Positions 1 to 62,604 of a stretch of DNA of 62,604 bases are shown here, piece by piece. The stretch comes from Candidatus Multiplicimicrobium inquinatum (GTDB lineage Bacteria; Omnitrophota; Omnitrophia; Omnitrophales; Aquincolibacteriaceae): contig DDUN01000034.1 in assembly GCA_002344825.1 (NCBI GenBank), positions 15,171-77,774 of the forward strand. The letters are read 5' to 3'. Made by a program: the position numbers and the translations under genes. Positions within the stretch are counted from its first letter, which is position 1. The number at the start of each line of letters is the position of its first letter. The notes beneath the pieces are model-generated. The model did no database searches and was not told the origin of the DNA. It saw nothing but the letters and a program-made list of their open reading frames with translations.

Positions 1-3000
1 CGCCGGACGAACTCAAAAATTGCCCCACATCAAACACTGCAACTGCAGCTGAAAGCTCAGCCTCTTCTTGTTTATCTAAAAATGAATCAAGAGCCTGAAG
101 CCTTCGCCCCCATTCAACCCACGCCTCATGTCTCTTTACATACGTCCAAATAGCTTCCGCCAAAATATCAACCATGCGGTCAACAATCTTTTCATTTATT
201 TTGTCTACCGTAAAACTGTGTCCCTGCTCTTGTCCGTAACTCTCAGCCAATGCCAGCATCTCTTCTTTGTCAGACTGGAGCAAAGCAAGGAGATCTGCAT
301 CATTTAAACCGATTTTTTCTTTCTCACGCAATTCTTGAGTATTAAACACACTACGTTCTCCATTTCCAATTTTATTGGGAATAAAACCATTCTGCTGAAT
401 AAGCTGTCTAAGCTCTGCTGCAACATTTGAAATTTCTTTTTTTACAATCTTGGCAGCCTCTGAAACATCATTGGCGGCGGCAAGAGCATTGAAAAAATCA
501 TAAGAAACTGGCTCGGTTTGAAGATACCCATTAGAGTCAAGAAAAACCCGCATTTCGGAACGAGCACGAAGCGCTTTTGAAAAACCATCAAACCACGATT
601 TAAAATTTGTATCCGTAAATGCACTATCAGACACCATGTTTGTCGGCGACACGTAAGAGCTTAAATCCGCTCTCACTTGAGCAGAAAACTCTACCGCTTT
701 ATCACTCCAAAGATCATGAAATAAATCCGCGGCAATTTGATGCGTATTGATTACCCCATTATCATTTGCAGTCGCCCATAAGGTGTATAAAAAGTAAACC
801 CGATGTTTAGCGCTATCTTCAAGATCAAATCTTGCCCCACCCAAATCAATCAAAATCATTTTTTTTCGATCTTTTTGCCAAATAAAATTTTGATACCGAA
901 TATCCGATGGGGGTTTAAAATCAAGATCTTTTCCAACCCCTAATACGGTCCTCAAGTACCCGCGATATTCATCTAATGTAAGCTCAGATTCTTCCAGAAC
1001 TTCAGAAAACTGAATTCCGTCGATAAACTCTTCTATCATCCAATGAAGCCCGTCTTGTGTTTGACCTTCTGATAAAATCATAGGGACATACTGATGGCTG
1101 ATTTTTTTTAAATCTGCCGTCTCTTCGCTGGGAATAGTCCCGGCTACCCTTTCAACCTTAAACATAAGTGAAAGCGATCTCCCTGATACACGGCCAAAAT
1201 CAATTCGAAAGCCATACTTACTCGTTCCGTCGTATCCATTAAAAATTCTAGCGGTTCCATTTAAATTTAAATCTAATTCCTCATATCCAAGCCGCCTGAA
1301 GAACTCTTTTACATTTTCTATATCCTGAAACCGTGGGGAGCGCAGAACATTCATCACTGACCGGGTCGTCGCTCCCGGAACTCCTCCGTCCAAAAATGAA
1401 AGCGTGTCAACTTCGTACCGCATTTCGGAGCGGCGCTGATCAAGTGAACTTCTTTCGGCATCCGGCCAAAGAAGCGGCCTGTTTTTCCCGGTAAAATTCA
1501 GCCTGAATTTTACCGGGTTGTCTTTGTCGCGCCGCAAAACTAAGTGAGAACGGGAAACCGAAGCGTCTTGGACAATTAAGTCATTGCTGCTGCCCCGTCC
1601 GATCAAAACTTCATTTTTATTTCGCGCGGCGGTAAACTTAGATTGTTGACCGGAAACTTGGACGATCACATCAAGTTCGCCGGCATAGCCTCCATTTCTG
1701 ATTCTCATGACGGAGTTGCTGTTTGAAAGCTGAAACAAAAACGGCAGTAAAGCAGGATCCCAAAGAATGCCTTTTTCGCCCGCGCTCTTTAAAGCGATCA
1801 TAAAAGCAAGGTTCAAATCGCGCACAAACTGATTTCGAAATGAATGGCCTTCCGCATCAAATTTTGGCTCCATCTCATACTCCTCGTTCGGATCACGACG
1901 GACGCCAAAAGCCTCAAAAGCAAGTTTCAGCACTTGCTCTTTAAGAGCGGTGGAAACACCGTACTGAACGGCGGCGGTTCTTCGCTCAAAAAAATCTAAA
2001 TTTTTGTTAAATTCAGACTCCGGGTTCGCATCATTTAAATTGAAGTAATCGTAATATTGGGGAAGATCGGCTAAAAACTCTGTGTTTTGCATGCCATATC
2101 CCAACAAACTATCAAGCATAGACTTCGCAAACCACTTACCCGCATCATATTCTTTGCGTGCACGCAAAACACTAAGCACAGCGTGAAAGCGCTCAACCGG
2201 AAATTCCCGCATGAAAAGGGGGTAATTGCTGAATGGCCCTGGAAAACCGGCCGCCGACCATTCCTCTGTCTTATTTTTAGTACCTTGGCTTAAATCCACC
2301 ACCCAGTCAGCAATTTCTTCGGGCGATTGATCCGCCACGCGCATTTCGGAGCGCCCCTTCGACCTGGCTACGATCACATACGGAGGTGTTTTTTGGCCGA
2401 CTCCAAAACCGGTTGTTCCGCCATCGACAAACATCGCTGATTCGATACTATTGCGGGAAAGCCAGGCGTGAAGCTCCGTCATAAATGAATCTGTGGACAT
2501 CCCCATTTTTCCCATAAAATCAGGTCCGTAAAACTCCTTGAAGAAAAATCTGCCTAAGCGGTCATATCCAATCGCAACGCGCCGCCCCCCCTGAAGCCCC
2601 TTATGCCAAACTTCAATTCCCAGGTTGAGATCTTCCCCGATTTTGATCCAAGGTCCGGCCTGAAATCCGATCGGGTACAACTGCACTCCATAAAGTTCAG
2701 GATTTTCAGCATATTTTTGGTAGTCAAAAATATGCGGCCTGCCGGTACCATCAATAAAAAACATCGCTTTAGCCATCGCTTTTTCCGAGAGGTTGTGATT
2801 AAAATCAACGATAGGTTCTTCTTCCTGAAGTCTCAAAAATCCGGTGGGCTGCTTATCTTCTAAAAAGAAATTTGCGGGTGAAATAATTTGAGCGTCGGAA
2901 TCATTTTGCGCGTCTTCAAAACGCATGACCTCAATATTCCAAGACCGAAGATCAAAAAAGAGATCTCCCGAAGATGTGGTTGACGCTAAATCGGGCGAAT

Positions 3001-6000
3001 TGATGCCGATATTGACTTGCTTGAGACCATAATTAGCTACAAGTCCACCCGTTCCAATGCCAGCCGCGAACAGCAAAGACCGACGGATAGCTTCCCGGCG
3101 AGTTAGCGGCTGAGCAACTCCACGTGCTTCAGAGCGCGCGGAAACAACCTCTTTTTCACTTCTTGGTTTTGGCGCAAAAGCCTCCCTGGGTAAAAATCCT
3201 TTAGCGAAAACTCGCCCCAAAGCGAATTCTTTTCCATACTTTATTTTTCCAAAAATAAGCATTGCGAAAAAAATCAAAATTGGAGCTTCAATAACCATCA
3301 CAAGTTCTGCTGTGGTTAATCTGCCAATGAGGATATTGGTTCCTATCCATTTATTAGCTAACTCAACCCCAACAACCGAATACGCGTACACGGATCCGGA
3401 TAAAGCCAAAGACATTGAAGATCTTCCGACAGCTGTTGTCATATTCGAATAGCTTGACGGAGTCTTTTTAAAATTGAATATTGCTGCACGGAAAAGTGCT
3501 CCTATCAAATAAAGCACCGCTCCGGCAAAGAAGACCTGCACAGGAAGCCCTCCGTCGGGCGCAATACGGGCAGCCCACTGCGCAAACGGTAAAGCAATTT
3601 CTCTTTGATACCAACTTAAATTAGCAGAAGGGACTTGGTTTTCAACTTGTGCTAATTCAGACGAGAAAACTTCAAGCGGAACCGTAGCAACCAACTCAGA
3701 CTCAACGGCCGACGGTGTCCGAGCAACCGCGGGTAAATCCTGACGCGCGACCGCAGGCTGATCAAGAGTCGGAAACAATAAACTTTCCTCAAGAAACCCT
3801 CTTTCAGAATCCCACTTAGGAAGAGCCAGAATTTCATCCACGCTCGCCACTCTCGAACTTGTATTAGCTTGAGGCTCAGAAACAGCGGTCGCGAGCACAA
3901 CATTCCAGCCCTGTCTCCCGCCGTAGCCGAAGGTGTGATCTTTGATCGCGTCCGCTATCTCTTGCTTTTTTGAAGCCGGGCTCGGTTTTGTCCGAAAATA
4001 TTTGTCATTGAAAACTCCATCCTCAAGGTTTTGTGCCATATCCCGAAGGGTATCTCCGTTTTTTGCCATTCTTGACTTTACACGCTTCTCTTTTACAAAA
4101 AAGAAAAATGCATCCAACTCATAATCATCCATAAGGTCAAGTTGCATCACTCGATAAGCTAGGGCTCGGGCAATATATTCCGCCTGAAGACCAGCATCGT
4201 TTGGAAACCTCTTGATCGCCGCCTCCCGTAACTCAACAATCGCTTTGTAAGAAGGCTGACTTTCCCCCTGCGATGTTAGCTCAAGTTTTTTAGCAAGAAA
4301 CTCCTGGTCAATTCGGCGGACATCTCCTTCTTTGGAGGGATATCCAAGCCAGGTCATCACATGATCTCCCAGGGTTCTGGAACGCGTTACTTCATGCTGA
4401 AAAATACCTTTGGCAATATCAATCGAAGGATGCCCGGCTTCCTTCCAATTCTTCTGATCGGCATACTGAAAAAGTCCCGACTCCATTCCGGTTTGAAATA
4501 GGGCAAGGTCGTGAAGGTCTTTCTTCTCTTGTTCGCTCGCGGAAGGGTAAATTTGATCGATCACACTCATAATCGAACCGGAAACAAGTTTCGCGTTTTC
4601 ACTAAAATTTCGGCTGCCTAAATTGGCTTCAACCTGCAAAGCCATTGCAGCCGTTTTGTCTTTTTGCTGTCCTTGCGCCAAAAAGTCTCCGACTGAAATG
4701 GCGTGCACTACCGTCATAACAAGAAAATAACCCAAAGCGAGTACGATATAAATCCAGGGCTTGATTTTTTCTTGAAGAATTTGCTCCGGTGTTCCGGGAA
4801 TTAAAACTTCAAGTCGAATTCCTTCTTTGACCCCAACCTTCTTCTCAGAATTTGAGGTTCCTGCGCCCCACCACTCCGTTAATGTTTGGACCGCCCCGAC
4901 CACAAGCGCAATCCCCGCAAGATAAACGCCGACAAGAGGGGCAAACTTTGCCAAAGCAATCATGATTACCGCGGCAATCGCCGCTTTCTTTAAAAAAGGA
5001 ATTACTCGCGCCTCGGAGCGGCTTGCTTCTAACGAGATAGTTTCATTCAGTTTCTGCTCAGGAGAAATCGCGCTTACATCCGCTTGCTTCTCTTCAATTC
5101 CAAGGCGCTGCAATAAAAATTGCGCTACCCATTGAAGTGTCGTTTGCGTGTTGGGATTTAAAGATGACGCCTTCAGACTTTTGATGTGGTTACGCGTAAA
5201 ATAAATCAACCCGCCGATAACACCTGCCGCAACGACCAAGGCTGTCAGATAAGGCGCAAAAGCAAACACCGCCGGTAGAATCAACCCCAAACCACCCACT
5301 GCTCCAAGCGCCCCAAGCAACACCGGGACGACATAAGCTTGTTCTGATGAGTCTCTCTCTATTTGAGGATTGAGCCGCAGCATGTCGCCGATAATTTCTC
5401 TTTTCAAACTATCACTGTACTCTGCTTCAAGACGGGCAAGCCCGATTGTAATTCGGCTGACCAACTCACCTTCAAATAAGTGCTTTCTTCCAAATGCTGT
5501 GGTAAGCGCCTCGGCATCCCCATATCGCTGCTCATTGACCGCAGTAATCATTTTCTGAATTTCTTCAAAAATAGAGTCAGGGTCAAAGTCCTCATCCCGT
5601 ATTTCAGAGCGCGCAGGAGTTAGTTCATACAGCCCCACTGCGTAATTTGTGGTTTTATATCCATCTGCTCTCTCAATCGTATAATTTTTTTCAGTATCCT
5701 CCCAAATCTCACCCATGCTCACTTCCGGAAGAATTAAAAATACCTTTCCATTTGGTTTCAAGTACTGAGAGGCTTCGCCAAGGAATCGGCGGAGCGTTTC
5801 AAATCCGGGGTCATTTTTTGCGAGAGCTAAGTTTCCGCCGGACGCTTCTGAATACCAAGGCGGATTCCAAAAAATAACATCAAACTTTTCTCCGTCGCGC
5901 ACGGCTGAAAAAAGATCGCTTTCACGCGCGTCAAACTCATCGCCAAGCGCCTCTTTTGCGGCTTGCACCGCGCTGGGGTTAATATCAAAACCGATAAATT

Positions 6001-9000
6001 GAATTTGTTGCGGATTGCGCACTGCGGACTGCAACTCTTTTGTTAACACCCCCGAACCAATCCCCATCTCCAACACCCGAATATTGTCATTCCCCTGTTT
6101 TCCGGCGGACTGCACTATTTGAGCAATCACTCCGCGGACCAGCCCAGTAATCTGATCACCCTTGTTGATCAAAACAGGGACGACTTGTCCCGCTTGTTGC
6201 GGTCGCATCTCAGAGCGCACATCAAACTTAGAAAATTTTTCGGCAAACCCGCGAGCCGCTATAATCGCTTTAATTTGGTCGTTACGCGGTTTATCGAAAG
6301 CTTTACTCAGTTCCGCAATCCGCCCTTGAGGAATAAGCCCTTTCATTTCCGCCCAATACTCTTCCGTCGCGCTTCCATAATCTTTCAGCTTGGCTGATGA
6401 GGCTGCTTTTAACTCTGCGGTTTGGAGTTTTTCGCCCACCAAATTTTCAAGATAAAGATAGTTTTTAACAAACCTCTCAGCTGGCAATAAATTCCAATCT
6501 TGCCGTAAAATTCTTTTTGCCGAACCTATATCAAGTTCCGCTGTTTCCTGTTGTGCCAGTTTCGAACTCGAGGCGGTTATCAGCGGAATATCGATCCTTA
6601 GAAAAGGTTGATCTTGTCCTTCGCTCAAGCGTAACGCCAACCGGCGCATAACCAGAGGCTGTCTCTGCCCCTTTATAACCCTTCTGAACCCCGACCGAGG
6701 CAATTCGACGTTAAAGAAATATTGAGGCCATAAGCGTACGAGCTCGTCTTCTACCATTTCCACAGGATTAATCGGAACGATGCTTTCGGGAACCGCCAAA
6801 ACCATGTCCAGGTCATTGATTAACCGTGTATCAATTTTTCCGTCGGCTTCGAGAGAAGCAGCAGAACCGTCGATAAAAATAACCGCCCCCGGCAAAACAG
6901 CCTGTACCGCTTGATCAACCGCAGCAAGCAAATTTTCCAAGTTAAGAATTCCGTCTTCGCTAATAACTTCTCCGGGTCGCGCTTCGGAACGAACCCGATC
7001 TGCTTCACTTCCAATTAACCCAGTAAACCATGCTGTGTTTTTTAGTTTTATAGAAAAAGCTGTAAAAATAGAAATGGTTGCGATAAATTCAATAATAATG
7101 GGTATTTTAGAAATAAGAGGATCACCAAGACCTATACCTAATAAAATAAACGAGTTTGTCAAGGAATGCATAGCCATCGGAGCAAGAAGATTTCCTGTCC
7201 GATGATAGAGATAAGCATAAGTGACCCCTGCGGAAAAAAGCTGTAAAAAAATATAGGCTGTAACAGCAATTCCACCCGCTCCAAATAAAACACCATGAAT
7301 AACAGCAAAGAGAAAAGCACTCGCACTTGCTGAAGCTAAAAATCCCATTCCTGAATCCATCATTTTCTTAAAAATTAACTTCCTAAACATTATTTCTTCA
7401 ATGATGGGCGCCAGAATAATCGAAGAAAGAATACTTGCTGTTGCTGCACTCAGCCCTAAAGCCCCCAACAAGGAAAGAGACACGGGAATCACAACGATAA
7501 GCATGAAAACTATGACGAGAGCTGGAGCAAAAACACGAATCTGCTCTCGGACAAATTGAAATTCTGTGTTTATTCTGTTTTTAAGAATCGACCCAATGTT
7601 ACTCCATGAAACAGCACCTTCCGCGGGCATTTCAGAGCGGCCCCCGAGCACCTCTTCGACAGACTCAGAACTTTGAGTCCCAGCGGAAGAGGTTAACTCT
7701 GTCCGAGCTTCGGAGCGGAAAGAAGCTGCCAGCGCCTTAAGTTCTTCTATTCCGCTAAAAATTTCTCGCGCTTCCCGAATCAACTCATTGTCTTCTCCAT
7801 CCGGAATACTCCAATTTTCTTTAAATTCACTCCATGTTTGATTTTGAGAAGCAACGGACAGCTCGAAAAAGAGCCGTTCTTTTAACTTTCCACGAAAAAA
7901 ATCCAGATCCGCAAGGATTTTCCGATTCTCAGGAGTGGCAAGTAATTTGAAGATGGCTCGTACTTGCACAGCTTCTTGATCTCCAACCGGGTCAGCTGCA
8001 TCCAGGCCCGCTTTCATTAGCGCCACTGTTTGCTCTTGTGGAGTTAAGCCATACCTGAAAATTGCCCGAAGGCCTCGCAAAGCCCGATTAAGGCTAACAG
8101 AGCCTGTCCCGCCCCATATAAGTCTTAAATTCGAAAGATCATCCAACGCATTTGAAATTATTTTGAAATCAGAGCTTGAGCCAACATCATCATCCAATTT
8201 AATTTGAAGATATTTTTGTCCGCCATTTTCTTTAACTTGAACATTTAAAAAAAGTTGATTGATTGTATAATTTTGCTGTGTCAATTCATCAAGCCACTCT
8301 ACCGGTGTAATTCGCGCGGCAAACGCGCTCAAAGCATCTGCCACATCATGCTCGCCCGGATTTTGTCGAACAACCAAGTCAAGATCGGACGCAATATCTT
8401 TAAGAGGACTTTCTTTTAAAGCCCCGCGCGCTGCTAGCAAAAAATAAATAGCAGCGCTTCCAAAAATAGTAATCGAAGTTCCGCTTTGTAGTTTTAATAA
8501 GCTTTCTTCAAGTTCTTGATCTAACCAAATTTTGATGCTTTCATTTCCAGAAGAATGTGCGATTTCATATTCTTGAACCCATGCAGGCGCTCGAAATTCG
8601 GAGCGAGATTTCAACAGCATATTTACGCTAATCGGATAAATCTCTCCTTTACTGATGGCATATTGAATCAGTTTGCTTCGTAAAGTTTTTTGAAAAACAA
8701 CCATTTCACGCAACTCGGACACAAATTGTTTAAGCACTCTATTTTCAAAAATAGTCACGCCAACAGCACCTTCATTGATCTCGCTTGAATTCACCCTGAC
8801 AATCAACCTGGCCACACTCTCTAAAAATTGTGTCTGCTCTGCGGCAACCTGTTCAGCGGCAGCAGCAGCTATGCTGACATTTGCCGTAGTGCCGGAGGCC
8901 TGATACTGAAGGTGCTTTCTCGGGAGTTTTACCCAAGTCATATTCTGAGGTGTTTTAAACTCAGTGAAGCCTGCTTGTTTTCCTATAAAAATATTCTTTA

Positions 9001-11902
9001 TAAAAATTTGAAAGCTCTTCCAAAGCATGACAAATATATTAAGATTAACCCACTCTCTCCATTGGCCCGCTATAGAGTCTGATAGAGTTGTTACGAATAT
9101 TTCAGGATCCGTAAAATTTACCGCGCTTTCATTTTGAGGCTGAATCGCGGCATACATTATCTTCGCCGCCGTTTCTGCTTCTCGCTCAGTTAGGGTATCA
9201 ATATCCATACCCAAATTTTGATAAATTTGGAGCAAAACAAATTCTCCCACATAATGGAAAAATCCATAATCTGCATCACGCGCCATTTCAATCATTTGAT
9301 TCACAAACGACGCGCCTAAAACCAAGTTCTTTTTTCCCGCAAAAACAACAAGCTCTTCAATAAGCTTTTTTTGATTTTCAGAATTTATCCGCAAATCATT
9401 AAGCTCTTGTATAGATAGGCCCTTTTCTCTGATAAAGCTTAAAAGTAATTCGCCTATTGCCGCATTCGCTCTGAATTTTCCTGAATTAAATTTAGACTGT
9501 TTTACTTTTACTACATTTTCAAAAGCAAGCGCATAAGCCTCCATGACACCCAGGTTCATTGTTTGCTTTGGTATGTCAAACCCATAGTAAGTATGAAGAG
9601 CATGCCCAAATTCATGCGCAAGTGATTGTGAGATTAAAGAGTCGCGACTGTTTTCACGATCAATTGTCATCCTGGAGCCCCGCATATATGAGCCTCCTCC
9701 ATCCATGAAACGCATATCTATTTCTTCCAAAATAGCGCGGTGCTCTTTATCAGGTATTAAAACTAAGCTCATAAGATATCGAAAAAGATCATGCGCCTGC
9801 CGTACAGCGACTTGATAACCGGGCTCATTTTTTTGGTTTTTTATTGCGTTATTAAAAGCCGCTATTGAGCCCTCCTGTGCTTCAGAACGAAATTTAATTT
9901 CAAATTTGCGGCCGTTATATAAAATTTCAAATTTTTGTCCGTTAAACAGCCCTTTGTTCAATTGCGCCGCAATTCGATTTCCGTCAAAATTCTTTCCCTT
10001 CAAAGCATCACGGATTGCATACTCAATTTGTTCGACAGAAAAACCGGCTTGATCTGGATTCAGCCCTGCTTGATTCAAGAGCGACCAAATTTCTACAGTT
10101 TGATTATCAACCGCCTGACGCTGCCCGCTAAAATTCGATTTTCCAAGCATGACATCTCGATAAAGGTTTGATTTCTCAACTTGCGTGAGCCGCGGAGTAA
10201 TCGTCCCGTAACTGATTTCTTTTTCGCGGAAGATCTCACGGAGACCTTCGGTGTGAAATCCGCCGGTCATTAAAATCGCTCGGTCGGTGGTCTCGAGCTC
10301 TTTCGCCATTTTTTCATAAAAAACTTCATCACGCCTAATCGCAAGATCGTAGAAAGAAAAGGCATTCTCAAAAGCGGTTAAAATTTGTTGCTGATAATCG
10401 CTATGACCGGAGCCCGAAACCCCAAGAGTGCGCAGCTCTTTAGTCCCCTCCGGTGTCTGGCCTTGGACCTCTTGGCTAAGCGATTTCACCCTTTGAAAAA
10501 GATCGGCGGGAGCCAATGCCTCTTTTCGTGAAATCACTTTTTGCCATTCCTCACGCGAAAGCTCAAGGTTGAGAAGTTTACGCACAAGTTCCGCATCTTG
10601 AAAAAGATTGATTAAATCTTTTTCGCGACCAGAGGCAGGAGCCCTGAGCCCCGAAGATCCTTCCTCTGCACTCCGGTCTCCGGCATCCGGGCTTGTTTCA
10701 AGCAATCTATCAAAAAGCTTTCTTATCTCCCCAAATAACGCGGTCGGTTCAATCTCATATTTCAAAATCAAATAGCCTGTGTAGAGTGCGAAGTTCGGAT
10801 AATTCGAAAACTTCAGCCCCTTCGGTCCCGCTTCTTCCACCAACTTCTCAACAAAAAATCGCGGCAAACTTTCCATCTTTCCCGAGCTCGCGCGGATGCG
10901 GTTCATGTTGATGCTCTTTTCATCAAACCTTTCCAAACCTTCGATCAGCTCTGATGAAACGCCATTCGCCTTGAGCCAGTCCAACATTTGTTTCTTTTCA
11001 ACTTCGGCAGCTTCATGAGCCCGGAGCCCAGAACCCCGAACCCCGAGAGTGCTCAGCTCTTTAGTCCCCTCCGGTCTCTGGCCTCCTGTCTTCGACCTAG
11101 ATTGTTGGTTCAATTTTTTTTCCATGTTCTGCAGAACCAACAATCTCGTCAGTTGCGGCCATTCGATCTGAGAATACAATCCCCGCAAATCAAGCTCTGC
11201 GCTTTCCTTCGCAAGCCTGGCTAAGCCCTCCACAAATGGAATAAATTCACGATGCCCTTTCTCAAATTTTTTCCACTCCGCAATAACTTTACGGGTTTCA
11301 GGCGGCAGAGTTTTGCTCGCTAATTTGTCTAATTCACTTTCAAGTCCGCTGACAAACTTCGCCGTCTCGGCTTCCCGGCTGTATACCGCTTTCAACGCTT
11401 CGTAGTTCTGACGATAAAGATCCGCGTTTTCAATACCCACTCCCCTCGCTCCGCCTTTCTCATCGCTTAGCAAAAACCAATCCGCGCCTGTGATTTGTCC
11501 GCGTTTCGCAAGCTCATCCCAAAGCTTCTTGTTTGTCTCTGCGTCAGAAAACAATTTTAAATAATCGGGGTTTAATTCTTCGGAAGCGCCTTCTACAAAA
11601 ATCGTCTTAAACCCATAGTTTTGATTGAGATAACTCATTAAATCGCGGATCTTGCTTTGTGCTTCGTAATTGGTGTGCGCGTTTTGAATCTGTAGAATCA
11701 TTTTCGGGTTGGGCCGCGCGGGTGCTTCCCAAAACTCCTCCACACTTGCAAGTTCAGCGGGGATATCGATTTGAATCAGTTTGGGTATTTCCGTTTTGGC
11801 TGAAAATTCAATACCCATTCCGGCAACATCCGCGAAGCAGGTGTTCACCGTAAACAAACTCAAAACCAAAACTGAAATTAGCTTTTTAAACCAAACGTTC
11901 AT
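1..11902 (-). CDS. Giant multidomain secreted/membrane protein A. The 5' end is complete and the 3' end runs off the window (at least 3,967 aa).
   Basis: Not in the ORF track. ATG at 11902..11900, with an in-frame stop upstream at 11924..11926. I read every plus-strand triplet starting at positions equal to 2 mod 3, from 11900 down to 2, and found no TTA, CTA or TCA. The N-terminus MNVWFKKLISVLVLSLFTVNTCFA looks like a signal peptide. Motifs seen, in N-to-C order: IQNAH (His codon 11675..11677) and GGFHT (His 10253..10255), both shared with giant B; HEFGH zinc-peptidase motif at 9602..9616; CPBP intramembrane protease motifs EExxxR at 7394..7399, FxxxH (His 7295..7297) and HxxxN (7154..7168); class I SAM methyltransferase motifs VLEMGIGSG at 6050..6076 and NPPW at 5855..5866; several TM blocks around 3200-5350; an internal Tat-like TRREAIRR plus hydrophobic stretch at 3035..3103; a NAGPA-like phosphodiester glycosidase pattern (RRVAIGYD...GMSTDSF..ELHAWL...AMFVDGGTTG) at about 2380..3020; an FHA signature (LIGRGSSNDLIVQDASVSRSHLVL) at about 1466..1708; and a kinase-like fold (EEFIDG hinge, SDIRYQN, IDLGGA) at about 620..1400. 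Confidence 0.85.
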   Translation of the reverse strand, partial: MNVWFKKLISVLVLSLFTVNTCFADVAGMGIEFSAKTEIPKLIQIDIPAELASVEEFWEAPARPNPKMILQIQNAHTNYEAQSKIRDLMSYLNQNYGFKTIFVEGASEELNPDYLKLFSDAETNKKLWDELAKRGQITGADWFLLSDEKGGARGVGIENADLYRQNYEALKAVYSREAETAKFVSGLESELDKLASKTLPPETRKVIAEWKKFEKGHREFIPFVEGLARLAKESAELDLRGLYSQIEWPQLTRLLVLQNMEKKLNQQSRSKTGGQRPEGTKELSTLGVRGSGLRAHEAAEVEKKQMLDWLKANGVSSELIEGLERFDEKSINMNRIRASSGKMESLPRFFVEKLVEEAGPKGLKFSNYPNFALYTGYLILKYEIEPTALFGEIRKLFDRLLETSPDAGDRSAEEGSSGLRAPASGREKDLINLFQDAELVRKLLNLELSREEWQKVISRKEALAPADLFQRVKSLSQEVQGQTPEGTKELRTLGVSGSGHSDYQQQILTAFENAFSFYDLAIRRDEVFYEKMAKELETTDRAILMTGGFHTEGLREIFREKEISYGTITPRLTQVEKSNLYRDVMLGKSNFSGQRQAVDNQTVEIWSLLNQAGLNPDQAGFSVEQIEYAIRDALKGKNFDGNRIAAQLNKGLFNGQKFEILYNGRKFEIKFRSEAQEGSIAAFNNAIKNQKNEPGYQVAVRQAHDLFRYLMSLVLIPDKEHRAILEEIDMRFMDGGGSYMRGSRMTIDRENSRDSLISQSLAHEFGHALHTYYGFDIPKQTMNLGVMEAYALAFENVVKVKQSKFNSGKFRANAAIGELLLSFIREKGLSIQELNDLRINSENQKKLIEELVVFAGKKNLVLGASFVNQMIEMARDADYGFFHYVGEFVLLQIYQNLGMDIDTLTEREAETAAKIMYAAIQPQNESAVNFTDPEIFVTTLSDSIAGQWREWVNLNIFVMLWKSFQIFIKNIFIGKQAGFTEFKTPQNMTWVKLPRKHLQYQASGTTANVSIAAAAAEQVAAEQTQFLESVARLIVRVNSSEINEGAVGVTIFENRVLKQFVSELREMVVFQKTLRSKLIQYAISKGEIYPISVNMLLKSRSEFRAPAWVQEYEIAHSSGNESIKIWLDQELEESLLKLQSGTSITIFGSAAIYFLLAARGALKESPLKDIASDLDLVVRQNPGEHDVADALSAFAARITPVEWLDELTQQNYTINQLFLNVQVKENGGQKYLQIKLDDDVGSSSDFKIISNALDDLSNLRLIWGGTGSVSLNRALRGLRAIFRYGLTPQEQTVALMKAGLDAADPVGDQEAVQVRAIFKLLATPENRKILADLDFFRGKLKERLFFELSVASQNQTWSEFKENWSIPDGEDNELIREAREIFSGIEELKALAASFRSEARTELTSSAGTQSSESVEEVLGGRSEMPAEGAVSWSNIGSILKNRINTEFQFVREQIRVFAPALVIVFMLIVVIPVSLSLLGALGLSAATASILSSIILAPIIEEIMFRKLIFKKMMDSGMGFLASASASAFLFAVIHGVLFGAGGIAVTAYIFLQLFSAGVTYAYLYHRTGNLLAPMAMHSLTNSFILLGIGLGDPLISKIPIIIEFIATISIFTAFSIKLKNTAWFTGLIGSEADRVRSEARPGEVISEDGILNLENLLAAVDQAVQAVLPGAVIFIDGSAASLEADGKIDTRLINDLDMVLAVPESIVPINPVEMVEDELVRLWPQYFFNVELPRSGFRRVIKGQRQPLVMRRLALRLSEGQDQPFLRIDIPLITASSSKLAQQETAELDIGSAKRILRQDWNLLPAERFVKNYLYLENLVGEKLQTAELKAASSAKLKDYGSATEEYWAEMKGLIPQGRIAELSKAFDKPRNDQIKAIIAARGFAEKFSKFDVRSEMRPQQAGQVVPVLINKGDQITGLVRGVIAQIVQSAGKQGNDNIRVLEMGIGSGVLTKELQSAVRNPQQIQFIGFDINPSAVQAAKEALGDEFDARESDLFSAVRDGEKFDVIFWNPPWYSEASGGNLALAKNDPGFETLRRFLGEASQYLKPNGKVFLILPEVSMGEIWEDTEKNYTIERADGYKTTNYAVGLYELTPARSEIRDEDFDPDSIFEEIQKMITAVNEQRYGDAEALTTAFGRKHLFEGELVSRITIGLARLEAEYSDSLKREIIGDMLRLNPQIERDSSEQAYVVPVLLGALGAVGGLGLILPAVFAFAPYLTALVVAAGVIGGLIYFTRNHIKSLKASSLNPNTQTTLQWVAQFLLQRLGIEEKQADVSAISPEQKLNETISLEASRSEARVIPFLKKAAIAAVIMIALAKFAPLVGVYLAGIALVVGAVQTLTEWWGAGTSNSEKKVGVKEGIRLEVLIPGTPEQILQEKIKPWIYIVLALGYFLVMTVVHAISVGDFLAQGQQKDKTAAMALQVEANLGSRNFSENAKLVSGSIMSVIDQIYPSASEQEKKDLHDLALFQTGMESGLFQYADQKNWKEAGHPSIDIAKGIFQHEVTRSRTLGDHVMTWLGYPSKEGDVRRIDQEFLAKKLELTSQGESQPSYKAIVELREAAIKRFPNDAGLQAEYIARALAYRVMQLDLMDDYELDAFFFFVKEKRVKSRMAKNGDTLRDMAQNLEDGVFNDKYFRTKPSPASKKQEIADAIKDHTFGYGGRQGWNVVLATAVSEPQANTSSRVASVDEILALPKWDSERGFLEESLLFPTLDQPAVARQDLPAVARTPSAVESELVATVPLEVFSSELAQVENQVPSANLSWYQREIALPFAQWAARIAPDGGLPVQVFFAGAVLYLIGALFRAAIFNFKKTPSSYSNMTTAVGRSSMSLALSGSVYAYSVVGVELANKWIGTNILIGRLTTAELVMVIEAPILIFFAMLIFGKIKYGKEFALGRVFAKGFLPREAFAPKPRSEKEVVSARSEARGVAQPLTRREAIRRSLLFAAGIGTGGLVANYGLKQVNIGINSPDLASTTSSGDLFFDLRSWNIEVMRFEDAQNDSDAQIISPANFFLEDKQPTGFLRLQEEEPIVDFNHNLSEKAMAKAMFFIDGTGRPHIFDYQKYAENPELYGVQLYPIGFQAGPWIKIGEDLNLGIEVWHKGLQGGRRVAIGYDRLGRFFFKEFYGPDFMGKMGMSTDSFMTELHAWLSRNSIESAMFVDGGTTGFGVGQKTPPYVIVARSKGRSEMRVADQSPEEIADWVVDLSQGTKNKTEEWSAAGFPGPFSNYPLFMREFPVERFHAVLSVLRARKEYDAGKWFAKSMLDSLLGYGMQNTEFLADLPQYYDYFNLNDANPESEFNKNLDFFERRTAAVQYGVSTALKEQVLKLAFEAFGVRRDPNEEYEMEPKFDAEGHSFRNQFVRDLNLAFMIALKSAGEKGILWDPALLPFLFQLSNSNSVMRIRNGGYAGELDVIVQVSGQQSKFTAARNKNEVLIGRGSSNDLIVQDASVSRSHLVLRRDKDNPVKFRLNFTGKNRPLLWPDAERSSLDQRRSEMRYEVDTLSFLDGGVPGATTRSVMNVLRSPRFQDIENVKEFFRRLGYEELDLNLNGTARIFNGYDGTSKYGFRIDFGRVSGRSLSLMFKVERVAGTIPSEETADLKKISHQYVPMILSEGQTQDGLHWMIEEFIDGIQFSEVLEESELTLDEYRGYLRTVLGVGKDLDFKPPSDIRYQNFIWQKDRKKMILIDLGGARFDLEDSAKHRVYFLYTLWATANDNGVINTHQIAADLFHDLWSDKAVEFSAQVRADLSSYVSPTNMVSDSAFTDTNFKSWFDGFSKALRARSEMRVFLDSNGYLQTEPVSYDFFNALAAANDVSEAAKIVKKEISNVAAELRQLIQQNGFIPNKIGNGERSVFNTQELREKEKIGLNDADLLALLQSDKEEMLALAESYGQEQGHSFTVDKINEKIVDRMVDILAEAIWTYVKRHEAWVEWGRRLQALDSFLDKQEEAELSAAVAVFDVGQFLSSSG

Positions 11903-12167
11903 TATCTTTTTTGTGCCAACACACTATATATGCGGTTAACTAAGTTTCTCTTTCTTAAAAAAATATAACCAATGGAATTATTAAAATAAATTAAAAATGC
12001 TAAAATGATAGTTTTTGATAGTTAATGCTATATATAAATCACGCTTTTGACCAAATCCAATCCCTCCCTTGAGCTTACCTACTCTTGACCCCCAATTTAC
12101 ATGTTTTGCCAAGACAGAGGCCGATACATGAGGCGAGAATGCCGCACTTAAAAAAAGGAGGATTCCT

Positions 12168-12281
12168 ATGGGTTTAAATTGGCTGCTCGGGTTAGCCGCG
12201 TGGTTTGTCGATATGGAAATGAAGAGAACGGAAAATGGTTCAAGTCTGATGGATCAAATCTTTGAACTGACTGAAATCTAA
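12168..12281 (+). CDS. Small hypothetical protein (37 aa)
   Basis: AAGGAGG Shine-Dalgarno about 7 nt upstream of the ATG. Product MGLNWLLGLAAWFVDMEMKRTENGSSLMDQIFELTEI. Too short for the track's 60-aa cutoff. I recognised no homology. Confidence 0.3.
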   Translation: MGLNWLLGLAAWFVDMEMKRTENGSSLMDQIFELTEI

Positions 12282-12296
12282 AACAAAGAGGTCTTT

Positions 12297-12428
12297 ATGA
12301 TCGACTTCAAGTGGCTGAATGATTTGATTTTGCTCGGCGGGGCAACCCAGCTTTCTCTGCCGGCCAAAACATTATGCTGTATGGATCCTGAAACGGAAGA
12401 AGACGGCGAAGAGGAAACGATTATTTAA
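12297..12428 (+). CDS. Small hypothetical acidic-tailed protein (43 aa)
   Basis: AAAGAGG precedes the ATG at 12297. Product MIDFKWLNDLILLGGATQLSLPAKTLCCMDPETEEDGEEETII. It lies in tandem with the previous small ORF, and its stop abuts the stop of the convergent gene at 12429. Confidence 0.3.
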   Translation: MIDFKWLNDLILLGGATQLSLPAKTLCCMDPETEEDGEEETII

Positions 12429-13271
12429 TTAACGTTTCTTGAAATGGCGGACCGGCTTTTTCTTGGGAGGCGGCGTCCATTTTCGGCGTAACGTATTTTT
12501 AGGCTCTTGTGTATAAGGAATGAAAGTTCGCAGTTTATTTACGCATGCCTGAAGCTCCTCTGACAACGGAGCTTCTATTTTAAGAGGCGCTCCCGTTACC
12601 GGATGCTCAAAGGCAAGACTGGAAGCATGCAAAAAAAGTCTTCGCAGTCCCATCAATTTCTGCAAAGTTCGATTCCACTTAAAATCACCGTACAAACGAT
12701 CCCCCGCCACGGGATGTCCGTGGCTCGCGCATTGAATACGGATTTGATGAAACTTTCCGGTCACAAGCTTCACTGCCAGCAAGGTCATGCGTGAGCTTTC
12801 ATAATACTCCTGAACGTTGTAGCTCATAATGGCATTCGGGGACTGGTTTTTTTTGATTCCTGCGCGGCGCATGCGATTCATACGGCGTGTCTCAACATGA
12901 TCAAGCCATTTTCCGGTCGGAGGCGAAACACGTCCGCCGCCCACAAGCACCTGGTAGATTTTCTGCAAAGCATGCTTTTCAAAAATCAAACGCAGTTTGG
13001 TCGCCACAGCCGCGGATTTCGCCGCGAGCAAAACACCGGAAGCTTCCTGATCAAGGCGATGCAGCAGCCAAATCGTTCCTTTGGGCGTCTCAAAAGTACG
13101 CTGCTCGAAATCATAATGTCCGAGAAAAGCGGCACGGCCTTCTTGCCCTTCAAGCCGTTTCTTTTCATTAACCGGATTGGGGTGCGAAAGAATGCCGGAT
13201 GGCTTATTGATCAGCAAAAGATGCGCGTCTTCGAAGATAATCGGAAACTCGGTATAGACGGGTTGATTCAT
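12429..13271 (-). CDS. RluA-family 23S rRNA/tRNA pseudouridine synthase
   Basis: 280-aa ORF carrying the catalytic HRLDQEASGVLL motif and KFHQIRIQ, both typical of the RluA family. Confidence 0.9.
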   Translation of the reverse strand: MNQPVYTEFPIIFEDAHLLLINKPSGILSHPNPVNEKKRLEGQEGRAAFLGHYDFEQRTFETPKGTIWLLHRLDQEASGVLLAAKSAAVATKLRLIFEKHALQKIYQVLVGGGRVSPPTGKWLDHVETRRMNRMRRAGIKKNQSPNAIMSYNVQEYYESSRMTLLAVKLVTGKFHQIRIQCASHGHPVAGDRLYGDFKWNRTLQKLMGLRRLFLHASSLAFEHPVTGAPLKIEAPLSEELQACVNKLRTFIPYTQEPKNTLRRKWTPPPKKKPVRHFKKR

Positions 13272-13418
13272 GGAAGCATTGTACTCTAAGCCAACAGTCG
13301 TTCAAAACGGTTTGGATGCAATGAACAAACGAGTGGCTGAGGAGGCGTAGTGAAACCTACGCCGCACGAATGCCACGAAGTTTGTGAAGCCGCAGACAAG
13401 CCGTTTTCAACGACCTGT

Positions 13419-15245
13419 TTACTTCTTCTCGTTACGCTTGCGTTCGTTTTCGTCCAAGTAACGTTTACGCAGACGAATGTTTTTCGGCGTAATTTCCACC
13501 AACTCATCGTCGGCAATAAATTCGAGCGCGAAATCCAAAGTCATTTCGCGGGGCGGAACCAACTGAATCGCTTCATCGGCACCGGAAGAACGCATGTTGG
13601 TTAATTTCTTTTCGCGGTTGGCATTTACGACAAGGTCATTGCCTTTATTGTTTACGCCCACGATCATGCCGGTATACATATCCTCACCGACATGGATAAA
13701 AATTTCGCCGCGTTCCTGCAAGCCCCAAAGACCGTAAGCAACGGCTTTGGCGTTGTTCTGGGAAATCAGAACCGCAACCTGACGATTTTCGATTTCGCCG
13801 CGGAAAGGTTCATAGTCGTGAAAGATCTGGTTGAGTACCGCGGTACCGCGGGTCAACTGCAGCAATTCGCTGCGCAGACCGATCAAAGCGCGCGAAGGAA
13901 TCAAATATTCGAGACGCACGGTTCCGACCGCGCTGTTAATCATGGCTTTCAAGTCGGCTTTACGGCCGCCGAGACGCTCAATGACGGTGCCCTGAAATTC
14001 AGGATCAACTTCAATTACCAACTCTTCGATCGGCTCCATTTTTACGCCATCCACATCTTTAAAAATAACCTGCGGGCGCGAAACTTCAAGCTCATAACCT
14101 TCACGGCGCATCATTTCAATCAAGATGGCCAAATGCAATTCACCGCGTCCGGAAACTTTGAAGCGATCTTCATTCGGAACCGGCTCCACTTTGATACCGA
14201 CGTTCACTTTCGCTTCATGCTCAAGGCGTTCACGAATGTGGCGTGAAGTTAAAAACTTACCGCCGTCTTTACCGGCCAAGGGGCTGGTGTTGTGCGAGAA
14301 AAACATCGAGATCGTCGGCTCATCGATATGAATCGCGGGCAAAGCTTCAGGCTTATCCGGGGAAGTCAATGTATCCGCAACGCGCACATCTCCAGCGCCC
14401 GCGATATGAACGATATCACCCGCCAAAGCTTCCTGAACTTCAACCTTAGGGAGACCTTTGTGCTTCAAAATTTTTGTAACTTTGCCGCGCTCAACCGTGC
14501 CATCCGCGCGCTTCACAAGCATAATCGGATCGCCCACTTTAATTTTACCCGTGGCTACGCGGCCGATCGCAACGTGTCCGACATAAGGGTCATAAGCAAG
14601 CATCGTCACGAGCATTTGAAACGGGGCTTCAACATCCGCAACCGGCGGAAGAACACGGTGCATAATCGTTTCAAGCAAAGGCGTAATATCTTTCGACTCA
14701 TCTTCCAAATTCATTTTCGCCCAGCCTTCTTTGCCTGAAGCGTAAACGATCGGAAAATCAAGCTGTTCGGGAGTCGCGTTCAATTCGCAGAAAAGGTCAA
14801 ACGCCATATTTTCAACTTCTTTGGGACGCGCGTTCGGACGATCCACTTTATTCACCACAAGAATCGGTTTCAAGTGAAGCTCAAGTGATTTACGCAACAC
14901 AAATTTGGTTTGTGGCATCGGACCATCAAGTGCGTCGACGAGCAAAAGCACGCCGTCAACCATACGCAAAATACGTTCAACTTCGGAACCGAAGTCGGCG
15001 TGACCGGGAGTATCCACAATGTTAAAAGTAATTCCCTTGTACACCAAGGACGCGTTTTTAGAAAAAATGGTAATACCGCGCTCACGCTCGAGCGGGTTAA
15101 AGTCCATCACGGTATCTTCGCCTTCTTTGAAAGCATAAGCATTACCCGCTTTAAGCAAAGCATCCACCAGAGTCGTTTTACCGTGGTCAACGTGAGCCAC
15201 AATTGCGAAATTACGTACGTCTTGTCTTCTTTTTTGAATCGTCAT
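13419..15245 (-). CDS. typA: Translational GTPase TypA/BipA
   Basis: 608-aa ORF with G1 AHVDHGKTT, DTPGHADF and NKVDR motifs, and an EF-G-like C-terminal architecture. Confidence 0.97.
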   Translation of the reverse strand: MTIQKRRQDVRNFAIVAHVDHGKTTLVDALLKAGNAYAFKEGEDTVMDFNPLERERGITIFSKNASLVYKGITFNIVDTPGHADFGSEVERILRMVDGVLLLVDALDGPMPQTKFVLRKSLELHLKPILVVNKVDRPNARPKEVENMAFDLFCELNATPEQLDFPIVYASGKEGWAKMNLEDESKDITPLLETIMHRVLPPVADVEAPFQMLVTMLAYDPYVGHVAIGRVATGKIKVGDPIMLVKRADGTVERGKVTKILKHKGLPKVEVQEALAGDIVHIAGAGDVRVADTLTSPDKPEALPAIHIDEPTISMFFSHNTSPLAGKDGGKFLTSRHIRERLEHEAKVNVGIKVEPVPNEDRFKVSGRGELHLAILIEMMRREGYELEVSRPQVIFKDVDGVKMEPIEELVIEVDPEFQGTVIERLGGRKADLKAMINSAVGTVRLEYLIPSRALIGLRSELLQLTRGTAVLNQIFHDYEPFRGEIENRQVAVLISQNNAKAVAYGLWGLQERGEIFIHVGEDMYTGMIVGVNNKGNDLVVNANREKKLTNMRSSGADEAIQLVPPREMTLDFALEFIADDELVEITPKNIRLRKRYLDENERKRNEKK

Positions 15246-15572
15246 CTGTTCCTTTTAGCTCTGAGCCTTCCGGCTCAACCGCGAGCATAGAAGTCCTTTT
15301 ATTCTTCTGATTATAAAAATACTAATCCAATTCCGTCTGCTTGAAAGGGCGACTTGAAGAGGAGTTCGAAGCCGCGGATTATATCAGACAACCGCCCATA
15401 GGCAAACGACAATACACGCTTAATGATATTTTTTTAATAAAACAAAAATGTTAGTTTTTGCGTCTTGGAACCAACCTCACCACTGCTACGCTTTAATTAG
15501 GAAGCATTCGCTCTTTCGTTCGAGGGGGCGGAAACCCGTGCTTTGAGGGTTTCAAACTGAAAGGATGAGGCC

Positions 15573-15749
15573 ATGAAAACGAATCTCGATACGACACATC
15601 GTCTGATTCGGCTGGTCTTGGGGGTAGCTCTGGTAGTTGCCGAGTATCAATTGAAAGTCCATATCGGACTTTTCTATTTCGGCATTTTACTGGCATTAAC
15701 GGGGATTTTTGGTTTTTGCCCGCTTAAAGCGCTCTTTAAGAAGAGCTAA
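15573..15749 (+). CDS. DUF2892 (YgaP-like) small membrane protein, 58 aa
   Basis: Unlisted because it is shorter than 60 aa. AAAGGA lies upstream of the ATG. Product MKTNLDTTHRLIRLVLGVALVVAEYQLKVHIGLFYFGILLALTGIFGFCPLKALFKKS, with the characteristic G-F-C-P-L motif. Confidence 0.6.
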   Translation: MKTNLDTTHRLIRLVLGVALVVAEYQLKVHIGLFYFGILLALTGIFGFCPLKALFKKS

Positions 15750-15766
15750 GCATCAGACTCAAAATG

Positions 15767-15799
15767 GGGGCAGAGCATTCGCGCTCTGCCCCTATTTTC
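15767..15799. terminator. Intergenic hairpin, possibly a bidirectional terminator
   Basis: Stem GGGGCAGAGC (15767..15776) pairs with GCTCTGCCCC (15783..15792), leaving a 6-nt loop, with A/T-rich flanks. It sits between the convergent genes ending at 15749 (+) and 15803 (-). Confidence 0.5.
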
Positions 15800-15802
15800 A
15801 TT

Positions 15803-17539
15803 TTACCCGGTAACAACGAGGCGGATCTCGGCAGGTAACTTTCGCGCCAACGCGCGAAAAACTTCCCCGCGAATCATATTCACCAAAGCACTTTTCTTCG
15901 TCGTTCCGATCACCACGGTCTTAACACTTAATGCTTTTGCGGCATCCGCAATCAACCGTCCGGGATCCGCGCCAATTTGCCAAACCGGTATCGCAGTGAT
16001 GCCATTCTTTTCTAATTCCGCTTGCGCTGTTGAGAAAACGTGAATCGATTCGGGAGAAGGCTCCACTTCATCCAGCAGCACCGAGCTTGCCGGAGCATCA
16101 TCCACGTAACTTAAATAGACCGTGTTTTCCCCTTTGGCAGTAGCGCGCATCACGGCTTCTTCAATTAAGTTCATATTCATATATTTAAGAGCCACCATCG
16201 TCGAAGCTGGATAAAGAGAGGCGAGCTCGCCGGCCTCTTCGACTGTCAAAACATTCAGCATGCCTTCGGCTTCTTCCACTGGAGTCTTCACAGGAACACG
16301 TTTCGAAAGCGCACTAATCAAAAATCCGCCGCCCACAATCGCGACAGCAAACAAAAGCGCCTTAGGCTTTTGCATACAAATCGTTAACTCCACCAAAAGC
16401 ATAATCAGCGCGGAGCCGCGCAGCAAAATCTTTTCCCACGGCTTCATGCTTAACCGGGAATTAGTCGCGCAAAAAGCTAAATTAAGCCCAATCGCACCCA
16501 CAACGCCCACGGCATAAAGTTCAGCCAAACCCAAAACATTCGGCTCAACGACAAGCACAATCACGGGAATTAGAGTTCCAATCGCAAGCGGAAGCCAGGG
16601 CATCCCAAAACGATTCAGCTGCGTAAAAACAGACGGCAATTCACGGTCTTTCGCGAGCGAAAATTGAATATTTACAAGCGCGCCAATCGCGGTGTTTGCG
16701 GCCGAAAGCAAAAGCAAACCAAAAGTGACCGCGATCACCTGCCCATACAAGGGACCCGCGTAATGTTCCGCGATCGTGCGCATCATTGCCTCGGCATGGT
16801 TTCCAATTTCGAGACCGGGAATCGCATTCATCGCAATTCCCAACAAAAAAGTCAAAATGGAAACTTCAAGAAGAACGGGAAAAATAGCTTTCTTGGCTGT
16901 TTTTTCAACGGGGTTTTGCATAATGCCGGTCATATTCGCCACTGCTTCAACCCCGGAGAGAGCCAAAACAATGCCAACAAAAGAACTCCAGTTCTCAAGC
17001 AAACTTCCCTTCGGCATGGTCAATTCGACCTGAGGTAATCCGGGAACAGTGTAGAAAAATAAAACAAAAGCAGACAAGGAAGCGGCGATCGCAATCAAGG
17101 CGGCAAAACTACCGACTTTCCCGGGACCAATCCAATTAATCAATCCAATAATCACGATTGAAATAACAGCCCATAATTCCGGATCGGGAACGCGTAAATA
17201 GTGGAAAGCTTCAATTGCGCTGATAGCCGCCGTAACGGTATACCCCGCTACAAGCAAAAATGCGCCGACCATGGCAAGAACTCTTGACCGGCTTTTTGCG
17301 GCGGAGTAAACCCCGCCTCCATCAGGAAAGAGCCGGCAAATAATCACATAACAAACGCCCACTGCGGCTGTCAACAAAGACATTAGTCCAAGAAAAAACC
17401 AAGAGGCGTGGCCGGATAAAGCGAATGCGATACCGAGCACATACGCTTTGCTCGTACCCCAATCGCCGTAAAGAAGAGCTCCCGCCTGATACCATTTAAG
17501 GTCGCGCGGGCGGTTAACCCTTTTCAGCATCAATGCCAT
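15803..17539 (-). CDS. APC-superfamily permease with a C-terminal universal stress protein (Usp) domain
   Basis: 578-aa ORF with about 12 hydrophobic segments. It has FPDGGGVYSAAK and LYGDWGTSKAYV motifs reminiscent of the KimA/APC family. The C-terminal roughly 140 aa end in VVIGTTKKS...GEVF...RLVV, which is Usp-like. Confidence 0.8.
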   Translation of the reverse strand: MALMLKRVNRPRDLKWYQAGALLYGDWGTSKAYVLGIAFALSGHASWFFLGLMSLLTAAVGVCYVIICRLFPDGGGVYSAAKSRSRVLAMVGAFLLVAGYTVTAAISAIEAFHYLRVPDPELWAVISIVIIGLINWIGPGKVGSFAALIAIAASLSAFVLFFYTVPGLPQVELTMPKGSLLENWSSFVGIVLALSGVEAVANMTGIMQNPVEKTAKKAIFPVLLEVSILTFLLGIAMNAIPGLEIGNHAEAMMRTIAEHYAGPLYGQVIAVTFGLLLLSAANTAIGALVNIQFSLAKDRELPSVFTQLNRFGMPWLPLAIGTLIPVIVLVVEPNVLGLAELYAVGVVGAIGLNLAFCATNSRLSMKPWEKILLRGSALIMLLVELTICMQKPKALLFAVAIVGGGFLISALSKRVPVKTPVEEAEGMLNVLTVEEAGELASLYPASTMVALKYMNMNLIEEAVMRATAKGENTVYLSYVDDAPASSVLLDEVEPSPESIHVFSTAQAELEKNGITAIPVWQIGADPGRLIADAAKALSVKTVVIGTTKKSALVNMIRGEVFRALARKLPAEIRLVVTG

Positions 17540-17588
17540 GAGAAATCAGCTCCGGAAATTCCGGATTGAACCGAGTCTTTCAATGAAA

Positions 17589-17723
17589 TCAGCCGTTGGC
17601 CGGCTTATCTCCCTCGGTGTGGGAAGCGGCGTTGTCGGGACCATGTCCGGAACAAGCCAGCGCAGAAACCTGAGTCAAAATCAAACAAGCAGCAAGAACC
17701 AATGCAATTTTAAATGAGTTCAT
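17589..17723 (-). CDS. Small putative lipoprotein (44 aa)
   Basis: A perfect AGGAGG lies 6 nt upstream of the ATG at 17723. Product MNSFKIALVLAACLILTQVSALACSGHGPDNAASHTEGDKPANG, with a lipobox-like ALAC. It sits immediately upstream of the permease gene. Confidence 0.4.
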   Translation of the reverse strand: MNSFKIALVLAACLILTQVSALACSGHGPDNAASHTEGDKPANG

Positions 17724-18160
17724 ATCCCCTCCTGAAAGGTAATGATCAATATAGCAGAAAGAGGCGGCAAATCAATAAGCGGCTCAAAATGACGGCTCTA
17801 TTGTTAATAAAAATTTAATTTTTCCTGCTTTTTCTATTGGAAGAATTCCGTGCGCGAACCTTACGGAGACTTTTCCGAATGACACGAGCTTTTTTTAATG
17901 CCGGTAAAGGAGCGGAACCGCCATCACCTCTTGAGAATAATCCGGCCCGGTGCCGGGCGTCCGTTTCAGAAAAAACAAACGCACCGCTGTAAGCTTCGGA
18001 GCAAGAGTAAAACCCGGTCCTTATGATTTGCGAATCCGAGAATTTCTCGCGTTTCAAAAAAAACTCCTTAGCTATCCAAAAAAAGGCGTCTCCATCCGCC
18101 CGCCATCCCCCGGGGGAAGGGGGTTGAGGGACAGCGAAACGGATGAAGCGCTTAAAATCA

Positions 18161-21100
18161 TTATGCTGAAGTTTGAGTTACCTTCACAACGTCATAGAGC
18201 TGACTAATCCATGCTGAAATCTGAATCCAACGCATTCCGGGCAAGTTTAACCGCTGCGGCTGACCTAAAACTAAAACGTGTCCCGCTGCCATCGGCGCGG
18301 AAAGCAAAAGCATTTCATCATCGGCCTCAGAGGGTTTTTCTGGTGATTCAACCTGAATCACATTTGTCGGATCAAACTCTGCCCCCAAATAATTTCGCAT
18401 CCAGCTTTCAGAAGATGCCTCCGAAAACTCAAAACTAAAAATGCCACGGCGTATTTCAGCGGCCAGCTCACGCGAATAAAGCGCTCTGTCGATTACGTTT
18501 TCCGCGGGCGCCCGCATAACAATCCGAACTCCAGCAGGCATCTTCGCCATAAACCGGCGAATCCATTTCGGATCATAAGGACGTTCAAAAATCACAACGC
18601 CGCTGTCTGAAATCTGATTGCCCAAAATGCGCGACGAAGCTTCCTGTAAAGTTCGCTTCGGCAATGCCATTAGCTCACGCATTTCAGAACGCATCTGATC
18701 AGCCTTGATACCGGAACGCATTGCGTCTTGCGCCTGCAAACCAGATAACAAGCCCGCCCCTTTCACTTCTGATCTCTCCGCAAGAGAAACTTGTCTAACT
18801 TCACTGCGGCTAAATAACTGATAAGCCACAGCCTTCACAAACTCCTTCGGCTGCGAACGATATCGGTCAAAAAAATCCGCCATCTCATCCGGCTTTATTT
18901 TTTCTCCGTACGCGTTCTCATCCGAATGTAAAGCAGCTGACAAAGAAACAAGCTTTTGCCGATAGGGCTCTGCGATTTCAGGCTCCATTCCGTTTAACCC
19001 GCGTGAGTCTAGTTCTCGCCGAATAAATTCGGCCGTCGCATATTGAATCTCCGGTTTAGCCGAAATCCGGCCGCCTTCAAAGCGCACCTCTTTTTCTACT
19101 TCCGCAAATTGGCGTTCTTTTTCTTGAATAAATTCTCGCTGAGCTTTTTCTAAGGCAGCCTGAGCCTCTTGAATCGCACGATCCATGGCATCAAGACGCG
19201 GATTTTTCTTCATGCGCGGCGCGGATTGAGCGGGCGGACCTTTCCGATTGGGATCAGGAAAGTGCATATAGTCCGGCGGCTCAATGCGTTTAGGCTCTAG
19301 CCCTTCGATCCGAATCGGCCGCAAGATACTGTCCATGACCTGTAAATGCGGCAAAAGATGGTCCGCAGACCGTGGTGACGCGGTCGTGTGCGTTCCCGCG
19401 CCGGAACGTGTATTGTTCGGGTTAAACTTAACGATATAGCTCCAGGGGCGATACCAAACCGGGCGCGCGGTATAAGCGGCAATACTGTGAATCAAAACAT
19501 ACCCGGAAAGAACCAAACGAAAATCATCCAACGCCAACCCAAACAACTGCTGAGCCAATCTTCTCTTGGAAATATCTCCTTTAGTGGCTGTGCTAATCGT
19601 AATATGCTGCTGTGAAGCTTTTTCACTTTTGGATCCTTCGTCACCGATTAAAACATTGTGCGCCCCCACCAACGACAGACCGAATAAATAAGAGTAAGGA
19701 AACAAAACCTGCGAAAGAATCGTAATCAATTGCTTGAAAACCATTTGAAGCGCATCGAGGTCATCCGCCAAGGCCGGCACACCGCTTTTATTAAGAAAGC
19801 CAAGATTAATCCAAGCTCGGTTTCCGCCAATTTGATCATCTAACATTCTATCCGCGCTGGTTGCCTCCGCATGAGCTCCATTAATCCCATAAGATTGAGA
19901 AAAGCTTTTACGGAACACTGTTTCTAAAATCTTGCCCACTTCTTCCTGAACTCCGACAAAAGAAAAAAACTTCATTCCGCCGCGATCAAAAAAACTTCTA
20001 GTATTCCCATCCCGCAAGCTTACAAGCCACCGATAACCCAAAGTAAAAATGGGAAAAGCAAAAAACATATAAAAAAGAGCGTCGCCCAATCCCGGAAGGA
20101 AAAATATCTGGGCAGCAAAAAAAGTCAGGGAAAAAGTCCAGACGGCCGCTTTTTGATAGTCGCGTGTCTTGCCTGAAAACGCATGACGCTGGGTTGATTG
20201 ATAAACGGCGATACTCCATGCCGTAATTGCAATCACGGTAAAAATAGCCAAAAATAAAGTAACCGGAGAAAGCGCTAAAACGGCAGACACATAGCCTCCC
20301 AAACCATGCAATACCGCAAATAGACTGGGCACTTTCCCAGCCACGGTTAAGCCGATATAAACCCATGCCGCCGCCAAAGAAACAGTGCTCTCTGAGATGC
20401 GGCGCCCAAATGATTTTCCGGCTTTGACTAAGTTCGTATGCGTATTTTCGTCATCGCTTTTTTGACCCAACACCGCGGGAGCTGTTTGATCAATAAAATG
20501 ATCCCATTCTTTTTCAAGAAAATTAATATCGTCATCCGTAAACTCACTTCCAAAAATCGGCCGCCCGGCGATTTGGGAAGGCAAGCTCCGCACAGCTGAT
20601 GAAACGAGCTCCATAAAAGTTGCGCGGGTAGAGGCGTAGGCCCCCATTCCCAGTTCCGTCGGACTCCACTCGGTCCGTATAATTAAAGTTCGCTCAAGTC
20701 CCACAGCGCGGCTCATTTGACTGTGCTCATCCGCCGTCGCGACAAAAAGCTCTTCGATCACACGCGCAAGCATGAGAGCCCCTGTCGAAGAGTTAAAATG
20801 CTGCCCGGATCCGGAAGAAGCAATCGCAACCACAAAAGGATTGGTCAGGCTCAGCTGCTCTTTAAAGCCTTCCACATCCATCTCTCCCGGAGGCAAAAGT
20901 TTTGAAGCATCCTCTTTATCTCTTAAATGCGCATTCGCTTCGCGGTCAATCTCGTTGGAATCGTAAACACGTGTCTGAAAATGCGGGTAAACTTTTTTTA
21001 GAATTTTTTCAATCATTTTCAAAATTTGCTCATTTTTTTCTTTTCCGAAAAAAACCGCGTCATAACTGTGATGAGGCTCTTCGTCTGCTTGCGGCAGGAA

Positions 21101-24100
21101 CGACTGAATCAACTGAAAATCCAGCCGATTCTCCTTCAAAGCGTTCAGCAGCGGCTCTTGGCTTTTCAATAAATTAGCGGCCGCTAAATCTCGATAGTCA
21201 GATAAGTCGTATTCCGACAATAATTTAATTGAAAATTCTGTCACAGCATTTCTTATGGTTTCCTGGGAAATAGATTCTTGATTATGAGATGAATTCAAAT
21301 GCCTTCCCGCGATTTCCAAAGCAAAAGGCTTGAGCACGCTTTTCACTACATCAGGATTCACGATTAAATTACTGATATCACGGCGGAACGCGGCCACCAA
21401 AATTTGTCTCGCCGACTTTTTTTGCTCTTCCGTCGCATTTACCAAGCCCAAATCCGCTAAAAATGATTCCATTTTGACTTCCGCCCATTTCATAAAAACA
21501 TCGTCTCCCAGCCCGCTTTCAATACCGACGCGGCTCTGCCGCATAATCAACCGTCCGATTGGCCCGGCAAGAATCACTTTGATAATTTCCAGCATCACAA
21601 AGAAATTATGTTTCTCTGCCGTGTAAGGAGGCATTTTGGGACGCCTCAAATCGCGCGGGTCTTTAAATTCATCGCGGATAACTTTCAAATAAGCCGGAAT
21701 GGAATTTAATTCAAGCTGCGCGGGGTCTTTGTTTTGAGAAACTTCAATCGGCTTAGCGGGACGGAGCCGGGCATAGATTTCATCCTGGGTTAAAAATCGC
21801 CCGGATGCGCCGTTTTCATCTTTCAGCGTCAGCGAATAAACTTTGATACCGATAGTCTCCCCGTCATGCGTCACCTCAGCAACTTCACCCAGCCCGTTTA
21901 AATCCAAAAGAAACTCATACCCATCCACGCGCCCGGCATTGGCCTCAGAGTTAGACCCTACCTGAACCATGCCGTTTTTTTTACCAAAACCCAAAGTAAT
22001 GTTTTGTCCCAGCGAAAAAGAAATTTTTGTGCGCGGCTGAAGCGAAGAATACGCGTTAACACCGGCCGAACCGCGCACATTTTTGGAAATATAAATCCAA
22101 GAATTTAAAAGGTTATGTCGCAGAAAAGCATAAACGGCCGTTTCAATGAATTGCGCGCTTTCCTTTTCACCCATTTGTTTGAAAAGAGCCTGAGCAGAGC
22201 CGGAAGCTTGATTCATTTGAGTTAAAATTTTTTCCTGCAAACCGCCCAAGTCCTCGTCCGAAATGTCGGCCAAATCCGTAAGACCGCGAATTTTGTCCAT
22301 TCCGCCTGCTTGAGCAAAAGCTTGTTCAAGAAATGCGGCTAAAACTTTCACTTCGCCCGGTTTTAATGCGTGGTTGGGAGCTTGTGCTTCTTCAGCATCG
22401 TTTTTGGGAATAAAACCGCCGAAGTAATATTCAAGATCGGGCGCCACCGAGGCGTAATGGGCAAACTGTACCGTGTCTTCCCAGCGGCCCTGAACATAAA
22501 CTAAATCCTGAACCCCTGATAATTTGGGAGAGTCTCCCGTTGTCGGATTGTAAATACCTTTTATTCTTTTGAGCACCCAGGCAATTTGCTGATTCGAATA
22601 AGCTTTTCCATCCAACTCTATTTCGAGCGCTTCTTTCTGTCTGCGGGAAAAGAAGGCGCGAATCCGCTCAGAAAAAGTTTTTACCAAGTCATTAAAATCG
22701 CCGTTATGCCCCAAAACGACATAAACTTTTTTAACAATATATTCAAACCCTTTCGCGGTGCCGGTTAAAACTTTAGACTCACGCTGTCCCACCCAGCCAT
22801 GCGGATGCGCACCGTTTTCAATCGCGGTAATTGAAAAATCGCCTTTTTTGGCACCTGCGGTCGGAAAACGCAAATGGTCGCCAATATGAATGTAAAAAGG
22901 AATCTTCATCGCTCTGGCTCTTTTTAAAACAAGCGGCTTAAATTGATTCTCAAAAACATCTGCGGCGGTTTGCCGGGAATCAATGTAGTATTTTTCGTGA
23001 ACGATCTCCTGGTTTCCGTTTAAATCTTCCATAATGGCAAAAAATCCGATGGCGATTTTTCCGCGTTTTTCAGTAACGATGATACTTTCTTTCAAACGGG
23101 CGAGATATTTATCTAAGTCCGCCGGCTTTTTCACAAATCCCATGATGGAGGTATTACCGCAAGCCGCAAGCCAGTCCTCGCTCGGCGGATTAAAAATATC
23201 GGAAATAGAAGCGGCAATCTTGGCGAGAATGCCGCCCGAGACACCTGTGTAAAAAAACATAATCGGAATAAATAAAAGCAAAGTTTTTCCGAAGAAAATA
23301 ACCAGTGCGGCAAAAGCCATCACGCCCAAAACAAAACCCGCGATTCTTACGGCTCCAACCCCTTTTGTTTCAGATTGATCCAATTGGACATAAGCGGAGG
23401 GCATAGGCGTAAACGGCATCAACCCTGCTAAGAGTCTGAAAATATTACGATTACCGGTCCAGTTGTGAAAATTTTTTATGGTTTTTACCTTCCCCATAAA
23501 AGCGCTGGCAATCAAATGCCCCCACTCGTTAAGCATCATCCCCGCTAAGTAACCGGCACGCAGAGAAATCAAAAGAAGCGCTCCCGCCGCGGCTGTAAGT
23601 CCGCTTGTTGATAAAGCAGCGGCTAAATCCAAACCTAAAACAACGGGCAAAGTCATACCTAAAAACGGAAGGCTCAAAAAGGAAACGACTGCGACAGTAA
23701 GCACAATTTCAAAAACCGGAAACGTCCAACTGCTTGTCTTACCCGAAAAAACAGGCTCTGTATCAAGCTCGGCGGTATTCAACCCATCATCCGTAACCTT
23801 CTCATCCAACTCAACGGGAATGGTATCGGGAACTCCCTGCCGTATATGTTTCATGCGCGCTACTACGGCCTCCCAATACTCAAGAGCACCCGCGCCAAAA
23901 CCCTCCGGATTAAGGTTTTGAATTTTTGACAGCCTCTTGCTGATTTCTTCCAATTTTTCAAATCCTTCGTCACCCCCCCATGTTTTAATAACCGCGAGAT
24001 CCGGCAAGCCTTCAAACCACCGACCTGCCTCTAAAGAACCGCCTCTTTCTGCTTCGGTTAAGATCGTTTTATGAGGCAAAACAGGTGCCTCCTCTACAAT

Positions 24101-27013
24101 TTCAGGCAAAAGAATTTTTACACTTTCAGATTGTGCCAGCGGGGCTTCTTTACTTAAGGATTTTTTTTCACCTGCCTGAATTAAGGCTTCAGCCCACAAA
24201 AGAGCTCCATTTTGAAACCCCTCTTTAAAATCTGTCCCTGTTTTTTCGCCCAAAATGATTTTTATGCGCCCATAACGCAATAAAAAATCAGGAATTTCTG
24301 CCTGAAGCAGCTGCGCTTCTATTTCCCCCAAATTAAGCCGGCGGATCATTTCAGCGGACATCTCTTTCTCAGCGAAAGAAAGTGCCTGGCGCCAATTTTC
24401 TATTTCATCGGGAGAACTCGGAAGATCTATTTGCCGTCCGGTTTTGCCCCCCTCTTGAATCAGTCGATTGTGCTCTCCCAGCAAATCAAAAACAGAGAAA
24501 CTATTTTTTTTATCGTTAACACCCGCTGCGCTCAAAGCGGCCAACGAAAAAATTAAATTCTGCCACAAATCTCTTTTTTCAACTAAAACCTGAGAATCTA
24601 AAAAACGCGGCACAAAATTATCTTCAACTATCCGATTTGTGAACCGCTTGGCAACGCGTTCCGCAACCGCCGCGGCATGCACTCCCTGACTGTGAATGAG
24701 GCTCATCCCGCTCAAATATTCTTCCCAGTAAATAAGCATCATAGCCCGCACCGCCGCGGAGCGATCTTTCCAGTTAGTCGAAAAGCGGATAATTTCAACC
24801 CTGCCGTTTTCATACTTGAAATCAAGCGCCATTCCCGCGGAAGAAATTTTTTGAATTTCATCCGTATTTTTCAAACGCAAAGATTCGGCAAAAACCTCAA
24901 GACGAAGAGCAAGGGCCCGCTTAAATTTTTCGATCTCTTCCAATGCTTTAAAATCACCTGCCCAAGTTATGCGCGCCAAATCGTCATCGCCCCTTAATTC
25001 GGAGCGGGCGGGTAAACTTCTTTTCCAATTTGGCAAAGCCGCTTCAGGAGAGCTCCCGCCTCTTCGAATCCAAACTTCACGGCCGTCAAACCGCATCATT
25101 GACGCGCCTTTTCCTGCCCGCGTTTTAGCGTGAGGCCCCGCTGAGGTTAAAAGCGGTGTTTGCCCCTCTGTTCCCAAAAACCAGAAAACAGTATCTTGTC
25201 CATCGGGTGAAATCCAAACCCGCGACCGATCTGAAAACGAATCAAGTTCTCTTAGCGCGGCAATCGCTGTATCGGACAAAACAAACGCGGATGATGTTAA
25301 AATTTGCTCAGTTTCCACCGGACGGCCGGAAAGCGCCGCCGCGGTGCCGGAAAGCAGCGCATAAAGCGTTTCCGGAAAATTTTTCTCCATTCGCCGGGGA
25401 GTCTGCAGCTGCAATTGCGAATGCGATTTGAATTGCGCGTCTTCTAAGTTTTCAGGTCTAACCCATTCCAGCTTAGAAAGCTGAGAGCTCATTCGTTTTT
25501 CGTAAATGGTCTGATACTTTGAAAAATCAGTGGTTTTAATTTTGGGGCGCACCACTTCATAACTGATTCCTTGCTCACGCAAAACACGCAAAAGACCGGC
25601 CGTATGAAATCCACCGATTACAAGTGCGCCCACCTTCTGATTCTCTTTCTTCAGTTCGCTTATGAAGTTTTGAGCCAACGCTTCATCACGGCGCATCGCG
25701 ATATGATAAAAACTCATCGCGGCAGTCATAGTTTCCGACAAAACTTTTTTCTCATCCGAGCTAAATACAGTTTGATTCGCTTTCCCCAATGCTTCCGCTT
25801 TAAACTCATCGCGACGCGAAAGAAACTCCTCATAATCTGAGGCCGTTAAACTGAGCATCACCAAAGAACGGGAAATATCAAGATTCTCAAGACGCCGGAC
25901 AATTTCTTTCTGACCGCTTTCCGGGCAGGCTTTTTCGGTTAACTCTTTTTCAAGCCTTGCGACTTCATCGAAAAGCCCTGTTCCTACCCGGCGCATAAGA
26001 TAGGCCGCCTTCAAAGCCGAGACAGTAACCGGGTAGTTTTTAAGCGCCGTAGGGCTTTCCTTCCAAAGTAAAACTTCTGTTTTAAGATCCGCATCAAGCG
26101 ATTCTCCGCGTAAAACTTTCTCACCATATTCCGCCAGCTTGAGTCCAAGCGCCCCCTTTTTCTTTAAACCACGAATTTCACTTTCCATGATTTCCGGGTT
26201 TACTTGATCCGAAAGCTCATGCGCTTTGCGCCAAAAGTCAAACGCCGGATAACGCCCCGTCAAACGATTATCCAATCGCATACTTTGAAGATTCAAAAGA
26301 TGCTTTTGCCAGTCTCCGTTTTCATGAGCCTGACGGGCGTGTTTTCTGAAACGCAAATATTCCACCGGTAAAATCTTCAGAGCTTCTTCTTCCGTTCGGC
26401 TGCGTACGGTATTCAGTATCTTCAGCGCATCATCACGTTCGTTTACAACTTTGAGAAAAGCAACACGGTCCGATTCGTAAAGCCCCATATCTTCAACTCC
26501 GCGAAGCTTAAGCGAGGGATGCTTTGTCATCTGTAAATATTCAGGCCCGCCGATCACAGCTTCTTCAAGCAAAGTTTCGGCAAGCATCGTACGGGCCGCA
26601 CGGTTGGGAAACGCAGCAACCGCGGAATGCGGTAAATCACCTTTGGCTCCCTCAAGACCGACGAACTGAAGTCCTAAGCGGGAAACCCAAAAATCAATAA
26701 TCTTGGCGGCAGATTTCTGAGCTTCAGGAAGCGCGTGAGCGTCCTGAACAATCAGGGCGCGGAAAGGGGCCTTACCGGAAAAAGATTCAACCCGCTCCCC
26801 CATTTGCGAAGGAACCTGAGGGGGATTAACCCAATTCATATCATTCAAAAGGAGCAAATCAGGATGGTTCGAAAAAATAGGGTCAGCTTGTTTTACGGAC
26901 GCGGTTCTTGCAGAAAACCATTCCGCGGCGGGCATACTCCATACCGACTCCGCAAAAAAAACGGGCAGCAGCAATAAAGCGACAAACCTAAAAAATGTCT
27001 TCCCTTCCCCCAT
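18161..27013 (-). CDS. Giant multidomain membrane protein B (about 2,950 aa; the ORF stays open upstream to 27313)
   Basis: The track ORF is 18161..27313. The likely start is the ATG at 27013, which gives MGEGKTFFRFVALLLLPVFFAESVWS (signal-like) and is preceded by a G-rich stretch. The N-terminal module is paralogous to giant A: IVQDAH (His 26735..26737) and IGGFHT (His 25604..25606). A central TM block contains LNEWGHLIAS, which resembles a degenerate M50B-like HExxH. A class-II (Ntn) glutamine amidotransferase-like region begins at AACGNTS (Cys codon 23159..23161) and contains GAHPHGW and GHNGDFNDL. An SIS-like motif VVAIASSGSGQ lies near 20800..20840. Further TM blocks follow, and RSE-x-R motifs occur near the C-terminus. 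Confidence 0.85.
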   Translation of the reverse strand: MGEGKTFFRFVALLLLPVFFAESVWSMPAAEWFSARTASVKQADPIFSNHPDLLLLNDMNWVNPPQVPSQMGERVESFSGKAPFRALIVQDAHALPEAQKSAAKIIDFWVSRLGLQFVGLEGAKGDLPHSAVAAFPNRAARTMLAETLLEEAVIGGPEYLQMTKHPSLKLRGVEDMGLYESDRVAFLKVVNERDDALKILNTVRSRTEEEALKILPVEYLRFRKHARQAHENGDWQKHLLNLQSMRLDNRLTGRYPAFDFWRKAHELSDQVNPEIMESEIRGLKKKGALGLKLAEYGEKVLRGESLDADLKTEVLLWKESPTALKNYPVTVSALKAAYLMRRVGTGLFDEVARLEKELTEKACPESGQKEIVRRLENLDISRSLVMLSLTASDYEEFLSRRDEFKAEALGKANQTVFSSDEKKVLSETMTAAMSFYHIAMRRDEALAQNFISELKKENQKVGALVIGGFHTAGLLRVLREQGISYEVVRPKIKTTDFSKYQTIYEKRMSSQLSKLEWVRPENLEDAQFKSHSQLQLQTPRRMEKNFPETLYALLSGTAAALSGRPVETEQILTSSAFVLSDTAIAALRELDSFSDRSRVWISPDGQDTVFWFLGTEGQTPLLTSAGPHAKTRAGKGASMMRFDGREVWIRRGGSSPEAALPNWKRSLPARSELRGDDDLARITWAGDFKALEEIEKFKRALALRLEVFAESLRLKNTDEIQKISSAGMALDFKYENGRVEIIRFSTNWKDRSAAVRAMMLIYWEEYLSGMSLIHSQGVHAAAVAERVAKRFTNRIVEDNFVPRFLDSQVLVEKRDLWQNLIFSLAALSAAGVNDKKNSFSVFDLLGEHNRLIQEGGKTGRQIDLPSSPDEIENWRQALSFAEKEMSAEMIRRLNLGEIEAQLLQAEIPDFLLRYGRIKIILGEKTGTDFKEGFQNGALLWAEALIQAGEKKSLSKEAPLAQSESVKILLPEIVEEAPVLPHKTILTEAERGGSLEAGRWFEGLPDLAVIKTWGGDEGFEKLEEISKRLSKIQNLNPEGFGAGALEYWEAVVARMKHIRQGVPDTIPVELDEKVTDDGLNTAELDTEPVFSGKTSSWTFPVFEIVLTVAVVSFLSLPFLGMTLPVVLGLDLAAALSTSGLTAAAGALLLISLRAGYLAGMMLNEWGHLIASAFMGKVKTIKNFHNWTGNRNIFRLLAGLMPFTPMPSAYVQLDQSETKGVGAVRIAGFVLGVMAFAALVIFFGKTLLLFIPIMFFYTGVSGGILAKIAASISDIFNPPSEDWLAACGNTSIMGFVKKPADLDKYLARLKESIIVTEKRGKIAIGFFAIMEDLNGNQEIVHEKYYIDSRQTAADVFENQFKPLVLKRARAMKIPFYIHIGDHLRFPTAGAKKGDFSITAIENGAHPHGWVGQRESKVLTGTAKGFEYIVKKVYVVLGHNGDFNDLVKTFSERIRAFFSRRQKEALEIELDGKAYSNQQIAWVLKRIKGIYNPTTGDSPKLSGVQDLVYVQGRWEDTVQFAHYASVAPDLEYYFGGFIPKNDAEEAQAPNHALKPGEVKVLAAFLEQAFAQAGGMDKIRGLTDLADISDEDLGGLQEKILTQMNQASGSAQALFKQMGEKESAQFIETAVYAFLRHNLLNSWIYISKNVRGSAGVNAYSSLQPRTKISFSLGQNITLGFGKKNGMVQVGSNSEANAGRVDGYEFLLDLNGLGEVAEVTHDGETIGIKVYSLTLKDENGASGRFLTQDEIYARLRPAKPIEVSQNKDPAQLELNSIPAYLKVIRDEFKDPRDLRRPKMPPYTAEKHNFFVMLEIIKVILAGPIGRLIMRQSRVGIESGLGDDVFMKWAEVKMESFLADLGLVNATEEQKKSARQILVAAFRRDISNLIVNPDVVKSVLKPFALEIAGRHLNSSHNQESISQETIRNAVTEFSIKLLSEYDLSDYRDLAAANLLKSQEPLLNALKENRLDFQLIQSFLPQADEEPHHSYDAVFFGKEKNEQILKMIEKILKKVYPHFQTRVYDSNEIDREANAHLRDKEDASKLLPPGEMDVEGFKEQLSLTNPFVVAIASSGSGQHFNSSTGALMLARVIEELFVATADEHSQMSRAVGLERTLIIRTEWSPTELGMGAYASTRATFMELVSSAVRSLPSQIAGRPIFGSEFTDDDINFLEKEWDHFIDQTAPAVLGQKSDDENTHTNLVKAGKSFGRRISESTVSLAAAWVYIGLTVAGKVPSLFAVLHGLGGYVSAVLALSPVTLFLAIFTVIAITAWSIAVYQSTQRHAFSGKTRDYQKAAVWTFSLTFFAAQIFFLPGLGDALFYMFFAFPIFTLGYRWLVSLRDGNTRSFFDRGGMKFFSFVGVQEEVGKILETVFRKSFSQSYGINGAHAEATSADRMLDDQIGGNRAWINLGFLNKSGVPALADDLDALQMVFKQLITILSQVLFPYSYLFGLSLVGAHNVLIGDEGSKSEKASQQHITISTATKGDISKRRLAQQLFGLALDDFRLVLSGYVLIHSIAAYTARPVWYRPWSYIVKFNPNNTRSGAGTHTTASPRSADHLLPHLQVMDSILRPIRIEGLEPKRIEPPDYMHFPDPNRKGPPAQSAPRMKKNPRLDAMDRAIQEAQAALEKAQREFIQEKERQFAEVEKEVRFEGGRISAKPEIQYATAEFIRRELDSRGLNGMEPEIAEPYRQKLVSLSAALHSDENAYGEKIKPDEMADFFDRYRSQPKEFVKAVAYQLFSRSEVRQVSLAERSEVKGAGLLSGLQAQDAMRSGIKADQMRSEMRELMALPKRTLQEASSRILGNQISDSGVVIFERPYDPKWIRRFMAKMPAGVRIVMRAPAENVIDRALYSRELAAEIRRGIFSFEFSEASSESWMRNYLGAEFDPTNVIQVESPEKPSEADDEMLLLSAPMAAGHVLVLGQPQRLNLPGMRWIQISAWISQLYDVVKVTQTSA

Positions 27014-27532
27014 AAAGCCCCCCCAGGCTATAACTTCAGACGCGGTTAAATAAACTGCGCCGGATTTTTCATCACAGACTGAATATCCTGACTTGTTGCT
27101 CCGAACCGGCATGCCAACCCCAAAGCGTCTCTTGCTTGTTCGTAGCGTTCGTCCAGCAAGCACTTCCCAAACTGTTGAAGAGCCGTTGTTTTTAAAAAAG
27201 ATTTGAGTCCTAAAATCCGGTGAGAATGTTTCATCTTCATTAAGCACCTCCTTAGCTACAAACTTTTTAAAACAATTTACTTCCTGTTTAATAATAAGCA
27301 TAGACCATGCCAACTTTTAAAATTTCTATAAGTTGTTTTATAGTAATAATTTAAGATAAATAACAAAAATGGAATGGCACAAAAACTACAAGTATCCTTG
27401 GCTAAAATTTTCATTTTTGATGAAAAGAAGGAATGCAGGCAGGAGGTTAAAACCAAGAAATGCTAGAAAAAGATAGAAAGTGCTTTGCGGATTATGAATT
27501 CAATTTTGTGATGAGAACACGGAACAGGGCAA

Positions 27533-27566
27533 TAAAAAAGCCCCGCATCGCTTTCGATGCAGGGCT
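27533..27566 (-). terminator. Rho-independent terminator downstream of the helicase gene
   Basis: An 11-bp stem (27540..27550 pairs with 27555..27565) with a 4-nt loop. The single C/A mismatch becomes a G-U pair on the minus strand. The stem is followed on the minus strand by U6 (A-run at 27534..27539). Confidence 0.7.
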
Positions 27567-27593
27567 CAAAATTTTTTAAATTATTTTAGGCGA

Positions 27594-28922
27594 TCAGCGT
27601 CTTCCGCCCCCGCCGCTGCGGCGCGGCCCAAAAGAACGGCCCCCGCCAAACCCTCCGCCTCCACGACGTCCGCCGCCGAAGCCTCCGCGTCCTCCGCCAA
27701 ATCCGCCGCGTGAGCGCGGATTCAAACGGCTTCCCGAAGGAGCACTGCGGTCCGGAAATTTACCGGATGGAACATCCGGATGTTCAACGACGGCGAGCTG
27801 CTGTTTAATCAGACGCTCGATACGAGCGACTTCCATATACTGATCCGGCATCGCAAGTGTCACGGCACGGCCATGATGTCCTGCGCGTCCCGTTCTTCCG
27901 ATACGGTGAACATAATTATCCAGATCATCCGGAAGATCATAATTCACAACAAGTTCAATCGCCGTTACGTCAATACCGCGCGATGCGATATCGGTTGCGA
28001 CAAGCACGCGATACTTCCCTGTTTTAAAACCATCCAAAGCTTCACGGCGTTGTCCAAGCGTACGGTCCGAATGGATTTGCGCCACGTTAATTCCGGCATG
28101 ATGTAATCCGCGCGCAATTTTCACCGCGCCGATTTTTGTTCTGGAGAAAATCAAAACACTGCCCTTGGAAGTTTCAAGAAGCTTCACGAGCAAACCGTTT
28201 TTGTTTTCTTTGCTGACGATATACAGTTCCTGAGTAACAAGATCCGAAGTCGTTCCGGGCTTTGCGATTTCCACATAAGCCGGAAGGTTCAGATAAGTCG
28301 ACGCAAGCTGCATGATTTTCGGCGGCATGGTTGCCGAGAAAAGCATCGTCTGGCGTTCTTTCGGAATCATCTTCAAAACCTGACGGATTTGAGGCTCGAA
28401 ACCCATGTCAAACATGCGGTCCGCTTCGTCGAGAACTAAAACTTTTACATCGTCGAGACGCACTGTGCGCTGTTCCATGTGGTCAAGCAAGCGGCCCGGC
28501 GTGGCAATAATGATATTGGCACCGCGCCGTAACGACTGAACCTGCATGTGCATGGAAGCTCCACCGATCAAAAGCGCCGTACGCATATTGAACTTCGGTG
28601 TCAGTTTATGAAGAGTCTCTTCAACCTGAGCGGCAAGTTCGCGAGTCGGAACAATCACAAGTCCCTTCCCTTTTAAAGCCGCGAGGCGCTGAACCATCGG
28701 AATAGCGAAGGCCAGGGTTTTACCCGTGCCGGTTTGCGCGATACCGATCAAGTCTTTTCCTTCGATCGCAGCCGGCAATGCCTGGTGCTGAATCGGGGTC
28801 GGATGTTTGAAGTTCAGTTTATCAAGAATATCGAGAATCATCGGCGCAATACCGAGACCGTCAAAAGAATGCTGCTGGATAACCGGAACAGCAATATCCG
28901 GTGTTTTGTTTGTTGTAGTCAT
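27594..28922 (-). CDS. DEAD-box ATP-dependent RNA helicase with an RGG-rich C-terminal tail
   Basis: 442-aa ORF with AQTGTGKT, DEAD, SAT and HRIGRTGR motifs and a Gly/Arg-rich tail. Confidence 0.95.
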   Translation of the reverse strand: MTTTNKTPDIAVPVIQQHSFDGLGIAPMILDILDKLNFKHPTPIQHQALPAAIEGKDLIGIAQTGTGKTLAFAIPMVQRLAALKGKGLVIVPTRELAAQVEETLHKLTPKFNMRTALLIGGASMHMQVQSLRRGANIIIATPGRLLDHMEQRTVRLDDVKVLVLDEADRMFDMGFEPQIRQVLKMIPKERQTMLFSATMPPKIMQLASTYLNLPAYVEIAKPGTTSDLVTQELYIVSKENKNGLLVKLLETSKGSVLIFSRTKIGAVKIARGLHHAGINVAQIHSDRTLGQRREALDGFKTGKYRVLVATDIASRGIDVTAIELVVNYDLPDDLDNYVHRIGRTGRAGHHGRAVTLAMPDQYMEVARIERLIKQQLAVVEHPDVPSGKFPDRSAPSGSRLNPRSRGGFGGGRGGFGGGRRGGGGFGGGRSFGPRRSGGGGRR

Positions 28923-29132
28923 AGGTTCGTTGTATAGGGACGTATTTGTCCGCTATGGATTTTCCTTGTTTTCTTATAGTTAAATTAAACGCTAAGTTTC
29001 AATTTTAACGACCGATTGAAACGGAGCCTTTACCCTGATGGAATCAGGAGGAGGGTTAATGCTATCTCGACAGCAGGAATTTACGGCTCAAAAGTACAAG
29101 TCCGCTTAAAACCGGCAGCACTGCGTACGCGG

Positions 29133-29282
29133 TTAGTAAATCGCGGTGCCTTTGCGGGAGCCGAATCGGTTTTTCAGCGCTACAAGGCGGGCTAACGTGA
29201 GGTTTTTACCGAATATAAACAATCCGGTTTTCATCAAACCAAATATCAGCAGCAGAATGCCCAGATAAAAATTAAAACTCAT
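29133..29282 (-). CDS. Truncated paralog (49 aa) of the adjacent small membrane protein
   Basis: Unlisted. Product MSFNFYLGILLLIFGLMKTGLFIFGKNLTLARLVALKNRFGSRKGTAIY aligns along its whole length with the first 49 aa of the 29348..29569 product. Confidence 0.35.
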   Translation of the reverse strand: MSFNFYLGILLLIFGLMKTGLFIFGKNLTLARLVALKNRFGSRKGTAIY

Positions 29283-29347
29283 TCGCCGACATTATACCAG
29301 TTAACCCCCAAAGCATGGCATTAAAAATGCCTCTTTTTTTTACCGGG

Positions 29348-29569
29348 TTAATGAAGCAAGCGGTATTCGCGGAATAGAATCGCGATACCAAACACAATCG
29401 GCAGCGCGGCGTAAACAAAAAGATAAATCCAAGTCCCCTTACGGCTGCCGAAGCGGGCTTTCAGAGCTTCCAAACGCGAAAGTTTTAAATTTTTTCCAAA
29501 GAGATACATGCCGATTTTCATAATTCCAAAAATGAGCAGCAAGTTTCCGAGAAACAAATTAACAGTCAT
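29348..29569 (-). CDS. Small two-TM membrane protein, hypothetical
   Basis: 73-aa ORF with two hydrophobic helices. It sits 8 nt upstream of the transporter gene start region, and a tandem truncated paralog lies downstream. Confidence 0.5.
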   Translation of the reverse strand: MTVNLFLGNLLLIFGIMKIGMYLFGKNLKLSRLEALKARFGSRKGTWIYLFVYAALPIVFGIAILFREYRLLH

Positions 29570-29579
29570 TTACATCTCC

Positions 29580-31247
29580 CTATTTCATCAGAAAAAGAAT
29601 CAGCAATTCCGCGGCAACAACGCGTAAAATCATCACTAAAGGATAAACCGCCGCGTAGGAAACAATCGGCGCGCTCGAAGCGGCCATTTGATTCGCGTAA
29701 GCTAAAGTTGAAGGGCTTGTATAACAGCCGGCCAGCAGCCCGCACATCGACAGATAATTCATTTTCATTTTTAGCCGCATAAAAAAAGCAGTCAGCATCA
29801 GCGGAACAAGGGTAATCACGGCTCCACAGCCGAGCCACAAAAGCCCCGGTCCGGAAGAAAATGTTTCGACTAACTTGTCGCCCGAACGTAATCCCACACA
29901 AGCCAAGAAAAGCGCGATCCCGATTTCGCGCAGCATCAAACTTCCGCTGGCGGGCAAATACCAAACCAACGGTCCGATTTTACCGATATGGCTTAAAAGC
30001 AGCGCTGCAATTAAAACTCCTCCGGCTAAACCGATTTTAAGCGGCGCGGGAATTCCCGGAATTTGCAGCGGCAAACTCCCCAACAAAACACCCAAAGCCA
30101 AGCAAACAAAAGCAGGTATCAAATGAGGATGATCTAAAACTTTGGGGTGATCACCAAGCATTCCGCGAAATTTTTTCAAATCGTCCTCATGTCCGACCAC
30201 GCTCAAAATATCGCCAAAAGCAATCTTCACGTTTCCGGTGCCCGGAAATTCTAACTCGCCGCGCCGAGCACGGGTAATCGTAACGCCATAGTGAGGCGCA
30301 TCAAGCTCACTGATTGTTTTTCCGGACAATTCCGTCTGAGTAACGACCATGCGGCGCATTTGCACCGAGCTGTCGGGGTGTTTTGCGAAATCCGTTTGCG
30401 CGCCGATCGCAAAACATAAAGCCTCCAATTGAGGCTTGGTTCCGACAGCGCGGACCATGTCTCCCGTATGAATCATCGTCTTAGGCAAGGCCACGCGAAC
30501 TTTTCCCTCATGCACCACGCGGGAGATAATCACATCGCGAAAAGGCAAAATCTCACGGATGCGCATACCGTTTAAATCCGAATTTTCGATTTTTAAATCA
30601 ACCGTTTCAAGCTGGGGATTTTCTTTTAAATGCACCGTTTGATAAGCTTCCGCCTCCACGGAAGGATCGACGCGGCAAAACAAACGAACCGTCACAAAAG
30701 TGATAATCACGCCCAAAATACCGAAAGGATAGGCCACGGCATAACCTAAACCGGGCATTTTAATCATTTCCTCCGTCACGCCCTCAATCCCTTTGAGAAG
30801 CTGTTGCCCTGCCGCAAGACTGGGCGTGTTGGTTACCGCCCCGGAAAAAAGTCCGCCCGCGGCGGCGGCGGGAATATCAAAGTATTTAGCCAGTCCAAAT
30901 GCTAAAAGAGCTCCTGAAGAAACTAAAATAAACGCAATTAAATTCAGCTTCGCGCCTTCTTTGCGCAAAGATGAAAAAAAGGCAGGGCCGACCTCCACGC
31001 CGATGGTGTAAACAAAAAGCATCAAGCCGAATTCGCGGATAAACTCCGCAAGCTCAAGCGAAAAATTGATTTTAAAATGCCCGAGCAAAAGACCCGAAAA
31101 CATCACGCCCGCAACGCCAAACCGCACGCCGCGAAAATTAATTTTTCCGAAAGCCAGCCCCAGCATAATCGTCACACTTAAAACAAGAATCGCCGTAGCG
31201 GCTTCGGAAAGATGAAGAAGCTGAATGAGGTCATTAAAGAAATCCAT
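29580..31247 (-). CDS. YidE/YbjL (AAE) family transporter with two central RCK_C/TrkA-C domains
   Basis: 555-aa ORF with membrane halves at the N- and C-termini flanking two TrkA-C-like repeats (..GMRIREI..., ...GKTISELD...). The overall layout is typical of the aspartate:alanine exchanger family. Confidence 0.8.
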   Translation of the reverse strand: MDFFNDLIQLLHLSEAATAILVLSVTIMLGLAFGKINFRGVRFGVAGVMFSGLLLGHFKINFSLELAEFIREFGLMLFVYTIGVEVGPAFFSSLRKEGAKLNLIAFILVSSGALLAFGLAKYFDIPAAAAGGLFSGAVTNTPSLAAGQQLLKGIEGVTEEMIKMPGLGYAVAYPFGILGVIITFVTVRLFCRVDPSVEAEAYQTVHLKENPQLETVDLKIENSDLNGMRIREILPFRDVIISRVVHEGKVRVALPKTMIHTGDMVRAVGTKPQLEALCFAIGAQTDFAKHPDSSVQMRRMVVTQTELSGKTISELDAPHYGVTITRARRGELEFPGTGNVKIAFGDILSVVGHEDDLKKFRGMLGDHPKVLDHPHLIPAFVCLALGVLLGSLPLQIPGIPAPLKIGLAGGVLIAALLLSHIGKIGPLVWYLPASGSLMLREIGIALFLACVGLRSGDKLVETFSSGPGLLWLGCGAVITLVPLMLTAFFMRLKMKMNYLSMCGLLAGCYTSPSTLAYANQMAASSAPIVSYAAVYPLVMILRVVAAELLILFLMK

Positions 31248-31454
31248 AGGGCATTATATCAAGACTCACCCGCAAAAAGAAATGATCCCTCACTTGCCGG
31301 GCATGGCATGAAAAATGCTCCGGAGGCTACGGTAAATAAAATCGCGGACGATTTTGAAGAGACTTAAAAATAATTCGATTTTTACTTAAAATTGACTTCA
31401 ATTTTTTTTGAATTGCGCCGATGATTTTAGTGGGTAAACATCACGTCTCAACTG

Positions 31455-31808
31455 ATGAGGTTTATGGCCCATAAAAAAGCGCCCGAATGCGGTGATTGGC
31501 TCAAACTCGTTGAGTGCTTCGCGTTAAAAAAGCACGGCGAGTACGGGGAAGAAGTCGCTCAGGGTGATTTTTTTAGATTTCTCGGTCTCAGCGCTGCCGA
31601 AGGTTACGCTGAATGCTACTCCCCGCGGCTCAAAAGCCGCTTCTGGATACGCCTCGATTATCTGATGCCTATTCGCGACGCGGATTTAATCTCTCTCCTG
31701 GAACTCGAAGTTCCGGCGGAATTCAAACGTCCAGTCTCTTCGCCGTCTTCATCCGATTCCCTTTCCTGTTTCGCTGTTCAATTCCAACAAAAAACAAAGG
31801 AGACCTAA
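31455..31808 (+). CDS. Hypothetical protein (117 aa)
   Basis: Track ORF with no motif I recognise. Its TAA overlaps the ATG of the next small ORF (TAATG). Confidence 0.4.
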   Translation: MRFMAHKKAPECGDWLKLVECFALKKHGEYGEEVAQGDFFRFLGLSAAEGYAECYSPRLKSRFWIRLDYLMPIRDADLISLLELEVPAEFKRPVSSPSSSDSLSCFAVQFQQKTKET

Positions 31809-31903
31809 TGCTTCATTCCATTTTAAATGATGAAGCATCATTTAAAAACAAACACTCAGCATTGTACCGATCCCTTTCAAAAACAAACCAGAAGAGGTAC
31901 TAG
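31808..31903 (+). CDS. Possible small ORF (31 aa), translationally coupled to the upstream ORF
   Basis: The ATG at 31808 overlaps the upstream stop, and AAAGGAGA lies upstream. Product MLHSILNDEASFKNKHSALYRSLSKTNQKRY. Support is weak. Confidence 0.2.
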   Translation: MLHSILNDEASFKNKHSALYRSLSKTNQKRY

Positions 31904-31906
31904 CCT

Positions 31907-32056
31907 ATGTCCAACCGCAAACTTCCGAAGAGCTCCCTGTTCACAAAAAAGAAATATTCATTCAAGATCGCGGGCTGTCAGCAGCAGATTAAACGCACCA
32001 TCGTTTCCGTCAAAGGCGACGACGAATGGCTCAAGAAGTTTTTTTACAATAATTAA
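31907..32056 (+). CDS. Possible small basic ORF (49 aa)
   Basis: GAAGAGG lies about 10 nt upstream of the ATG. Product MSNRKLPKSSLFTKKKYSFKIAGCQQQIKRTIVSVKGDDEWLKKFFYNN. Support is weak. Confidence 0.2.
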   Translation: MSNRKLPKSSLFTKKKYSFKIAGCQQQIKRTIVSVKGDDEWLKKFFYNN

Positions 32057-32089
32057 TTAAGCGTCGAAAGAACTCCGGGACGCGCGGGC

Positions 32090-34234
32090 TTATTTCAAAA
32101 TAATCCGCGCATCTAAAACAGAGGCGCCAAGCCCGTCCGCGTGCACCATCAGCGGATTCATATCAATTTCCTGAATCTCAGGATGATCGCAGGCTAATTG
32201 CGAAAGCCTTTCAATGCATTCCGTAATTTTCGCGATATCCGAAGGTTTTTCTCCGCGCACACCTTTCAGCATGCGGTAACCGCGAATCTCTTCAACCATC
32301 AGCTCGGCACTGCGCTCACGCAAGGGCGCCAAACGAAAAGTCACGTCTTTTAAAACTTCGACATAAATTCCGCCCAAACCAAACATCAGCGTCGCGCCCA
32401 AAGCCGCGTCGCGGTTCATGCCCAAAATTACTTCCAAACCCTTGGCTGACATTTTCTGAACAAAAAATCCGTCGAGCTTTCCTTCCGGAAAAACCTGCTT
32501 AAATTTCGCGGTCATCAAATTGCAGGCTTGCGCGACTTCCTGCGCGTCGCTGAGATTTAAACGCACCGCGCCAAAATCAAACTTGTGCACAATTTGCGGC
32601 GAAATGGTTTTCACCACTGCCGGAAAACCAATTTTTTCCGCGAGATTCGCGGCTTCCTGGGGCGTGCGCGCGAAACCATACGGCAAAACCGGAAATCCAT
32701 AAGCTTCGAAAATCGCCATGGCGCGGTCAATCGGCACCATCACTTGTCCGCTTTGCTTGGTTTCCTGAATAATTTTTTTCACCGCCGCGCTGTCCACCTT
32801 AAAAGCTTTCACAGAAGTGCGCGGACGCTGGATCCATTGCTGATACCGATGCATCAACCCTAAAACCTGCCCCGCGTTCTCGGGAAAACGATAATGCGGA
32901 ATCCCGTTTTCTTCCAAAATTTTAACGCCGGCGGAAACATCGGCAATTCCCATGAAGCACGAAATGATCGGAACTTTGATTCCTTTCGCGGCCTTCACGA
33001 TTACCTGCGCGGTTTCTTCAATCGCCGTCATCGCCTGCGGAGTCAAAATAACCAGAATGCTGTCCACATTCGGATCTTTCGCCACAATTTTTAACGCTTC
33101 TTCATAACGGTCCGCGCGCGCGTCACCGATCACATCAATTGGGTTATGAATATTTGCCGTCGGCGGCAGAACTTTGGAAAGCGCGGCTTCGGTCTCGGGT
33201 TTAAATTTTGCAAGGCTCAATCCCGCGCGAATGCAGGTATCCGTCGCCATAATGCCGGGACCGCCGGCATTCGTAATAATCGCCGTATTCGGTCCCTTCG
33301 GAAAAGGCTGCTGCGAAAAAGCGATCGCAAGATCAAACATTTGCTGAATGCTATCCATGCGCAAAACACCGGCCTGCGCGAAAATCGCGTCATACACTTC
33401 GTCCGCGCCCATCAAAGATCCCGTATGCGATTGCGCCGCTTGGGCGCCTTGCGCGGTGCGGCCTGATTTAATGACTAAAATCGGTTTTGATTTTTCAAGT
33501 TCGCCCGTAATCTCACGGCTGGCTTCAATGAAACGTCGCGCGTCGACCAAATCTTCGACATACAGCAAAATCACATGGGTTTTCGGATCATGCTTGAGGT
33601 AAGTAAGCATATCGATTTCATTCAGCGCCGATTTATTCCCCAAACTCACAAATTTTGAAAAACCAATCGCCGCGCCTTTGGCATAATCAAGCACCGCCGT
33701 GCAAAGCGCGCCGCTTTGCGAAATAAAAGCAATATTGCCGGCCACCGGCATCGTGCGGGCAAAACTCGCGTTCACCAAAAAATCCGGGTCGGTATTGATC
33801 ATCCCCAAACAGTTGGGCCCCAGCATCGCAATGCCGTAATCTTGCGCGACCGCGCAAAGTTCATCTTCCAGTTTCCGGCCTTCCGCTCCGATTTCACGGA
33901 AACCCGCCGTAATCACAATCGCGGCTTTGGCACCTTTTTCACCGCAAGCTTTCAGCGTTACCGCGGAAGCGGATGGCGGAACAATCACAACCGCTAAATC
34001 AAAAGATTCGGGAATCGCCTCCACGGAATGAAAACAAGGTAAGCCGCAAATCTCATCAGCTTTGGGATTCACCAAATGAATTTTGCCTTTGAATCCCCCG
34101 CGCAGTAAATTATCGACCATCGCGTAACCGACCGTTTCAGGGCGGCGCGAAGCACCAATCACCGCGATCGAACGGGGCGAAAAAAGATGGGTCAGGTCGG
34201 ATGCGGATGATTTCTTGTCGATAACGTGGTTCAT
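32090..34234 (-). CDS. ADP-forming acetate--CoA ligase family protein (fused alpha/beta subunits)
   Basis: 714-aa ORF with an N-terminal CoA-binding domain (IAVIGASRRP), a succinyl-CoA-synthetase-like ligase domain, and a C-terminal ATP-grasp domain. Confidence 0.9.
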   Translation of the reverse strand: MNHVIDKKSSASDLTHLFSPRSIAVIGASRRPETVGYAMVDNLLRGGFKGKIHLVNPKADEICGLPCFHSVEAIPESFDLAVVIVPPSASAVTLKACGEKGAKAAIVITAGFREIGAEGRKLEDELCAVAQDYGIAMLGPNCLGMINTDPDFLVNASFARTMPVAGNIAFISQSGALCTAVLDYAKGAAIGFSKFVSLGNKSALNEIDMLTYLKHDPKTHVILLYVEDLVDARRFIEASREITGELEKSKPILVIKSGRTAQGAQAAQSHTGSLMGADEVYDAIFAQAGVLRMDSIQQMFDLAIAFSQQPFPKGPNTAIITNAGGPGIMATDTCIRAGLSLAKFKPETEAALSKVLPPTANIHNPIDVIGDARADRYEEALKIVAKDPNVDSILVILTPQAMTAIEETAQVIVKAAKGIKVPIISCFMGIADVSAGVKILEENGIPHYRFPENAGQVLGLMHRYQQWIQRPRTSVKAFKVDSAAVKKIIQETKQSGQVMVPIDRAMAIFEAYGFPVLPYGFARTPQEAANLAEKIGFPAVVKTISPQIVHKFDFGAVRLNLSDAQEVAQACNLMTAKFKQVFPEGKLDGFFVQKMSAKGLEVILGMNRDAALGATLMFGLGGIYVEVLKDVTFRLAPLRERSAELMVEEIRGYRMLKGVRGEKPSDIAKITECIERLSQLACDHPEIQEIDMNPLMVHADGLGASVLDARIILK

Positions 34235-34337
34235 ACTATCCTCCCAAATAAATAAAATTAAGAAGATCTATTATAGCTCGGAATGAGGTTATGTCCTAAA
34301 CAGGAGAAACTGCGGGAAATCAGCGAGAAAAGAAAAG

Positions 34338-34742
34338 TTAAAAGCGGGTTTCCAAATCGTGGATAGCTTCGTCCCGGCTTGTATACGAAGGAAATAAATG
34401 TCCGACCTTCGCCAGCCAGAGCATATTCTGCGGCTGTTCATTCACGTTAATCAAAGCCAGTTTTTGGTAAGACTTCAAATAATCCCTGAGAGTTTTAAGC
34501 AGTGCCGCCACGGTTGAAAAATCAATCTGCGTCACCTCGGCAAAATCGAGTAAAACATGCTTAAAATCATGCCCTTTTCTCTGCTTCATTAAAGTCACAA
34601 ACTGTTCAATTTGAGCCACCGCGGTAATGTCCAAATTGCCTTTAATCTTAAAGATCCTGACTTTCTCGCGCTCTTCAATTTTCTCAATCCACTGTGACAA
34701 ACTGCTTTGTTTCTTAGAGAAAAGTTTCACAATCGCTCCCAT
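34338..34742 (-). CDS. STAS-domain protein (anti-sigma-factor-antagonist-like)
   Basis: 134-aa ORF with the pattern IKGNLD...LLDFAEVTQIDFSTVAALL typical of the STAS/SpoIIAA fold. Confidence 0.75.
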   Translation of the reverse strand: MGAIVKLFSKKQSSLSQWIEKIEEREKVRIFKIKGNLDITAVAQIEQFVTLMKQRKGHDFKHVLLDFAEVTQIDFSTVAALLKTLRDYLKSYQKLALINVNEQPQNMLWLAKVGHLFPSYTSRDEAIHDLETRF

Positions 34743-34859
34743 AAATAAAACATGGTTTACCGGTTTATTAGCAACTCTTGGGATAAGAATGGCATTAAAA
34801 ATACTTTATATCAATAGACTGCTATATCTTGCTATATATTGATATTGAATAAATTGGGG

Positions 34860-35648
34860 TTAAGCCAGTCTGAGGCTCTGTCTCTCACGGGTAAGCCAAC
34901 CATTATAAAGGTCGACCAGCCATTTTTTCTCCACATCAAACAACGGCCGTATTTCGCCCGGGCTCATTTCCCTGAAAACACTGTCCGAATCAGCCGCTAA
35001 AGTCAACGCCCCGAAACGAACCCGATGCAAGCCGCCCTTCCGCACGGGATGCCCAAGCTCGTAAAATATTTTTTTTACCTGATGATGAATTCCCTCGTTA
35101 ATTTCAATCTCAACGCAGGAACTCGCGAAGTTTTTTTCCGGATCGGAAAAAGAAAGGACGCGCGCGCTTTCAACACGCACCTCAACCAAGCTTTCGTTTT
35201 TGGTCGGAATTTTAATTTTTTGAATATTTTTTAAACGCTCCGCATCCATTAACCCTTTGATTTGCGCGCGGTAAACCTTGGTCACTTTCGCACCCGCCTC
35301 ACTAAAATGCGGATTAAGCAAAACCTGATCGATAAATTTGGGGTGCCGATTTCTCTTTGCCAACACCAATAAACCCGATGTGTCTTTATCAAGACGGCCG
35401 AAACAAATCATTTCATCGGGGTTATACTTTTTATCTAACCCCGCCTGCACAAAATAATCGTGCAGTGAAAAACCTTCGCGCTTGGCTGAAGCCGTGCTGA
35501 AGTGGCTGACGTAGCCCTTTGCCGATTGCACGGTCAAACCGGGTTTATGAAAAACAAAAAGAGGGGTCAGGTCTTGAACCGTAATAAACGGAAGCAAATC
35601 AATTTGTTCCCGAAGAAGCTGGCTTGTGGAATGGGTAGTCAAAGCCAA
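34860..35648 (-). CDS. RsuA/RluB/RluF-family pseudouridine synthase
   Basis: 262-aa ORF with the catalytic GRLDKDTSGLLVL motif and GIHHQVKK. This is the second pseudouridine synthase in the window. Confidence 0.85.
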   Translation of the reverse strand: MALTTHSTSQLLREQIDLLPFITVQDLTPLFVFHKPGLTVQSAKGYVSHFSTASAKREGFSLHDYFVQAGLDKKYNPDEMICFGRLDKDTSGLLVLAKRNRHPKFIDQVLLNPHFSEAGAKVTKVYRAQIKGLMDAERLKNIQKIKIPTKNESLVEVRVESARVLSFSDPEKNFASSCVEIEINEGIHHQVKKIFYELGHPVRKGGLHRVRFGALTLAADSDSVFREMSPGEIRPLFDVEKKWLVDLYNGWLTRERQSLRLA

Positions 35649-35770
35649 GACTTGATGTTTTAAGCGGGGTTAAAAGAAACTTTATTCATGCCCGCAGTAT
35701 GCCAGCAGAGCCCTCACTTGTCCCCAGAATTTTAAGGTCGCGCCGCGTAAAGCACAGCGTGAACGCGTAC

Positions 35771-35800
35771 AAAAAAAAGAGCCGGCCCGATGGCCGGCTC
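35771..35800 (-). terminator. Rho-independent terminator
   Basis: Stem GAGCCGGCC (35779..35787) pairs with GGCCGGCTC (35792..35800), with a 4-nt loop, followed on the minus strand by U8 (A-run at 35771..35778). It lies just downstream of the gene ending at 35821. Confidence 0.8.
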
Positions 35801-35820
35801 CTTCGGGGCAAACTTAATTT

Positions 35821-36138
35821 TTAAACTTTAGTGACGGTATCGGCTTTAAATTCGCCGTCAACCCGCGCGCCGGTTTCTACTTCAACTCTGTCGCCGTCTT
35901 CAAGCGCCTCGAGGCCGCTCACACCGACGTAATCAGTCGCAGGCTTCACATTCACTTCCGCAGAACCCGCGGGCACACCCTCGGGGGTCGCGACCAATGT
36001 AAAGCTCTGGTCAGTTGTGTTCACATTTTCAACCGTGCCGCCGATGGTGTCTTCATCTGCCGCCCATACGGATGTTGCCAACAGTAACCCTGCCGCTAAA
36101 GCCATTGCACTAAAACCGTAACGCTTGATCTGATTCAT
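35821..36138 (-). CDS. Secreted hypothetical protein (105 aa)
   Basis: Signal peptide MNQIKRYGFSAMALAAGLLLATSVWA. The mature part is acidic with no recognised domain. Confidence 0.6.
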   Translation of the reverse strand: MNQIKRYGFSAMALAAGLLLATSVWAADEDTIGGTVENVNTTDQSFTLVATPEGVPAGSAEVNVKPATDYVGVSGLEALEDGDRVEVETGARVDGEFKADTVTKV

Positions 36139-36150
36139 ATATTCCTTTTT

Positions 36151-36324
36151 TTAATTTTTCTTTCGCATAGTGCGCATAAACTTGTCGACGGTATTAGCCG
36201 TGAATTCTTTTACTTTTCCCGCGGTTTCATCCGCCTGGCCTTCATCTTTTAATTGCTGATTGTCCGTCAACTCGCCCGCCGCTTTTTTAAACCGGCCTTT
36301 CATTTGATCTGTCTTGCCTGCCAT
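36151..36324 (-). CDS. CsbD-family stress-response protein (57 aa)
   Basis: Unlisted. Product MAGKTDQMKGRFKKAAGELTDNQQLKDEGQADETAGKVKEFTANTVDKFMRTMRKKN matches the CsbD pattern (KG..K...G.LT.d..l...G..d...GK.qe). Confidence 0.7.
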   Translation of the reverse strand: MAGKTDQMKGRFKKAAGELTDNQQLKDEGQADETAGKVKEFTANTVDKFMRTMRKKN

Positions 36325-36342
36325 ATTCCAACTCCCTGCTTT

Positions 36343-36540
36343 TTATAGATCAACGGTCGGGCTGTTTCCACGCAAACTTCCGATAACGCCAAAACCCTGC
36401 AAAAGCCAAATCACCACAACGATAACCACCACAATGTTCAAAATCGATTTGATTTTGGAATCCATCGGTATGTACCGGTTAATCGCCCAAAGAATAACGC
36501 CGACAACAATCAATGTAATAACAACAGTAATAAGATCCAT
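36343..36540 (-). CDS. Small membrane protein (Thivi_2564-like family)
   Basis: 65-aa ORF MDLITVVITLIVVGVILWAINRYIPMDSKIKSILNIVVVIVVVIWLLQGFG..., a widespread two-TM small protein pattern. Confidence 0.65.
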   Translation of the reverse strand: MDLITVVITLIVVGVILWAINRYIPMDSKIKSILNIVVVIVVVIWLLQGFGVIGSLRGNSPTVDL

Positions 36541-36842
36541 AATTTCTCCCAGCTTAAAAAGTTACGTGCCCAAATTAAAATTGAGCACGCCAAAGCATAG
36601 CCATTACCCGGTCCGCTTTCTATAGGGTGTTCCCCTACTATGGCGCAGAGTAAAGATATAAGGAGAGTTAAGAAACAGCAGATCGTAGAGGGGAAATGAA
36701 GCCTAACAAACGCAAATCGGGACACCTGCTACCGCGGGGTCAAGATACCAGCCCAGACAACCGATACTCTTATCATCAATTTAGGTTCTTTTAGATCCCG
36801 CACGTTTCTATGAACGCAACGCTGACAGTAAATGGAGAAAAA

Positions 36843-37670
36843 ATGAAAAAGCTCACTGCCCTCATGACCTGTTTACTCATGTTTTTTTCCATGCAATGCC
36901 TGACGCCCTCCGTTTTCGGAGCGACTGTGGGAGCGAACAGTGATATCTCAAGCCCTGAAGGATGGCTGGACATCCCCAAAGTCGGCAAGAGTCCTTTGAA
37001 GGCGAGCTACATTTATGAGTATGAAAGGCGTCTTCTGAGGCCCTCGACAGGGGGCCCGAGAGCTCAAGTAAACTGGAACCTTGCCAAACTTGCGATCGCT
37101 CTGGGAGGTCGAGTCGAACCCTACGTCGAGCTGGGCAGTGCACAAGTTTTGATCGAGGAACCTGTTAACCGCGGTTTTGGGCTTGATACAGATGCTTTTC
37201 AATTTGAGCGCAGTTTTGCCTGGGGCATCGGAACCAAAGTCCTTCTTTGGCAGCAACAGATCTTTCGCAATCAGAAAAAACTTCAATTTTTCACCGATGT
37301 AAAATATCGCAGAACACGCGCCAATAATGACACGGTTACCGGGCAGAAAATATCCCTCGGTTCGGACACACTCACGTTCAATGAGTGGCAGGCGGCCATC
37401 GGTGTTTCTCAAGAGTTTCGAATTTCTAAACATCTTTCGGTTACCCCCTATTTCGGCGGCAAATACTCGGATGTCGAGATGGTCAGCAAGGGATCATTTG
37501 CGCTGCAGGACAACGGCGGTCTTGCGGGAAAAACTCATTATCAGAGCCACAAAAAATTCGGGCCGTTTGTGGGTGTTGATATGGGAATCGGAAAGTGTGT
37601 CACCGTTTTTGCCGAAGGCCGGTTCGTTGATGAATACGGCGTATCGGCGGGCGCAACCGTTCGGTTCTAA
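36843..37670 (+). CDS. Outer-membrane beta-barrel protein
   Basis: The track ORF starts at 36810. The better start is the ATG at 36843, which follows GGAGA and gives the signal peptide MKKLTALMTCLLMFFSMQCLTPSVFGA. The product has alternating beta-strand patterns and a C-terminal ...GATVRF with a terminal Phe. Confidence 0.7.
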   Translation: MKKLTALMTCLLMFFSMQCLTPSVFGATVGANSDISSPEGWLDIPKVGKSPLKASYIYEYERRLLRPSTGGPRAQVNWNLAKLAIALGGRVEPYVELGSAQVLIEEPVNRGFGLDTDAFQFERSFAWGIGTKVLLWQQQIFRNQKKLQFFTDVKYRRTRANNDTVTGQKISLGSDTLTFNEWQAAIGVSQEFRISKHLSVTPYFGGKYSDVEMVSKGSFALQDNGGLAGKTHYQSHKKFGPFVGVDMGIGKCVTVFAEGRFVDEYGVSAGATVRF

Positions 37671-37894
37671 TTTCCTAGCGACAGACTAAAGACCAAAGAC
37701 TGAAGACTACAGACTGACGACAACCGCAAACCCGGCACTTTTGGAAATGTTCCGAACTCTGCTAACGTCTCCCCGTGGACGGCGTCCGGTTTTCCGCAAG
37801 CTGCTTTACCACTCCACTGGTCAATTTTCACGTGACGAATACCTTTTGGTAGTCCGTCAGCTAAAAAGATTGTTATTTTTTTACCGTTACTCAT
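37667..37894 (-). pseudogene. Probable remnant of a GIY-YIG/DUF4357-type nuclease gene (N-terminal fragment only)
   Basis: The first 33 or so aa (MSNGKKITIFLADGLPKGIRHVKIDQWSGKAA) match, from memory, the conserved N-terminus of restriction-associated GIY-YIG/DUF4357 proteins. The rest is unrelated low-complexity sequence, and the ORF overlaps the convergent OMP gene by 4 nt. Confidence 0.35.
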
Positions 37895-39060
37895 TTTTGC
37901 TTCTTGGGTTTCATGCGTAAAATTAATTCGGAGGATTTCATACGAGATTTACGACGGACATTATTTCCACCCAGAGTACTAAAAACACCGGAAGAAAGCT
38001 TGCTTTCAGAAATTGTAAAATGCTTTCTTGCGATTCTCTCAATCTGCCTACCAGAAAGGCCATTTGAGCTTTTCTTTTCGGGAAATGTAAGGATGACATT
38101 AGCTTTACGAGACGATAGCGTCTTAAGCAAATCCTTAATTGCTTCTTTAGATTTTGATCTACTGCTGTAATCAGACTGTGGTCGTTCCTGAATAGACGGA
38201 TAGCGCCCCACACCAGTACTTTCGGAGATTTTCCCATGGGCAATTGTCTCGAGCACATGATAGAACCGGCTGTACTGCACATCCGAATACGGTGGATCAA
38301 TAAAAACAAGAGCTCCTTCGTTTATAGTCTTAGCAATTTCATTAGCATCACCGGAAATAACTTCGCCTTTCTTCTTCGAAAACTGCTTGCTGATTTCAAC
38401 CAAAGCTTCTTTTGTTTTTTTCACCACATCTTGCCGCCACGCAACATAAATCCATTTACGACCGGATTTTGTTGGTTGAAAAGGTTGGGCGGTATGACCG
38501 GGCGCAGCAGCGCAACGACTTGCAGCTTGAATTAAAGCGGCCAGACAAGCACGCGACACAGAATTGTTTTTTGGGAGAGTTGTTCGCAATGCATCGATCC
38601 ACAAAGCTTGAAGCGGGCTAAAATAATGTCCGCCGTAAGCCTGGGTAATGGGACAGTCTTTTACTTTTTCTGAAAAGATTCTAGCGTTTGTAACAGTTTT
38701 TCTTCTAAAAGCATTCCCTTCACTGCAATGCAACTTATTTGCTTTTCTAAAATAAGTTGCCCATGGCTCTCTTCTACTCACCGCATTAGCTCTTTTCTCC
38801 CACGCCTTCCAACATGAATTAGCATAAATACGTTTTGTGCGACCGATAACAGCATCTGTAAAAACTGCTGAAAATTTCTGCAAATCAACTGCCGTAACTT
38901 TTAAATCAAAATTCTGCGAAACAAATTTTGAGACTTCACCTGATCCGCTAAATAAATCGACAAATTCTTCGGCCTCAGGCACCGCTTTTCTAAGCATTGT
39001 GCCCAAACCGTTCATAAGCATATATTTTTTAGACCCCATGTATTTCATATTAAAAGACAC
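37891..39060 (-). CDS. D12-class (Dam-like) N6-adenine DNA methyltransferase
   Basis: 389-aa ORF with YMGSKKYM near the N-terminus and FIDPPY as catalytic motif IV. It overlaps the upstream gene by 11 nt and the downstream remnant by 4 nt. Confidence 0.85.
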   Translation of the reverse strand: MSFNMKYMGSKKYMLMNGLGTMLRKAVPEAEEFVDLFSGSGEVSKFVSQNFDLKVTAVDLQKFSAVFTDAVIGRTKRIYANSCWKAWEKRANAVSRREPWATYFRKANKLHCSEGNAFRRKTVTNARIFSEKVKDCPITQAYGGHYFSPLQALWIDALRTTLPKNNSVSRACLAALIQAASRCAAAPGHTAQPFQPTKSGRKWIYVAWRQDVVKKTKEALVEISKQFSKKKGEVISGDANEIAKTINEGALVFIDPPYSDVQYSRFYHVLETIAHGKISESTGVGRYPSIQERPQSDYSSRSKSKEAIKDLLKTLSSRKANVILTFPEKKSSNGLSGRQIERIARKHFTISESKLSSGVFSTLGGNNVRRKSRMKSSELILRMKPKKQK

Positions 39061-39916
39061 TAGCCATTTTTGACTTACCTACAAGCCTATGAGATTTACC
39101 GTAAATAATTGTCTGCATTATTTTTCTTTTCCGGCTTCCTGAGGGCTTGAGATTGGTTAGAGAATCCGTTCTTAGTCCAAAATGCTTCGCATAAAAAAAA
39201 GACAGTTCAATCATGTTCAGCATAACATCATATTGAATTTTTAAATCGCCAGGCAATGTTGCCAAAAAATTCCGACTTCTGAAATTTTTCTGAAAACCTA
39301 CCATCATATTAATCGACTGAAAAGAGTCATAATTAAGATCGTTTCGTTTATCAATAAGCCAAGTTCTGTTCGTGCCAAGAACGGGCGAAATAGCAACGTT
39401 CCATCTCTTATGTAGAGGTAAGGATGGAATCAAGTTGGTCATCAATGAATAAAACACATCCCAAAATTTTCTATGCGGCCCCTGGTAAGTTGAAAGTCCA
39501 TTGACATATGGTTTGGTCTGTTTGAATGTAATTTTCTGAAATCCAGGCGTTCCGTTTTCAACATAAGCAACTACGCTCCCCGGATGGCCGAAATGGACCC
39601 ACGCACCAAACATAGCCAAAAGAGATAATGCAGCATAATAAGAGCCATAATACATTGTAGTATGTGCCCATGCGCAGGAGCTTCCTGCTAACAAATCATA
39701 GCTCTTTTTATAGTGCACTGCAGACAAGAACAAAAGCCGCTCAGACTCACGCAGCAAACCATCTCTGAATTCATTGAATTCAACAGTTCCTTCTACAAAA
39801 GAAGTGTCTGAGCCTAGCCCACACAAATGAGATTTAAATGACGCGGAAGAATACAGAGAAGTTTTAGTAAAATGACCGCAATAGTGCTTTGCTTCGGGGA
39901 CTGAAAAAATATTCAT
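39050..39916 (-). CDS. Hypothetical protein (288 aa) within the DGQHR/methyltransferase operon
   Basis: Track ORF with no motif I recognise. It is tightly packed between the DGQHR gene (14-nt gap) and the methyltransferase gene (overlap). Confidence 0.6.
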   Translation of the reverse strand: MNIFSVPEAKHYCGHFTKTSLYSSASFKSHLCGLGSDTSFVEGTVEFNEFRDGLLRESERLLFLSAVHYKKSYDLLAGSSCAWAHTTMYYGSYYAALSLLAMFGAWVHFGHPGSVVAYVENGTPGFQKITFKQTKPYVNGLSTYQGPHRKFWDVFYSLMTNLIPSLPLHKRWNVAISPVLGTNRTWLIDKRNDLNYDSFQSINMMVGFQKNFRSRNFLATLPGDLKIQYDVMLNMIELSFFYAKHFGLRTDSLTNLKPSGSRKRKIMQTIIYGKSHRLVGKSKMASVF

Positions 39917-39930
39917 ATACTTGAACAGCC

Positions 39931-40896
39931 TTAAAAAATCTGTTTTTTAATTTCATCGTAAATTGCCTTCATACCTGCAGCCCCTTGTTTTTCTATAATT
40001 TTTTCTTTTCTCAAAGAGTCTGCATTAATTTTTCTCAAATACTTTGAAAAGTGTTCCATTTTTATATGTGACAAATCTTTAATTTTAAGATCAGACAAAA
40101 TCTCAGGCAATAATTGAATAAGTTTTCTTAACACTCTTGTTGCATAAAATGGTGAGGTCCCATGCTTCCAACCAGAATTATCGAGGGTTTTGATCGCGGC
40201 CAGATAAATAATAAGCACATTAACCTGCGCTTGAAAATCACCATCGCTAAAAAGTCCTTTTTTGGAAACAATGTTTTTTATCTCAGGTGCCAATGAACCT
40301 TGGCTAACACTATTATCCGGAGCTTCTCCAGTTAGATCTATCCTTTGAAACAATGGACTCTCTTCGTTATTGTAAAGTTCAAAAACCAATTCTACTGCCA
40401 CAATTGCATCATGATCATCTTCAGGACGAACAAGCCTAACTAAATCCCATCTAAGTGAAGATGGAACCCTCTTTTGCGTATCATTTATTTCGAGAAAAAG
40501 CTTTGCCATGCTGGGCTTATCCAATCCACAATGCAAAATGCAAGCATATTGGGCATCAAATTCAGAAAATTTTTGCGAATAGAGCCGATGTTGCCCATCA
40601 ACAACGAGAAATTCGAGACTATTTTCCAACGTAAGCTTTCCACCTCGGATTGGCAAAGTTTTTCTTTGTGTCGCTAGGATAATCGCATTGGGAAATGTGC
40701 GATGATTATCTAATACTGCCGCCGCAATTTGCTTAGCTCTATCAATTTTAACAACTCGCTGAAACCCCTTTTCGGGATTTTCTGATCGCCAATCTGGCCG
40801 GGAATGCTTAAGAAGCCAATTACCACTTATAGTAGCAATATATATAGGTGGATCAGTTTGCAATACAAGGCTATCTACTTGAATGCTTCCGCTCAT
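39931..40896 (-). CDS. DGQHR-domain (DndB-like, ParB/Srx superfamily) protein
   Basis: 321-aa ORF with a literal VVDGQHRL motif, plus upstream GFQR...R and FPNAIILA, as in the DndB/DGQHR family. Confidence 0.85.
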   Translation of the reverse strand: MSGSIQVDSLVLQTDPPIYIATISGNWLLKHSRPDWRSENPEKGFQRVVKIDRAKQIAAAVLDNHRTFPNAIILATQRKTLPIRGGKLTLENSLEFLVVDGQHRLYSQKFSEFDAQYACILHCGLDKPSMAKLFLEINDTQKRVPSSLRWDLVRLVRPEDDHDAIVAVELVFELYNNEESPLFQRIDLTGEAPDNSVSQGSLAPEIKNIVSKKGLFSDGDFQAQVNVLIIYLAAIKTLDNSGWKHGTSPFYATRVLRKLIQLLPEILSDLKIKDLSHIKMEHFSKYLRKINADSLRKEKIIEKQGAAGMKAIYDEIKKQIF

Positions 40897-41157
40897 TGTT
40901 TTTTCCTTCAGAGTAAAAGTGTTTCTAAAGACTTGGACTATTCTATGCTAAAAATATTCTGTTCGCATATAAAAAACAAACCTGAAATTTTCAATCGTTA
41001 CGTTTGGTTTCATCGAATACAGGTCGTGCAAACAGGCGCTCAAAAGGGCTTAGATGCAAGGAGCGGACGAATAATCGAGGAGGCGTATGTGCTAATACGT
41101 TGACGAGAATTGTGAGGATCGCGACGCCGCAGATGAGCCGTTTTCAGCGTCTCGTGC

Positions 41158-41376
41158 TTAAGGACGCTTAAGCGTTTTAACTGCCCATACTATAAAGCGC
41201 AGAATTAAAAACGCAGGATAACTATACAGCCCCGCCCAGAAAAGAAAAGGCACCAATTTCTCTCCCATTTCTCCGAAAACGGAAAAATTAATCATCGCGA
41301 TAAAACACAAAACGCCCCAGGCCACAAACCCGATCAAGATCAACCCTTCCCTGGCCACCGTTTTTTTAAATCCCAT
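41158..41376 (-). CDS. Small two-TM membrane protein, hypothetical
   Basis: 72-aa track ORF with two hydrophobic helices. Confidence 0.45.
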   Translation of the reverse strand: MGFKKTVAREGLILIGFVAWGVLCFIAMINFSVFGEMGEKLVPFLFWAGLYSYPAFLILRFIVWAVKTLKRP

Positions 41377-41462
41377 TTATGATTTTCCGGTTATTGATCG
41401 CGTGTTTTGGTTCTTAAGCTCGAAAACATTTCTCCTAGCTCCGAAGATTATACTGCAAAGGT

Positions 41463-41527
41463 GGTCGCAGTTTGTGACTCCCAGTCATAAAGGTTATCGC
41501 AAATTGCGATAACCTCCCCTTATGACT
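41463..41527. repeat. Nested palindromes upstream of the ORF6N gene
   Basis: Three elements: GGTCGCAGTTTGTGACT (41463..41479); GGTTATCGCAAATTGCGATAACC (41492..41514, perfect); and an outer pair AGTCATAA (41483..41490) with TTATGACT (41520..41527). Confidence 0.7.
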
Positions 41528-41580
41528 ACTTGCTGATTAATTATATTTACATATGATTAATACGCATATATAATTTAGGC

Positions 41581-42093
41581 ATGAGTAAAACAAGTCCAGC
41601 TAACCCAATTGAGCCAAAGATTCATCTCATCCGCGGGCAGAGAGTCATGCTTGACCACGACTTGGCAGAGCTCTATGGAGTAGAGACCAAAGTTTTAAAA
41701 CAAACAATTAAAAGAAACCGCGAAAGGTTTCCAAGTGACTTCATGCTTGAACTTACCCCACAAGAATTACAAATCTTGAGGTCACAAATTGTGACCTCAA
41801 GTTGGGGCGGACACAGATATCTTCCATTTGCTTTTACAGAACAAGGCGTTTCTATGCTCTCCTCCGTTCTTAAAAGTAAACGCGCGATTCAAGTAAATAT
41901 TGAAATCATGCGAACATTTGTCCGAATTAGGCAAATTGCCCTTACCCACCAAGAACTCTCTGCCAAACTATCTGCACTTGAATCTAAAGTGGGAAAGCAC
42001 GACGAAGACATTCAAGGGATTATTAGAGCCATTCAGCGACTTCTTATCCAAGAAGAAAAGCCCAAACGCAGAATGGGGTTTCACCCAGATTAA
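41581..42093 (+). CDS. ORF6N-domain protein
   Basis: 170-aa ORF. IHLIRGQRVMLDHDLAELYGVETKVLKQTIKRNRERFPSDFMLELT matches the ORF6N/KilA-N-related DNA-binding domain. The gene contains a 27-nt perfect palindrome at 41775..41801. Confidence 0.8.
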   Translation: MSKTSPANPIEPKIHLIRGQRVMLDHDLAELYGVETKVLKQTIKRNRERFPSDFMLELTPQELQILRSQIVTSSWGGHRYLPFAFTEQGVSMLSSVLKSKRAIQVNIEIMRTFVRIRQIALTHQELSAKLSALESKVGKHDEDIQGIIRAIQRLLIQEEKPKRRMGFHPD

Positions 42094-42097
42094 TTTT

Positions 42098-42169
42098 CAA
42101 GGTCGCAAAATGCGACCTTGATGTTCCACTTTGGAACATCAAGTATTAATTGGAAGTGCCAAATTGGCA
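42098..42169. repeat. Three consecutive hairpins downstream of the ORF6N gene
   Basis: CAAGGTCGCAAAATGCGACCTTG (42098..42120), GATGTTCCACTTTGGAACATC (42120..42140) and TGCCAAATTGGCA (42157..42169). The first shares its core with the upstream palindromes. Confidence 0.7.
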
Positions 42170-42205
42170 TCTCCATTCGGGGAGTAAAACGAAGATAAAA
42201 GAGAC

Positions 42206-42595
42206 TTAGTTGCCGGCTAAATCGCGCAGAATGTTGGCAAACTCTTTCTTTCTGAGCTTTCCATTTGCCATCGACAAGGTTGCGGAAAGAAGCATCTGCT
42301 TAGGGTCGTGAAGAGAAATTTCATTAATTTCTAAAAATACCAAAGCTGTGGCTAATGCAGTGCGCTTATTACCATCAACGCAGGGGTGGTTTTGACAGAT
42401 GTGAAAGGCATAAGCTGCAGCCATCTCAAATAAATCTTTGTGAAGAAACTCACCGCCAAAAGCCGACTCGGCTTGCGCAACAGCGGACTCAAGCGCGTTG
42501 ATGTCGCGAATATGCGGATCGCCGCCATAGCGAGCAATTTGATCCGCATGGATCTCAACAACTTCTGCCAAAGTCAAAAAAATCGGCTCTTCCAC
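42206..42595 (-). CDS. doc: Doc (death-on-curing) Fic-family toxin
   Basis: 129-aa ORF with an HPCVDGNKRTA Fic/Doc motif. Confidence 0.9.
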   Translation of the reverse strand: MEEPIFLTLAEVVEIHADQIARYGGDPHIRDINALESAVAQAESAFGGEFLHKDLFEMAAAYAFHICQNHPCVDGNKRTALATALVFLEINEISLHDPKQMLLSATLSMANGKLRKKEFANILRDLAGN

Positions 42596-42601
42596 GGAAG
42601 T

Positions 42602-42829
42602 TTACTTCGCGAGCTCTTTTAAAGTTTTTCCATGCCGCTTATTTACTTTAGCAAGCGCCTGTCGCATCCGCTTTTCACGGCCGGAGTCGATAACCGGTGA
42701 AATAATCAAATTCTTGCCGTCAGTTGAAACCTCAAGAGGCGTTTTCTGATCGATTTTCAGAATTTGCAAAATTGCCTTATCAATCACAAGTGCTGAGCTG
42801 TTGCCATGAGCCGTTAAGTGCTTAATCAT
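42602..42829 (-). CDS. AbrB/MazE-fold antitoxin, cognate to Doc
   Basis: 75-aa ORF 6 nt upstream of doc, with an N-terminal SpoVT/AbrB-like swapped-hairpin pattern (GNSSALVIDKAIL...L.VS.DG..LII.P). Confidence 0.75.
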   Translation of the reverse strand: MIKHLTAHGNSSALVIDKAILQILKIDQKTPLEVSTDGKNLIISPVIDSGREKRMRQALAKVNKRHGKTLKELAK

Positions 42830-42897
42830 ATTAACTTCCTTTGTTACTACAAAGTATATACACCGTTATAACCCCCGTCAAGCACGGGAATGACAAA

Positions 42898-43590
42898 TCA
42901 ACGGGCAGTATCTGACAAAACTTCGAGCCCTGCTCCAAAACTCACGATTCTCGAAGCAATCCCCTCGACCACAGCAGGCTCATGCGTAACAATCAACATC
43001 GTCATTCCCTCGCTCGCAAGATCGCTCATGGCGCGCACAATTTCGCCTTTCATTTCAGGGTCGAGACTGGAAGTAGGCTCATCAAACAAAATAGCTTTGG
43101 GTTTCATGGCAAGCGCACGGGCAATACCCACGCGCTGACGCTGTCCGCCGGATAATTGCTCGGGGTGAAAATTCGCTTTCTCTTCCAGCCCCACTTTCTT
43201 CAAAAGTTTTTGGGCGTCTTCCAACGCTTCTTCTTTTGATTTTCTCAAAACCTGAATGGGCGCCAACGTTAAATTTTCAATCACGGTTAAATGCGGAAAT
43301 AAATTGAAAAACTGAAACACAAAGCCAAGCTGAGTTCTGACAGCGCGAATCGTTTCGCGTTCTTTGCGGCGGTCGAGATTCGCGTTTAAAACATATTTGC
43401 CGACTTCAATACTGCCTTTCTGAAAAGGCTCGAGATAAGTCAGCGAGCGCAATAATGTGCTTTTACCGATACCGGAAGGGCCTTTAAAAACAATCACCTC
43501 GCCTGAATTGATATCTAAAGACAAATCGCGGATGATTTCGTTTTTTCCGTAACTTTTGCCCAAATTTTTAATTTTAATGTACGGAAGCAT
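42898..43590 (-). CDS. Amino-acid ABC transporter ATP-binding protein
   Basis: 230-aa ORF with Walker A GPSGIGKST, signature LSGGQRQRV and Walker B ILFDEPTS. It resembles GlnQ/polar amino acid transporters. Confidence 0.95.
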   Translation of the reverse strand: MLPYIKIKNLGKSYGKNEIIRDLSLDINSGEVIVFKGPSGIGKSTLLRSLTYLEPFQKGSIEVGKYVLNANLDRRKERETIRAVRTQLGFVFQFFNLFPHLTVIENLTLAPIQVLRKSKEEALEDAQKLLKKVGLEEKANFHPEQLSGGQRQRVGIARALAMKPKAILFDEPTSSLDPEMKGEIVRAMSDLASEGMTMLIVTHEPAVVEGIASRIVSFGAGLEVLSDTAR

Positions 43591-45046
43591 GCTTTTGGTT
43601 TTCCATTCTTCTCGACCACAAAGACAAAGGGAAGCTCATCAAAAAATAAAGCGCCGCGGTGGCGAGACCGAGCTCCAGAAAACGATAAGTCGTTGTCGCG
43701 GCGGTTGTGTACGCGCGCGTCAGTTCCATGACGGTAATAATAGAAACCAGCGAAGTATCTTTAAACAGCGCGATAAAATCATTGGTCGAAGGCGGCAAAA
43801 TAGTGCGCACAGCCTGCGGCACCAATACAAAGCGATGCGCCTGCCAGCCTGTCATACCAAGCGATCGGGCGGCCTCTTCCTGCCCCTTGGGAAGAGAAAG
43901 CAGCCCCGCACGATAGATTTCAGCCTCATAAGCCGCATAGTTAAACCCAAGCCCCAATACGGCCGCGGCAAAGGCCGGTAGCTGAATACCGAGATTGGGC
44001 AAGCCGTAATAAAGCAAATAAAGCTGAATGAGAAGCGGCGTGCCGCGCACGACCTCGACATACACATTGCAGACAGCGCGCACGAAAAAGTTACCGTAAA
44101 GTTTGCCCGCGCAAATCGCGGAACCAACAATGACCGCGATCGCCATCGACAGAAAAGAAAGAATTAATGTCATGCCCGCGCCCAAAAGCAAAAGCTTGCT
44201 GAATTTCATAACGGGATTTTTTTCATGCGCTCTTTTAACATCCCATTGTTTGGGGTCGGCAAGCTTATCTTGCTTTTCATTCCACATATTCCATTTAAGA
44301 TAAATTTCTTTGAGCTCGCCAGATTGAATCAACTGGATCAAAGCTTCATTGATTTTCATTTTCAATTGCGGTGAATCTTTGCGTACGCCCGCGGCGTAAA
44401 TTCCCTCGCCCGCGAGATCGGAAAGGTTCTTTAGTTTGGGATTACCCGCGGCATAAAACGCGGCGATGGGAACATCCATAAACACGGCATCGAGGCGACC
44501 GATTTCAAGATCACGGTAGGCTTCCACCGGTGAGGGATAACCGACGGCGGTGATGTTGCCATCGTCTTCGAGAATTTTATGCGCAAGCGTGGCGGAAAGC
44601 GTGCCGACTTTTTTTCCGTGCAAATCATTGAATGTGCGGATGGCATTATTTTCGGCGCGCACGGTAATTTGCTCTGAGAAAAAATAATACGGAATCGAAA
44701 AATCAATTGCGGCAAGGCGGTCTTGCGTTACTTCAAGGCCGTTAAACACGGCGTCAAAATCATCGCGCAAAAGCGCGGGAACCAGCTGATCCCATTGCAC
44801 GCTGACGAACTTGGCTTGAACACCCAGTTTTTTAGCGAGAGCTTCAACGAGATCAATTTCAAAGCCAATAAGGTTATCGGGCTGATCGGCATCGGGGAAA
44901 ACATAAGGCGCGCCGCCCGCGGCATCGCCACCCCAGCGCAATTCGCCTGTTTTCTGGACACGATCCCAGGCCTCTTCACTATGCGCAAGCACAGGAAAGC
45001 AAAACACCCACATTAAAAGAAAAATCAAATATCGTTTCATAGACAA
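43574..45046 (-). CDS. Fused amino-acid ABC transporter substrate-binding and permease protein
   Basis: 490-aa ORF with a signal peptide, a periplasmic family-3 binding domain, and a C-terminal HisM/GlnP-type permease carrying an EAA-like loop (EAARSLGMTGWQ). It overlaps the ATPase gene by 17 nt. Confidence 0.9.
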   Translation of the reverse strand: MSMKRYLIFLLMWVFCFPVLAHSEEAWDRVQKTGELRWGGDAAGGAPYVFPDADQPDNLIGFEIDLVEALAKKLGVQAKFVSVQWDQLVPALLRDDFDAVFNGLEVTQDRLAAIDFSIPYYFFSEQITVRAENNAIRTFNDLHGKKVGTLSATLAHKILEDDGNITAVGYPSPVEAYRDLEIGRLDAVFMDVPIAAFYAAGNPKLKNLSDLAGEGIYAAGVRKDSPQLKMKINEALIQLIQSGELKEIYLKWNMWNEKQDKLADPKQWDVKRAHEKNPVMKFSKLLLLGAGMTLILSFLSMAIAVIVGSAICAGKLYGNFFVRAVCNVYVEVVRGTPLLIQLYLLYYGLPNLGIQLPAFAAAVLGLGFNYAAYEAEIYRAGLLSLPKGQEEAARSLGMTGWQAHRFVLVPQAVRTILPPSTNDFIALFKDTSLVSIITVMELTRAYTTAATTTYRFLELGLATAALYFLMSFPLSLWSRRMENQKHASVH

Positions 45047-45183
45047 CGAAAATTATAGCTTAAAGGTCAAAGGTTAAATCTAAAAACCACAGTCCAAATC
45101 CCAAAACTGTCCAAGCCACCTTTAACTTTTGAGCTATAGTTCTAACCTTTGAGTTTTAACCTTAAACCTATTAGAATACGCCC

Positions 45184-45552
45184 ATGAGCACCGCCAAAAA
45201 TGTCCTCGGAACCGAACTTAAAAGCTGTTGCCAAGATCCCCTCACAGGCTTTTACCGCGACGGATTTTGCAATACCGGACCCGATGATCATGGCTTGCAT
45301 ATCGTTTGCATAGTCGCCACCGCGGAGTTTCTTGAGTTTTCAAAAGCACGGGGCAATGATCTTTCCACCCCTGTAGAAGAATGGGGTTTTCCCGGACTCA
45401 AACCGGGCGATAAGTGGTGTTTATGCGCGTTGCGCTGGAAAGAAGCTTATGACGCGGGCAAAGCGCCGCAGGTAGATTTGGAAGCCACGCATATTTCCGC
45501 TCTCGAACATCTCGATTTATCCGCTCTCAAGCAATTTGCCGTTCAGAAGTAG
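45184..45552 (+). CDS. DUF2237-family protein
   Basis: 122-aa ORF with the pattern NVLGTELKSCC.DPLTGFYRDGFC.TGP.D.G.H.VC typical of DUF2237. Confidence 0.8.
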   Translation: MSTAKNVLGTELKSCCQDPLTGFYRDGFCNTGPDDHGLHIVCIVATAEFLEFSKARGNDLSTPVEEWGFPGLKPGDKWCLCALRWKEAYDAGKAPQVDLEATHISALEHLDLSALKQFAVQK

Positions 45553-45553
45553 T

Positions 45554-45652
45554 TTACTTCTCGCAACATTTCTTTTTGCGCCGGTTTTTCCAAATCAAAT
45601 AAATTATTGCTGCGGCAACAATCCCTAACGCGATAACTTCCGAGATATCCAT
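45554..45652 (-). CDS. FeoB-associated Cys-rich small membrane protein (32 aa)
   Basis: Unlisted. Product MDISEVIALGIVAAAIIYLIWKNRRKKKCCEK has one TM helix followed by a basic, Cys-containing tail. It is the last gene of the feo cluster. Confidence 0.55.
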   Translation of the reverse strand: MDISEVIALGIVAAAIIYLIWKNRRKKKCCEK

Positions 45653-45655
45653 TTT

Positions 45656-45763
45656 TTATCCGCAACCTGGTGAGCCGTAATTAAAATCTTGTCCACACTT
45701 CGGGCATTCGCCTTTTTTAAAAGCCTCATCGTCAATTTCAGCTTTACAGTTGCGGCATTCCAT
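45656..45763 (-). CDS. Small zinc-ribbon protein (35 aa), translationally coupled to feoB
   Basis: Unlisted. Product MECRNCKAEIDDEAFKKGECPKCGQDFNYGSPGCG has two CxxC pairs. Its ATG overlaps the feoB TGA (TGATG). Confidence 0.45.
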   Translation of the reverse strand: MECRNCKAEIDDEAFKKGECPKCGQDFNYGSPGCG

Positions 45764-47733
45764 CAAAACCCCAGCAACTTACCTATCTGATGGACGGCGA
45801 ACGCGCCAAGCCATGCGAGCACGGTCATATACCCAACCATGAAAAGCGGCCAACCCCATCCGCCGGTTTCGCGCTTCACAATCGCCACGGTCGACATGCA
45901 TTGGCAAGCCAACACAAAGAAAACCATAATGCCCACGGCCACGAGCGGCGTATAAACAGGCTCGCCAGTAACAGGGTCTTTTTCCTTACGCAATGCGTCC
46001 ATTAAATCGACCGAATTTTCATCCGCTTCGTCGCCGACATTATAAATAATGGCGAGCGTACTCACTAAAACTTCACGCGCGGCGAAAGAAGAAACCAGAC
46101 CAATGCCGATTTTCCAATCAAACCCGAGCGGACGGATCACAGGCTCGATAAAATGCCCAAGCTTGCCCGCGAAACTGGCTTTCAGCTGTTCACTCGCCTC
46201 TTCATGGTCGATCAGGTGCAATTTTGTTTTTAAATCATCGGCCTGCATCGACTGCGCGGCGTCTTTGCGCTGAACTTCATAACGGAAAGCAATGTCGGAA
46301 CTTTTCGGATAACTCGCCAAAAACCAAAGAATGATCGAAAGCACAAAAATCGTCGTTCCCGCGTTTTTGATAAATTCGCGGCCGCGATCCCACATGACTA
46401 ACAGCACATTTTGAAAACGCGGCACGCGGTATGGCGGCATTTCCAGCAGAAACGGCGTACGGTTGCCTTTTAAAAGCGTCTTTTTAAAAATAGCGGCAAC
46501 GGTTAAGCCCGCAAAAATACTGAGAAAATACATCGCAAAAAGCGTTACGCCTTTGAGATTAAAAATTCCAAAAACTTTTTCCGCGGGAATAAACGCGCCG
46601 ATCATCAGCGCGTAAACGGGCAAGCGCGCACTGCAGCTCATAAGCGGTGCCGTCATAATCGTGGCAATGCGATCATTTTTGTCGGGAATCGTGCGGGCCG
46701 CCATAATGCCCGGAATTGCGCAGGCAAAAGAACTGAGTAAAGGCAAAAAGGCTTTCCCGTTTAGCCCCACTTTTTTCATAAGGCGGTCGAGCACAAACGC
46801 GGCGCGTGCCATGTAACCGAAGTCTTCAAAAAATGCGATAAAGAAAAACAGGAGGAAAATCTGCGGCACAAAAACGATCACATTGCCTACACCGGCAATC
46901 ACCCCATCCACAACCAAACTTTCCAGTTGTCCGTCGGGAAGAATATTCGCCGCAAATCGCCCCACCATATCGACACCATTTGAAATCAAATCCATCAGCG
47001 GAGTTGCCCACGAGAAAATCGACTGAAAGATCACGGCCATCACGGCGCAGAAAATAATCCAGCCAAAAAAAGGATGCGTTAAAACATCGTCGATTTTATG
47101 TGAAAGCGTTTTGACGGCAATGCCGGGCTCTTTCACAAACCGGGCGGTCAGCTCATCCACTTTTTGATAAATTTCGGCCGGGGTTTTGCTCGTCACATCA
47201 AAAGGCAATACCGGGCGCCGGGGCTGATTCAATCCGGCCGTAATCGCACGCCGCAACCCTTCAATTCCGATACCCAAAGCACCTTCAGTGACAACCGTTT
47301 CCAAACCAAAAGTGTTTTTGATTTGCTCCAAATCAATCTGCTTACCGCTTTGCTGAGCCTCGTCCCACATATTTAAAACCAAAATCGCGGGCAACCCGGA
47401 TGCCATCACTTGCAACGCGAAATAAAGATTACGGCTGAAATTATTCGCATCCATCACGATCACGATTAAATCGGGTTTTTCCGCGCCGTCCTGCTTGCCT
47501 TCCAAAACATTGCGCACAATTTCTTCGTCGGGAGATTGCGGATGCAAACTGTAGGCTCCGGGTAAATCAAAAATATCGGTATGATCAGCGCCCTTAAGTC
47601 TGCCCCATTTTTTTTCGACCGTAACGCCGGGATAGTTCGCGGTAGTGTGGCGCAGACCGGTTAAAGCATTAAAGAGCGTGGTTTTGCCCACATTGGGATT
47701 GCCGAGCAAAGCGACGGTTTGGATGTGGCTCAT
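45763..47733 (-). CDS. feoB: Ferrous iron transporter FeoB
   Basis: 656-aa ORF with an N-terminal G-domain (GNPNVGKTTLFNALTG) and a C-terminal polytopic membrane domain. Confidence 0.95.
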   Translation of the reverse strand: MSHIQTVALLGNPNVGKTTLFNALTGLRHTTANYPGVTVEKKWGRLKGADHTDIFDLPGAYSLHPQSPDEEIVRNVLEGKQDGAEKPDLIVIVMDANNFSRNLYFALQVMASGLPAILVLNMWDEAQQSGKQIDLEQIKNTFGLETVVTEGALGIGIEGLRRAITAGLNQPRRPVLPFDVTSKTPAEIYQKVDELTARFVKEPGIAVKTLSHKIDDVLTHPFFGWIIFCAVMAVIFQSIFSWATPLMDLISNGVDMVGRFAANILPDGQLESLVVDGVIAGVGNVIVFVPQIFLLFFFIAFFEDFGYMARAAFVLDRLMKKVGLNGKAFLPLLSSFACAIPGIMAARTIPDKNDRIATIMTAPLMSCSARLPVYALMIGAFIPAEKVFGIFNLKGVTLFAMYFLSIFAGLTVAAIFKKTLLKGNRTPFLLEMPPYRVPRFQNVLLVMWDRGREFIKNAGTTIFVLSIILWFLASYPKSSDIAFRYEVQRKDAAQSMQADDLKTKLHLIDHEEASEQLKASFAGKLGHFIEPVIRPLGFDWKIGIGLVSSFAAREVLVSTLAIIYNVGDEADENSVDLMDALRKEKDPVTGEPVYTPLVAVGIMVFFVLACQCMSTVAIVKRETGGWGWPLFMVGYMTVLAWLGAFAVHQIGKLLGF

Positions 47734-47966
47734 ACCGCGATCACCGGGCTGACAAGAATTTGACGGGCATCTTCTTTACGGATGGCGAGGCTGTAGCCGC
47801 GGACAATGATTTCAAGCGGATCGCCCAGGGGCGCAAAGCGTTTTAAAAGCACGCGCGTGCCGGGCACGATGCCAAGCTCCATGAGCCGTTCCTGCAAAAG
47901 GCTGTTACCCTGCTGAAAGCCCGTAATCACGGCCTGATCTTTAATTTTAAGGTCGGTCAGAAACAT
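47730..47966 (-). CDS. feoA: Ferrous iron transport protein FeoA
   Basis: The track ORF extends to 48017. The likely start is the ATG at 47966 (MFLTDLKIKDQAVITGF...). The product is an SH3-like FeoA pattern ending ...GDPLEIIVRGYSLAIRKEDA. It overlaps feoB by 4 nt. Confidence 0.85.
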   Translation of the reverse strand: MFLTDLKIKDQAVITGFQQGNSLLQERLMELGIVPGTRVLLKRFAPLGDPLEIIVRGYSLAIRKEDARQILVSPVIAV

Positions 47967-48062
47967 AAACCTATTCCGTAGAGAGAAAAAAGAGCCAATT
48001 AAGATTAAATCCGACACATTCTAGGGGGTGAAAGGCCTTCTGGCAAGACAGAGACAGGATGA

Positions 48063-48533
48063 TTATGAATGCGACAAATCGTCGGAAAGCTCGTTACGGT
48101 CGCCGGCAATAGAGGGGAAATGCGCCGCCAGCGGCTGACCCAGAGTCTGAATCGCGCGGGACACACCTTCCAGAAAAAGCCCTTTGCGAAAATCAGCTTC
48201 CATCACTGCCGTCGTATCGGCCCAAAAACCCTGCGGTACGCGGGAATCAATGCCCTTATCCCCCAACACGGCAAACTCATGCGTGTCGGTGCAAATAAAA
48301 ATAAGCACGCCATTACGCGCGCCGGTTTTCGTCATGCCGATTGCTTCAAACGCGGCGCGAGCCTGCGTCATCAAGTCCATTTTCAAATTTCTTCTTTCAA
48401 CATGCACACGCAGCTCCGCCGAAGTTGATTTTTCTAATTCCGAAATAACTTCGCTGATTTTCAGCTTCTCTTTCTTCGAGAAAAAAAACTTCGGCGAGTC
48501 ATCCCTGTCCGGCAGCCATTGAAATTTCAACAT
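48063..48533 (-). CDS. TPM-domain protein
   Basis: 156-aa ORF with patterns such as ELRVHVE...NGVLIFI typical of TPM/TLP18.3 phosphatase-like domains. Confidence 0.75.
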   Translation of the reverse strand: MLKFQWLPDRDDSPKFFFSKKEKLKISEVISELEKSTSAELRVHVERRNLKMDLMTQARAAFEAIGMTKTGARNGVLIFICTDTHEFAVLGDKGIDSRVPQGFWADTTAVMEADFRKGLFLEGVSRAIQTLGQPLAAHFPSIAGDRNELSDDLSHS

Positions 48534-48721
48534 CTTATAATCTCTCTATTCTTCAGTGCGAGTTTACGAGCACAAATCTATTACAGACAAAGTTCCGCTT
48601 ACCTGCCTAACATTCCACGCCGACGGGGCGACCGAAGCAGAAACAGTCTTCATGCGAGTTATGCGCCGTAAGGACGCATCTGTCTGAGCAGGAAGACTGG
48701 TTCTGTCTGGGAGTCCTTGCA

Positions 48722-49519
48722 CTACCATCTGCCACTCGCCCCGCCGCCCCCAAAACTTCCGCCGCCTCCCGAAAACCCTCCTCCGGAAGATCCGCCGCCG
48801 CTCGACCATCCGCGACCGCCGGAACGCAAAGAGCTTTCGATTACGATTCTGAGAATAAACCAAAAAACAGCAAAAAGGAAAAACCACTCCCAAAAGCCGT
48901 ACCGTTTCGCGGACGAATGAGTTTGCGCGTAAAAACCGTAACGAATCAAATCAACGCCGAAAATAATTCCCGCAATGATGAAAAAAATATAAAAGGCCGC
49001 GCCATTATTCTCCGGCACAGCGGTTGTCATGGGCTGATATTCACCGCGCGCGGCATCTATAATCGCCCTCACACCTTCATAAATTCCCCGCTCATAATCT
49101 CCGGCACGAAAATGCGGAACCACATCATTACGGATAATTTGACTGCTCAGCAAATCCGTCAAAACGCCTTCTAAACCGTATCCGACTTCAATACGCATTT
49201 GACGGTCATCGCGAAAAACAACGAAGAGTACGCCGTTATCGCGGTCTTTTTGTCCGATTTTCCATTTTTCGGCGATGCGGATGGAAACATCTTCCAGCGA
49301 AGAACCACCCAGTGTCGGGAAAATGGCGAGCACAATTTGATTCGAAGTTTCTTTTTCGTACTGACTTAAAACGCTTTCGATTTGAACACGGATTTGCGGG
49401 GAAAGAAGTCCGGCATGATCGGTCACATAGCCGTCCGGCTTTTCGGGAATTTGAAATTCAGCCCAGAGAGATGAGGCAAACAGCCCAACCGCAATGAGAG
49501 TAAAGCAGATGCGTCTCAT
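48722..49519 (-). CDS. TPM-domain protein (YgcG-like) with a TM anchor and a Gly-rich tail
   Basis: 265-aa ORF with a signal peptide, a TPM domain (YVTDHAGLLS...NGVLFVV...), two TM helices and a GGGSSGGGFSGGGG tail. Confidence 0.85.
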   Translation of the reverse strand: MRRICFTLIAVGLFASSLWAEFQIPEKPDGYVTDHAGLLSPQIRVQIESVLSQYEKETSNQIVLAIFPTLGGSSLEDVSIRIAEKWKIGQKDRDNGVLFVVFRDDRQMRIEVGYGLEGVLTDLLSSQIIRNDVVPHFRAGDYERGIYEGVRAIIDAARGEYQPMTTAVPENNGAAFYIFFIIAGIIFGVDLIRYGFYAQTHSSAKRYGFWEWFFLFAVFWFILRIVIESSLRSGGRGWSSGGGSSGGGFSGGGGSFGGGGASGRW

Positions 49520-49562
49520 TTAAATTGGCTTCAGCGGTTGAGACGAAGTCTCAGAGCCATTA

Positions 49563-50159
49563 TTAAAACTGTACCTGCGGAGCTTTCTCGGCGCCTTTGT
49601 CGGCCTCAAAGTAAGTTTTTTCTTTAAAGCCCATCCAGCCGGCGAGAATTACCGTAGGAAAAGTGCGGCGCAAAGTATTGAAAGACTGCGCTGCCTCATT
49701 GTAGCGGCCTCGCTCAACCGAAATACGATTTTCGGTGCCTTCGAGCTGGGCCTGTAAATCGAGAAAATTCTGATTGGCTTTTAAATCAGGATAACGCTCC
49801 GACACCATTAAAAGGCGGGAAAGAAAAGAAGTGAGCTGCCCCTGTGATTCCTGAAACTTTTGAAACGCTTCGGGGTTATTCACCACATCGGAAGTGACAT
49901 TCATCTGCCCGACACTCGCGCGGGCTTTGGTGATGCCTTCGAGAGTTTCTTTTTCATGTGAAGCATACCCTTTCACCGTTTCCACCAAATTGGGAATCAA
50001 ATCTAAACGGCGCTGATAAACATTTTCAACCTGCGACCAGGCTTTCTTCACATTTTCTTCGGAAACAACGAGTTTGTTGTATGTTCCGCCAAAAATCGAA
50101 AAGAACAAAACGCCAAGCAAAACAACAATTCCAAGCCCAATCAATAATCCCTTTTTCAT
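49563..50159 (-). CDS. lemA: LemA-family protein
   Basis: 198-aa ORF with an N-terminal TM helix and the motifs YNKLV, VENVYQRR, DLIPNLV and FPT.ILA. Confidence 0.95.
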   Translation of the reverse strand: MKKGLLIGLGIVVLLGVLFFSIFGGTYNKLVVSEENVKKAWSQVENVYQRRLDLIPNLVETVKGYASHEKETLEGITKARASVGQMNVTSDVVNNPEAFQKFQESQGQLTSFLSRLLMVSERYPDLKANQNFLDLQAQLEGTENRISVERGRYNEAAQSFNTLRRTFPTVILAGWMGFKEKTYFEADKGAEKAPQVQF

Positions 50160-50203
50160 AAATCACCTCTTTGATAAGTAAAAAAACGAAGCTGTATTAT
50201 ACC

Positions 50204-50502
50204 CTAGGTCGTGTTGACATTGTTTATGCATTGGCGTTGTGAGCGCCATAGCCGACTTCTCCCAGGCGTGACGACGAAAGCTTGTCCGATGCGACAAGTC
50301 GAGGAGGAGCAACGCCGGAGAATCGGCTATGCCGCCACAACCCGATCTATTCCTACTTTGGGGGACAGGACGGGTTGCTACGCATCACTGCGTCTCTCGG
50401 GTCGTCGACGCACCGCAAAGGGTGCGCCTTCCTCCTCGTTCCTTGCGCTGCTTGCAAGCCGTTCCTGTCGCCAGCGCAGAAACAATATCAACACGACCTA
50501 AG
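50204..50502. ncRNA. Unclassified, highly structured GC-rich element (candidate ncRNA or cis-regulatory leader; strand uncertain, minus slightly favoured)
   Basis: A 20-bp closing helix pairs 50205..50224 with 50481..50500; its one mismatch becomes G-U on the minus strand. A helix of about 27 bp pairs 50236..50262 with 50317..50341, with two bulges. Nested hairpins occur at 50281..50298, 50380..50393, 50409..50426 and 50444..50478. GAGGAGG (50301..50307) is complementary to CCTCCTC (50431..50437). All three plus-strand frames are open only because of composition, and none looks like a protein. Confidence 0.4.
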
Positions 50503-51682
50503 ATAAGCTTTGTGATTCCGGCATGGTTAAACCGGACTCGGGCTTAATTTTGTTTTGATCAGACAAGTCTTCGACAGACACGGGGCTTGGAGCCGGAGAA
50601 ATGAAAATATTTTTTAGCTCCGGCGCCTCAACCAAATTTCCGTAATAAAAGATAACGCAACCACGGCTTCCTTCCCGCTCACAAGCTTCCCAAACCCCGT
50701 CAAATCCGGAGGGATTTTCCAAAAATTTATACGTCCCTACCGCCAAATAAACTTTGCCGAAATCAGCTGTTTTCTTTCTCGCGCCTTCCACGTATTTTTT
50801 AAATTCATCCAAGTCATCCGGATAATTCATCATCGTCACAAAGTCAACATACCCGAGATTAATCCATTCCGCCCAGTCCTGAAAAGCCTCTTCGCGGGCG
50901 CGTACATAAGGCGCGCAGCCTGTCGCTGAGACCTGAATCTGAGAATTCACGCTTCGCGCGCGAGCGACAGCAAGCCTGACAAGCTCCGTCACCTGATCAC
51001 GCTTCCACTTCCGCCAAACTTCCGTTTTTTCGTTGAAGCTTGTCTGCTCCGTCGCGCGTGCAAACCTCTTTAAATTTTCCATCGTATGCCCGTAAGCGGG
51101 CTCGGTGTCGGGGTAACGGATATAATCAAGCTGAATACCGTCCAAATCGGAATAAGTTTTCACGATTTCGACCACGAGCTTCACAAGCTCGGAGCGAACA
51201 CGCAAATCACCCGGCTCAAGCCAATACTGATTATCGATCAAATAATCCGTGATTTCTTTTTTATCTTTTTTGTTGCGGGTCAAAATTTCACGCCCATATC
51301 TTTTCAAAATCGGCGCGTCCGCGTTGGAGCCCAAACTCATCATATTGATCCAGGCATGCACTTCTAAATCCGCTGCGTGCGCCTCACGTATCAAAAGCGC
51401 AAAAGGATCCTCGCCGACTTTTTCAAACGCGCTCTGATAAGGCGCGGAATCACCCAGGGCTGAGGGAAACCATGCTTTGCCCTCACGGTAAATCTGAACA
51501 AAAAGTTTTTTGATCCCCGCCTTTTTAGCAAAGGCAATCATTTCAAGCATGGCATCACGGCTGGTTAGAACAGGCGGGTTTTCAATCACCGAAACAAAAA
51601 GACCGCGCTCGGGAACGTCCGCGAATAAAGAAAGCGGAGTGAGACAGAGAGTCAAAAGAATAAGAAGGCGCTGAAAAATCAT
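50498..51682 (-). CDS. GHL10-family (YngK-like) putative glycoside hydrolase, secreted
   Basis: The track ORF runs to 51988. The likely start is the ATG at 51682, which gives the signal peptide MIFQRLLILLTLCLTPLSLFA. The product has TIM-barrel GHL10 patterns (LFVQIY, EVHAWINMM, GIQLDYIRYPD). Confidence 0.75.
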   Translation of the reverse strand: MIFQRLLILLTLCLTPLSLFADVPERGLFVSVIENPPVLTSRDAMLEMIAFAKKAGIKKLFVQIYREGKAWFPSALGDSAPYQSAFEKVGEDPFALLIREAHAADLEVHAWINMMSLGSNADAPILKRYGREILTRNKKDKKEITDYLIDNQYWLEPGDLRVRSELVKLVVEIVKTYSDLDGIQLDYIRYPDTEPAYGHTMENLKRFARATEQTSFNEKTEVWRKWKRDQVTELVRLAVARARSVNSQIQVSATGCAPYVRAREEAFQDWAEWINLGYVDFVTMMNYPDDLDEFKKYVEGARKKTADFGKVYLAVGTYKFLENPSGFDGVWEACEREGSRGCVIFYYGNLVEAPELKNIFISPAPSPVSVEDLSDQNKIKPESGLTMPESQSLS

Positions 51683-51758
51683 GCCAAATGGTACTGGTTT
51701 CAATCGCTTAAAGTCAATCACACTCGAAAAAACAGAAAACACCCGATCAACAAAAAAA

Positions 51759-53480
51759 TTAAAATCCAACGCGAGCGGAAAGATGAATCTGATTACGGTT
51801 TTTGTCAGAGGATGGGTCTCCAAGGGGAATGCCGTAATCAAACTGAATATTGAAATCCGGTGAAACATAAAACCGCGCGCCAAATCCCGTGCCGGCCAGA
51901 GTTTTGGTGGTTTCAGATCCGGCATTCTGCCGTTTATAATTGAAAACTTGTCCCCCTTCGATAAAACCAACCAGCGAAAAAGCATCACGCATTTTTTTAT
52001 TTTTCATTCCCGGTACATTCCAGCTATGCGGAATAAAATAAGGCGGTACGCGTAATTCGGTCGAAAAACTGTACCCACTGTCGCCCGAACTGTCATTTTC
52101 AGGATACCCACGAATGGAAAACATACCGCCCATATTCATCTGCTCTAATGAATTTAACGGCGAAGGGCTGTATTGTCCCGATGCCTGCATCACCAAAATA
52201 GATTGATAAGGTAAGCGCTGTAAACGCGCGACATTCGCGGTTCCGTAAACAAATTGCCCGCCGGAATCAAGCCGGCTCGCGGCGCCGTCATATTTCGACG
52301 AACCGCCCATAAAATGCGGAATCCCGACATGTAAATCAGCCGCGCCGAATGTCTGCCCCCATTTATCATAATAGCCCGCGCGCGGTCCGATCACAACGGC
52401 CCGTGAACGGTCAAAGGACAACTGCTGATCGCTGATTAAAGTGCGCGAATCTTTTACTTCAAACCGCAAAGCTCCGTCCAAATAAAAACGATCGGTGCGG
52501 ATAAAATTCTGAGTTACGCCGGGAATCACACTCCAGGATTTTCCCTGAACGTCAAACTCACGTAGACTTTTTTGCAGACGGCTTTGTGCCACCGATGCCG
52601 CCAAACTGAAAATGGTTCCGGTCCTCAAAATAGGAAATTCATAATAAGCCGCACTTCCGACAATAGCCCCCTGTTCTGCCAGAGTAAAATTTGCCTGAAG
52701 ACTGTCGCCAAAGCCCAGCAAATTATTGTGCGTTAAATGCGCCATATGCCGCGCACGATGCGTCAGTTTCGTACCGCGCAAATTAAATTCATAAGAAAGA
52801 TGCACCGGAAATTTGTCTTTTGCCTTCAGCGTAATATTTGTTGTACCTGTTTCTTCGCCGGGCTCCAGATAAGCTTTTACTGCGCGGTCGGGTTCGAGAT
52901 TAATACTGCGCAAAGCGCCTTCAAGCTCAGACATTTCAAAAAAATCACCCGCTGCCAGAGCGATCCCGCCCAAATAAACCTTCTTTTTGAACCAACGATT
53001 ACCTTCAACATCCACTTTTCCCACGCGCCCTTCCATGACTTGGATAGTCACAATCCCGTCTTTCACTTTCTGCGGCGGAATATAAGCTTTTGTGGTCGTG
53101 TATCCATAGTGACGGTAATACGCTGTGACCAAATCAGCCAGACGCTCCAAATCACCGAAAGAATTTTTTTTATCTTCAAAGGGCTGGGCTAAAGCATGAA
53201 CCTCTTGTTCGGGAATCAAAGTAGATCCTTCGATCACAATTTTTTTAACGAGAAAAACAGGTCCTTCGTCTTTTTTAGGCTTTTCCTCTTTTTCTTCCTC
53301 TTCAATGACAGGTTCCTGAGAAGTTTTAAGAAAACGATCTTCGTTCTGTTTTAAAAGGTCAGTTTGGGTTACAAGATCGCGAGTTGCACGCTCGGAATCA
53401 ATTTGCTGGGAAAAAACAGAGGTTGCACTTACTAAAACAATTCCCGTAATCAAACAGAAAAATTTTATCGTTCTAAACAT
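51759..53480 (-). CDS. TpsB (ShlB/FhaC-family) two-partner secretion outer-membrane transporter
   Basis: The track ORF extends to 53528. The ATG at 53480 follows AAGGAAA and gives the signal peptide MFRTIKFFCLITGIVLVSATSVFS. POTRA-like repeats are present (VKKIVIEGSTL..., GIVTIQVMEGRVGKVDVEG). The C-terminal barrel ends ...HLSARVGF. Confidence 0.9.
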   Translation of the reverse strand: MFRTIKFFCLITGIVLVSATSVFSQQIDSERATRDLVTQTDLLKQNEDRFLKTSQEPVIEEEEKEEKPKKDEGPVFLVKKIVIEGSTLIPEQEVHALAQPFEDKKNSFGDLERLADLVTAYYRHYGYTTTKAYIPPQKVKDGIVTIQVMEGRVGKVDVEGNRWFKKKVYLGGIALAAGDFFEMSELEGALRSINLEPDRAVKAYLEPGEETGTTNITLKAKDKFPVHLSYEFNLRGTKLTHRARHMAHLTHNNLLGFGDSLQANFTLAEQGAIVGSAAYYEFPILRTGTIFSLAASVAQSRLQKSLREFDVQGKSWSVIPGVTQNFIRTDRFYLDGALRFEVKDSRTLISDQQLSFDRSRAVVIGPRAGYYDKWGQTFGAADLHVGIPHFMGGSSKYDGAASRLDSGGQFVYGTANVARLQRLPYQSILVMQASGQYSPSPLNSLEQMNMGGMFSIRGYPENDSSGDSGYSFSTELRVPPYFIPHSWNVPGMKNKKMRDAFSLVGFIEGGQVFNYKRQNAGSETTKTLAGTGFGARFYVSPDFNIQFDYGIPLGDPSSDKNRNQIHLSARVGF

Positions 53481-53588
53481 GCTGATTTCCTTATTAAATC
53501 CGCAAACGAGTGTGGCGAAGCTTGTCAAATTATATGGATCGAGCCGAATGGCGCTATCAAAATCTTATGAAATATCTGCGGCAATTTA

Positions 53589-56500
53589 TTAAGCACCTAT
53601 CGGTAAAGAACCGCCGCTAGTAAAAGAAATATCACCGGTACATTCACCGGAACCTGCGCAAGTAACCTGGGTTGCAAAAGTATGCCCGCTGACGCCGTTA
53701 CCGTAAATCGGACCTTCTGCGCCTTCAGCTTGCGAAATTCCATTTTCATCTGTGTTTTTATTTTGCTCTGAAGATGGTTCGTCACTGCTACTGCTATTTC
53801 CACTTTCGTCTGTTGAATGAGAGCTTGGGCTTGAGTTTGATTTGGATCCTGAACCGGAACTATTTCCTTGATCCTTTACAGTAGAAGCATTTCCATAACC
53901 GCTCATTGTGCTAATAAATTGATTGCCAATAATTTCTTGGGGTCTGTTATCGGCAATCTCATTCAAAATAACCTCAAAACCATTATCAGAAGAAGGTTCT
54001 GTCAAGAATACCGGCAAAGGAATTCTGACTTCATCCTGCCAGAGAAAATAAGGCAAACTCGCCTCATCCGCATCAGGAACTTCATCAATTTTCCAAATCG
54101 TGTCAAAATCCCAACCCGCGTCGGTAAAATTTTCTTTTACGATCATTTCTGAAGTTGCTAATCCTGTCAGTCCGGCGATACCCAGCACACCTGTTTCATG
54201 AACATTATCAAAAAAACTATTCACATAAGTGCCCAGCAAATCTCCAGAAAAAGAAGCTGATACTGCGCCGGACGAATAAGCATTGGTAACACTTCCACCC
54301 GTGTTCGTTCCTACAAAACCACCGAAAGTGCTGGCACCCGTTCCTGTGACTCCACCCGTTGCATAGGCATTTACAATCGTGCCTGTATTTTTACCAACAA
54401 AGCCGCCGACAGAACTCAAACCCGTGACAAGGCTATTTGAAAACGCCCGCAAAATATCTCCGGCGTTCTGCCCGATAAATCCGCCGACAAAATTTCCCGT
54501 GGCTGTTACCTCTCCGAGAGAATACGATTCGGATATTTCACCCGTATCATTATATCCGGCAAAGCCGCCGACATAGTTTCTTCCTTCAACATCACGATTG
54601 GAATAAGAACCTGCAATATCACCCGACTCATTGTAGCCGATAAAACCGCCCACATAATCGCGGCCTTCGATCGGGTCATTGACTTCAGATTGATTGGGAA
54701 GGCCTTCATTTAAAATGACCGTACGCGCGCTGGAATCTGAAATAGTGCCGCTTTCGTTATAGCCGATGAAACCGCCGACATAATCACCGGTCGCGGTCAC
54801 GTTATTATGGATGTCAAAACCGGAAACCGTGGTGCTGTTAACGTAACCCACCAAACCGCCGGCATAATTCACTCCCGTGACGGTTCCAAGCTCCGGCAAA
54901 TCTCCATCAAAAGAAATTGAGCCGCCTATACTAATACCAATCAGTCCGCCCGCGTAATTACCGTCAGCCTCAACATCACCCGTCGCGTAAGAATCGATAA
55001 TATTGCCGGCTTGATGTCCTCCCATCAACCCGCCGACAGCGTTCGTGCCGCTGATATTTCCGGTTGCGTAAGAGTCGGATATATTGCCGGCATGGCTGCG
55101 GCCGATAAGACCGCCGACATATTCAAGACCCGTTACATCGCCTTCCGCGTAAGAATCTTCAATCGTCCCATTCACATGACGGCCGATAAGACCGCCGACA
55201 TAATAAGCGCCTTCATTATTAACATCGCCGGTCGCGTAGACATCAGAAATGTTGCCGCTATTGTTGTAACCGATTAACCCGCCCGCGTAATCATCAACCG
55301 CTTCAACATTGCCTGTGGCGTGAGAATCCGAAACAGCGCCGCTGTTGTTATAACCCAATAAACCGCCCGCATAGCCGCCGGTCGCCGTCACGGTTTTATC
55401 CGTGAAATAACCTGAAATATCCGCGCTGTCGTTGTAGCCAATGAGACCACCGACATAATTACGGCCGGACACTTCACCGGCTGTCGATAATTCGCCGCTG
55501 AATTCAACACTGTCCGCGCCGTTGCGTCCAATAAGACCGCCGACATAATCGCGACCCGTCACATCGCCGGTGGCATAACTGTCCGTCAACGGACTATTCT
55601 CGCTTAAACCGATAAGACCCCCAACGTAGTCGTTACCTGTCACCTCACCGGTTGCGTAAGAATTCGAAACGATGCCGCTCGCTTTATAACCTGTGAGACC
55701 ACCGACATAATCAACATTCTCCGCATCAACATCGCCGGTCGCGTAAGAATCCGTAATCGAGCCGCTATTGTTGTAACCCAAAAGACCGCCAGCATAATCA
55801 TCACTGCCTGTCGCCGTCACGTCGCCGGTGGCATAAGACCTTAAAATCGCGCCCGAAGTATGGGAGCCAACGAGTCCGCCGACATTACCCAAACCGGTGA
55901 CATCACGCGTTGAATAAGAATCCGTGATATCGCCCGATTGGTTTAACCCGATGAAGCCGCCAATATAATTGGCTCCGGCTACGCTGATGGCGGTTCCCGT
56001 CGTATAAGAATTCGAGATATCGCCGCTGTCGTTTTGGCCGATGAAACCGCCGGTCTGCGCGCCCGTCGCGGTAATGTCATTATTGGTATGGAAACCGGAA
56101 ATATTGGAGCTGTTGTTATAACCGATAAAACCGCCGACATAATTCGTTCCTTCCACGTCGCCGAAATCGGAAAGCTCGCCTTCAAAGCTAATCGTGCCGC
56201 TATTGTTGTAGCCGATGAAACCGCCCGCGTAGCTGGAGCTCGCGGTCACATCACCGGTGGAATACGAATCCGTAATAGCGCCGGCGTTATGATATCCGAT
56301 AAAACCGCCGACACGATCGGCGCCGGAAACATCACCGGTCGCGTAAGAATCCGAGGTCTCGCCTCCGTTGCTGCGCCCGATGAGACCGCCCGCAATCGAA
56401 CTGCTCGCTGTGACATCGCCGGTCGCGTAGGATCCGGAAACATCGCCCGATTCATTGATGCCGATAAGGCCGCCTATAGTTCCGCCGCCGCTCACATTGC

Positions 56501-59500
56501 GCGCGGAATAAGAATCCGTAACAGACCCCGTATTATTCGACCCGATTAAACCGCCGGTATTTCCGTTCGTGCCCGTAATCGCGGTCCCCGTGGTATAAGA
56601 ATTCGAAACTTGGCCGCTATTGTTATAGCCGAGCAGGCCGCCGACATGATCGCCGGTCGCGGTAATCGCGGCGTTTGTATGAAAACCCGAAATATTCGCG
56701 CTGTCGTTGTAACCGATCATTCCGCCGATATAGGTCGCGCCGCTCACATCACCATAATTCTGCCATACTAATTCGCTATCATATGTAATGGTGCCGTGAT
56801 TATTGCGGCCGATAAAACCGCCGGCATAATTTACGGCTGTCACATCGCCCGTCGAATAAGAATCCGTAATATTTCCGTTGTCATGAAAGCCCATGAACCC
56901 GCCGACATACTCATCCCCCGAAACATCGCGTGTCGAATAAGAGTCTGTGATATTGCCGCTAACGTGATAACCGATGAGCCCGCCGACATAATCGCCGTCG
57001 CCTTCAATTTCAGTTCCGGTTGAGTAAGAATTGAGAATATTTGCGTTGGTGTTATACCCGATCAAACCGCCGGCATAACTGCCGGTAGCAATCACATCAT
57101 TGTTGGTGAAAAATCCATCCAGATTGGAGTTTGCATTTCGTCCGATGAAACCGCCGACATACTCTCCACCGCCGACACTGCCAAAATCGGGCAAGCCGCC
57201 TTCCATACTCTCAGGGTCAAATGTAATGATGCCGCCGTTGTTATAGCCGATAAAACCACCGACATAACTTTCCCGATAGACAAACTCTTCTTCATCTTCA
57301 TCATAATAACCCGCTTTAACATCACCGGTGCTGTACGAGTCGGTAATATTTCCGGCCTGATGTTCACCAATAAATCCGCCGACATAACTTCCATCCGCTG
57401 TCACATTGCCTGTCGAATACGAATCCGTAATATTGCCGTTGCTATTGGTTCCAATAAAACCGCCCACCCAATAATCGGTTGCGATCACATTTCCGGTCGC
57501 GTAGGAATCTGAAATATCTCCTCCATTTTGATAGCCGATGAAACCGCCGACCCAACTGTCTCCGTCAATATCACCTGTCGCATAAGAATTCATAATCGTG
57601 CCGCTATCATGCTCTCCAATAAATCCGCCGATATAATCTCTGCCGGTAGCATCCGCCAATGAATGGGAGTTTGAAATAGTCCCGCTCGAATGACGGCCGG
57701 TAAAACCACCGACATAATAATCGCCTTCAACCGCGCCGCCGGCTCCTACATAAGAATTGGTAATATTTCCTCCGGAGTGATACCCAATAAAACCACCGGC
57801 ATAATCTTCATCCGTAGAGACAGAAACATTCGCTCCAACAAAAGAATTAGAAATATCGCCGCTTGCGTGATAGCCAATCAAGCCGCCAACATACTCATCG
57901 TCCGCTTGCACCACAGCACTAGCTCCGACAGACGATCCGGAAATACCGCCGACATTGTGCCCAACCAAGCCGCCGGCCATGTCGCCATCCGCCGTAGTAT
58001 CCCAAGCTCCGTCATAATAAGAGTCATATTCACGCGAATCATCATTCGCGGTTACTTCAGAACTTGCACCCACAGAAGAATCAGAGATTGTGCCGCCTTC
58101 TTTATAACCCACCAAACCACCGGTTCTCAAACCGCCTGTCACGGTTCCCTGAAAAGAAGAGTTTGAAATGGAGCTATTTTCATCCATGCGGCCGATCATG
58201 CCGCCCGTGCGAATACCTCCGGTAATATTGAAATTACTTAAAACTAAATTGGTAATCGCTGAACCGATGGCCATCCCAATAAAACCGGAATTAATGTAAT
58301 TTTCATTATCCGAAATCAAGCCCGACAAAATTTCACTGCCGCCGTCAAAAGCATTCACGCGCAAAGTCGGAATCATAAAATAATGTGTTGTTGATAAATC
58401 AATTGCGTCCGTAATGAGAAAATCAAGGTTTTCACTTGTGCCGGTATTCACAAACGGCAAAATATTTTTTAAATCCTGCAAACTCGTAATTAAATAATTG
58501 CCATCCCCGTCCGTCCCGAGATAGTCATCAATATCAAGCGCAGCGCGACCGCCGCCAATCCAATCATCGAATTGCCCTTCATAAATTCCAAACGCGTTGA
58601 CTCGATTTTCAACTCCGTTCCCCGCATCACCATCACTGTCAATCAAGACATCATTAATGTTGTAATAAGAATTAGTAATGCTGTCATTGTCCGTGTAAAA
58701 ACTTCCGACAAATCCATAGGCATTCCCCTCATTCGCGCTGACATCTCCAAGGCTGTAAGAACCGCCAATAGTGCCGTCATTGTCGCCCACAAATCCGCCG
58801 ACATTAAACCGTCCACTTACGCTCAGCTCCGTGTGAGAATCCTGAATATCGCCGTCATTGTTCCCAACCAACCCGCCGACATATTTTCCGCCGCTAACAC
58901 TCCCTGAGATTAAATGCAAATCAGTTACATCGCTGACATTGTGACTAATAAAACCAACATTCACAAAGTCATCCATATCTAAAGCCAGGTTTGAAATATT
59001 GAATCCGCCGCCGTCGAACTCCGCGACATTTAAATAAGGAATTGTAAAATTAAGTTCATCCATATCGATATTGGCTGTAATCGCGAAAGATAAAGCGCTC
59101 GAGCTGCCGGCAAAAGCCAAAAAGTCTTTTAGATTGGTTAAAGTACCAATTTCATAGTAGCCGCCGTTTAAAGTCAAATAATCCGCCACATCAAGCGCGA
59201 CATAGCTTCCATCAACCCAATCCTGGTATTGCGCGTCATAAATTCCGAAACGAGTAACACGGCTTTCTCCGTTGATATCAACTTCATCGATGTTGTAATA
59301 AGAATTTGTTACTGTGCCGCCGCTGTTGCCGATAAGACCGCCCCCATAGTTGTAGTCATACCGATTACTGCCGTCGATGGTGACATTGCCGGATGAGTAA
59401 GAGTTTTGAACCGTTCCGTTATTGCCTCCCGCTAAACCGCCGGCATAAACGTCCGCACGAACAGTTCCGGTTGCATAAGAACCTGAAATCGTTCCGCTGT

Positions 59501-62210
59501 TCCAACCAACCAATCCGCCGGCATATTCGCCGTCATCGTAATCATCACCATCCTGAGTATTGCGATCCGCCTCGACCGTTGCCGAAGAATAAGAATTTGA
59601 AATAATTGCATCTGAGCTTGTGTAACCAACGAGCCCCCCAACATAATCATCACCATACGCGCTGCCCGTAGAATAAGATGCTGAAACAGTTCCATGCACC
59701 TGTCCTCCAATCAAGCCGCCAACATAATCTGATCCTAAAACAGCTCCTTCAGCATAAGAGTTCGTAATATTCGTATTCGTAGCATGATAACCAACCAGTC
59801 CGCCGACATAAAATGATTCATCGTCATTGTCGTTATAACCGGTTACATCTCCCGTGGCATGCGAACCGGAAATAGCACTTGAGTTATGTCCGACTAACCC
59901 TCCAAGATAATTCGCGCTTGAATTACTTTGAATCGATACATTTCCATCCGCGTAGACATTCGTCAATGCGCTGCCTGATTCATTCTGACCAATCAAACCG
60001 CCGACCTGGTGGCGGCCGCGAACATTTCCGGTAGCATGAGAGTCTTCAATGGCGCTGCCCGACGCGTTATATCCAACCAGCCCGCCAACATTATCAGCAT
60101 CGAAACCATTTTCATTGCTCACATTACCGGTGGCATAAACGTCCGTGAGCGCGCTGTAATTGGTACCAATAAGACCGCCGGTACGACTCCGGCCCGTGAC
60201 AGTTCCCGTGGCATAAACTAAGGTGAGCGCATTGCCAGTCGCATTTTCGCCGATAAGGCCTCCGGTGTGGCTGCGTCCCGTCACATTTCCGGTTGCATAC
60301 ACATCGGTCACCGTCGAACTGTCTTCATTGCGGCCGATAAGACCGCCTGTGTAATCCTCGCCGGAAACAGTCCCGGTAGCATACGATCCGTCGATCGTGT
60401 CATAATTTCTTCCAACGAGACCGCCGGTGAAATACCCTCCGGTAACAGAGGCCGTGGAATAAGAATCTTCAATCGTTCCGTCATTGCGCCCGACGAGACC
60501 GCCGGTATGGTAACCGCCGCTCACGCTGCCGGTCACATAAGAATTGGAAATTGAACCTTCGTTGAAGCCGGTAACACCGCCCGTGTACTGTCCGCCGCTG
60601 ATCGAAACCGTCGTCAACCGGACATCATCAATCACACCCGCGGATCCCACGGAGGCGAATAACCCTATATATTCAGTACCCGAACGATTGATAGTCAGAT
60701 TTGAAATTGTCTTGCCATTACCGTCGAAACTTCCTATAAATTGGCTCGCAGAGCTTCCAATTGGATCAAAATTAAAATCAGAACCATTGATGTTGTTGGC
60801 CAGCCTGTAATATGCGCCCATGCTGGAAATATTCTGTAGCTGGGAAATGTCATGAATGATGTAAGGCGCGCCCATGGTCCCGAGCCCAACTGTCTTCACA
60901 AAAAGAACCGCGAGTTTTGTGAGGAAAGTTGCCACACTGATATCATTGACGGTGGTGGAAGAAGTAAATGTCGGCGTAGAACCATTCTGACTTCTTTCCA
61001 GCGTTAAAGTGCCGATCCCAGACAAAATCCCTACCGTGGAATCTTCCGAAGCACGCAAAGTTAAATCATGCGCATTGCCGGTAATTGTCGCTGTGGAATC
61101 CATGAGAAAAGCGCCGGAACCATTCTGATCACTGTCCGCCCAAAAAGTCGTATCACCTGTCATATTCAGCGTCACGCCCGCGTTAATCACTATGTTGATC
61201 TCATCGCTGATGGCTCCGGACACATCTGTGTCATCAGTATAGGTAATCGCGTTATCAAGATTATTAATCGAAGATTGATCGACTTCAAAAATACCACCCA
61301 CATTAAAACTTGCGCCTTCTTCATGCAGAAAATTGGTCCTGAGCGTTCCTTTGGAATCAATACCCCCGTCGGCCACAAACTCAACCTGACCATCACGCTC
61401 AACCGCGCGGCCAGCCTGCACAACACCTTCATTATTCACAATGCGGTTTAAAGTTTTATTGAGCAACTTTGCCGTCATTTCAACTTTTCCGCCGTCCGCG
61501 CGTATCTCTCCGGTATTCGTAATTTGATCTACCGTATTTCCATCTGCATCTTTCAATTCATGCTGAAGTCCCTCATCCACGACAAGGTTGATTAGCCCCT
61601 GCTGATCGAAGCTGACAGAAATTTTTTCTCCGGAACCTAAAGCAACACTGCCGAGATAAGCCGTGATTTTTCCGGTGTTCTGAATTTTATCGGCAAGAAA
61701 AATAATATATCCGCCATCCGCGGCTTGAATATCCGCCTGATTAAGAATCTCGGCGGCATTCGCGCCCTGCATTTTTTCAAATGAAAACTGATTCGTAAGA
61801 AATAATTCGTTTTGAATATTCAATGTGGAAGCAATCAAAGAGGCAACGTTGATATTCGCGGCCTGCGCGATGTAAACACCCTGCGTGTTCACCAAAACGA
61901 TTTTGCCTTCAGCCAGAAGAGAGCCGATCCAGTTTGTCTGACTGCCTGTCATATCGCGCAAAAGTGCGTCATTGTTTCCGACGAAGCGAACGGTTTCATG
62001 CGCGAGAATGCTGGTGTCGCCTTCAAAAACCGCGCGGCTATTCATCGTGACAGTAGTGATATCTCCCTCTTTTGAAATAACCGCGTCGCCTTCCGTAACC
62101 TGAACATCGAAAGCAAAGGCAGCATGGGGAAAAATATTCCAGAAAATAAAAATAAATGCGGTCAGAAAAGCAGCGGCGCGTTTAAACCATGTGTTTGAAG
62201 TCATCATCAT
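53589..62210 (-). CDS. TpsA-type giant exoprotein (2,873 aa) with an N-terminal TPS domain and a GLUG-motif repeat array
   Basis: Signal-like N-terminus, followed by a haemagglutination-activity/TPS-like region (VRFVGNN..., KIVLVNTQGVYI in place of NPNG). More than 80 degenerate repeats of the type Y(V/A)GG(L/F)IG.N..G.I..SY(A/S)TG.V.G follow. The C-terminal roughly 200 aa are Ser/Asn/Glu-rich low complexity. Confidence 0.9.
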   Translation of the reverse strand: MMMTSNTWFKRAAAFLTAFIFIFWNIFPHAAFAFDVQVTEGDAVISKEGDITTVTMNSRAVFEGDTSILAHETVRFVGNNDALLRDMTGSQTNWIGSLLAEGKIVLVNTQGVYIAQAANINVASLIASTLNIQNELFLTNQFSFEKMQGANAAEILNQADIQAADGGYIIFLADKIQNTGKITAYLGSVALGSGEKISVSFDQQGLINLVVDEGLQHELKDADGNTVDQITNTGEIRADGGKVEMTAKLLNKTLNRIVNNEGVVQAGRAVERDGQVEFVADGGIDSKGTLRTNFLHEEGASFNVGGIFEVDQSSINNLDNAITYTDDTDVSGAISDEINIVINAGVTLNMTGDTTFWADSDQNGSGAFLMDSTATITGNAHDLTLRASEDSTVGILSGIGTLTLERSQNGSTPTFTSSTTVNDISVATFLTKLAVLFVKTVGLGTMGAPYIIHDISQLQNISSMGAYYRLANNINGSDFNFDPIGSSASQFIGSFDGNGKTISNLTINRSGTEYIGLFASVGSAGVIDDVRLTTVSISGGQYTGGVTGFNEGSISNSYVTGSVSGGYHTGGLVGRNDGTIEDSYSTASVTGGYFTGGLVGRNYDTIDGSYATGTVSGEDYTGGLIGRNEDSSTVTDVYATGNVTGRSHTGGLIGENATGNALTLVYATGTVTGRSRTGGLIGTNYSALTDVYATGNVSNENGFDADNVGGLVGYNASGSAIEDSHATGNVRGRHQVGGLIGQNESGSALTNVYADGNVSIQSNSSANYLGGLVGHNSSAISGSHATGDVTGYNDNDDESFYVGGLVGYHATNTNITNSYAEGAVLGSDYVGGLIGGQVHGTVSASYSTGSAYGDDYVGGLVGYTSSDAIISNSYSSATVEADRNTQDGDDYDDGEYAGGLVGWNSGTISGSYATGTVRADVYAGGLAGGNNGTVQNSYSSGNVTIDGSNRYDYNYGGGLIGNSGGTVTNSYYNIDEVDINGESRVTRFGIYDAQYQDWVDGSYVALDVADYLTLNGGYYEIGTLTNLKDFLAFAGSSSALSFAITANIDMDELNFTIPYLNVAEFDGGGFNISNLALDMDDFVNVGFISHNVSDVTDLHLISGSVSGGKYVGGLVGNNDGDIQDSHTELSVSGRFNVGGFVGDNDGTIGGSYSLGDVSANEGNAYGFVGSFYTDNDSITNSYYNINDVLIDSDGDAGNGVENRVNAFGIYEGQFDDWIGGGRAALDIDDYLGTDGDGNYLITSLQDLKNILPFVNTGTSENLDFLITDAIDLSTTHYFMIPTLRVNAFDGGSEILSGLISDNENYINSGFIGMAIGSAITNLVLSNFNITGGIRTGGMIGRMDENSSISNSSFQGTVTGGLRTGGLVGYKEGGTISDSSVGASSEVTANDDSREYDSYYDGAWDTTADGDMAGGLVGHNVGGISGSSVGASAVVQADDEYVGGLIGYHASGDISNSFVGANVSVSTDEDYAGGFIGYHSGGNITNSYVGAGGAVEGDYYVGGFTGRHSSGTISNSHSLADATGRDYIGGFIGEHDSGTIMNSYATGDIDGDSWVGGFIGYQNGGDISDSYATGNVIATDYWVGGFIGTNSNGNITDSYSTGNVTADGSYVGGFIGEHQAGNITDSYSTGDVKAGYYDEDEEEFVYRESYVGGFIGYNNGGIITFDPESMEGGLPDFGSVGGGEYVGGFIGRNANSNLDGFFTNNDVIATGSYAGGLIGYNTNANILNSYSTGTEIEGDGDYVGGLIGYHVSGNITDSYSTRDVSGDEYVGGFMGFHDNGNITDSYSTGDVTAVNYAGGFIGRNNHGTITYDSELVWQNYGDVSGATYIGGMIGYNDSANISGFHTNAAITATGDHVGGLLGYNNSGQVSNSYTTGTAITGTNGNTGGLIGSNNTGSVTDSYSARNVSGGGTIGGLIGINESGDVSGSYATGDVTASSSIAGGLIGRSNGGETSDSYATGDVSGADRVGGFIGYHNAGAITDSYSTGDVTASSSYAGGFIGYNNSGTISFEGELSDFGDVEGTNYVGGFIGYNNSSNISGFHTNNDITATGAQTGGFIGQNDSGDISNSYTTGTAISVAGANYIGGFIGLNQSGDITDSYSTRDVTGLGNVGGLVGSHTSGAILRSYATGDVTATGSDDYAGGLLGYNNSGSITDSYATGDVDAENVDYVGGLTGYKASGIVSNSYATGEVTGNDYVGGLIGLSENSPLTDSYATGDVTGRDYVGGLIGRNGADSVEFSGELSTAGEVSGRNYVGGLIGYNDSADISGYFTDKTVTATGGYAGGLLGYNNSGAVSDSHATGNVEAVDDYAGGLIGYNNSGNISDVYATGDVNNEGAYYVGGLIGRHVNGTIEDSYAEGDVTGLEYVGGLIGRSHAGNISDSYATGNISGTNAVGGLMGGHQAGNIIDSYATGDVEADGNYAGGLIGISIGGSISFDGDLPELGTVTGVNYAGGLVGYVNSTTVSGFDIHNNVTATGDYVGGFIGYNESGTISDSSARTVILNEGLPNQSEVNDPIEGRDYVGGFIGYNESGDIAGSYSNRDVEGRNYVGGFAGYNDTGEISESYSLGEVTATGNFVGGFIGQNAGDILRAFSNSLVTGLSSVGGFVGKNTGTIVNAYATGGVTGTGASTFGGFVGTNTGGSVTNAYSSGAVSASFSGDLLGTYVNSFFDNVHETGVLGIAGLTGLATSEMIVKENFTDAGWDFDTIWKIDEVPDADEASLPYFLWQDEVRIPLPVFLTEPSSDNGFEVILNEIADNRPQEIIGNQFISTMSGYGNASTVKDQGNSSGSGSKSNSSPSSHSTDESGNSSSSDEPSSEQNKNTDENGISQAEGAEGPIYGNGVSGHTFATQVTCAGSGECTGDISFTSGGSLPIGA
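54290..60800 (-). repeat. Degenerate tandem coding repeats (GLUG-motif units, about 20-25 codons each)
   Basis: CCGCCGACATAAT-like and GTAACC/GATAAAACCGCC-like strings recur on the plus strand throughout this interval. The protein-level periodicity is visible in the track translation. Confidence 0.85.
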
Positions 62211-62417
62211 GAAAACCTGCTCATTTATTACAAAGATGAGAGTTGTTTTAATTCTTACAAAAGTAATTTTAATTAACTATTATTAATTTTTCAACCCTTT
62301 TTATATAAAAATATAACTTTAATAATCTCTAAAGACCTACTGTGTCAAAATGAGTCATTTCTAGAGACTCAAAGACTAAAAACAACCCGCAAGACTATTA
62401 ATCTACCGCCTTAAAGT

Positions 62418-62604
62418 TTAAAACCCAATGCGTGCGGAAAGATGAATTTGATTGCGGTCACCGTCGGTGGAAGGATCGCCAATGGGAATACCGTAGTCGA
62501 ATTCAATATTAAAATCGGGCGAAATATAAAAACGCGCTCCAAAACCGGTTCCCACAAGCGCGCGGTTTTTCTCCGAAGACGGAAGCTGACGTTTTTGGTT
62601 AAAA
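62418..62604 (-). CDS. Second TpsB-family transporter, C-terminal 61 codons only (5' end lies off the window)
   Basis: Unlisted because it is open at the window edge. The translation ...LVGTGFGARFYISPDFNIEFDYGIPIGDPSTDGDRNQIHLSARIGF* is nearly identical in pattern to the C-terminus of the 51759..53480 product (...AGTGFGARFYVSPDFNIQFDYGIPLGDPSSDKNRNQIHLSARVGF*). Confidence 0.8.
   Translation of the reverse strand, partial: FNQKRQLPSSEKNRALVGTGFGARFYISPDFNIEFDYGIPIGDPSTDGDRNQIHLSARIGF

Follow-up and report, generated by a model that had tools for sequence, protein, structure and literature searches.

The first 11.9 kb of the window, by which we mean the whole stretch of 62,604 nucleotides of Omnitrophota DNA that was analysed, raise two questions: whether a minus-strand reading frame that never closes and that strings together pieces of dissimilar enzymes is a real gene, and if so, how a protein of this kind is organized. 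Giant genes mark the Omnitrophota, as they do other ultra-small bacteria that live as symbionts or predators, and it is debated whether their products work as one chain or are cut. In one study of giant genes, the absence of known cleavage points prevented an analysis module by module.

Translation of the reverse complement from an initiating ATG at 11902 down to position 2 gave 3,967 codons without a single stop, an outcome whose chance in random codons is ~(61/64)^3967, or roughly e^-190. The nearest in-frame stop upstream of the ATG is at 11924..11926 (the upstream translation reads S-stop-PHI-stop-CVGTKKI, then Met). An earlier note on this DNA had claimed an ORF of at least 3,967 codons with this start and this upstream stop, and had held that it is missing from the ORF track only because it runs off the end of the window; the translation bears out both points. 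The whole gene, which we call giant A, encodes 6,451 amino acids. Its locus is also present in NCBI GCA_035436425.1 (DAOMWF010000010.1), JGI 3300013502, ENA ERZ761609 and JGI 3300006417; the first three of these independent assemblies call the gene at 6,451 aa, and in the fourth the end of the contig cuts it. Over positions 2429..15841 or further, each of the four agrees with the window at 100% identity, without mismatches or gaps. The base-by-base comparison covered 2429..11902 of the ORF (9.5 kb), positions 2..2428 being outside the compared stretch; the latter fall within the same called gene, and residues 3184-3486 are 90% identical to a homologue elsewhere. Because the four assemblies are identical over 2429..11902, a frameshift or chimera there is argued against. 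Positions 2..11902 are the start of a genuine gene of an Omnitrophota bacterium. Our reading covers residues 1-3967, with the C-terminal 2,484 residues outside the window, and the features found are collected in Table 1. The earlier note had the ORF and most of the modules right, but overlooked the length of the gene and a motif that recurs at its junctions.

Table 1. Features of giant A within the window, and its paralogue giant B
Feature	Residues	Window positions	Strand	Remarks
Giant A, first 3,967 codons (61%) of the 6,451-aa gene	1-3967	2..11902	minus	stop ~7.45 kb past the left window edge
Sec-type signal peptide	1-24	11831..11902	minus	MNVWFKKLISVLVLSLFTVNTCFA followed by DV; hydrophobicity scan
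Family-defining N-terminal 'bookend' domain	~28-600	10103..11821	minus	follows the signal peptide
57-nt direct repeat, copy 1		10407..10463	minus	in-frame insertion (PEGTKEL.TLGV.GSG) in N-domain loop
57-nt direct repeat, copy 2		11028-11084
HEFGH module	601-1099	8606..10102	minus	motif only; HEFGH aa 763-767, nt 9602-9616
Module with G-S...D-x-D pattern	1100-1395	7718..8605	minus	opener RSEFR, nt 8591-8605
CPBP/Rce1-like module	1396-1637	6992..7717	minus	opener RSEAR, nt 7703-7717; Pfam match nt 7151-7441; variant RSEMP inside, nt 7625-7639
Module, no function assigned	1638-1895	6218..6991	minus	opener RSEAR, nt 6977-6991
Methyltransferase module	1896-2097	5612..6217	minus	opener RSEMR, nt 6203-6217; Pfam match nt 5657-6133
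Module with soluble part, then TM hairpin	2098-2294	5021..5611	minus	opener RSEIR, nt 5597-5611; TM hairpin aa 2191-2225
Module with TM helices around soluble region	2295-2922	3137..5020	minus	opener RSEAR, nt 5006-5020; helices aa ~2300-2326, 2386-2404, 2790-2808, 2867-2885
NAGPA-like module	2923-3183	2354..3136	minus	opener RSEAR, nt 3122-3136
FHA module	3184-3490	1433..2353	minus	opener RSEMR, nt 2339-2353; FHA at end, Pfam match nt 1511-1621
Kinase-like module	3491-3780	563..1432	minus	opener RSEMR, nt 1418-1432; PD-T4-6 match nt 809-1144
Start of next module	3781-3967+	2..562	minus	opener RSEMR, nt 548-562; cut by window edge
Giant B, complete paralogue of giant A family	~3,050 aa	18161..27313	minus

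The N-terminus of giant A, where both translation and a hydrophobicity scan support the signal peptide previously proposed, recurs in relatives P0002 and P0003, and the domain behind it defines a family. A query with residues 1-1200 matched 6,343 representatives with a threshold of E<=1e-3, of which 614 remain at E<=1e-30; the matches are confined to residues ~5-590 (the top ones with E 1e-287 to 1e-120), and the matched family proteins span 250-7,498 aa. In a scan of GTDB genomes we found 389 relatives, with several paralogues per genome. The named records within the best 80 of these 389 are all Candidatus Omnitrophota/Omnitrophica, and 2 protein-database matches are named Candidatus Omnitrophica. 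Judged by these matches, giant A is a member of a large, uncurated Omnitrophota family that shares its N-domain. The in-frame insertion that carries the 57-nt repeat is missing from close relatives P0001 and P0002.

Neither Pfam nor NCBIfam nor the PDB sequences yielded a match to the N-domain. Its profile found only a chance-level match to WrbA among PDB sequences, and a PDB sequence search with the whole of giant A found only weak methyltransferase matches. In an AF2 model of a relative that has just the 1,000-aa core, the N-domain is confidently predicted, and Foldseek found no match to this model in the PDB at E<=0.001. Elements conserved in the domain include H71-IQ-x-x-H76, Y96, FVE104G, G135, G139 and, in its second half, GGFHT. 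The resulting His...His...Glu...GGFH pattern, together with a split alpha/beta core with a helical insert in the model, hints at a resemblance to hydrolases of the erythromycin esterase/Tiki/TraB/ChaN type, which is only a lead; EreC (6xcs) appeared in the Foldseek results only at rank 32, with E 1.4.

Family members also have in common a C-terminal domain of ~310 aa that ends in SA or AA, these being the final residues in 114 of 157 proteins. Minimal members (~1,000 aa) consist of the two end domains only. Giant B, elsewhere in the window, has the N-domain, three RSExR junctions (aa 770, 2836 and 2875) and a C-terminus reading ...VTQTSA. A module common to the two giants had been noticed before, and residues 47-578 of giant A indeed align with residues 167-598 of giant B (22.7% identity, E 3e-17). 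From giant B and the other relatives we infer that giant A has a C-terminal bookend of its own, past the window. This architecture of two end domains enclosing variable, motif-opened modules seems not to have been described.

Several modules between the end domains can be identified. The CPBP intramembrane protease domain recognized in the earlier note scores 58.5 bits with PF02517 (cutoff 22.4, E 8.5e-16) and retains the motifs EExxxR, FxxxH and HxxxN (as IIEEIMFR, FLFAVIH and MHSLTN); this family is otherwise a stand-alone membrane protein of ~250 aa, whereas in giant A it is one embedded cargo module. The class I methyltransferase likewise holds, with a HemK-like NCBIfam match (E 4.9e-17), scores above cutoff with generic methyltransferase models of Pfam, such as 33.8 bits with Methyltransf_31 (cutoff 27), the GxGxG SAM motif (VLEMGIGSG) and NPPW. 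As NCBIfam models of HemK type give at most 62 bits against cutoffs of 87-243, the module appears from its sequence to be a relative of HemK/PrmC, not an equivalog. The proposed FHA domain (PF00498) reaches 28.9 bits against a gathering cutoff of 20.7 in an alignment to the first half of the profile only, and phosphothreonine-binding residues can be read as IGRG, SRSH and GKN. The hydrophobicity scan found at least 10 hydrophobic segments in the part of giant A read so far, confirming the TM blocks that had been claimed, as well as the internal Tat-like twin-arginine signal (aa 2935-2965), which lies directly after an RSEAR motif and ahead of the NAGPA-like domain.

Other identifications stood in part. 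PF09992 (NAGPA) does not match giant A's own module, but does match the homologous modules of six relatives, three with 25.0-25.3 bits (cutoff 25; E 2e-5) and three with 13.9-18.9 bits. The kinase-like fold has no Pfam match, but on residues 3587-3698 it is matched by PD-T4-6 models of PADLOC, five in all, with E between 5.7e-5 and 4e-3. NCBIfam gives a match to MAD6 kinase with E 0.002, and DIRYQN (D-x4-N) and IDLGG (DLG) lie 14 residues apart, a fitting spacing; an AF2 single-sequence model of this module (pLDDT 37.8) was unusable. The metallopeptidase motif HEFGH is present, and is conserved in the only homologous module found (P0095), but it lies outside any significant profile match, as it also does in P0095; on this motif only, the module is a putative zincin. 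Residues 1100-1395 may be nucleotidyltransferase-like, a lead from the G-S...D-x-D pattern that is not confirmed. For the soluble part of residues 2295-2922 we considered a lytic transglycosylase ('ES ... GxFQ'), which had no Pfam support in giant A or in three look-alike modules. The precomputed Pfam list for all 6,451 residues holds only Rce1-like, methyltransferase and PP2C families, the PP2C phosphatase being farther downstream, beyond the window. Residues ~3368-3967 found no related loci among genome and metagenome contigs, and residues 3300-3967 found no homologous protein.

The junction motif provides an ordering principle for this mosaic. Giant A contains RSExR 10 times where 0.07 would be expected, the highest count among 5,000 shuffles being 3, and across 158 family proteins the motif, R-[SA]-E-x-R, occurs 723 times against 46 expected. 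Family ORFs carry 1.8 motifs per 1,000 aa, and the remaining ORFs at the same 79 loci and in the window ~0.04 per 1,000 aa, once unrecognised family ORFs were removed. The five residues form a compact motif, preceded at -1 by a small residue and with flanks that are not conserved; V/A/L/M are typical at position 4. The minimal family members lack it. Motifs are spaced by a median of 243 aa, the first at a median of residue 667 and the last a median of 314 aa ahead of the C-terminus, and their number rises with protein length (Spearman 0.73). No Pfam domain in giant A is split by a motif, and in P0029 a motif directly follows the last WD40 blade. The motif is family-specific and is located at module boundaries. 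Two other roles were not supported: as an internal translation start, since position 4, though often GTG/ATG, frequently encodes Ala, Ser or Thr as well and Met is not enriched downstream, and as a Shine-Dalgarno sequence, since the 3′ half resembles GAGGTGAGG in some lineages but the motifs of giant A are not SD-like. A literature search on the pentapeptide strings returned nothing relevant, and we found no convincing stand-alone module genes with the motif at their N-terminus.

Comparison of relatives shows that cargo changes between close relatives exactly at the motifs. The FHA module is 90% identical to residues 2091-2393 of P0002, with the identity beginning at a motif and stopping 5 residues short of the next one, and all other cargo differs between these two proteins. 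Relatives that are 72-79% identical in matched N-terminal stretches have almost completely different cargo, with breakpoints at motifs. The NAGPA module of giant A recurs in 7 proteins, at differing positions. In these respects the modules behave as cassettes, and in the signals described below they look like independent proteins.

Our preferred explanation, for and against which we judge the case evenly balanced, is a junction-delimited polyprotein or cassette array: giant A consists of a signal peptide, the N-domain, an array of motif-opened modules and the C-domain, with the motif as a processing junction. Members share a fixed frame that runs from the signal peptide through the ~600-aa N-domain and the variable modules, all with R-[S/A]-E-[V/A/L/M]-R as their opening, to the ~310-aa C-domain ending in -SA/-AA, and the giants are the minimal two-ended frame with inserted cargo. 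In giant A the cargo read so far comprises the HExxH, CPBP, HemK-like methyltransferase, TM, Tat plus NAGPA-like, FHA and kinase-like modules, with PP2C downstream. The pattern of the motif suggests that it may be the cutting point of giant proteins, in which case cutting of the precursor would release module-sized proteins, and the TM or Sec/Tat-like stretch within 40 aa past about one in seven motifs could target the module that follows. The products might have the cell envelope as their target, or else a host or prey cell, which is the weakest part of this explanation.

The alternative that fares best, though we think it rather unlikely, is a giant multi-pass membrane protein that is never cut, in which the motif is a linker or cap between modules or a repeated docking site at which a chaperone, a kinase/FHA partner, an insertion factor or the like would bind, and the internal signals are ordinary TM or re-entrant segments. 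An N-terminal Sec signal and at least 10 hydrophobic segments fit one unprocessed polypeptide equally well, and topology work treats Omnitrophota giants as proteins with a signal peptide and TM segments (bioRxiv 10.64898/2026.06.07.730766). It also agrees with this alternative that we found no general processing protease in the family by Pfam, Foldseek, a PDB profile search or inspection of neighbouring genes; CPBP and HExxH cannot be that enzyme, because they are cargo and not universal. On the other hand, a hydrophobic signal- or TM-like stretch lies within 40 aa after 15.2% of motifs, compared with 5.7% before motifs and 6.2% at control positions, and Tat-like signals follow 6 of 685 motifs but 0 of 2,398 controls. 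These include the canonical twin-arginine signals SRRDFLK and TRRTFLQ, which, right after a motif, would be hard to use unless the chain is cut. A single fixed topology for all modules is also awkward, because methyltransferase, kinase, FHA and PP2C need a cytoplasmic-type milieu and the Tat-targeted NAGPA would be exported from the same chain. Finally, recognition sites, more than structural linkers, tend to be motifs of this kind, five residues long and independent of their flanks.

The coding sequence of the motif has features that would not be expected if it were purely a peptide cleavage site, namely a synonymous-site bias and a local hairpin potential. The first Arg is encoded by CGY in 85% of motifs (42% in the background) and Ser by TCN in 92% (66%); C is abundant at the wobble positions of the 5′ half, and G at those of the 3′ half; and the folds of motif windows are more stable than those of synonymous recodings by 1.5 kcal/mol (p 2.5e-14), which does not hold for control windows. 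These observations favour a reading in which the motif is mainly a cassette junction at the level of nucleic acid, its peptide a by-product: an in-frame element of ~17 nt, (g)CC CGC TCC GAR nTG MGG, able to form a mini-hairpin and serving as microhomology or recognition site for module exchange, insertion and loss among paralogues. The several paralogues in each genome and the near-complete cargo turnover, with its breakpoints at motifs, would suit this reading. Yet the nucleotide pattern keeps strictly to the sense strand and the reading frame (209 instances in frame 0, 5 in other frames and 5 antisense), codons vary by instance, with all Arg and Ser codon families present, and at position 4 it is the type of residue (V/A/L/M) that is constrained, and not the sequence. 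Moreover, 15-17 degenerate bases are short for homologous recombination, and we found no recombinase linked to the loci. We consider it improbable that the motif is mainly such a junction, but this role is compatible with the polyprotein explanation and does not exclude it.

Among the neighbours of the family we found no conserved protease or secretion gene, which counts against the preferred explanation. One orthologue group adjoins genes that look like the housekeeping genes thrS-infC-rplT-pheST, identified by reading representative sequences, without a profile search. A tRNA-Pyl call by ARAGORN was discarded, having no Rfam support.

A last possibility is that the long ORF is spurious, whether through mis-assembly, through chimeric joining of several genes, or as a decaying pseudogene that happens to be open. 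The metagenomic source of the assemblies and the stretch left out of the base-by-base cross-check lend this idea some substance, but it is already close to refuted, as the assemblies agree, the probability of a stop-free run by chance is negligible, significant domain matches are distributed along the ORF, and hundreds of homologues have the same architecture.

Processing at the motif can be combined with cassette exchange into a broader proposal, which we put forward tentatively and with less confidence than the preferred explanation itself: the family may be chromosomal polyproteins of Omnitrophota, with a conserved frame, up to dozens of in-frame cassettes for unrelated enzymes, regulators and membrane proteins, RSExR as cleavage point, its coding sequence perhaps as the junction for swaps between paralogues, and released modules that are each sorted by a Tat, Sec or TM signal of their own. 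The boundary motif offers concrete candidates for cut sites, and a rule by which giants can be split for structure prediction and annotation. The bookend domains give a handle for cataloguing thousands of members that are absent from domain libraries, and the synonymous-site signature hints at a mechanism that shuffles cassettes in frame. If processing is true, this would be a rare bacterial case of polyprotein gene organization, in which one gene does the work of an operon.

The earlier note had suggested that giant A is of no described kind. This is right insofar as Pfam and NCBIfam lack models for the family domains, but giant multi-enzyme, TM-rich ORFs are already a described hallmark of Omnitrophota, by Seymour et al. 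2023 (PMC10066038), West-Roberts et al. 2023 (bioRxiv 10.1101/2023.11.21.568195) and Nielsen & Lui 2026 (bioRxiv 10.64898/2026.06.07.730766). Like giant A, these are long single ORFs with a signal peptide and many TM segments, mosaics of unrelated enzymes, methyltransferases, peptidases and kinases among them, that are mostly unannotatable and poorly conserved between relatives, and their cleavage is debated. Unlike the giant A family, they are described in these papers with neither shared N- and C-terminal bookends nor a junction motif, and at 6,451 aa giant A is below the 10-30 kaa thresholds of the studies. 'Archaeovorin'-type proteins have at least 30,000 aa and a divergent SecA_DEAD with a C39/S8 peptidase near the N-terminus (bioRxiv 10.1101/2023.11.21.568195). 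Giant A resembles them in its numerous TM segments and its mosaic of methyltransferase, peptidase and glycosyl-enzyme modules, but differs in length and in that residues 1-3967 have no Pfam or NCBIfam match to SecA_DEAD, C39 or S8 peptidase at E<=0.1. The 'multi-enzyme metabolic cluster' is defined by at least 10 kaa and many distinct Pfams, none dominating by copy number (bioRxiv 10.64898/2026.06.07.730766). The architecture of giant A, with several single-copy Pfams, a signal peptide and TM segments, fits this class, and its length falls below the cut.

In its framed array of variable modules, giant A is also like the MARTX toxins, a likeness of design and not of homology. The MARTX toxins of Vibrio and relatives have conserved ends around a variable, strain-specific effector array, exchange cassettes, and are proteolysed at short sites, which are Leu-X. 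They have features of type I secretion, whereas giant A has a Sec signal, internal TM segments and a fixed pentapeptide, and neither RTX-type A/B/C repeats nor Peptidase_C80 was found by Pfam or NCBIfam in residues 1-3967. Long precursors cut at short, repeated sites with basic residues, to give catalytic and accessory pieces, are also known from RgpA, Kgp and HagA of Porphyromonas gingivalis and from viral polyproteins. No gingipain (C25) or viral protease domain was found in giant A, its cleavage is one that we infer, and its modules are far more numerous and more diverse than in these.

Translation of the reverse complement of 2..11902 gave 3,967 residues and no stop, in agreement with the earlier note on this DNA, which had read a single stop-free ORF (hereafter giant A) on the minus strand. 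ORFs running off the source, giant A among them, are excluded from the ORF listing, and the note's account of the seemingly 'empty' track as an ORF overrunning the window is therefore correct. We traced the locus in other assemblies via the neighbouring pseudouridine synthase (12429..13271). The gene is called as 6,451 aa in NCBI GCA_035436425.1 (DAOMWF010000010.1), JGI 3300013502 and ENA ERZ761609, and is truncated at the contig end in JGI 3300006417; all four assemblies match the window without a mismatch or gap (100% identity) over at least 2429..15841. The gene is therefore real and 19.4 kb long, with its first 61% in the window, and our reading of giant A covers 3,967 of its 6,451 codons, the remaining 2,484 lying outside the window. 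Precomputed Pfam matches for the 6,451-aa calls are Rce1-like, methyltransferases and one PP2C domain.

The domain content previously read from giant A (residues counted from its ATG) was largely right. The signal peptide is present (MNVWFKKLISVLVLSLFTVNTCFA|DV), and the module thought to be common to giant A and giant B, a second family member in the window, aligns between A aa 47-578 and B 167-598 (22.7% identity, E 3e-17). The CPBP protease matches Pfam Rce1-like (E 8.5e-16, 58.5 bits vs a cutoff of 22.4), with EExxxR, FxxxH and HxxxN all found. The class I methyltransferase carries VLEMGIGSG and NPPW and exceeds the cutoffs of several Pfam methyltransferase families; NCBIfam HemK-type models match it at E 5e-17, yet far under their equivalog cutoffs. 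Hydrophobic stretches at aa ~1461-1618, 2191-2225, 2300-2404 and 2790-2885 agree with the proposed TM blocks, the internal Tat-like signal TRREAIRRSLLFAAGIGTGG lies at aa 2935, and the FHA module, scanned on its own, scores 28.9 bits vs a cutoff of 20.7. Other readings stood in part. The NAGPA-like module itself has no PF09992 match, but the family set contains seven homologues of it, and all six that were scanned match PF09992, three of them at gathering score (E 2e-5). On the kinase-like module, five PADLOC PD-T4-6 models fall at aa 3587-3698 (E 5.7e-5 to 4e-3), an NCBIfam MAD6 kinase match is weak and the DIRYQN ... IDLGG spacing fits, but there is no Pfam match, and the AF2 single-sequence model reached a pLDDT of only 37.8. 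The HEFGH motif of the claimed metallopeptidase is present and is kept in P0095, the relative with the sole homologous module found, but lies within no profile match.

Each module opens with a short junction motif, R-S-E-x-R. In the translation of giant A, RSE[AMFI]R occurs at aa 1100, 1396, 1638, 1896, 2098, 2295, 2923, 3184, 3491 and 3781, with an RSEMP variant at aa 1422; shuffling gave an expectation of 0.07 RSExR copies and a maximum of three across 5,000 shuffles. Giant B has three copies, and all other window ORFs of at least 100 aa have none. Among 158 family proteins, R[SAT][ED]xR was observed 723 times vs 46 expected, without conservation in the flanks; V, A, L and M predominate at position 4 of the family motif, a small residue usually precedes it (position -1), and the median spacing is 243 aa. 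Across 79 Omnitrophota loci and the window, family ORFs carry 1.8 motifs per 1,000 aa and non-family ORFs ~0.04, after exclusion of family ORFs that had gone unrecognised. At L024, L033, L042, L074 and L078, the strand of the family gene also carries ORFs with 3-7 RSExR copies but no recognisable N-domain (the family's conserved N-terminal domain) or C-terminus. The one at L042 is a downstream continuation of the family gene, the other four are possibly likewise, and these ORFs may be giants broken by a stop, frameshift or assembly error.

Family members of about 1,000 aa consist of the N-domain and a C-terminal domain, usually without the motif. Longer members have their first motif at median aa 667 and their last a median of 314 aa before the C-terminus, motif number grows with protein length (2.7 per 1,000 aa, Spearman 0.73), and 114 of 157 family proteins end in -SA or -AA. 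This gives the following layout for the family: signal peptide, N-domain, [RSExR-module]n, RSExR, C-domain. Judged from sequence comparison, the modules between these bookends behave as cassettes. Each Pfam-defined domain of giant A is contained whole in a single motif-bounded segment, and in the relative P0029 a motif immediately follows the last WD40 blade. The NAGPA-like module is found in seven proteins at differing positions. The FHA module of giant A is 90% identical to P0002 aa 2091-2393, the identity beginning at the motif and ending five residues short of the following one, while the remaining cargo of the two proteins differs. Cargo is extremely diverse in the family: when about 430 family ORFs were compared, no relative could be detected for most modules of giant A, and one 4,733-aa member has zero Pfam matches.

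With A aa 1-1200 as query, an exhaustive search yielded 6,343 representatives at E<=1e-3, of which 614 reach E<=1e-30. These proteins are about 250 to 7,498 aa long, and in almost all of them the match is confined to aa ~5-590. A GTDB genome scan with the N-domain alignment gave 389 relatives, with three or more paralogues in several genomes; among the best 80, all named records are Candidatus Omnitrophota/Omnitrophica, the remainder being labelled 'uncultured bacterium', and two further database matches bear the name Candidatus Omnitrophica. The N-domain has no match in Pfam, NCBIfam or PDB sequences. It is predicted confidently in the AF2 model of a 1,000-aa minimal member, as an alpha/beta core interrupted by a long helical insert, and a structure search with this model returned no significant neighbour; a resemblance to erythromycin esterase/Tiki-type hydrolases is a lead only. 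A 57-nt direct repeat has two copies in the N-domain region of giant A and none elsewhere in the window, each encoding an in-frame ~20-30-aa insertion (PEGTKEL.TLGV.GSG) absent from close relatives. The same loops carry different low-complexity insertions in other members, some resembling translated palindromic repeat elements (e.g. 'SVIPAKAGIQ' in P0018). One orthologue group has conserved synteny (about 15-21 of loci L007-L085) with upstream housekeeping-like genes that, from representative sequences read by eye, look like thrS, infC, rplT, pheS, pheT, an AAA ATPase and a UvrD-like helicase, which suggests that one or more members of the family are old Omnitrophota core genes inherited vertically.

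Of all motifs, 15.2% have a hydrophobic signal- or anchor-like stretch in the 40 aa that follow; on the preceding side the share is 5.7%, and control positions give 6.2%. A twin-arginine signal backed by a hydrophobic core comes after 6 of 685 motifs and after 0 of 2,398 controls; the six include canonical SRRDFLK and TRRTFLQ and the aa 2923 junction of giant A. Module starts thus often resemble protein N-termini. This resemblance is the chief argument that modules may be separated by proteolysis at the motif; fossilised gene fusions would also fit it. The CPBP and HExxH modules are cargo and not universal to the family, and neighbourhood comparison of the loci found no conserved protease or secretion gene beside family genes. 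We infer cleavage at the motif, and likewise the topology and biological role of these proteins, from their sequences.

The motif also has a nucleotide-level signature. In giant A, the first Arg is CGY and the Ser TCY in all ten motifs (gene-wide 36% and 35%); across 274 motifs in the 79 loci, CGY encodes 85% of first Arg residues (background 42%) and TCN 92% of the Ser residues (background 66%). The wobble positions favour C in the first (5') half and G in the second (3') half; the consensus over 322 instances is (g)CC CGC TCC GAR nTG MGG. Compared with synonymous recodings, motif windows of 27 nt gain 1.5 kcal/mol in folding stability (n=291, p 2.5e-14); control windows show no such gain. 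The pattern occurs 209 times in frame 0, five times in other frames and five times antisense; as it is strictly sense and in-frame, selection seems to act first on the peptide, and a constraint on the DNA or RNA would come second. One possible reading of the latter is microhomology that would serve in-frame cassette exchange.

Elsewhere in the window, a third giant ORF is unrelated to giants A and B and lacks RSExR. The methyltransferase, 288-aa and DndB-like ORFs (37891-40896, minus strand) form a possible DNA-modification or defence islet. The tRNA-Pyl call, placed at the overlap of ORFs 50498-51988 and 51759-53528, is likely spurious, since Rfam reports no tRNA, nor any other family, anywhere in the window. 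The minus strand carries almost every long ORF, a strong bias across 62 kb, and the plus strand of the whole window has 16,185 C vs 12,852 G.

Features located in the window
Feature	Position	Strand	Remarks
Giant A start ATG	11902	-	translation
Nearest in-frame stop upstream of giant A start	11924..11926	-	translation
57-nt direct repeat	10407-10463 and 11028-11084		copies 88% identical; inside N-domain coding region
Giant B	18161..27313	-	complete family member
D12-class N6-adenine methyltransferase	37891-39060	-	
288-aa ORF	39050-39916	-	overlaps methyltransferase gene; no Pfam match
DndB-like protein	39931-40896	-	
tRNA-Pyl call, 94 nt	51511-51604	-	ARAGORN; anticodon CTA
Third giant ORF, 2,873 aa	53589-62210	-	at least 16 GLUG repeats; Pfam PF07581, E 3.9e-175

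The mosaic had been taken as unprecedented, but it is an instance of a known phenomenon, since giant ORFs of >20 kb with few annotated domains have been described in most Omnitrophota classes (Seymour et al. 2023, PMC10066038). Archaeovorin- and dockerin-type giants exceed 30 kaa and carry TM helices, SecA_DEAD and C39/S8 domains; the authors pose the question of cleavage, module-wise analysis being blocked by the absence of known cleavage points (West-Roberts et al. 2023, bioRxiv 10.1101/2023.11.21.568195). A 'multi-enzyme metabolic cluster' class comprises proteins of at least 10 kaa, in a pipeline that downgrades internal signal-peptide calls (Nielsen & Lui 2026, bioRxiv 10.64898/2026.06.07.730766). 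Giant A is shorter than the size cut-offs of these studies and shows no SecA_DEAD or C39 domain in the 3,967 aa read, and we therefore did not class it with the Archaeovorins; it belongs to an uncurated family that is related yet distinct. Its design is like that of MARTX toxins and Arg-processed polyproteins; no common domain is detectable with Pfam or NCBIfam. A junction motif, a polyprotein model and a shared bookend pair are not mentioned in the three studies, and in the literature searched the family architecture with its R-S-E-x-R junction appears undescribed; together, bookends and junction make the processing of giant proteins directly testable.

Follow-up and report, generated by a model that had tools for sequence, protein, structure and literature searches.

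The cargo borders of two giant proteins encoded on a Candidatus Omnitrophota chromosome are marked by a recurring pentapeptide, originally read as Arg-Ser-Glu followed by a hydrophobic residue and Arg. We find that this motif generalises to R-[S/A/P]-E-x-R, and we show that it lies in short flexible linkers at the cargo borders and ahead of a conserved C-terminal tail. Judged from their sequences, the two giants (A and B) are shown to be paralogues in an Omnitrophota-specific, multi-copy family of modular proteins.

Results

Giants A and B share a head-cargo-tail plan with a large Omnitrophota family

The window, meaning the whole 62,604-nt stretch of DNA that was analyzed, comes from the chromosome of Candidatus Multiplicimicrobium inquinatum (contig DDUN01000034.1) and holds both giants (Table 1). 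Giant A runs off the left end of the window, so its C-terminal part lies outside and its tail is not seen. Its N-terminus, MNVWFKKLISVLVLSLFTVNTCFADV, is signal-peptide-like. For giant B, the ATG at 27013 is a likelier start than the TTG at 27313, since a signal-peptide-like segment comes right after the ATG. Profile scans gave zero Pfam or NCBIfam matches for giant B. Both proteins are very poor in cysteine (5 in 7017 aa versus a 0.70% background, p=2e-15), and the single Cys of giant A sits in the signal peptide.

Altogether 273 related loci were found, several per genome, and every named one belongs to Omnitrophota. The family members are 1-6 kaa long and are shown to follow one plan: a Sec-type signal peptide with a head of ~650 aa, an array of variable and unrelated cargo, and a conserved tail. 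The head carries the signatures HIQ[ND]AH.NY.AQ, [FL][VIL]EGA and GGFH. The A head is 60-74% identical to its syntenic orthologues (L001A, L002A and L004A), 35-48% identical to P0001-P0020, and 22% identical to the B head (E=9e-15), which in turn shares 55% identity with the head fragment of L001B. Among syntenic orthologues the heads are conserved while the cargo is not, cargo turnover being much faster. The tail is an amphipathic C-terminal helix ending in [SA]A-COOH and is common to nearly all complete family members. The head signature residues are kept with or without the motif, as five complete head-and-tail proteins have zero sites and the giants L150-L153 are motif-less.

The heads are without a Pfam or PDB match (22 heads at E<=5 for Pfam). 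Read by eye, the order of the head motifs, H...E...GxxHxxG, recalls TraB/TIKI-type hydrolases (TraB/PrgY/GumN - TIKI - ChaN - erythromycin esterase superfamily), which have paired GxxH motifs and a conserved Glu. Aligning head profiles with YbaP (TraB family), we obtained an hhalign Prob of <1%, and PF01963 and its relatives were unmatched. The AF2 model of the A head has a pLDDT of 76, and its Foldseek search returned weak local matches to HopBA1 (prob 0.30) and EreC (E about 4-5), a faint support for this resemblance. We found no conserved protease or secretion genes next to the giants in the window and 79 related loci, where the neighbours are housekeeping genes. The head-cargo-tail family with its RxExR junction appears to be undescribed.

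The motif recurs far beyond chance

All 16 pentapeptides listed in the original prediction are present at the positions given, in frame and on the minus strand; one further RSE, in RSEKE, had been missed. The composition of giant A predicts 0.03 copies of RSE[MAVILF]R, and 10 are observed. Performing 3000 residue shuffles, we obtained RSE.R 0.07 times on average and at most 2 times (10 observed). The wider pattern first proposed, RSE[MAVILF][RKPQ], gave a mean of 0.10 and a maximum of 3 (12 observed), which upholds the claim of a non-chance recurrence. No other tripeptide of giant A comes near the 10-fold over-representation of RSE, R.E.R is confined there to the 10 canonical sites, and RSE.R is absent from all other real ORFs of the window. 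Protein P0021 has 13 copies of RSELR versus 0.13 expected, and other giants, found independently through their methyltransferase module, carry 6-11 sites each. The ordinary flanking ORFs (180,000 aa) hold 6 sites versus 11 expected, a depletion that is not significant; with ordinary neighbouring proteins at or below chance, the compositional artefact named as a possible refutation is not borne out.

In the 79 head-family loci, there are about 305-307 R[SAP]ExR sites. Residue 2 of R.E.R is S in 236, A in 55 and P in 14 cases, with ~36 for all others, so Ala or Pro replaces Ser in 69 of 305 sites. Some proteins lack Ser at the motif throughout (RAEKR in L124, RPEAR in L077), and whole lineages carry RAExR or RPExR in place of RSExR. 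Residue 4 need not be hydrophobic, as had been supposed, since it is frequently Ser in relatives. The number of sites follows protein length (r=0.82, 36 complete proteins), at about one site per 281 aa beyond ~790 aa. The first copy lies ~650 aa from the N-terminus, and the last is 302-324 aa from the C-terminus in many family members. When two sites are taken from different paralogues within a genome, their x2 and x4 residues agree in 28% of pairs, versus 9% when the sites come from different genomes.

Table 1. Giant ORFs, domains and motif sites in the window. Codons are those of the first residues of the motif unless all five are given.
Feature	Position	Strand	Details
Giant A, putative polyprotein ORF, at least 3967 aa	2..11902	-	ATG at 11902; open frame 2..11923; head homology
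Head of A, aa 1-671	9890..11902	-	LQIQNAHTNYEAQ, TIFVEGASEE, LMTGGFHTEG; GGFH at 10253..10264
RSEAQ, head / module 2	9875..9889	-	giant A; last position degenerate; CGT TCT GAA
RSEFR junction	8591..8605	-	giant A; CGC TCC GAA
RSEAR junction	7703..7717	-	giant A
RSEMP, directly ahead of CPBP module	7625..7639	-	giant A; last position degenerate
CPBP / Rce1-like intramembrane protease domain, aa 1488-1584	7151..7441	-	PF02517, E=8.5e-16, 58.5 bits vs cut-off 22.4
RSEAR junction	6977..6991	-	giant A
RSEMR, upstream border of methyltransferase module	6203..6217	-	giant A
HemK2/N6AMT1-like SAM methyltransferase domain, aa 1924-2073	5684..6133	-	Pfam and NCBIfam; module aa 1896-2097; NPPW
RSEIR, downstream border of methyltransferase module	5597..5611	-	giant A
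RSEAR, then signal-anchor-like segment	5006..5020	-	giant A; VIPFLKKAAIAAVIMIALA
RSEKE, non-canonical	3149..3163	-	giant A; AGA AGT GAA; nine residues ahead of the RSEAR at 3122; probably decayed or a chance occurrence
RSEAR, then twin-arginine-like segment	3122..3136	-	giant A; TRREAIRRSLLFAAGIGTGGLVA
RSEMR junction	2339..2353	-	giant A
FHA domain, aa 3428-3464	1511..1621	-	PF00498, 28.9 bits on module alone; module aa 3184-3490
RSEMR, FHA module / kinase-like module	1418..1432	-	giant A
RSEMR junction	548..562	-	giant A
Giant B, second family ORF, 3050 aa from TTG 27313	18161..27313	-	open frame
Head of B	25007..27013	-	GGFH at 25604..25615; paralogous to A head
RSELR, head / cargo	24992..25006	-	giant B
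RSEVR	18794..18808	-	giant B; CGC AGT GAA
RSEVK, non-canonical	18761..18775	-	giant B; AGA TCA GAA GTG AAA; possibly decayed or a chance occurrence
RSEMR, cargo / tail, at aa 2875	18677..18691	-	giant B
Tail of B	18164..18676	-	ends ...VKVTQTSA-COOH; 81% identical to L001B tail

The motif delimits complete, exchangeable modules

The cargo of the family includes methyltransferase, APH-like kinase, PP2C, GNAT, FHA, CPBP and HExxH modules, transmembrane blocks and many unknowns. In giant A, the recognisable Pfam/NCBIfam domains all fall between consecutive sites. Its CPBP module covers aa 1422-1637, with weak matches to NCBIfam CPBP families; its methyltransferase domain scores above cut-off for Pfam MTS and Methyltransf_31 and sub-threshold for the NCBIfam HemK family; and a weak kinase-like NCBIfam match lies near aa 3593-3653. 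The labels "peptidase", "Tat-like" and "glycosidase-like" given earlier to other parts were read by eye and are without a profile or PDB sequence match; the Tat resemblance of the segment past the 3122 site is likewise judged by eye only, the profile search giving no match. The original prediction had placed the motif at every module boundary of both giants. This is borne out for A only. B has one site after the head and three among its C-terminal 215 aa, separated by 2066 aa with neither a site nor a recognisable domain.

The methyltransferase module is bounded by the motif on both sides in 7-9 giants, at different ranks, and in 8 further giants a copy of the motif aligns with the upstream site that it has in giant A. 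The ends of two free-standing homologues (P0028 and P0035) coincide with the motif columns, and stand-alone homologues bear signal peptides. Modelling A aa 1846-2150 with AF2, we obtained a core of pLDDT 91-97 flanked by segments of about 35-58 that hold the two motifs, the upstream one in a linker of pLDDT <50, so the expected location in predicted linkers is confirmed for this one module. Foldseek matched the module to N6AMT1, KMT9 and PrmC (E about 1e-11, TM (target) 0.70-0.74); as modelled, its fold is that of a whole HemK2/N6AMT1 protein, a class I SAM-MTase. Order-promoting residues also fall off around the sites.

Comparing P0023 and P0025, we see that the motif delimits modules present in P0025 but not in P0023, and that the six shared sites are 100% conserved amid flanks of 22-86% identity. 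Homology blocks and module indels break exactly at the motif. We thus show that the motif-delimited modules are complete protein units, and that gains, losses and exchanges of modules have their breakpoints precisely at the motif. The motif is kept in syntenic orthologues and at hundreds of family sites, and the idea of a conserved inter-module joint under peptide-level selection is well supported; the sequence flanking the motif is, as had been noted, unrelated between copies. A hydrophobic signal- or anchor-like stretch follows within 50 aa of the motif at 14.9% of sites versus 6.1% of random positions.

Codon choice is constrained at one end of the motif

Varied codons had been taken as a sign of selection on the peptide rather than on a DNA site. 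This holds for the last Arg, for which both CGN and AGR codons occur, and for residue 2 with its S/A/P variation. It does not hold for the first Arg, which is CGY in 83% of 307 independent sites versus 41% in the background (p=7e-52). All 12 A sites read CGY-TCY-GAR, against a background in which CGY makes up 36% of Arg and TCY 35% of Ser codons. The last Arg has no CGY bias; it is AGG in 32% of cases versus a 14% background, and at 8 of the 10 canonical A sites it is CGA or CGG, both rare in neighbouring genes. The CGY bias at the first Arg, with none alike at the last, points to a nucleotide- or translation-level constraint atop the peptide constraint. Copies from one protein agree in the first 9 nt of the junction in 22% of cases and copies from different genomes in 9%, and this 9-mer is not over-represented elsewhere. 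The junction surroundings have no excess folding energy, inverted repeats or conserved flanking bases, and the conserved stretch is only ~9-15 nt.

Discussion

We regard it as an even call that a sequence-specific endopeptidase recognises the motif and processes the precursor into individual proteins, which would make these giants bacterial chromosomal polyproteins. The precursor would be cut at the R-[S/A/P]-E-x-R linkers to release the modules as separate proteins. One candidate scissile bond follows the Glu, with Arg at P3, Glu at P1 and Arg at P2'; cleavage behind the final Arg would be just as possible, with Glu at P3, Arg at P1 and a small residue at P1'. Cutting after Glu is plausible as positions 1, 3 and 5 are conserved, like in substrates bound as an extended strand. 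Since the variable positions are alike among paralogues of one genome, a trans-acting factor may serve them all. Polyprotein cleavage would plausibly fit the anatomy of the giants, with their autonomous modules, linker motifs and enrichment of signal- or anchor-like segments past the motif. The scarcity of Cys, the signal peptides of the heads and those of free-standing cargo homologues together suggest that the products act outside the cytoplasm, and their target may be a host or prey cell.

Scanning Pfam and NCBIfam, we found no protease common to all family members. The HExxH and CPBP modules, once put forward as processing enzymes, are occasional cargo of a minority of members, and that role is unsupported. 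The head is not obviously a dedicated cis protease either, because its signature residues are kept even in motif-less proteins. The lack of significant motif depletion from ordinary proteins counts against a promiscuous protease of that specificity. The codon bias at the first Arg and Ser counts against processing itself, as a pure protease-site model predicts none. A microhomology "splice point" role would explain this puzzling codon constraint. We tentatively propose, at somewhat less than an even chance, that a dedicated endopeptidase cuts Sec-targeted chromosomal enzyme-battery polyproteins at R-[S/A/P]-E-x-R and that the 15-nt junction also works as an in-frame microhomology point for rapid module swaps between giants.

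It is rather unlikely that the motif is instead an uncleaved docking site, bound by a shared partner (a chaperone, a secretion or insertion factor, the head or the tail) on a giant that acts as a membrane-anchored multi-enzyme scaffold. The exposed linkers, the flavour that the variable positions have in common among paralogues of one genome and the failure of the scans to find a universal protease would all suit such a site, and most long proteins of Omnitrophota are predicted to be membrane-associated (bioRxiv 10.64898/2026.06.07.730766). However, one copy per border of unrelated self-sufficient modules, at the very point where their free-standing homologues end, looks like a separator; the signal- or anchor-like segments right past the motif make best sense as new N-termini, and a candidate binding partner is not evident. 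We find it unlikely that the peptide is a mere passenger of a 9-15 nt DNA junction (CGC TCC GAR NNN CGN) serving as a microhomology or recombination site for in-frame swaps. The first Arg and Ser codons are indeed strongly biased and the last Arg not in like manner, module indels break at the motif, cargo turnover far exceeds that of the head, and the 9-nt identity is higher within a protein than between genomes. Yet R-x-E-x-R is deeply conserved despite differing codons (CGT CCA GAA GCA CGT; CGC GCG GAA AAG AGG; CGC TCG GAG CTG AGA), and the AGR/CGN switching at the last Arg and the S/A/P choice at position 2 keep the residue class, not the DNA. Flanking inverted repeats or structure were not found and the 9-mer is not enriched outside junctions; moreover, recombination at the motif may well be a side benefit in evolution that follows from its presence, and not what it was selected for.

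A translational signal, in which preferred codons (common CGY, TCC and GAR, then an Arg codon NGG that is often rare) program a ribosomal pause at the borders for co-translational folding or membrane targeting, or in its extreme form 2A-like bond skipping that would yield separate chains with no need of a protease, is improbable. The motif is always in frame, and the asymmetry between a preferred codon at the first Arg and an often rare one at the last would agree with a pause; but the motif does not look like any stalling or 2A sequence known, the nascent chain upstream of it lacks conservation, RNA structure was not found, and codon choice shows exceptions to its bias where the peptide is strict. 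FHA domains bind phospho-Thr, not phospho-Ser. Of the modifications that the original suggestion allows, one that depends on the Ser is now disfavoured and, in our estimate, very improbable, whether it means phosphorylation by the kinase-like cargo with the FHA module as reader or Ser-dependent self-cleavage (N-O acyl shift). Although kinase-like, PP2C and FHA modules recur as cargo, the kinase module is missing in most family members, and the Ala and Pro variants, which fill some proteins and whole lineages, largely refute a phospho-Ser site. Chance, a compositional artefact or a remnant of internal repeats has next to no probability, with <=0.1 copies from shuffles and composition against 10-13 observed, unrelated flanks, non-homologous modules and conservation in orthologues.

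Among known systems, the MARTX proteins of Vibrio and relatives come close: they are giant secreted proteins with conserved termini, a central array of unrelated effector modules that recombination has made different even in close relatives, and short inter-module sites, at which MARTX toxins are cut to free the effectors, as we infer here. MARTX proteins have glycine-rich RTX-type repeats at both ends, type I secretion and an internal cysteine protease (CPD, Peptidase C80) that cuts after Leu. Pfam/NCBIfam scans found no RTX, haemolysin-type or MARTX repeat families in A and B. CPD/Peptidase C80 had no Pfam match, and the conserved site has no Leu requirement; an internal Cys protease is excluded by the essentially cysteine-free sequences of A and B. 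Type I secretion ABC/MFP genes were not found adjoining in the window and 79 related loci, and the giants carry N-terminal Sec-type signal peptides. Viral polyproteins processed by 3C-like and other Gln/Glu-specific proteases also link autonomous proteins in one long ORF by a short, conserved, lineage-specific cleavage motif placed in flexible linkers, commonly with Glu or Gln at P1. The giant ORFs differ in being cellular, chromosomal and multi-copy, in a module set that varies widely between related genomes and in that their cleavage is only proposed; a chymotrypsin-like protease embedded in the giants was not found.

The PEXEL (Plasmodium RxLxE/Q/D, plasmepsin V) and TEXEL (Toxoplasma) motifs offer another analogy, being pentapeptides conserved at positions 1, 3 and 5, read as protease sites, on signal-peptide-bearing proteins bound for another cell. 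They occur once, about 15-30 residues past the signal peptide (RxLxE/Q/D or RRLxx), unlike RxExR, which repeats internally at borders in a bacterial context with no homologous protease. Multi-core RiPP precursors (cyanobactins) and fungal KEX2-processed repeats likewise flank tandem products with the same short protease site, but those products are short peptides or near-identical repeats, whereas the Omnitrophota modules are whole unrelated enzyme-sized domains. Two further systems were considered and rejected. An integron-like cassette array should have structured, imperfectly palindromic attC-type sites of tens of bases, longer than this short, unstructured junction, and the D(V/I)ExNPG|P consensus of 2A/StopGo is unmatched, the upstream residues being unconserved.

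The published Omnitrophota giants (Archaeovorins, dockerin-type and tandem-repeat) come from the same phylum, have signal peptides and/or transmembrane segments, and have a proposed surface or prey-directed function with proteolytic processing. Those classes are 30-147 kaa long and feature repeated Pfam domains, dockerins, C39 or subtilisin-like peptidase domains and SecA-like domains. That literature proposes cleavage, one paper stating the cleavage points as unknown, and neither a cleavage motif nor the present pentapeptide is described in the published giant-gene accounts that we checked. The pentapeptide is the first concrete proposal for the cut points of these giants, and it gives exact, testable positions for this open question in Omnitrophota. 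The giants can be split in silico at the motif into units for structure prediction and annotation, and the motif defines a new family by head, tail and junction, whose members occur several times per genome throughout the phylum. The constraint on codons is a separate, second puzzle. If cleavage is true, these giants would be among the few true polyproteins expressed from a bacterial chromosome, a new protease specificity with possible biotechnological use would come to light, and fast-evolving, probably exported effectors (methyltransferases, kinases, phosphatases and acetyltransferases) would be revealed in uncultured episymbiotic or predatory bacteria. Should the processing be real, this family would parallel, in a cell, both the polyprotein expression of viruses and the effector arrays of MARTX.

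Motif occurrence and module borders in the giant proteins

Translating the window in all six frames, we recovered every pentapeptide listed in the original prediction at its coordinates and in the reading frame of giant A or giant B, the two long minus-strand ORFs under study. A further copy, RSEKE at 3149..3163, had gone unlisted. RSE is the most over-represented tripeptide of giant A (13 observed vs 1.3 expected), and RSE[MAVILF]R occurs 10 times against an expectation of 0.03. In 3000 shuffles of giant A, RSE.R averaged 0.07 copies and reached 2 at most. The looser pattern R.E.R is confined in this protein to the 10 canonical sites, and the window's other real genes contain no RSE.R. Ordinary proteins do not share this density, since the ordinary ORFs flanking 79 family loci (180,000 aa) hold 6 motif copies vs 11 expected; the flanking ORFs with two or more copies are all further member-like giants. 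Nor is the motif lost in orthologues, the sites being conserved in relatives. The junction motif observation is confirmed and much extended.

The motif had been placed at every module boundary of both giants. This holds for giant A, where the profile-recognised domains each fall between successive sites. In giant B, only the head/cargo and cargo/tail borders are marked, and the 2066 aa between these two sites show neither motif nor recognisable domain. Some of the proposed module labels did not stand: we found no Pfam or PDB-sequence match for the "peptidase" (A aa 672-1099), no significant profile or PDB-sequence match for the "glycosidase-like" module (A aa 2923-3183) and no profile support for the "Tat-like" label. 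The kinase-like module likewise lacks a Pfam or PDB-sequence match and has only the weak NCBIfam match. Two modules of giant A, aa 1100-1395 (window 7718-8605) and 1638-1895 (6218-6991), share a G[SG]...D.D pattern (IFGSAAIYF...DLDLV and IDGSAASL...DLDMV) that by eye recalls Pol-beta-type nucleotidyltransferases, with no profile match.

Coordinates of the giant ORFs, the domains of giant A and other features of the window
Feature	Position	Strand	Remarks
Giant A	11902..2	-	At least 3967 aa, runs past left edge of window
CPBP domain	A aa 1488-1584		Between consecutive sites; profile match
HemK-like methyltransferase domain	A aa 1924-2073		Between consecutive sites; profile match
FHA domain	A aa 3428-3464		Between consecutive sites; profile match
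Kinase-like match, weak	A		Between consecutive sites; NCBIfam
Giant B	27313..18161	-	3050 aa
Low-GC block	37891-42093		D12-class N6-adenine DNA methyltransferase, DndB-like protein, unknown ORF, opposite-strand ORF6N-domain gene
tRNA-Pyl call	51511-51604	-	ARAGORN, anticodon CTA
ShlB/FhaC-type POTRA transporter	51759-53528	-	Next after giant C
Giant C	62210..53589	-	Third very long open frame, 2873 aa

A family with conserved head and tail

The first 671 aa of giant A and the first 769 aa of giant B are paralogous heads (22% identity, E=9e-15). Heads of this family open with a Sec-type signal peptide and carry three invariant signatures, HIQ[ND]AH.NY.AQ, [FL][VIL]EGA and GGFH. The head of A is 60-74% identical in its syntenic orthologues (L001A, L002A and L004A), and past the first motif there is essentially no detectable similarity between A and these proteins. 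Scanning species-representative genomes with a head profile, we obtained 273 relatives, and every named one is Candidatus Omnitrophota. A genome often has 2-4 paralogues. Distinct paralogues hold conserved chromosomal slots, for example those downstream of uvrD and of a PilZ/STAS gene, and in several genomes (L082, L085, L087, L129 and L147) a second motif-rich giant adjoins the head-family gene on the same strand as tandem polyprotein genes.

The tail is also conserved, with that of giant B 81% identical in its counterpart L001B. In nearly all complete members of the family, the C-terminus consists of an amphipathic helix and then the ending [ST]x[SAKQV][SA]A-COOH, a possible signal for sorting or degradation. 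Examples are ATSVAA, QTAISA and TQTSA; the C-terminus of B lies at window 18164-18181, and others occur among the related loci L077-L148 and proteins P0001-P0034. The ending resembles an ssrA tag or a tail-specific protease substrate, and the small headless proteins P0029 and P0034 share it.

The shortest complete members have about 1000 aa and consist of a head and a tail, often without any motif; the longest exceed 3700 aa. A distant head clade (L150-L153, 27-31% identity, including Ca. Omnitrophus fodinae, ASOC01000015.1) comprises 3-4 kaa proteins without the motif; no substitute repeated motif emerged from a search of the distant giants that lack it (L150-L153, P0041, P0042 and P0050). 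We also considered the head as a TraB/TIKI/ChaN-like hydrolase. The resemblance was by eye, with no Pfam and no PDB sequence match; hhalign of the head profile against a YbaP alignment gave Prob <1% even without the helical insert, and Foldseek on the head returned only faint matches. We keep the hydrolase assignment as a weak hint.

Surroundings of the giants

All substantial ORFs of the window lie on the minus strand, and the GC skew is uniformly negative. The genes that surround the giants have ordinary bacterial roles in housekeeping and transport (TypA/BipA, two RluA-type pseudouridine synthases, a DEAD-box helicase, FeoB, an ABC transporter, LemA/TPM and others). The TypA of the window shares 95-99% identity with its counterparts in Candidatus Omnitrophota MAGs, two of which (L001, L002) are syntenic with the window; the window thus belongs to an Omnitrophota chromosome. 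Giant B more likely starts at ATG 27013 than at the TTG that opens its ORF, because a typical signal peptide (MGEGKTFFRFVALLLLPVFFAESVWS) begins there. Giant C is composed of 17% Gly, is rich in Ser, Asn and Thr and lacks RSE; together with the POTRA transporter it looks like a TpsA/TpsB two-partner-secretion pair unrelated to the motif family. The tRNA-Pyl call, which falls where the GHL10-like and TpsB coding ORFs overlap, is probably a false positive. The low-GC block (GC 0.40 vs about 0.47) has the look of a restriction or defence islet that was acquired.

The motif separates interchangeable units

Among 36 complete members of the family, longer proteins have more sites (r=0.82): past about 790 aa, one is added roughly every 281 aa. 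The last of them is typically 302-324 aa away from the C-terminus, where the tail begins. Performing an exhaustive HMMER search with aa 1100-2294 of giant A, we found that the query matched other giants through its methyltransferase module, and the best matches cover just the interval from RSEMR (aa 1896) to RSEIR (aa 2098). In these giants, the module varies in rank from second module to near the C-terminus and has the motif on both flanks. Chosen independently of the motif, the methyltransferase-bearing giants carry 4-13 copies each vs about 0.1 expected. Two homologues that are free-standing, P0028 (216 aa) and P0035 (202 aa), start at the alignment column of the upstream motif and end within a few residues of the downstream one.

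The same borders appear when two related giants, P0023 and P0025, are compared. They are 58% identical overall; their six common sites are 100% conserved in linkers that are 22-86% identical, and the modules unique to P0025 are motif-delimited. In an AlphaFold2 model of A aa 1846-2150, the methyltransferase core has pLDDT 91-97 and superposes on entire HemK2/N6AMT1/KMT9 proteins, and the motifs (model residues 51-55 and 253-257) sit in flanking segments of pLDDT about 35-58. A scan of close-relative genomes with the CPBP-to-methyltransferase segment of A gave no matches because the cargo is too divergent. The proposal of a conserved inter-module joint is established. The motif is shown to be a conserved, exposed, family-specific separator between autonomous, interchangeable protein units.

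Residues and codons of the motif

Over the 79 loci, R.E.R has Ser as its second residue in 236 cases, Ala in 55 and Pro in 14, with others at about chance. Position 4 is mainly V, A, M, S, T, L or I, and the residues adjoining the motif on either side are mostly small. Therefore, the consensus is (small)-R-[S/A/P]-E-x-R-(small). Junction variants occur in some lineages: RAExR or RAEKR (L089/L100/L124) and RPEAR (L077). The original prediction had also offered a modification motif. Modification of the serine is disfavoured, as Ala and Pro replace it; a phospho-serine switch or self-cleavage by a serine nucleophile is likewise unlikely because the serine is dispensable.

Individual proteins can be of a single flavour: RAEKR in L124, RPEAR in L077, nine copies of RSESR in L126 and thirteen of RSELR in P0021. 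The variable positions are identical in 25% of within-protein site pairs and 28% of pairs between paralogues of one genome, vs 9% between genomes. A flavour common to a whole genome is consistent with a trans-acting reader of the motif that the paralogues share, and intragenomic exchange of junctions could contribute to it.

Codon variation between copies had been taken to point to selection on the peptide rather than on a DNA site. This argument has to be corrected, as the codons are constrained: all 12 sites of giant A read CGY-TCY-GAR, while CGY makes up 36% of Arg and TCY 35% of Ser codons in that gene. Across 53 sites of the window and its relatives, the first Arg is CGY in 91% vs 45% background (p=5e-12) and the Ser is TCY in 77% vs 33% (p=5e-11); the last Arg matches background. 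At 307 independent sites (L076-L154), the first Arg is CGY in 83% vs 41% (p=7e-52), and the last is CGY in 26% and AGG in 32% vs 14% background. The asymmetry is statistically overwhelming, with AGG or other rare Arg codons enriched at the last position, and it is visible at window sites too, e.g. 6203-6217 and 2339-2353.

Several causes of this bias were set aside. The RS-dipeptide context was excluded, avoidance of GATC or restriction sites was rejected, and no RNA structure was found at the junctions. A genome-wide DNA word like an uptake sequence was rejected, with 3 non-junction CGYTCYGAR copies in 62.6 kb. As a function of the motif, internal translation starts were dismissed, as start-like Met, Val or Leu residues are not enriched downstream of it. 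One candidate explanation of the codon bias is recombination between junctions through microhomology, which would keep the first nine bases alike: these bases are identical in 22% of within-protein pairs vs 9% between genomes, and the motif is where inserted or deleted modules have their breakpoints. A translational pause, which fast codons followed by a slow one would create, is another candidate that fits. Across deep divergence, the amino-acid pattern persists through codon changes. We therefore regard selection as acting primarily on the peptide, with the nucleotide bias superimposed as a further layer.

Cleavage as a candidate mechanism

We give about an even chance to the reading that an endopeptidase recognises the motif and cuts the precursor into separate proteins. 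Cleavage, also part of the original prediction, is the best mechanism at hand, though unproven. It is suggested because the separator coincides with the termini of free-standing homologues and because hydrophobic signal- or anchor-like segments are 2.4x enriched in the 50 residues after sites (14.9% vs 6.1%); in giant A they follow sites 5006 and 3122. The alternating conservation of positions 1, 3 and 5 points the same way, being that of an extended substrate strand in a protease cleft, as in PEXEL. The enzyme would read R-[S/A/P]-E-x-R and split the precursor, by analogy with PEXEL after Glu. A cut after the last Arg would be equally compatible, placing Glu at P3 as in factor Xa sites.

Searching the giants with Pfam/NCBIfam profiles, we found no universal protease family. 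The CPBP or HExxH modules were rejected as the universal processing enzyme, as they are occasional cargo missing from most members. Next to the 79 loci, we found no dedicated protease or secretion system; their neighbours are in housekeeping synteny (uvrD, glycine-cleavage genes, pheST, mgsA, PilZ/STAS). The head signatures are kept in proteins with or without motif sites.

Where the products may act

Only 5 of the 7017 residues of giants A and B are Cys, vs 0.70% in 18 neighbouring genes (p=2e-15), and the sole Cys of A sits in its signal peptide. This scarcity is family-wide (0-0.3%). The stand-alone HemK2-like methyltransferases P0029, P0031 and P0033, homologues of the module at window 5612-6202, carry N-terminal signal peptides, which suggests possible delivery to another cell. 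A signal peptide is unusual on a SAM-dependent enzyme. The cargo types (methyltransferase, APH-like kinase, PP2C, GNAT, FHA) resemble an effector repertoire, and this set agrees with the host-dependent lifestyle proposed for Omnitrophota. Since Cys is nearly absent, the heads are Sec-signalled, free-standing methyltransferase homologues bear signal peptides and the cargo is effector-like, there are indications that the products may work outside the cytoplasm.

Relation to known systems

The closest functional parallels are MARTX toxins, viral polyproteins, PEXEL-type export motifs and multi-core RiPP precursors. MARTX toxins combine conserved ends with an effector array that varies and with short sites between modules at which they are processed. 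The features that define MARTX, namely RTX repeats, a cysteine protease domain and type I secretion, were looked for with the giants and not found. Unlike viral polyproteins, the giants yielded no embedded viral-type protease, and the junction motif differs from PEXEL in residues, copy number and position. Other architectural classes are the subject of two papers on the giant proteins of Omnitrophota, which report no junction or cleavage motif; one of them states explicitly that cleavage points are unknown. Our literature search, which covered the peptide strings and Omnitrophota polyproteins, returned no prior description. The finding defines a new phylum-wide protein family, and the Omnitrophota giant-gene problem gains its first precise, experimentally testable candidate processing sites.

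Follow-up and report, generated by a model that had tools for sequence, protein, structure and literature searches.

The window analysed here, a stretch of 62,604 nucleotides from Candidatus Multiplicimicrobium inquinatum, encodes a very large predicted membrane protein, Giant B, in which an initial annotation had recognized a GlmS-like pair of amidotransferase and SIS unit behind a block of membrane helices. In this arrangement the nucleophilic Cys lies inside the polypeptide. This raises the question of whether Giant B contains a class II (Ntn) glutamine amidotransferase at all and, if so, how its Cys could be set free.

The Giant B reading frame

The open reading frame of Giant B (18161..27313, on the minus strand like all features below) comprises 3,050 codons without interruption and extends upstream to a TTG at 27313, from which residues are counted here. 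A start at 27013 (Met101) is supported because residue 1 of P0002, the closest homologue, aligns with this Met; the coding sequence (18161..27013) then specifies 2,950 aa. An identical protein is encoded on four contigs, and the two places shown here, the Logan assembly of SRR1506983 and JGI 3300013502, represent independent samples; thus, the reading frame is not an assembly artefact. All motifs on which the initial annotation was built were recovered where it had placed them, namely MMLNEWGHLIASAFMG (aa 1259-1274, 23492..23539), DWLAACGNTSIMGF (aa 1380-1393, containing Cys1385), HLRFPTAG (aa 1480-1487, 22853..22876), GAHPHGW (aa 1501-1507, 22793..22813), VVLGHNGDFNDL (aa 1532-1543, 22685..22720) and VVAIASSGSGQHFNSSTGALMLA (aa 2161-2183, 20765..20833). 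The Cys codon (23159..23161) was located exactly, and the last motif, expected about 780 residues past the Cys at about 20800..20840, approximately, the measured distance being 776 residues. As the order of these motifs is kept in two close homologues and in a family of 677 members, their occurrence goes beyond chance.

Giant B begins with a hydrophobic segment (aa 101-130, 26924..27013), inferred from a hydropathy scan to be a signal peptide or signal anchor, followed by an N-terminal scaffold (aa ~165-615, 25469..26821) that aligns to more than 40 giant proteins of 1.8-5.1 kaa with varied enzyme Pfam domains from Omnitrophota, Elusimicrobia and Chlamydiota. The same scan places hydrophobic blocks at aa 1195-1365 and aa 2330-2440. 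Sharing this scaffold and combining membrane helices with an enzyme domain inside the chain, Giant B meets the description of an Omnitrophota-type giant. An RSELR motif (aa 770-774, 24992..25006) is a candidate processing site, and a cluster of RSEVR, RSEVK and RSEMR (aa 2836-2879, 18677..18808) precedes the C-terminal domain (aa 2880-3050, 18164..18676), which falls within a region (aa 2766-3050) that is 59% identical to the C-terminal end of P0002. Omnitrophota giants have been described as large multi-helix membrane proteins with metabolic enzyme domains, for which internal proteolytic processing has been proposed (10.1101/2023.11.21.568195; 10.64898/2026.06.07.730766). Giant B is much smaller than the giants of these two studies, and its enzyme is invisible to their Pfam-based surveys. 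An amidotransferase is mentioned in neither of them, and glmS appears in 10.64898/2026.06.07.730766 only as an ordinary gene of the peptidoglycan pathway.

A diverged class II glutamine amidotransferase

Neither Pfam nor NCBIfam profiles matched Giant B, whether it was searched whole or in pieces, and a single-sequence search of the PDB also remained without a match. The GATase_2, GATase_6 and GATase_7 matches by which the initial annotation was to be checked are therefore missing in Giant B, and only one of 31 relatives touches GATase_6 (E=0.0018). The relationship is detectable at the level of the family. An exhaustive search with a profile of Giant B and two close homologues yielded 677 representative proteins at E<=1e-3, 102 at E<=1e-30, and a 31-sequence family profile matched no PDB sequences other than class II amidotransferases, among them the GlmS glutaminase domain (1xff, E=1.5e-6), human GFAT1 (E=2.5e-3) and PurF (E=0.1). 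In the HMMER alignments, which are collinear, H1480, R1482, T1485 and H1503 coincide with H71, R73, T76 and H86 of GlmS, while N1537-G1538 and D1594 are inferred from motif order to be the equivalents of Asn98-Gly99 and Asp123; R1417 and the complete H1536-N1537-G1538-D1539 motif also belong to the key residues. Counted from the nucleophile, Cys1 and Gly2 are each conserved in 189/189 family sequences aligned at the respective position, Arg33 in 213/214, Arg98 in 223/225, Thr101 in 224/225, Asn153 in 228/229, Gly154 in 229/229 and Asp210 in 228/229. A lack of Cys conservation, which would have refuted the initial annotation, is thus not found among the aligned relatives.

An AlphaFold2 model calculated from the family alignment (pLDDT 90.2, pTM 0.89), in which the first beta-strand begins at residue 2, predicts a four-layer Ntn fold with the nucleophile opening the central beta-strand. 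With this model, Foldseek returned 48 matches at E<=1e-3, all of them GlmS, GFAT1 or PurF, the best being again 1xff (E=2.1e-8; TM 0.61-0.63, target-normalised). The two halves of the fold are split by a helical region of ~170 aa (~aa 1574-1745), which is much longer than in GlmS. Judged by profiles and predicted structure together, Giant B contains a highly diverged class II (Ntn) glutamine amidotransferase domain (aa 1385-~1860, 21734..23161) that is nearest to the glutaminase domain of GlmS and has its nucleophile, the Cys of a CGN motif, inside the chain, as had been proposed. The module is a member of a large family that has not been studied and also occurs in cyanobacteria and algae; the eukaryotic members carry the UniRef label 'Glutamine amidotransferase type-2 domain-containing protein'. 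The arrangement had been regarded as unusual; it is not peculiar to this giant, as a widespread family has it as its regular architecture.

The SIS-like domain X1 and domain X2

Domain X1 (aa 2085-2320, 20354..21061) of Giant B is a homologue of the family's SIS-like domain, which can be assigned to the SIS type only weakly and only at the family level. The Pfam SIS family was found below threshold in 13 of 24 relatives (best E=2.5e-4), with no other family in more than one, and SIS phosphosugar isomerases made up most of the top PDB matches of the family domain, with weak E-values of 0.014-0.06. None of these comparisons is significant on its own, as the best PDB match reached only E=0.014 and the best Pfam match remained below the cut-off. 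Giant B itself has no SIS profile match. Where the family consensus has the phosphate-binding loop SQSGQT (S-x-S-G-x-T in SIS domains), Giant B has SGSGQH (S2167-G-S-G-Q-H2172, 20798..20815); none of the three SIS motifs of the family has kept its hydroxyl residues in Giant B, and the loops are degenerate in its two close homologues as well. Thus, the SIS motif of the initial annotation has some backing from the family but not from Giant B's own loops.

A second hydrophobic block (aa ~2320-2432, 20018..20356) separates X1 from domain X2 (aa ~2440-2690, 19244..19996), which is conserved in ~100 relatives and has no fold match. In searches of the PDB and Pfam and with hhalign, X2 had no similarity to SIS, X1, GlmS or anything else, and neither a second SIS subdomain nor a C-terminal tail with the catalytic Lys was found in it. 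Because X2 resembles no SIS domain, it is not established that the isomerase half of GlmS is present in full. The parts of the module are, in order, a Peptidase_M50-like membrane block, the amidotransferase, the SIS-type domain, a second membrane hairpin and X2.

The membrane block and the internal Cys

The multi-helix membrane block of Giant B (aa 1195-1384, 23162..23731) ends with Ala1384, directly before the nucleophile. Of 189 sequences, 145 have such a block ahead of the Cys; it contains an (H/N)(E/G)xxH motif and an invariant Asp, with the Cys following 11-18 residues past this Asp (mode 14). The motif reads HExxH in 51 sequences, HGxxH in 82 (cyanobacteria) and NExxH in 11; Giant B belongs to the last group, with N1263-E-W-G-H1267 (23513..23527) at the HExxH position of most relatives, and lacks a canonical HExxH in a membrane helix. 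In alignment A7, the Glu, the second His and the Asp are all invariant. Asp1372 (23198..23200), 13 residues upstream of the Cys, is a candidate for a third metal ligand, which is inferred from its position only. Peptidase_M50 is the only Pfam family matched by more than two members, namely by 7 of 23 relatives at profile positions 4-107 of 221, with a best E of 0.0029 and scores of 11-17 bits, where the cut-off is 27.2. The M50B profile was touched by only one of the 23 relatives (E=0.51), Giant B's own block matched neither profile, and a PDB search with the block found no site-2 protease. The degenerate M50B-type motif described initially is thus M50-like at a sub-threshold level and does have Asn in place of the first His, but it is not specifically of the M50B type. 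As two clades depart from the canonical metal motif, the block cannot act as a conventional protease throughout the family.

The initial annotation had also suggested that the internal Cys requires proteolytic exposure, and comparison of the relatives supports this. In 12 representatives without a membrane block the Cys comes right after the initiator, a Met immediately precedes the Cys at 10 cyanobacterial loci without the block, and RSE[VL]R abuts the Cys in three block-less giants (P0046, P0047 and P0051). In Giant B the Cys is residue 1285 from Met101, and the residues ahead of it are SEDWLAA. Because the relatives have either the membrane block, a Met-Cys start or an adjacent RSExR motif, it can be argued, in the absence of protein data, that proteolysis is needed to free the Cys.

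How the Cys may be unmasked

Several explanations for the masked Cys have to be weighed. The membrane block could be an intramembrane metalloprotease that acts once and in cis and cuts before the Cys without any Ntn self-cleavage; the amidotransferase would then be activated by membrane insertion and metal loading. This possibility draws on the nearly fixed distance between the invariant Asp and the Cys, the invariant residues of the metal site in alignment A7, the recurrence of Peptidase_M50 as the sole Pfam match, the relatives without a block that begin exactly at Met-Cys and the M48 or Rce1-like membrane protease domains in other giants of Giant B's kind. However, the catalytic Glu is Gly in the 82 cyanobacterial sequences and the first His is Asn in Giant B and the other NExxH proteins, all Peptidase_M50 matches fall short of the Pfam cut-off, no site-2 protease was matched in the PDB, and Ntn hydrolases commonly self-activate via an N-to-S acyl shift; cleavage by the block alone is thus considered unlikely, though it deserves to be kept in view. 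A separate protease recognizing RSExR or another site might instead unmask the Cys and cut the giant into functional pieces, with the block serving only as an anchor. RSExR occurs 136 times in the fetched proteins against 8.4 expected, brackets the Rce1-like and methyltransferase domains of Giant C, which is encoded in the same window, and adjoins the Cys in the three block-less giants named above. Yet Giant B has no RSExR ahead of its Cys, the window contains no candidate protease gene, and no cut at this motif has been seen so far, nor was any mention of one found in the literature, which leaves this explanation only a small chance.

It is improbable, too, that the Ntn domain mainly serves to cleave itself, thereby dividing the polyprotein at one defined point, and that Giant B has no working amidotransferase. 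The internal Cys, the degenerate SIS loops of Giant B and its two close homologues and the many RSExR motifs, which suggest polyprotein processing in giants, would be compatible with such a role, but the equivalents of GlmS Arg73, Thr76 and Asp123, which bind the carboxylate and amino groups of glutamine, are kept in Giant B and near-invariant in the family although cleavage alone would not need them, and many family members start with Met-Cys and have nothing to cleave. Finally, a merely fortuitous resemblance of motifs without any amidotransferase, for which only the lack of Pfam and NCBIfam matches speaks, has a negligible probability; it is ruled out by the profile-to-PDB match and the AlphaFold model with Foldseek, with which the conservation counts concur.

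The best explanation, with a probability of roughly 0.7, is that Giant B is an Omnitrophota-type membrane polyprotein with one copy of a masked GlmS-type module whose Cys is unmasked by cleavage. The amidotransferase fold, the near-invariant Cys-Gly and glutamine-site and oxyanion residues and the fixed placement of the Cys past the Asp of the block are established. From these it is inferred, without protein data, that the Ala1384-Cys1385 bond would be cut following membrane insertion, possibly by an N-to-S acyl shift with or without the aid of the adjacent metal site. The product, a glutaminase whose Cys1 is free, would remain anchored in the membrane via the downstream hairpin, the sidedness of the domains being undetermined. 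By inference as well, this glutaminase would liberate ammonia from glutamine and pass it to an acceptor bound by the SIS and X2 part. Across the family, the acceptor would probably be a sugar phosphate, by analogy with GlmS; for Giant B it is uncertain because the sugar-phosphate loops are degenerate.

Comparison with known systems

The N-terminal class II glutaminase of GlmS and GFAT is the best match to the Giant B domain in both sequence and structure. In these enzymes the glutaminase is followed by an SIS domain, to which the domain at this place in the family is weakly similar, and the family consensus SQSGQT matches the phosphate loop SQSGET of GlmS. In contrast to GlmS, which is soluble, has ~600 aa and starts with Met-Cys, Giant B has its Cys behind a membrane block; the parts of its type of module are separated by a linker of 85-220 aa and the second membrane hairpin, and a second SIS half is undetectable. 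In Bacillus subtilis PurF and in glutamate synthase, the nucleophilic Cys is exposed only once an N-terminal extension has been removed, and PurF is also among the fold matches of the Giant B amidotransferase. However, these propeptides are soluble and ~11-40 residues long, whereas in Giant B a conserved membrane domain of several helices, carrying a metal-binding motif, takes their place, with 1,100 further residues ahead of it. The block resembles Peptidase M50 (site-2 proteases such as RseP and SpoIVFB) and M50B in that one membrane helix carries a motif of the HExxH type, NExxH in Giant B, and a helix further on an invariant Asp, a metal ligand by position only. It differs in being fused directly to an Ntn enzyme, a fusion of which we know of no description.

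The embedded module is a GlmS-type enzyme in an arrangement that is not known to have been described, and whether it is cleaved by itself, by the adjacent metal site or by a separate protease is unresolved. A wider pair of linked ideas is tentative and rather unlikely to hold as a whole, but not excluded: in cyanobacteria, algae and Omnitrophota alike, a metalloprotease-like intramembrane domain may act as a built-in pro-region that keeps the amidotransferase inactive until its insertion into the membrane, and RSExR may be a cleavage code by which Omnitrophota giants would be cut into working enzymes and, in some giants, the same Cys would be unmasked.

Identification of the amidotransferase domain

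The minus-strand open reading frame of Giant B (18161..27313) comprises 3,050 codons, and residues are counted here from the TTG at 27313. A start at 27013, yielding a product of 2,950 aa, is supported by the closest homologue, whose residue 1 aligns to Met101. Because the protein is found in identical form on four contigs, with the two places shown being independent samples, the reading frame is regarded as real. An initial annotation made from the sequence had proposed that Giant B contains a GlmS-like Ntn amidotransferase with an internal nucleophilic Cys, and this observation was confirmed. All of its peptides are present at the expected positions on the minus strand, namely MMLNEWGHLIASAFMG (aa 1259-1274), DWLAACGNTSIMGF (aa 1380-1393, with the codon of the putative nucleophile Cys1385 at 23159..23161), HLRFPTAG (aa 1480-1487), GAHPHGW (aa 1501-1507), VVLGHNGDFNDL (aa 1532-1543) and VVAIASSGSGQHFNSSTGALMLA (aa 2161-2183). 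Two hydrophobic blocks are located at aa 1195-1365 and aa 2330-2440.

The absence of significant profile matches had been named in advance as an outcome that would refute this idea, and searches with Pfam and NCBIfam indeed gave no match, neither in the whole of Giant B nor in five pieces of it. The amidotransferase conclusion holds although this check came out empty. A single-sequence phmmer search with aa 1385-2438 against PDB sequences returned only noise, and a MAFFT alignment of the domain with an approximate sequence of E. coli GlmS was uninformative because of insertions. The Cys and every motif are kept in the same order in P0002 and P0003, the two close homologues covering this region; therefore, a profile was built from these three sequences and used for an exhaustive search of 1.84 billion representative proteins, which retrieved 677 relatives at E<=1e-3 and 102 at E<=1e-30. 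Pfam did not match any of eight family representatives, and eukaryotic members from the dinoflagellate Polarella and the alga Klebsormidium carry the UniRef label 'Glutamine amidotransferase type-2 domain-containing protein'.

The family alignment A4 (31 sequences) has 18 invariant columns, including C1 (Cys1385 of Giant B), G2, R33, G34, R63, H96, R98, T101, H119, H152-N-G-D155, D210 and S211. Searched against the PDB, the A4 profile matched class II amidotransferases only, namely the glutaminase domain of GlmS (E=1.5e-6), human GFAT1 (2.5e-3) and PurF (0.1). These matches are collinear and place H1480, R1482, T1485 and H1503 of Giant B on H71, R73, T76 and H86 of GlmS. An AlphaFold2 model of the domain based on A4 (pLDDT 90.2, pTM 0.89) has a strand beginning at residue 2 and two fold halves separated by a helical region of about 170 residues, whereas the corresponding stretch is much shorter in GlmS. 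With this model, Foldseek found 48 matches at E<=1e-3, all of them GlmS, GFAT1 or PurF, the best being 1xff (E=2.1e-8, TM 0.61-0.63 normalised to the 238-residue target); the first match outside this set was noise (E=0.13). A further AlphaFold run on three sequences, which included the membrane block preceding the domain, reached a pLDDT of only 41 and was discarded.

Conservation across the family agrees with the profile and the structure. Of the family sequences that align at a given position, 189/189 retain Cys1 and Gly2, 223/225 Arg98, 224/225 Thr101, 228/229 Asn153, 229/229 Gly154 and 228/229 Asp210, so that the nucleophile itself is without exception in the aligned relatives. The conserved residues presumably correspond to the nucleophile, the binders of the glutamine carboxylate and amino groups, and the oxyanion hole of GlmS. 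That they are retained speaks for a functional glutaminase and against a relic, with activity being inferred. Together, these lines of evidence support the assignment of the Giant B domain as a class II glutamine amidotransferase.

Downstream domains X1 and X2

C-terminal of the amidotransferase, two conserved domains follow, X1 (aa 2085-2335) and X2 (aa 2405-2700), which are present in about 100-120 of 152 family sequences. The consensus of X1, TG.E.SLW.GEQF ... SQSGQTFPTL ... RIF...G.RPAEP.TV, is close to the corresponding loops of GlmS. Pfam SIS was matched by 13 of 24 members, with all matches below threshold (best E=2.5e-4) and any other family matched by one member at most. SIS phosphosugar isomerases also head the PDB list for two family profiles, at only E=0.014-0.06, and hhalign paired X1 with the isomerase half of GlmS over just 29 columns around the SxSGxT loop (probability 17%). 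The proposed SIS unit is the weaker part of the GlmS comparison: SIS identity of X1 is likely at the level of the family, but all three X1 motifs are altered in Giant B and its close homologues (GKEKN, SGSGQH and PTELG), which makes canonical sugar-phosphate binding in Giant B doubtful. For X2, no match was obtained by PDB profile search, by hhalign against GlmS and against X1, or by a Pfam scan. A second SIS half at aa 2450-2560, suggested by likeness to the eye, was dropped after PDB profile, hhalign and Pfam had all failed, and a complete isomerase half with two SIS domains as in GlmS is not established.

The membrane block preceding the nucleophile

In most relatives, a [HN]ExxH motif lies within a hydrophobic block about 90-180 residues N-terminal of the Cys. 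The Glu, the second His, an Asp and the Cys-Gly pair after it are the only five invariant columns in an alignment of 23 block sequences. Over 155 matches, the motif reads HGxxH in 82, HExxH in 51 and NExxH in 11 cases; HGxxH is essentially the variant of a cyanobacterial clade, and the NExxH set includes Giant B. The second His and the Asp are retained in all full-length matches except one, and the distance from Asp to Cys is 11-18 residues in almost all of them, with a mode of 14. Judged from these variants, the ancestral motif is HExxH...D, of which Giant B has a variant. Peptidase_M50 was matched by 7/23 members (best E=0.0029, profile positions 4-107 of 221), in every case below the curated cut-off. 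No other Pfam family was matched by more than two of the 23, M50B was touched once, and a sequence-based comparison of the block with the PDB matched no site-2 protease structure. The description as a degenerate M50B-type motif was therefore a fair lead, but the M50B label itself is weak.

RSExR motifs

In 208 fetched proteins, the RSExR motif was observed 136 times, compared with 8.4 expected from composition. A single giant can contain as many as 10-11 copies, and the sequence around them is always unconserved and linker-like. All 13 copies on the minus strand of the window lie within Giants B and C. Giant C (2..11923, minus strand), which runs off the window and comprises at least 3,974 aa, has ten of these motifs, at positions including 7703..7717, 6977..6991, 6203..6217 and 5597..5611. 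RSEAR motifs at aa 1403 and 1645 flank its Rce1-like membrane protease domain (aa 1495-1591), and RSEMR at 1903 and RSEIR at 2105 flank its methyltransferase domain (aa 1946-2080); an FHA domain is located near aa 3439. In three giants without the membrane block, RSE[VL]R directly abuts the nucleophile (RSEVR|CGN), at aa 910-915 of P0046, aa 927-932 of P0047 and aa 612-617 of P0051. The suggestion that RSExR marks processing sites is supported by this abutment together with the bracketed domains of Giant C. No mention of the motif was found in the literature.

The C-terminal 170 residues of Giant B (aa 2880-3050; 18164..18676, minus strand) matched no known family and start just past a cluster of three RSExR/K motifs. 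They are part of a stretch (aa 2766-3050) that is 59% identical to the C-terminus of P0002, and are far better conserved than the rest of the protein.

Proposed unmasking of the nucleophile

The Ntn mechanism demands a free N-terminal Cys. The N-terminal context was tallied in the 189 relatives in which the Cys is aligned: a membrane block precedes it in 145, and 12 representatives start at Met-Cys. Met also stands immediately before the Cys (MCGNFG) in ten cyanobacterial loci without the block, and RSE[VL]R occupies this place in the three giants named above, while the N-termini of the remaining relatives are short or unclear. As far as can be read from sequence, nearly every readable relative appears either to start at the Cys or to have a conserved element right before it, as expected if a free N-terminal Cys is required. 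The proposed need for unmasking is hence supported by the comparison of relatives, with cleavage itself being inferred. On the best-supported reading, the Giant B module is synthesised as the masked precursor of a GlmS-type amidotransferase tethered to the membrane, in which cutting of the Ala1384-Cys1385 bond would unmask Cys1385.

The cutting agent is undecided. Self-cleavage by the Ntn domain would be the usual route in this class of enzymes, and it is in line with the fact that two clades have lost canonical protease residues. The fixed spacing between Asp and Cys and the invariant His and Asp argue for some role of the metal site of the membrane block in cleavage of this bond. A separate protease acting at RSExR evidently could unmask the Cys in some giants, but none is found among the neighbours of Giant B in the window, which are housekeeping or transport genes. 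Alternatively, the amidotransferase domain could be regarded as merely a self-cleaving device, a reading that is disfavoured because the glutamine-binding residues are retained.

Distribution and genomic context

Among Cyanobacteria, a stand-alone form (about 1,250 aa) occurs widely, with 80 loci in named genomes, found with the close alignment A8, and 427 clusters; the proteins are annotated as hypothetical, except for one UniRef amidotransferase label and a few that are unnamed. Two forms occur among these loci (L003-L082): one bears the block and always has HGxxH, with Gly replacing the catalytic Glu, and the other lacks the block and has Met directly before the Cys of MCGNFG. Two loci are present in some genomes, such as Pleurocapsa sp. 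CCALA 161 and a Nostoc MAG. The gene neighbourhood of six cyanobacterial orthologues was not conserved and gave no functional hint.

The N-terminal region of Giant B, about 450 residues following the signal segment (aa ~165-615; 25469..26821, minus strand), was not matched by Pfam and recurs in over 40 giants (1.8-5.1 kaa), of which those with annotation belong to Omnitrophota, Elusimicrobia and Chlamydiota. Giant C also has this region (22% identity, E=1e-15). The enzyme Pfams differ from giant to giant and include isocitrate lyase, phosphoglucomutase, methyltransferases, kinases, PEP-utilising enzymes and an M48 peptidase. Such a context agrees with what has been published on giant proteins of Omnitrophota, in which metabolic enzymes are embedded and for which internal cleavage has been proposed (10.1101/2023.11.21.568195; 10.64898/2026.06.07.730766). 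An amidotransferase is not reported in these two studies, and nothing relevant was found in the literature on GlmS-like enzymes that are bound to membranes or bear a propeptide.

An amino-acid permease fused to a Usp domain (15806..17539, minus strand) is encoded just downstream of Giant B, and an amino-acid-type ABC transporter, consisting of a solute-binding protein-permease fusion and an ATPase (42901..45046, minus strand), further upstream; a link of these transporters to glutamine supply is speculative. A third giant of 2,873 aa with GLUG repeats in 26 matched stretches (53592..62210, minus strand) precedes a POTRA-domain transporter of the ShlB/FhaC type (51762..53528, minus strand). Neither contains RSExR; together they make up a two-partner secretion pair of the ordinary kind, with no relation to Giants B and C. 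The G+C content is lower at ~37900..42100 (0.40 vs about 0.47), where a D12-class adenine methyltransferase, a DndB-like protein and an ORF6N-domain protein are encoded; this segment looks like a small DNA-modification or mobile islet.

Implications

Omnitrophota giants can hold enzyme domains that are invisible to profile libraries, and Pfam-based inventories of their cargo are therefore incomplete. The family of the Giant B module is large (677 representative clusters, over 400 of them cyanobacterial and annotated merely as hypothetical) and appears to be unstudied. Its members join the GlmS-like glutaminase to a membrane domain that resembles a protease and stands at a fixed distance from the catalytic Cys, and the module differs as a variant from described GlmS-type enzymes, with the amidotransferase and the need for its unmasking being supported and the SIS and M50B labels being weaker. 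The stand-alone cyanobacterial form should be easier for genetics or expression than the giant itself. Since the Cys can function only at an N-terminus, the module is a direct probe of whether and where giants are cleaved, a question left open by the giant-gene literature.
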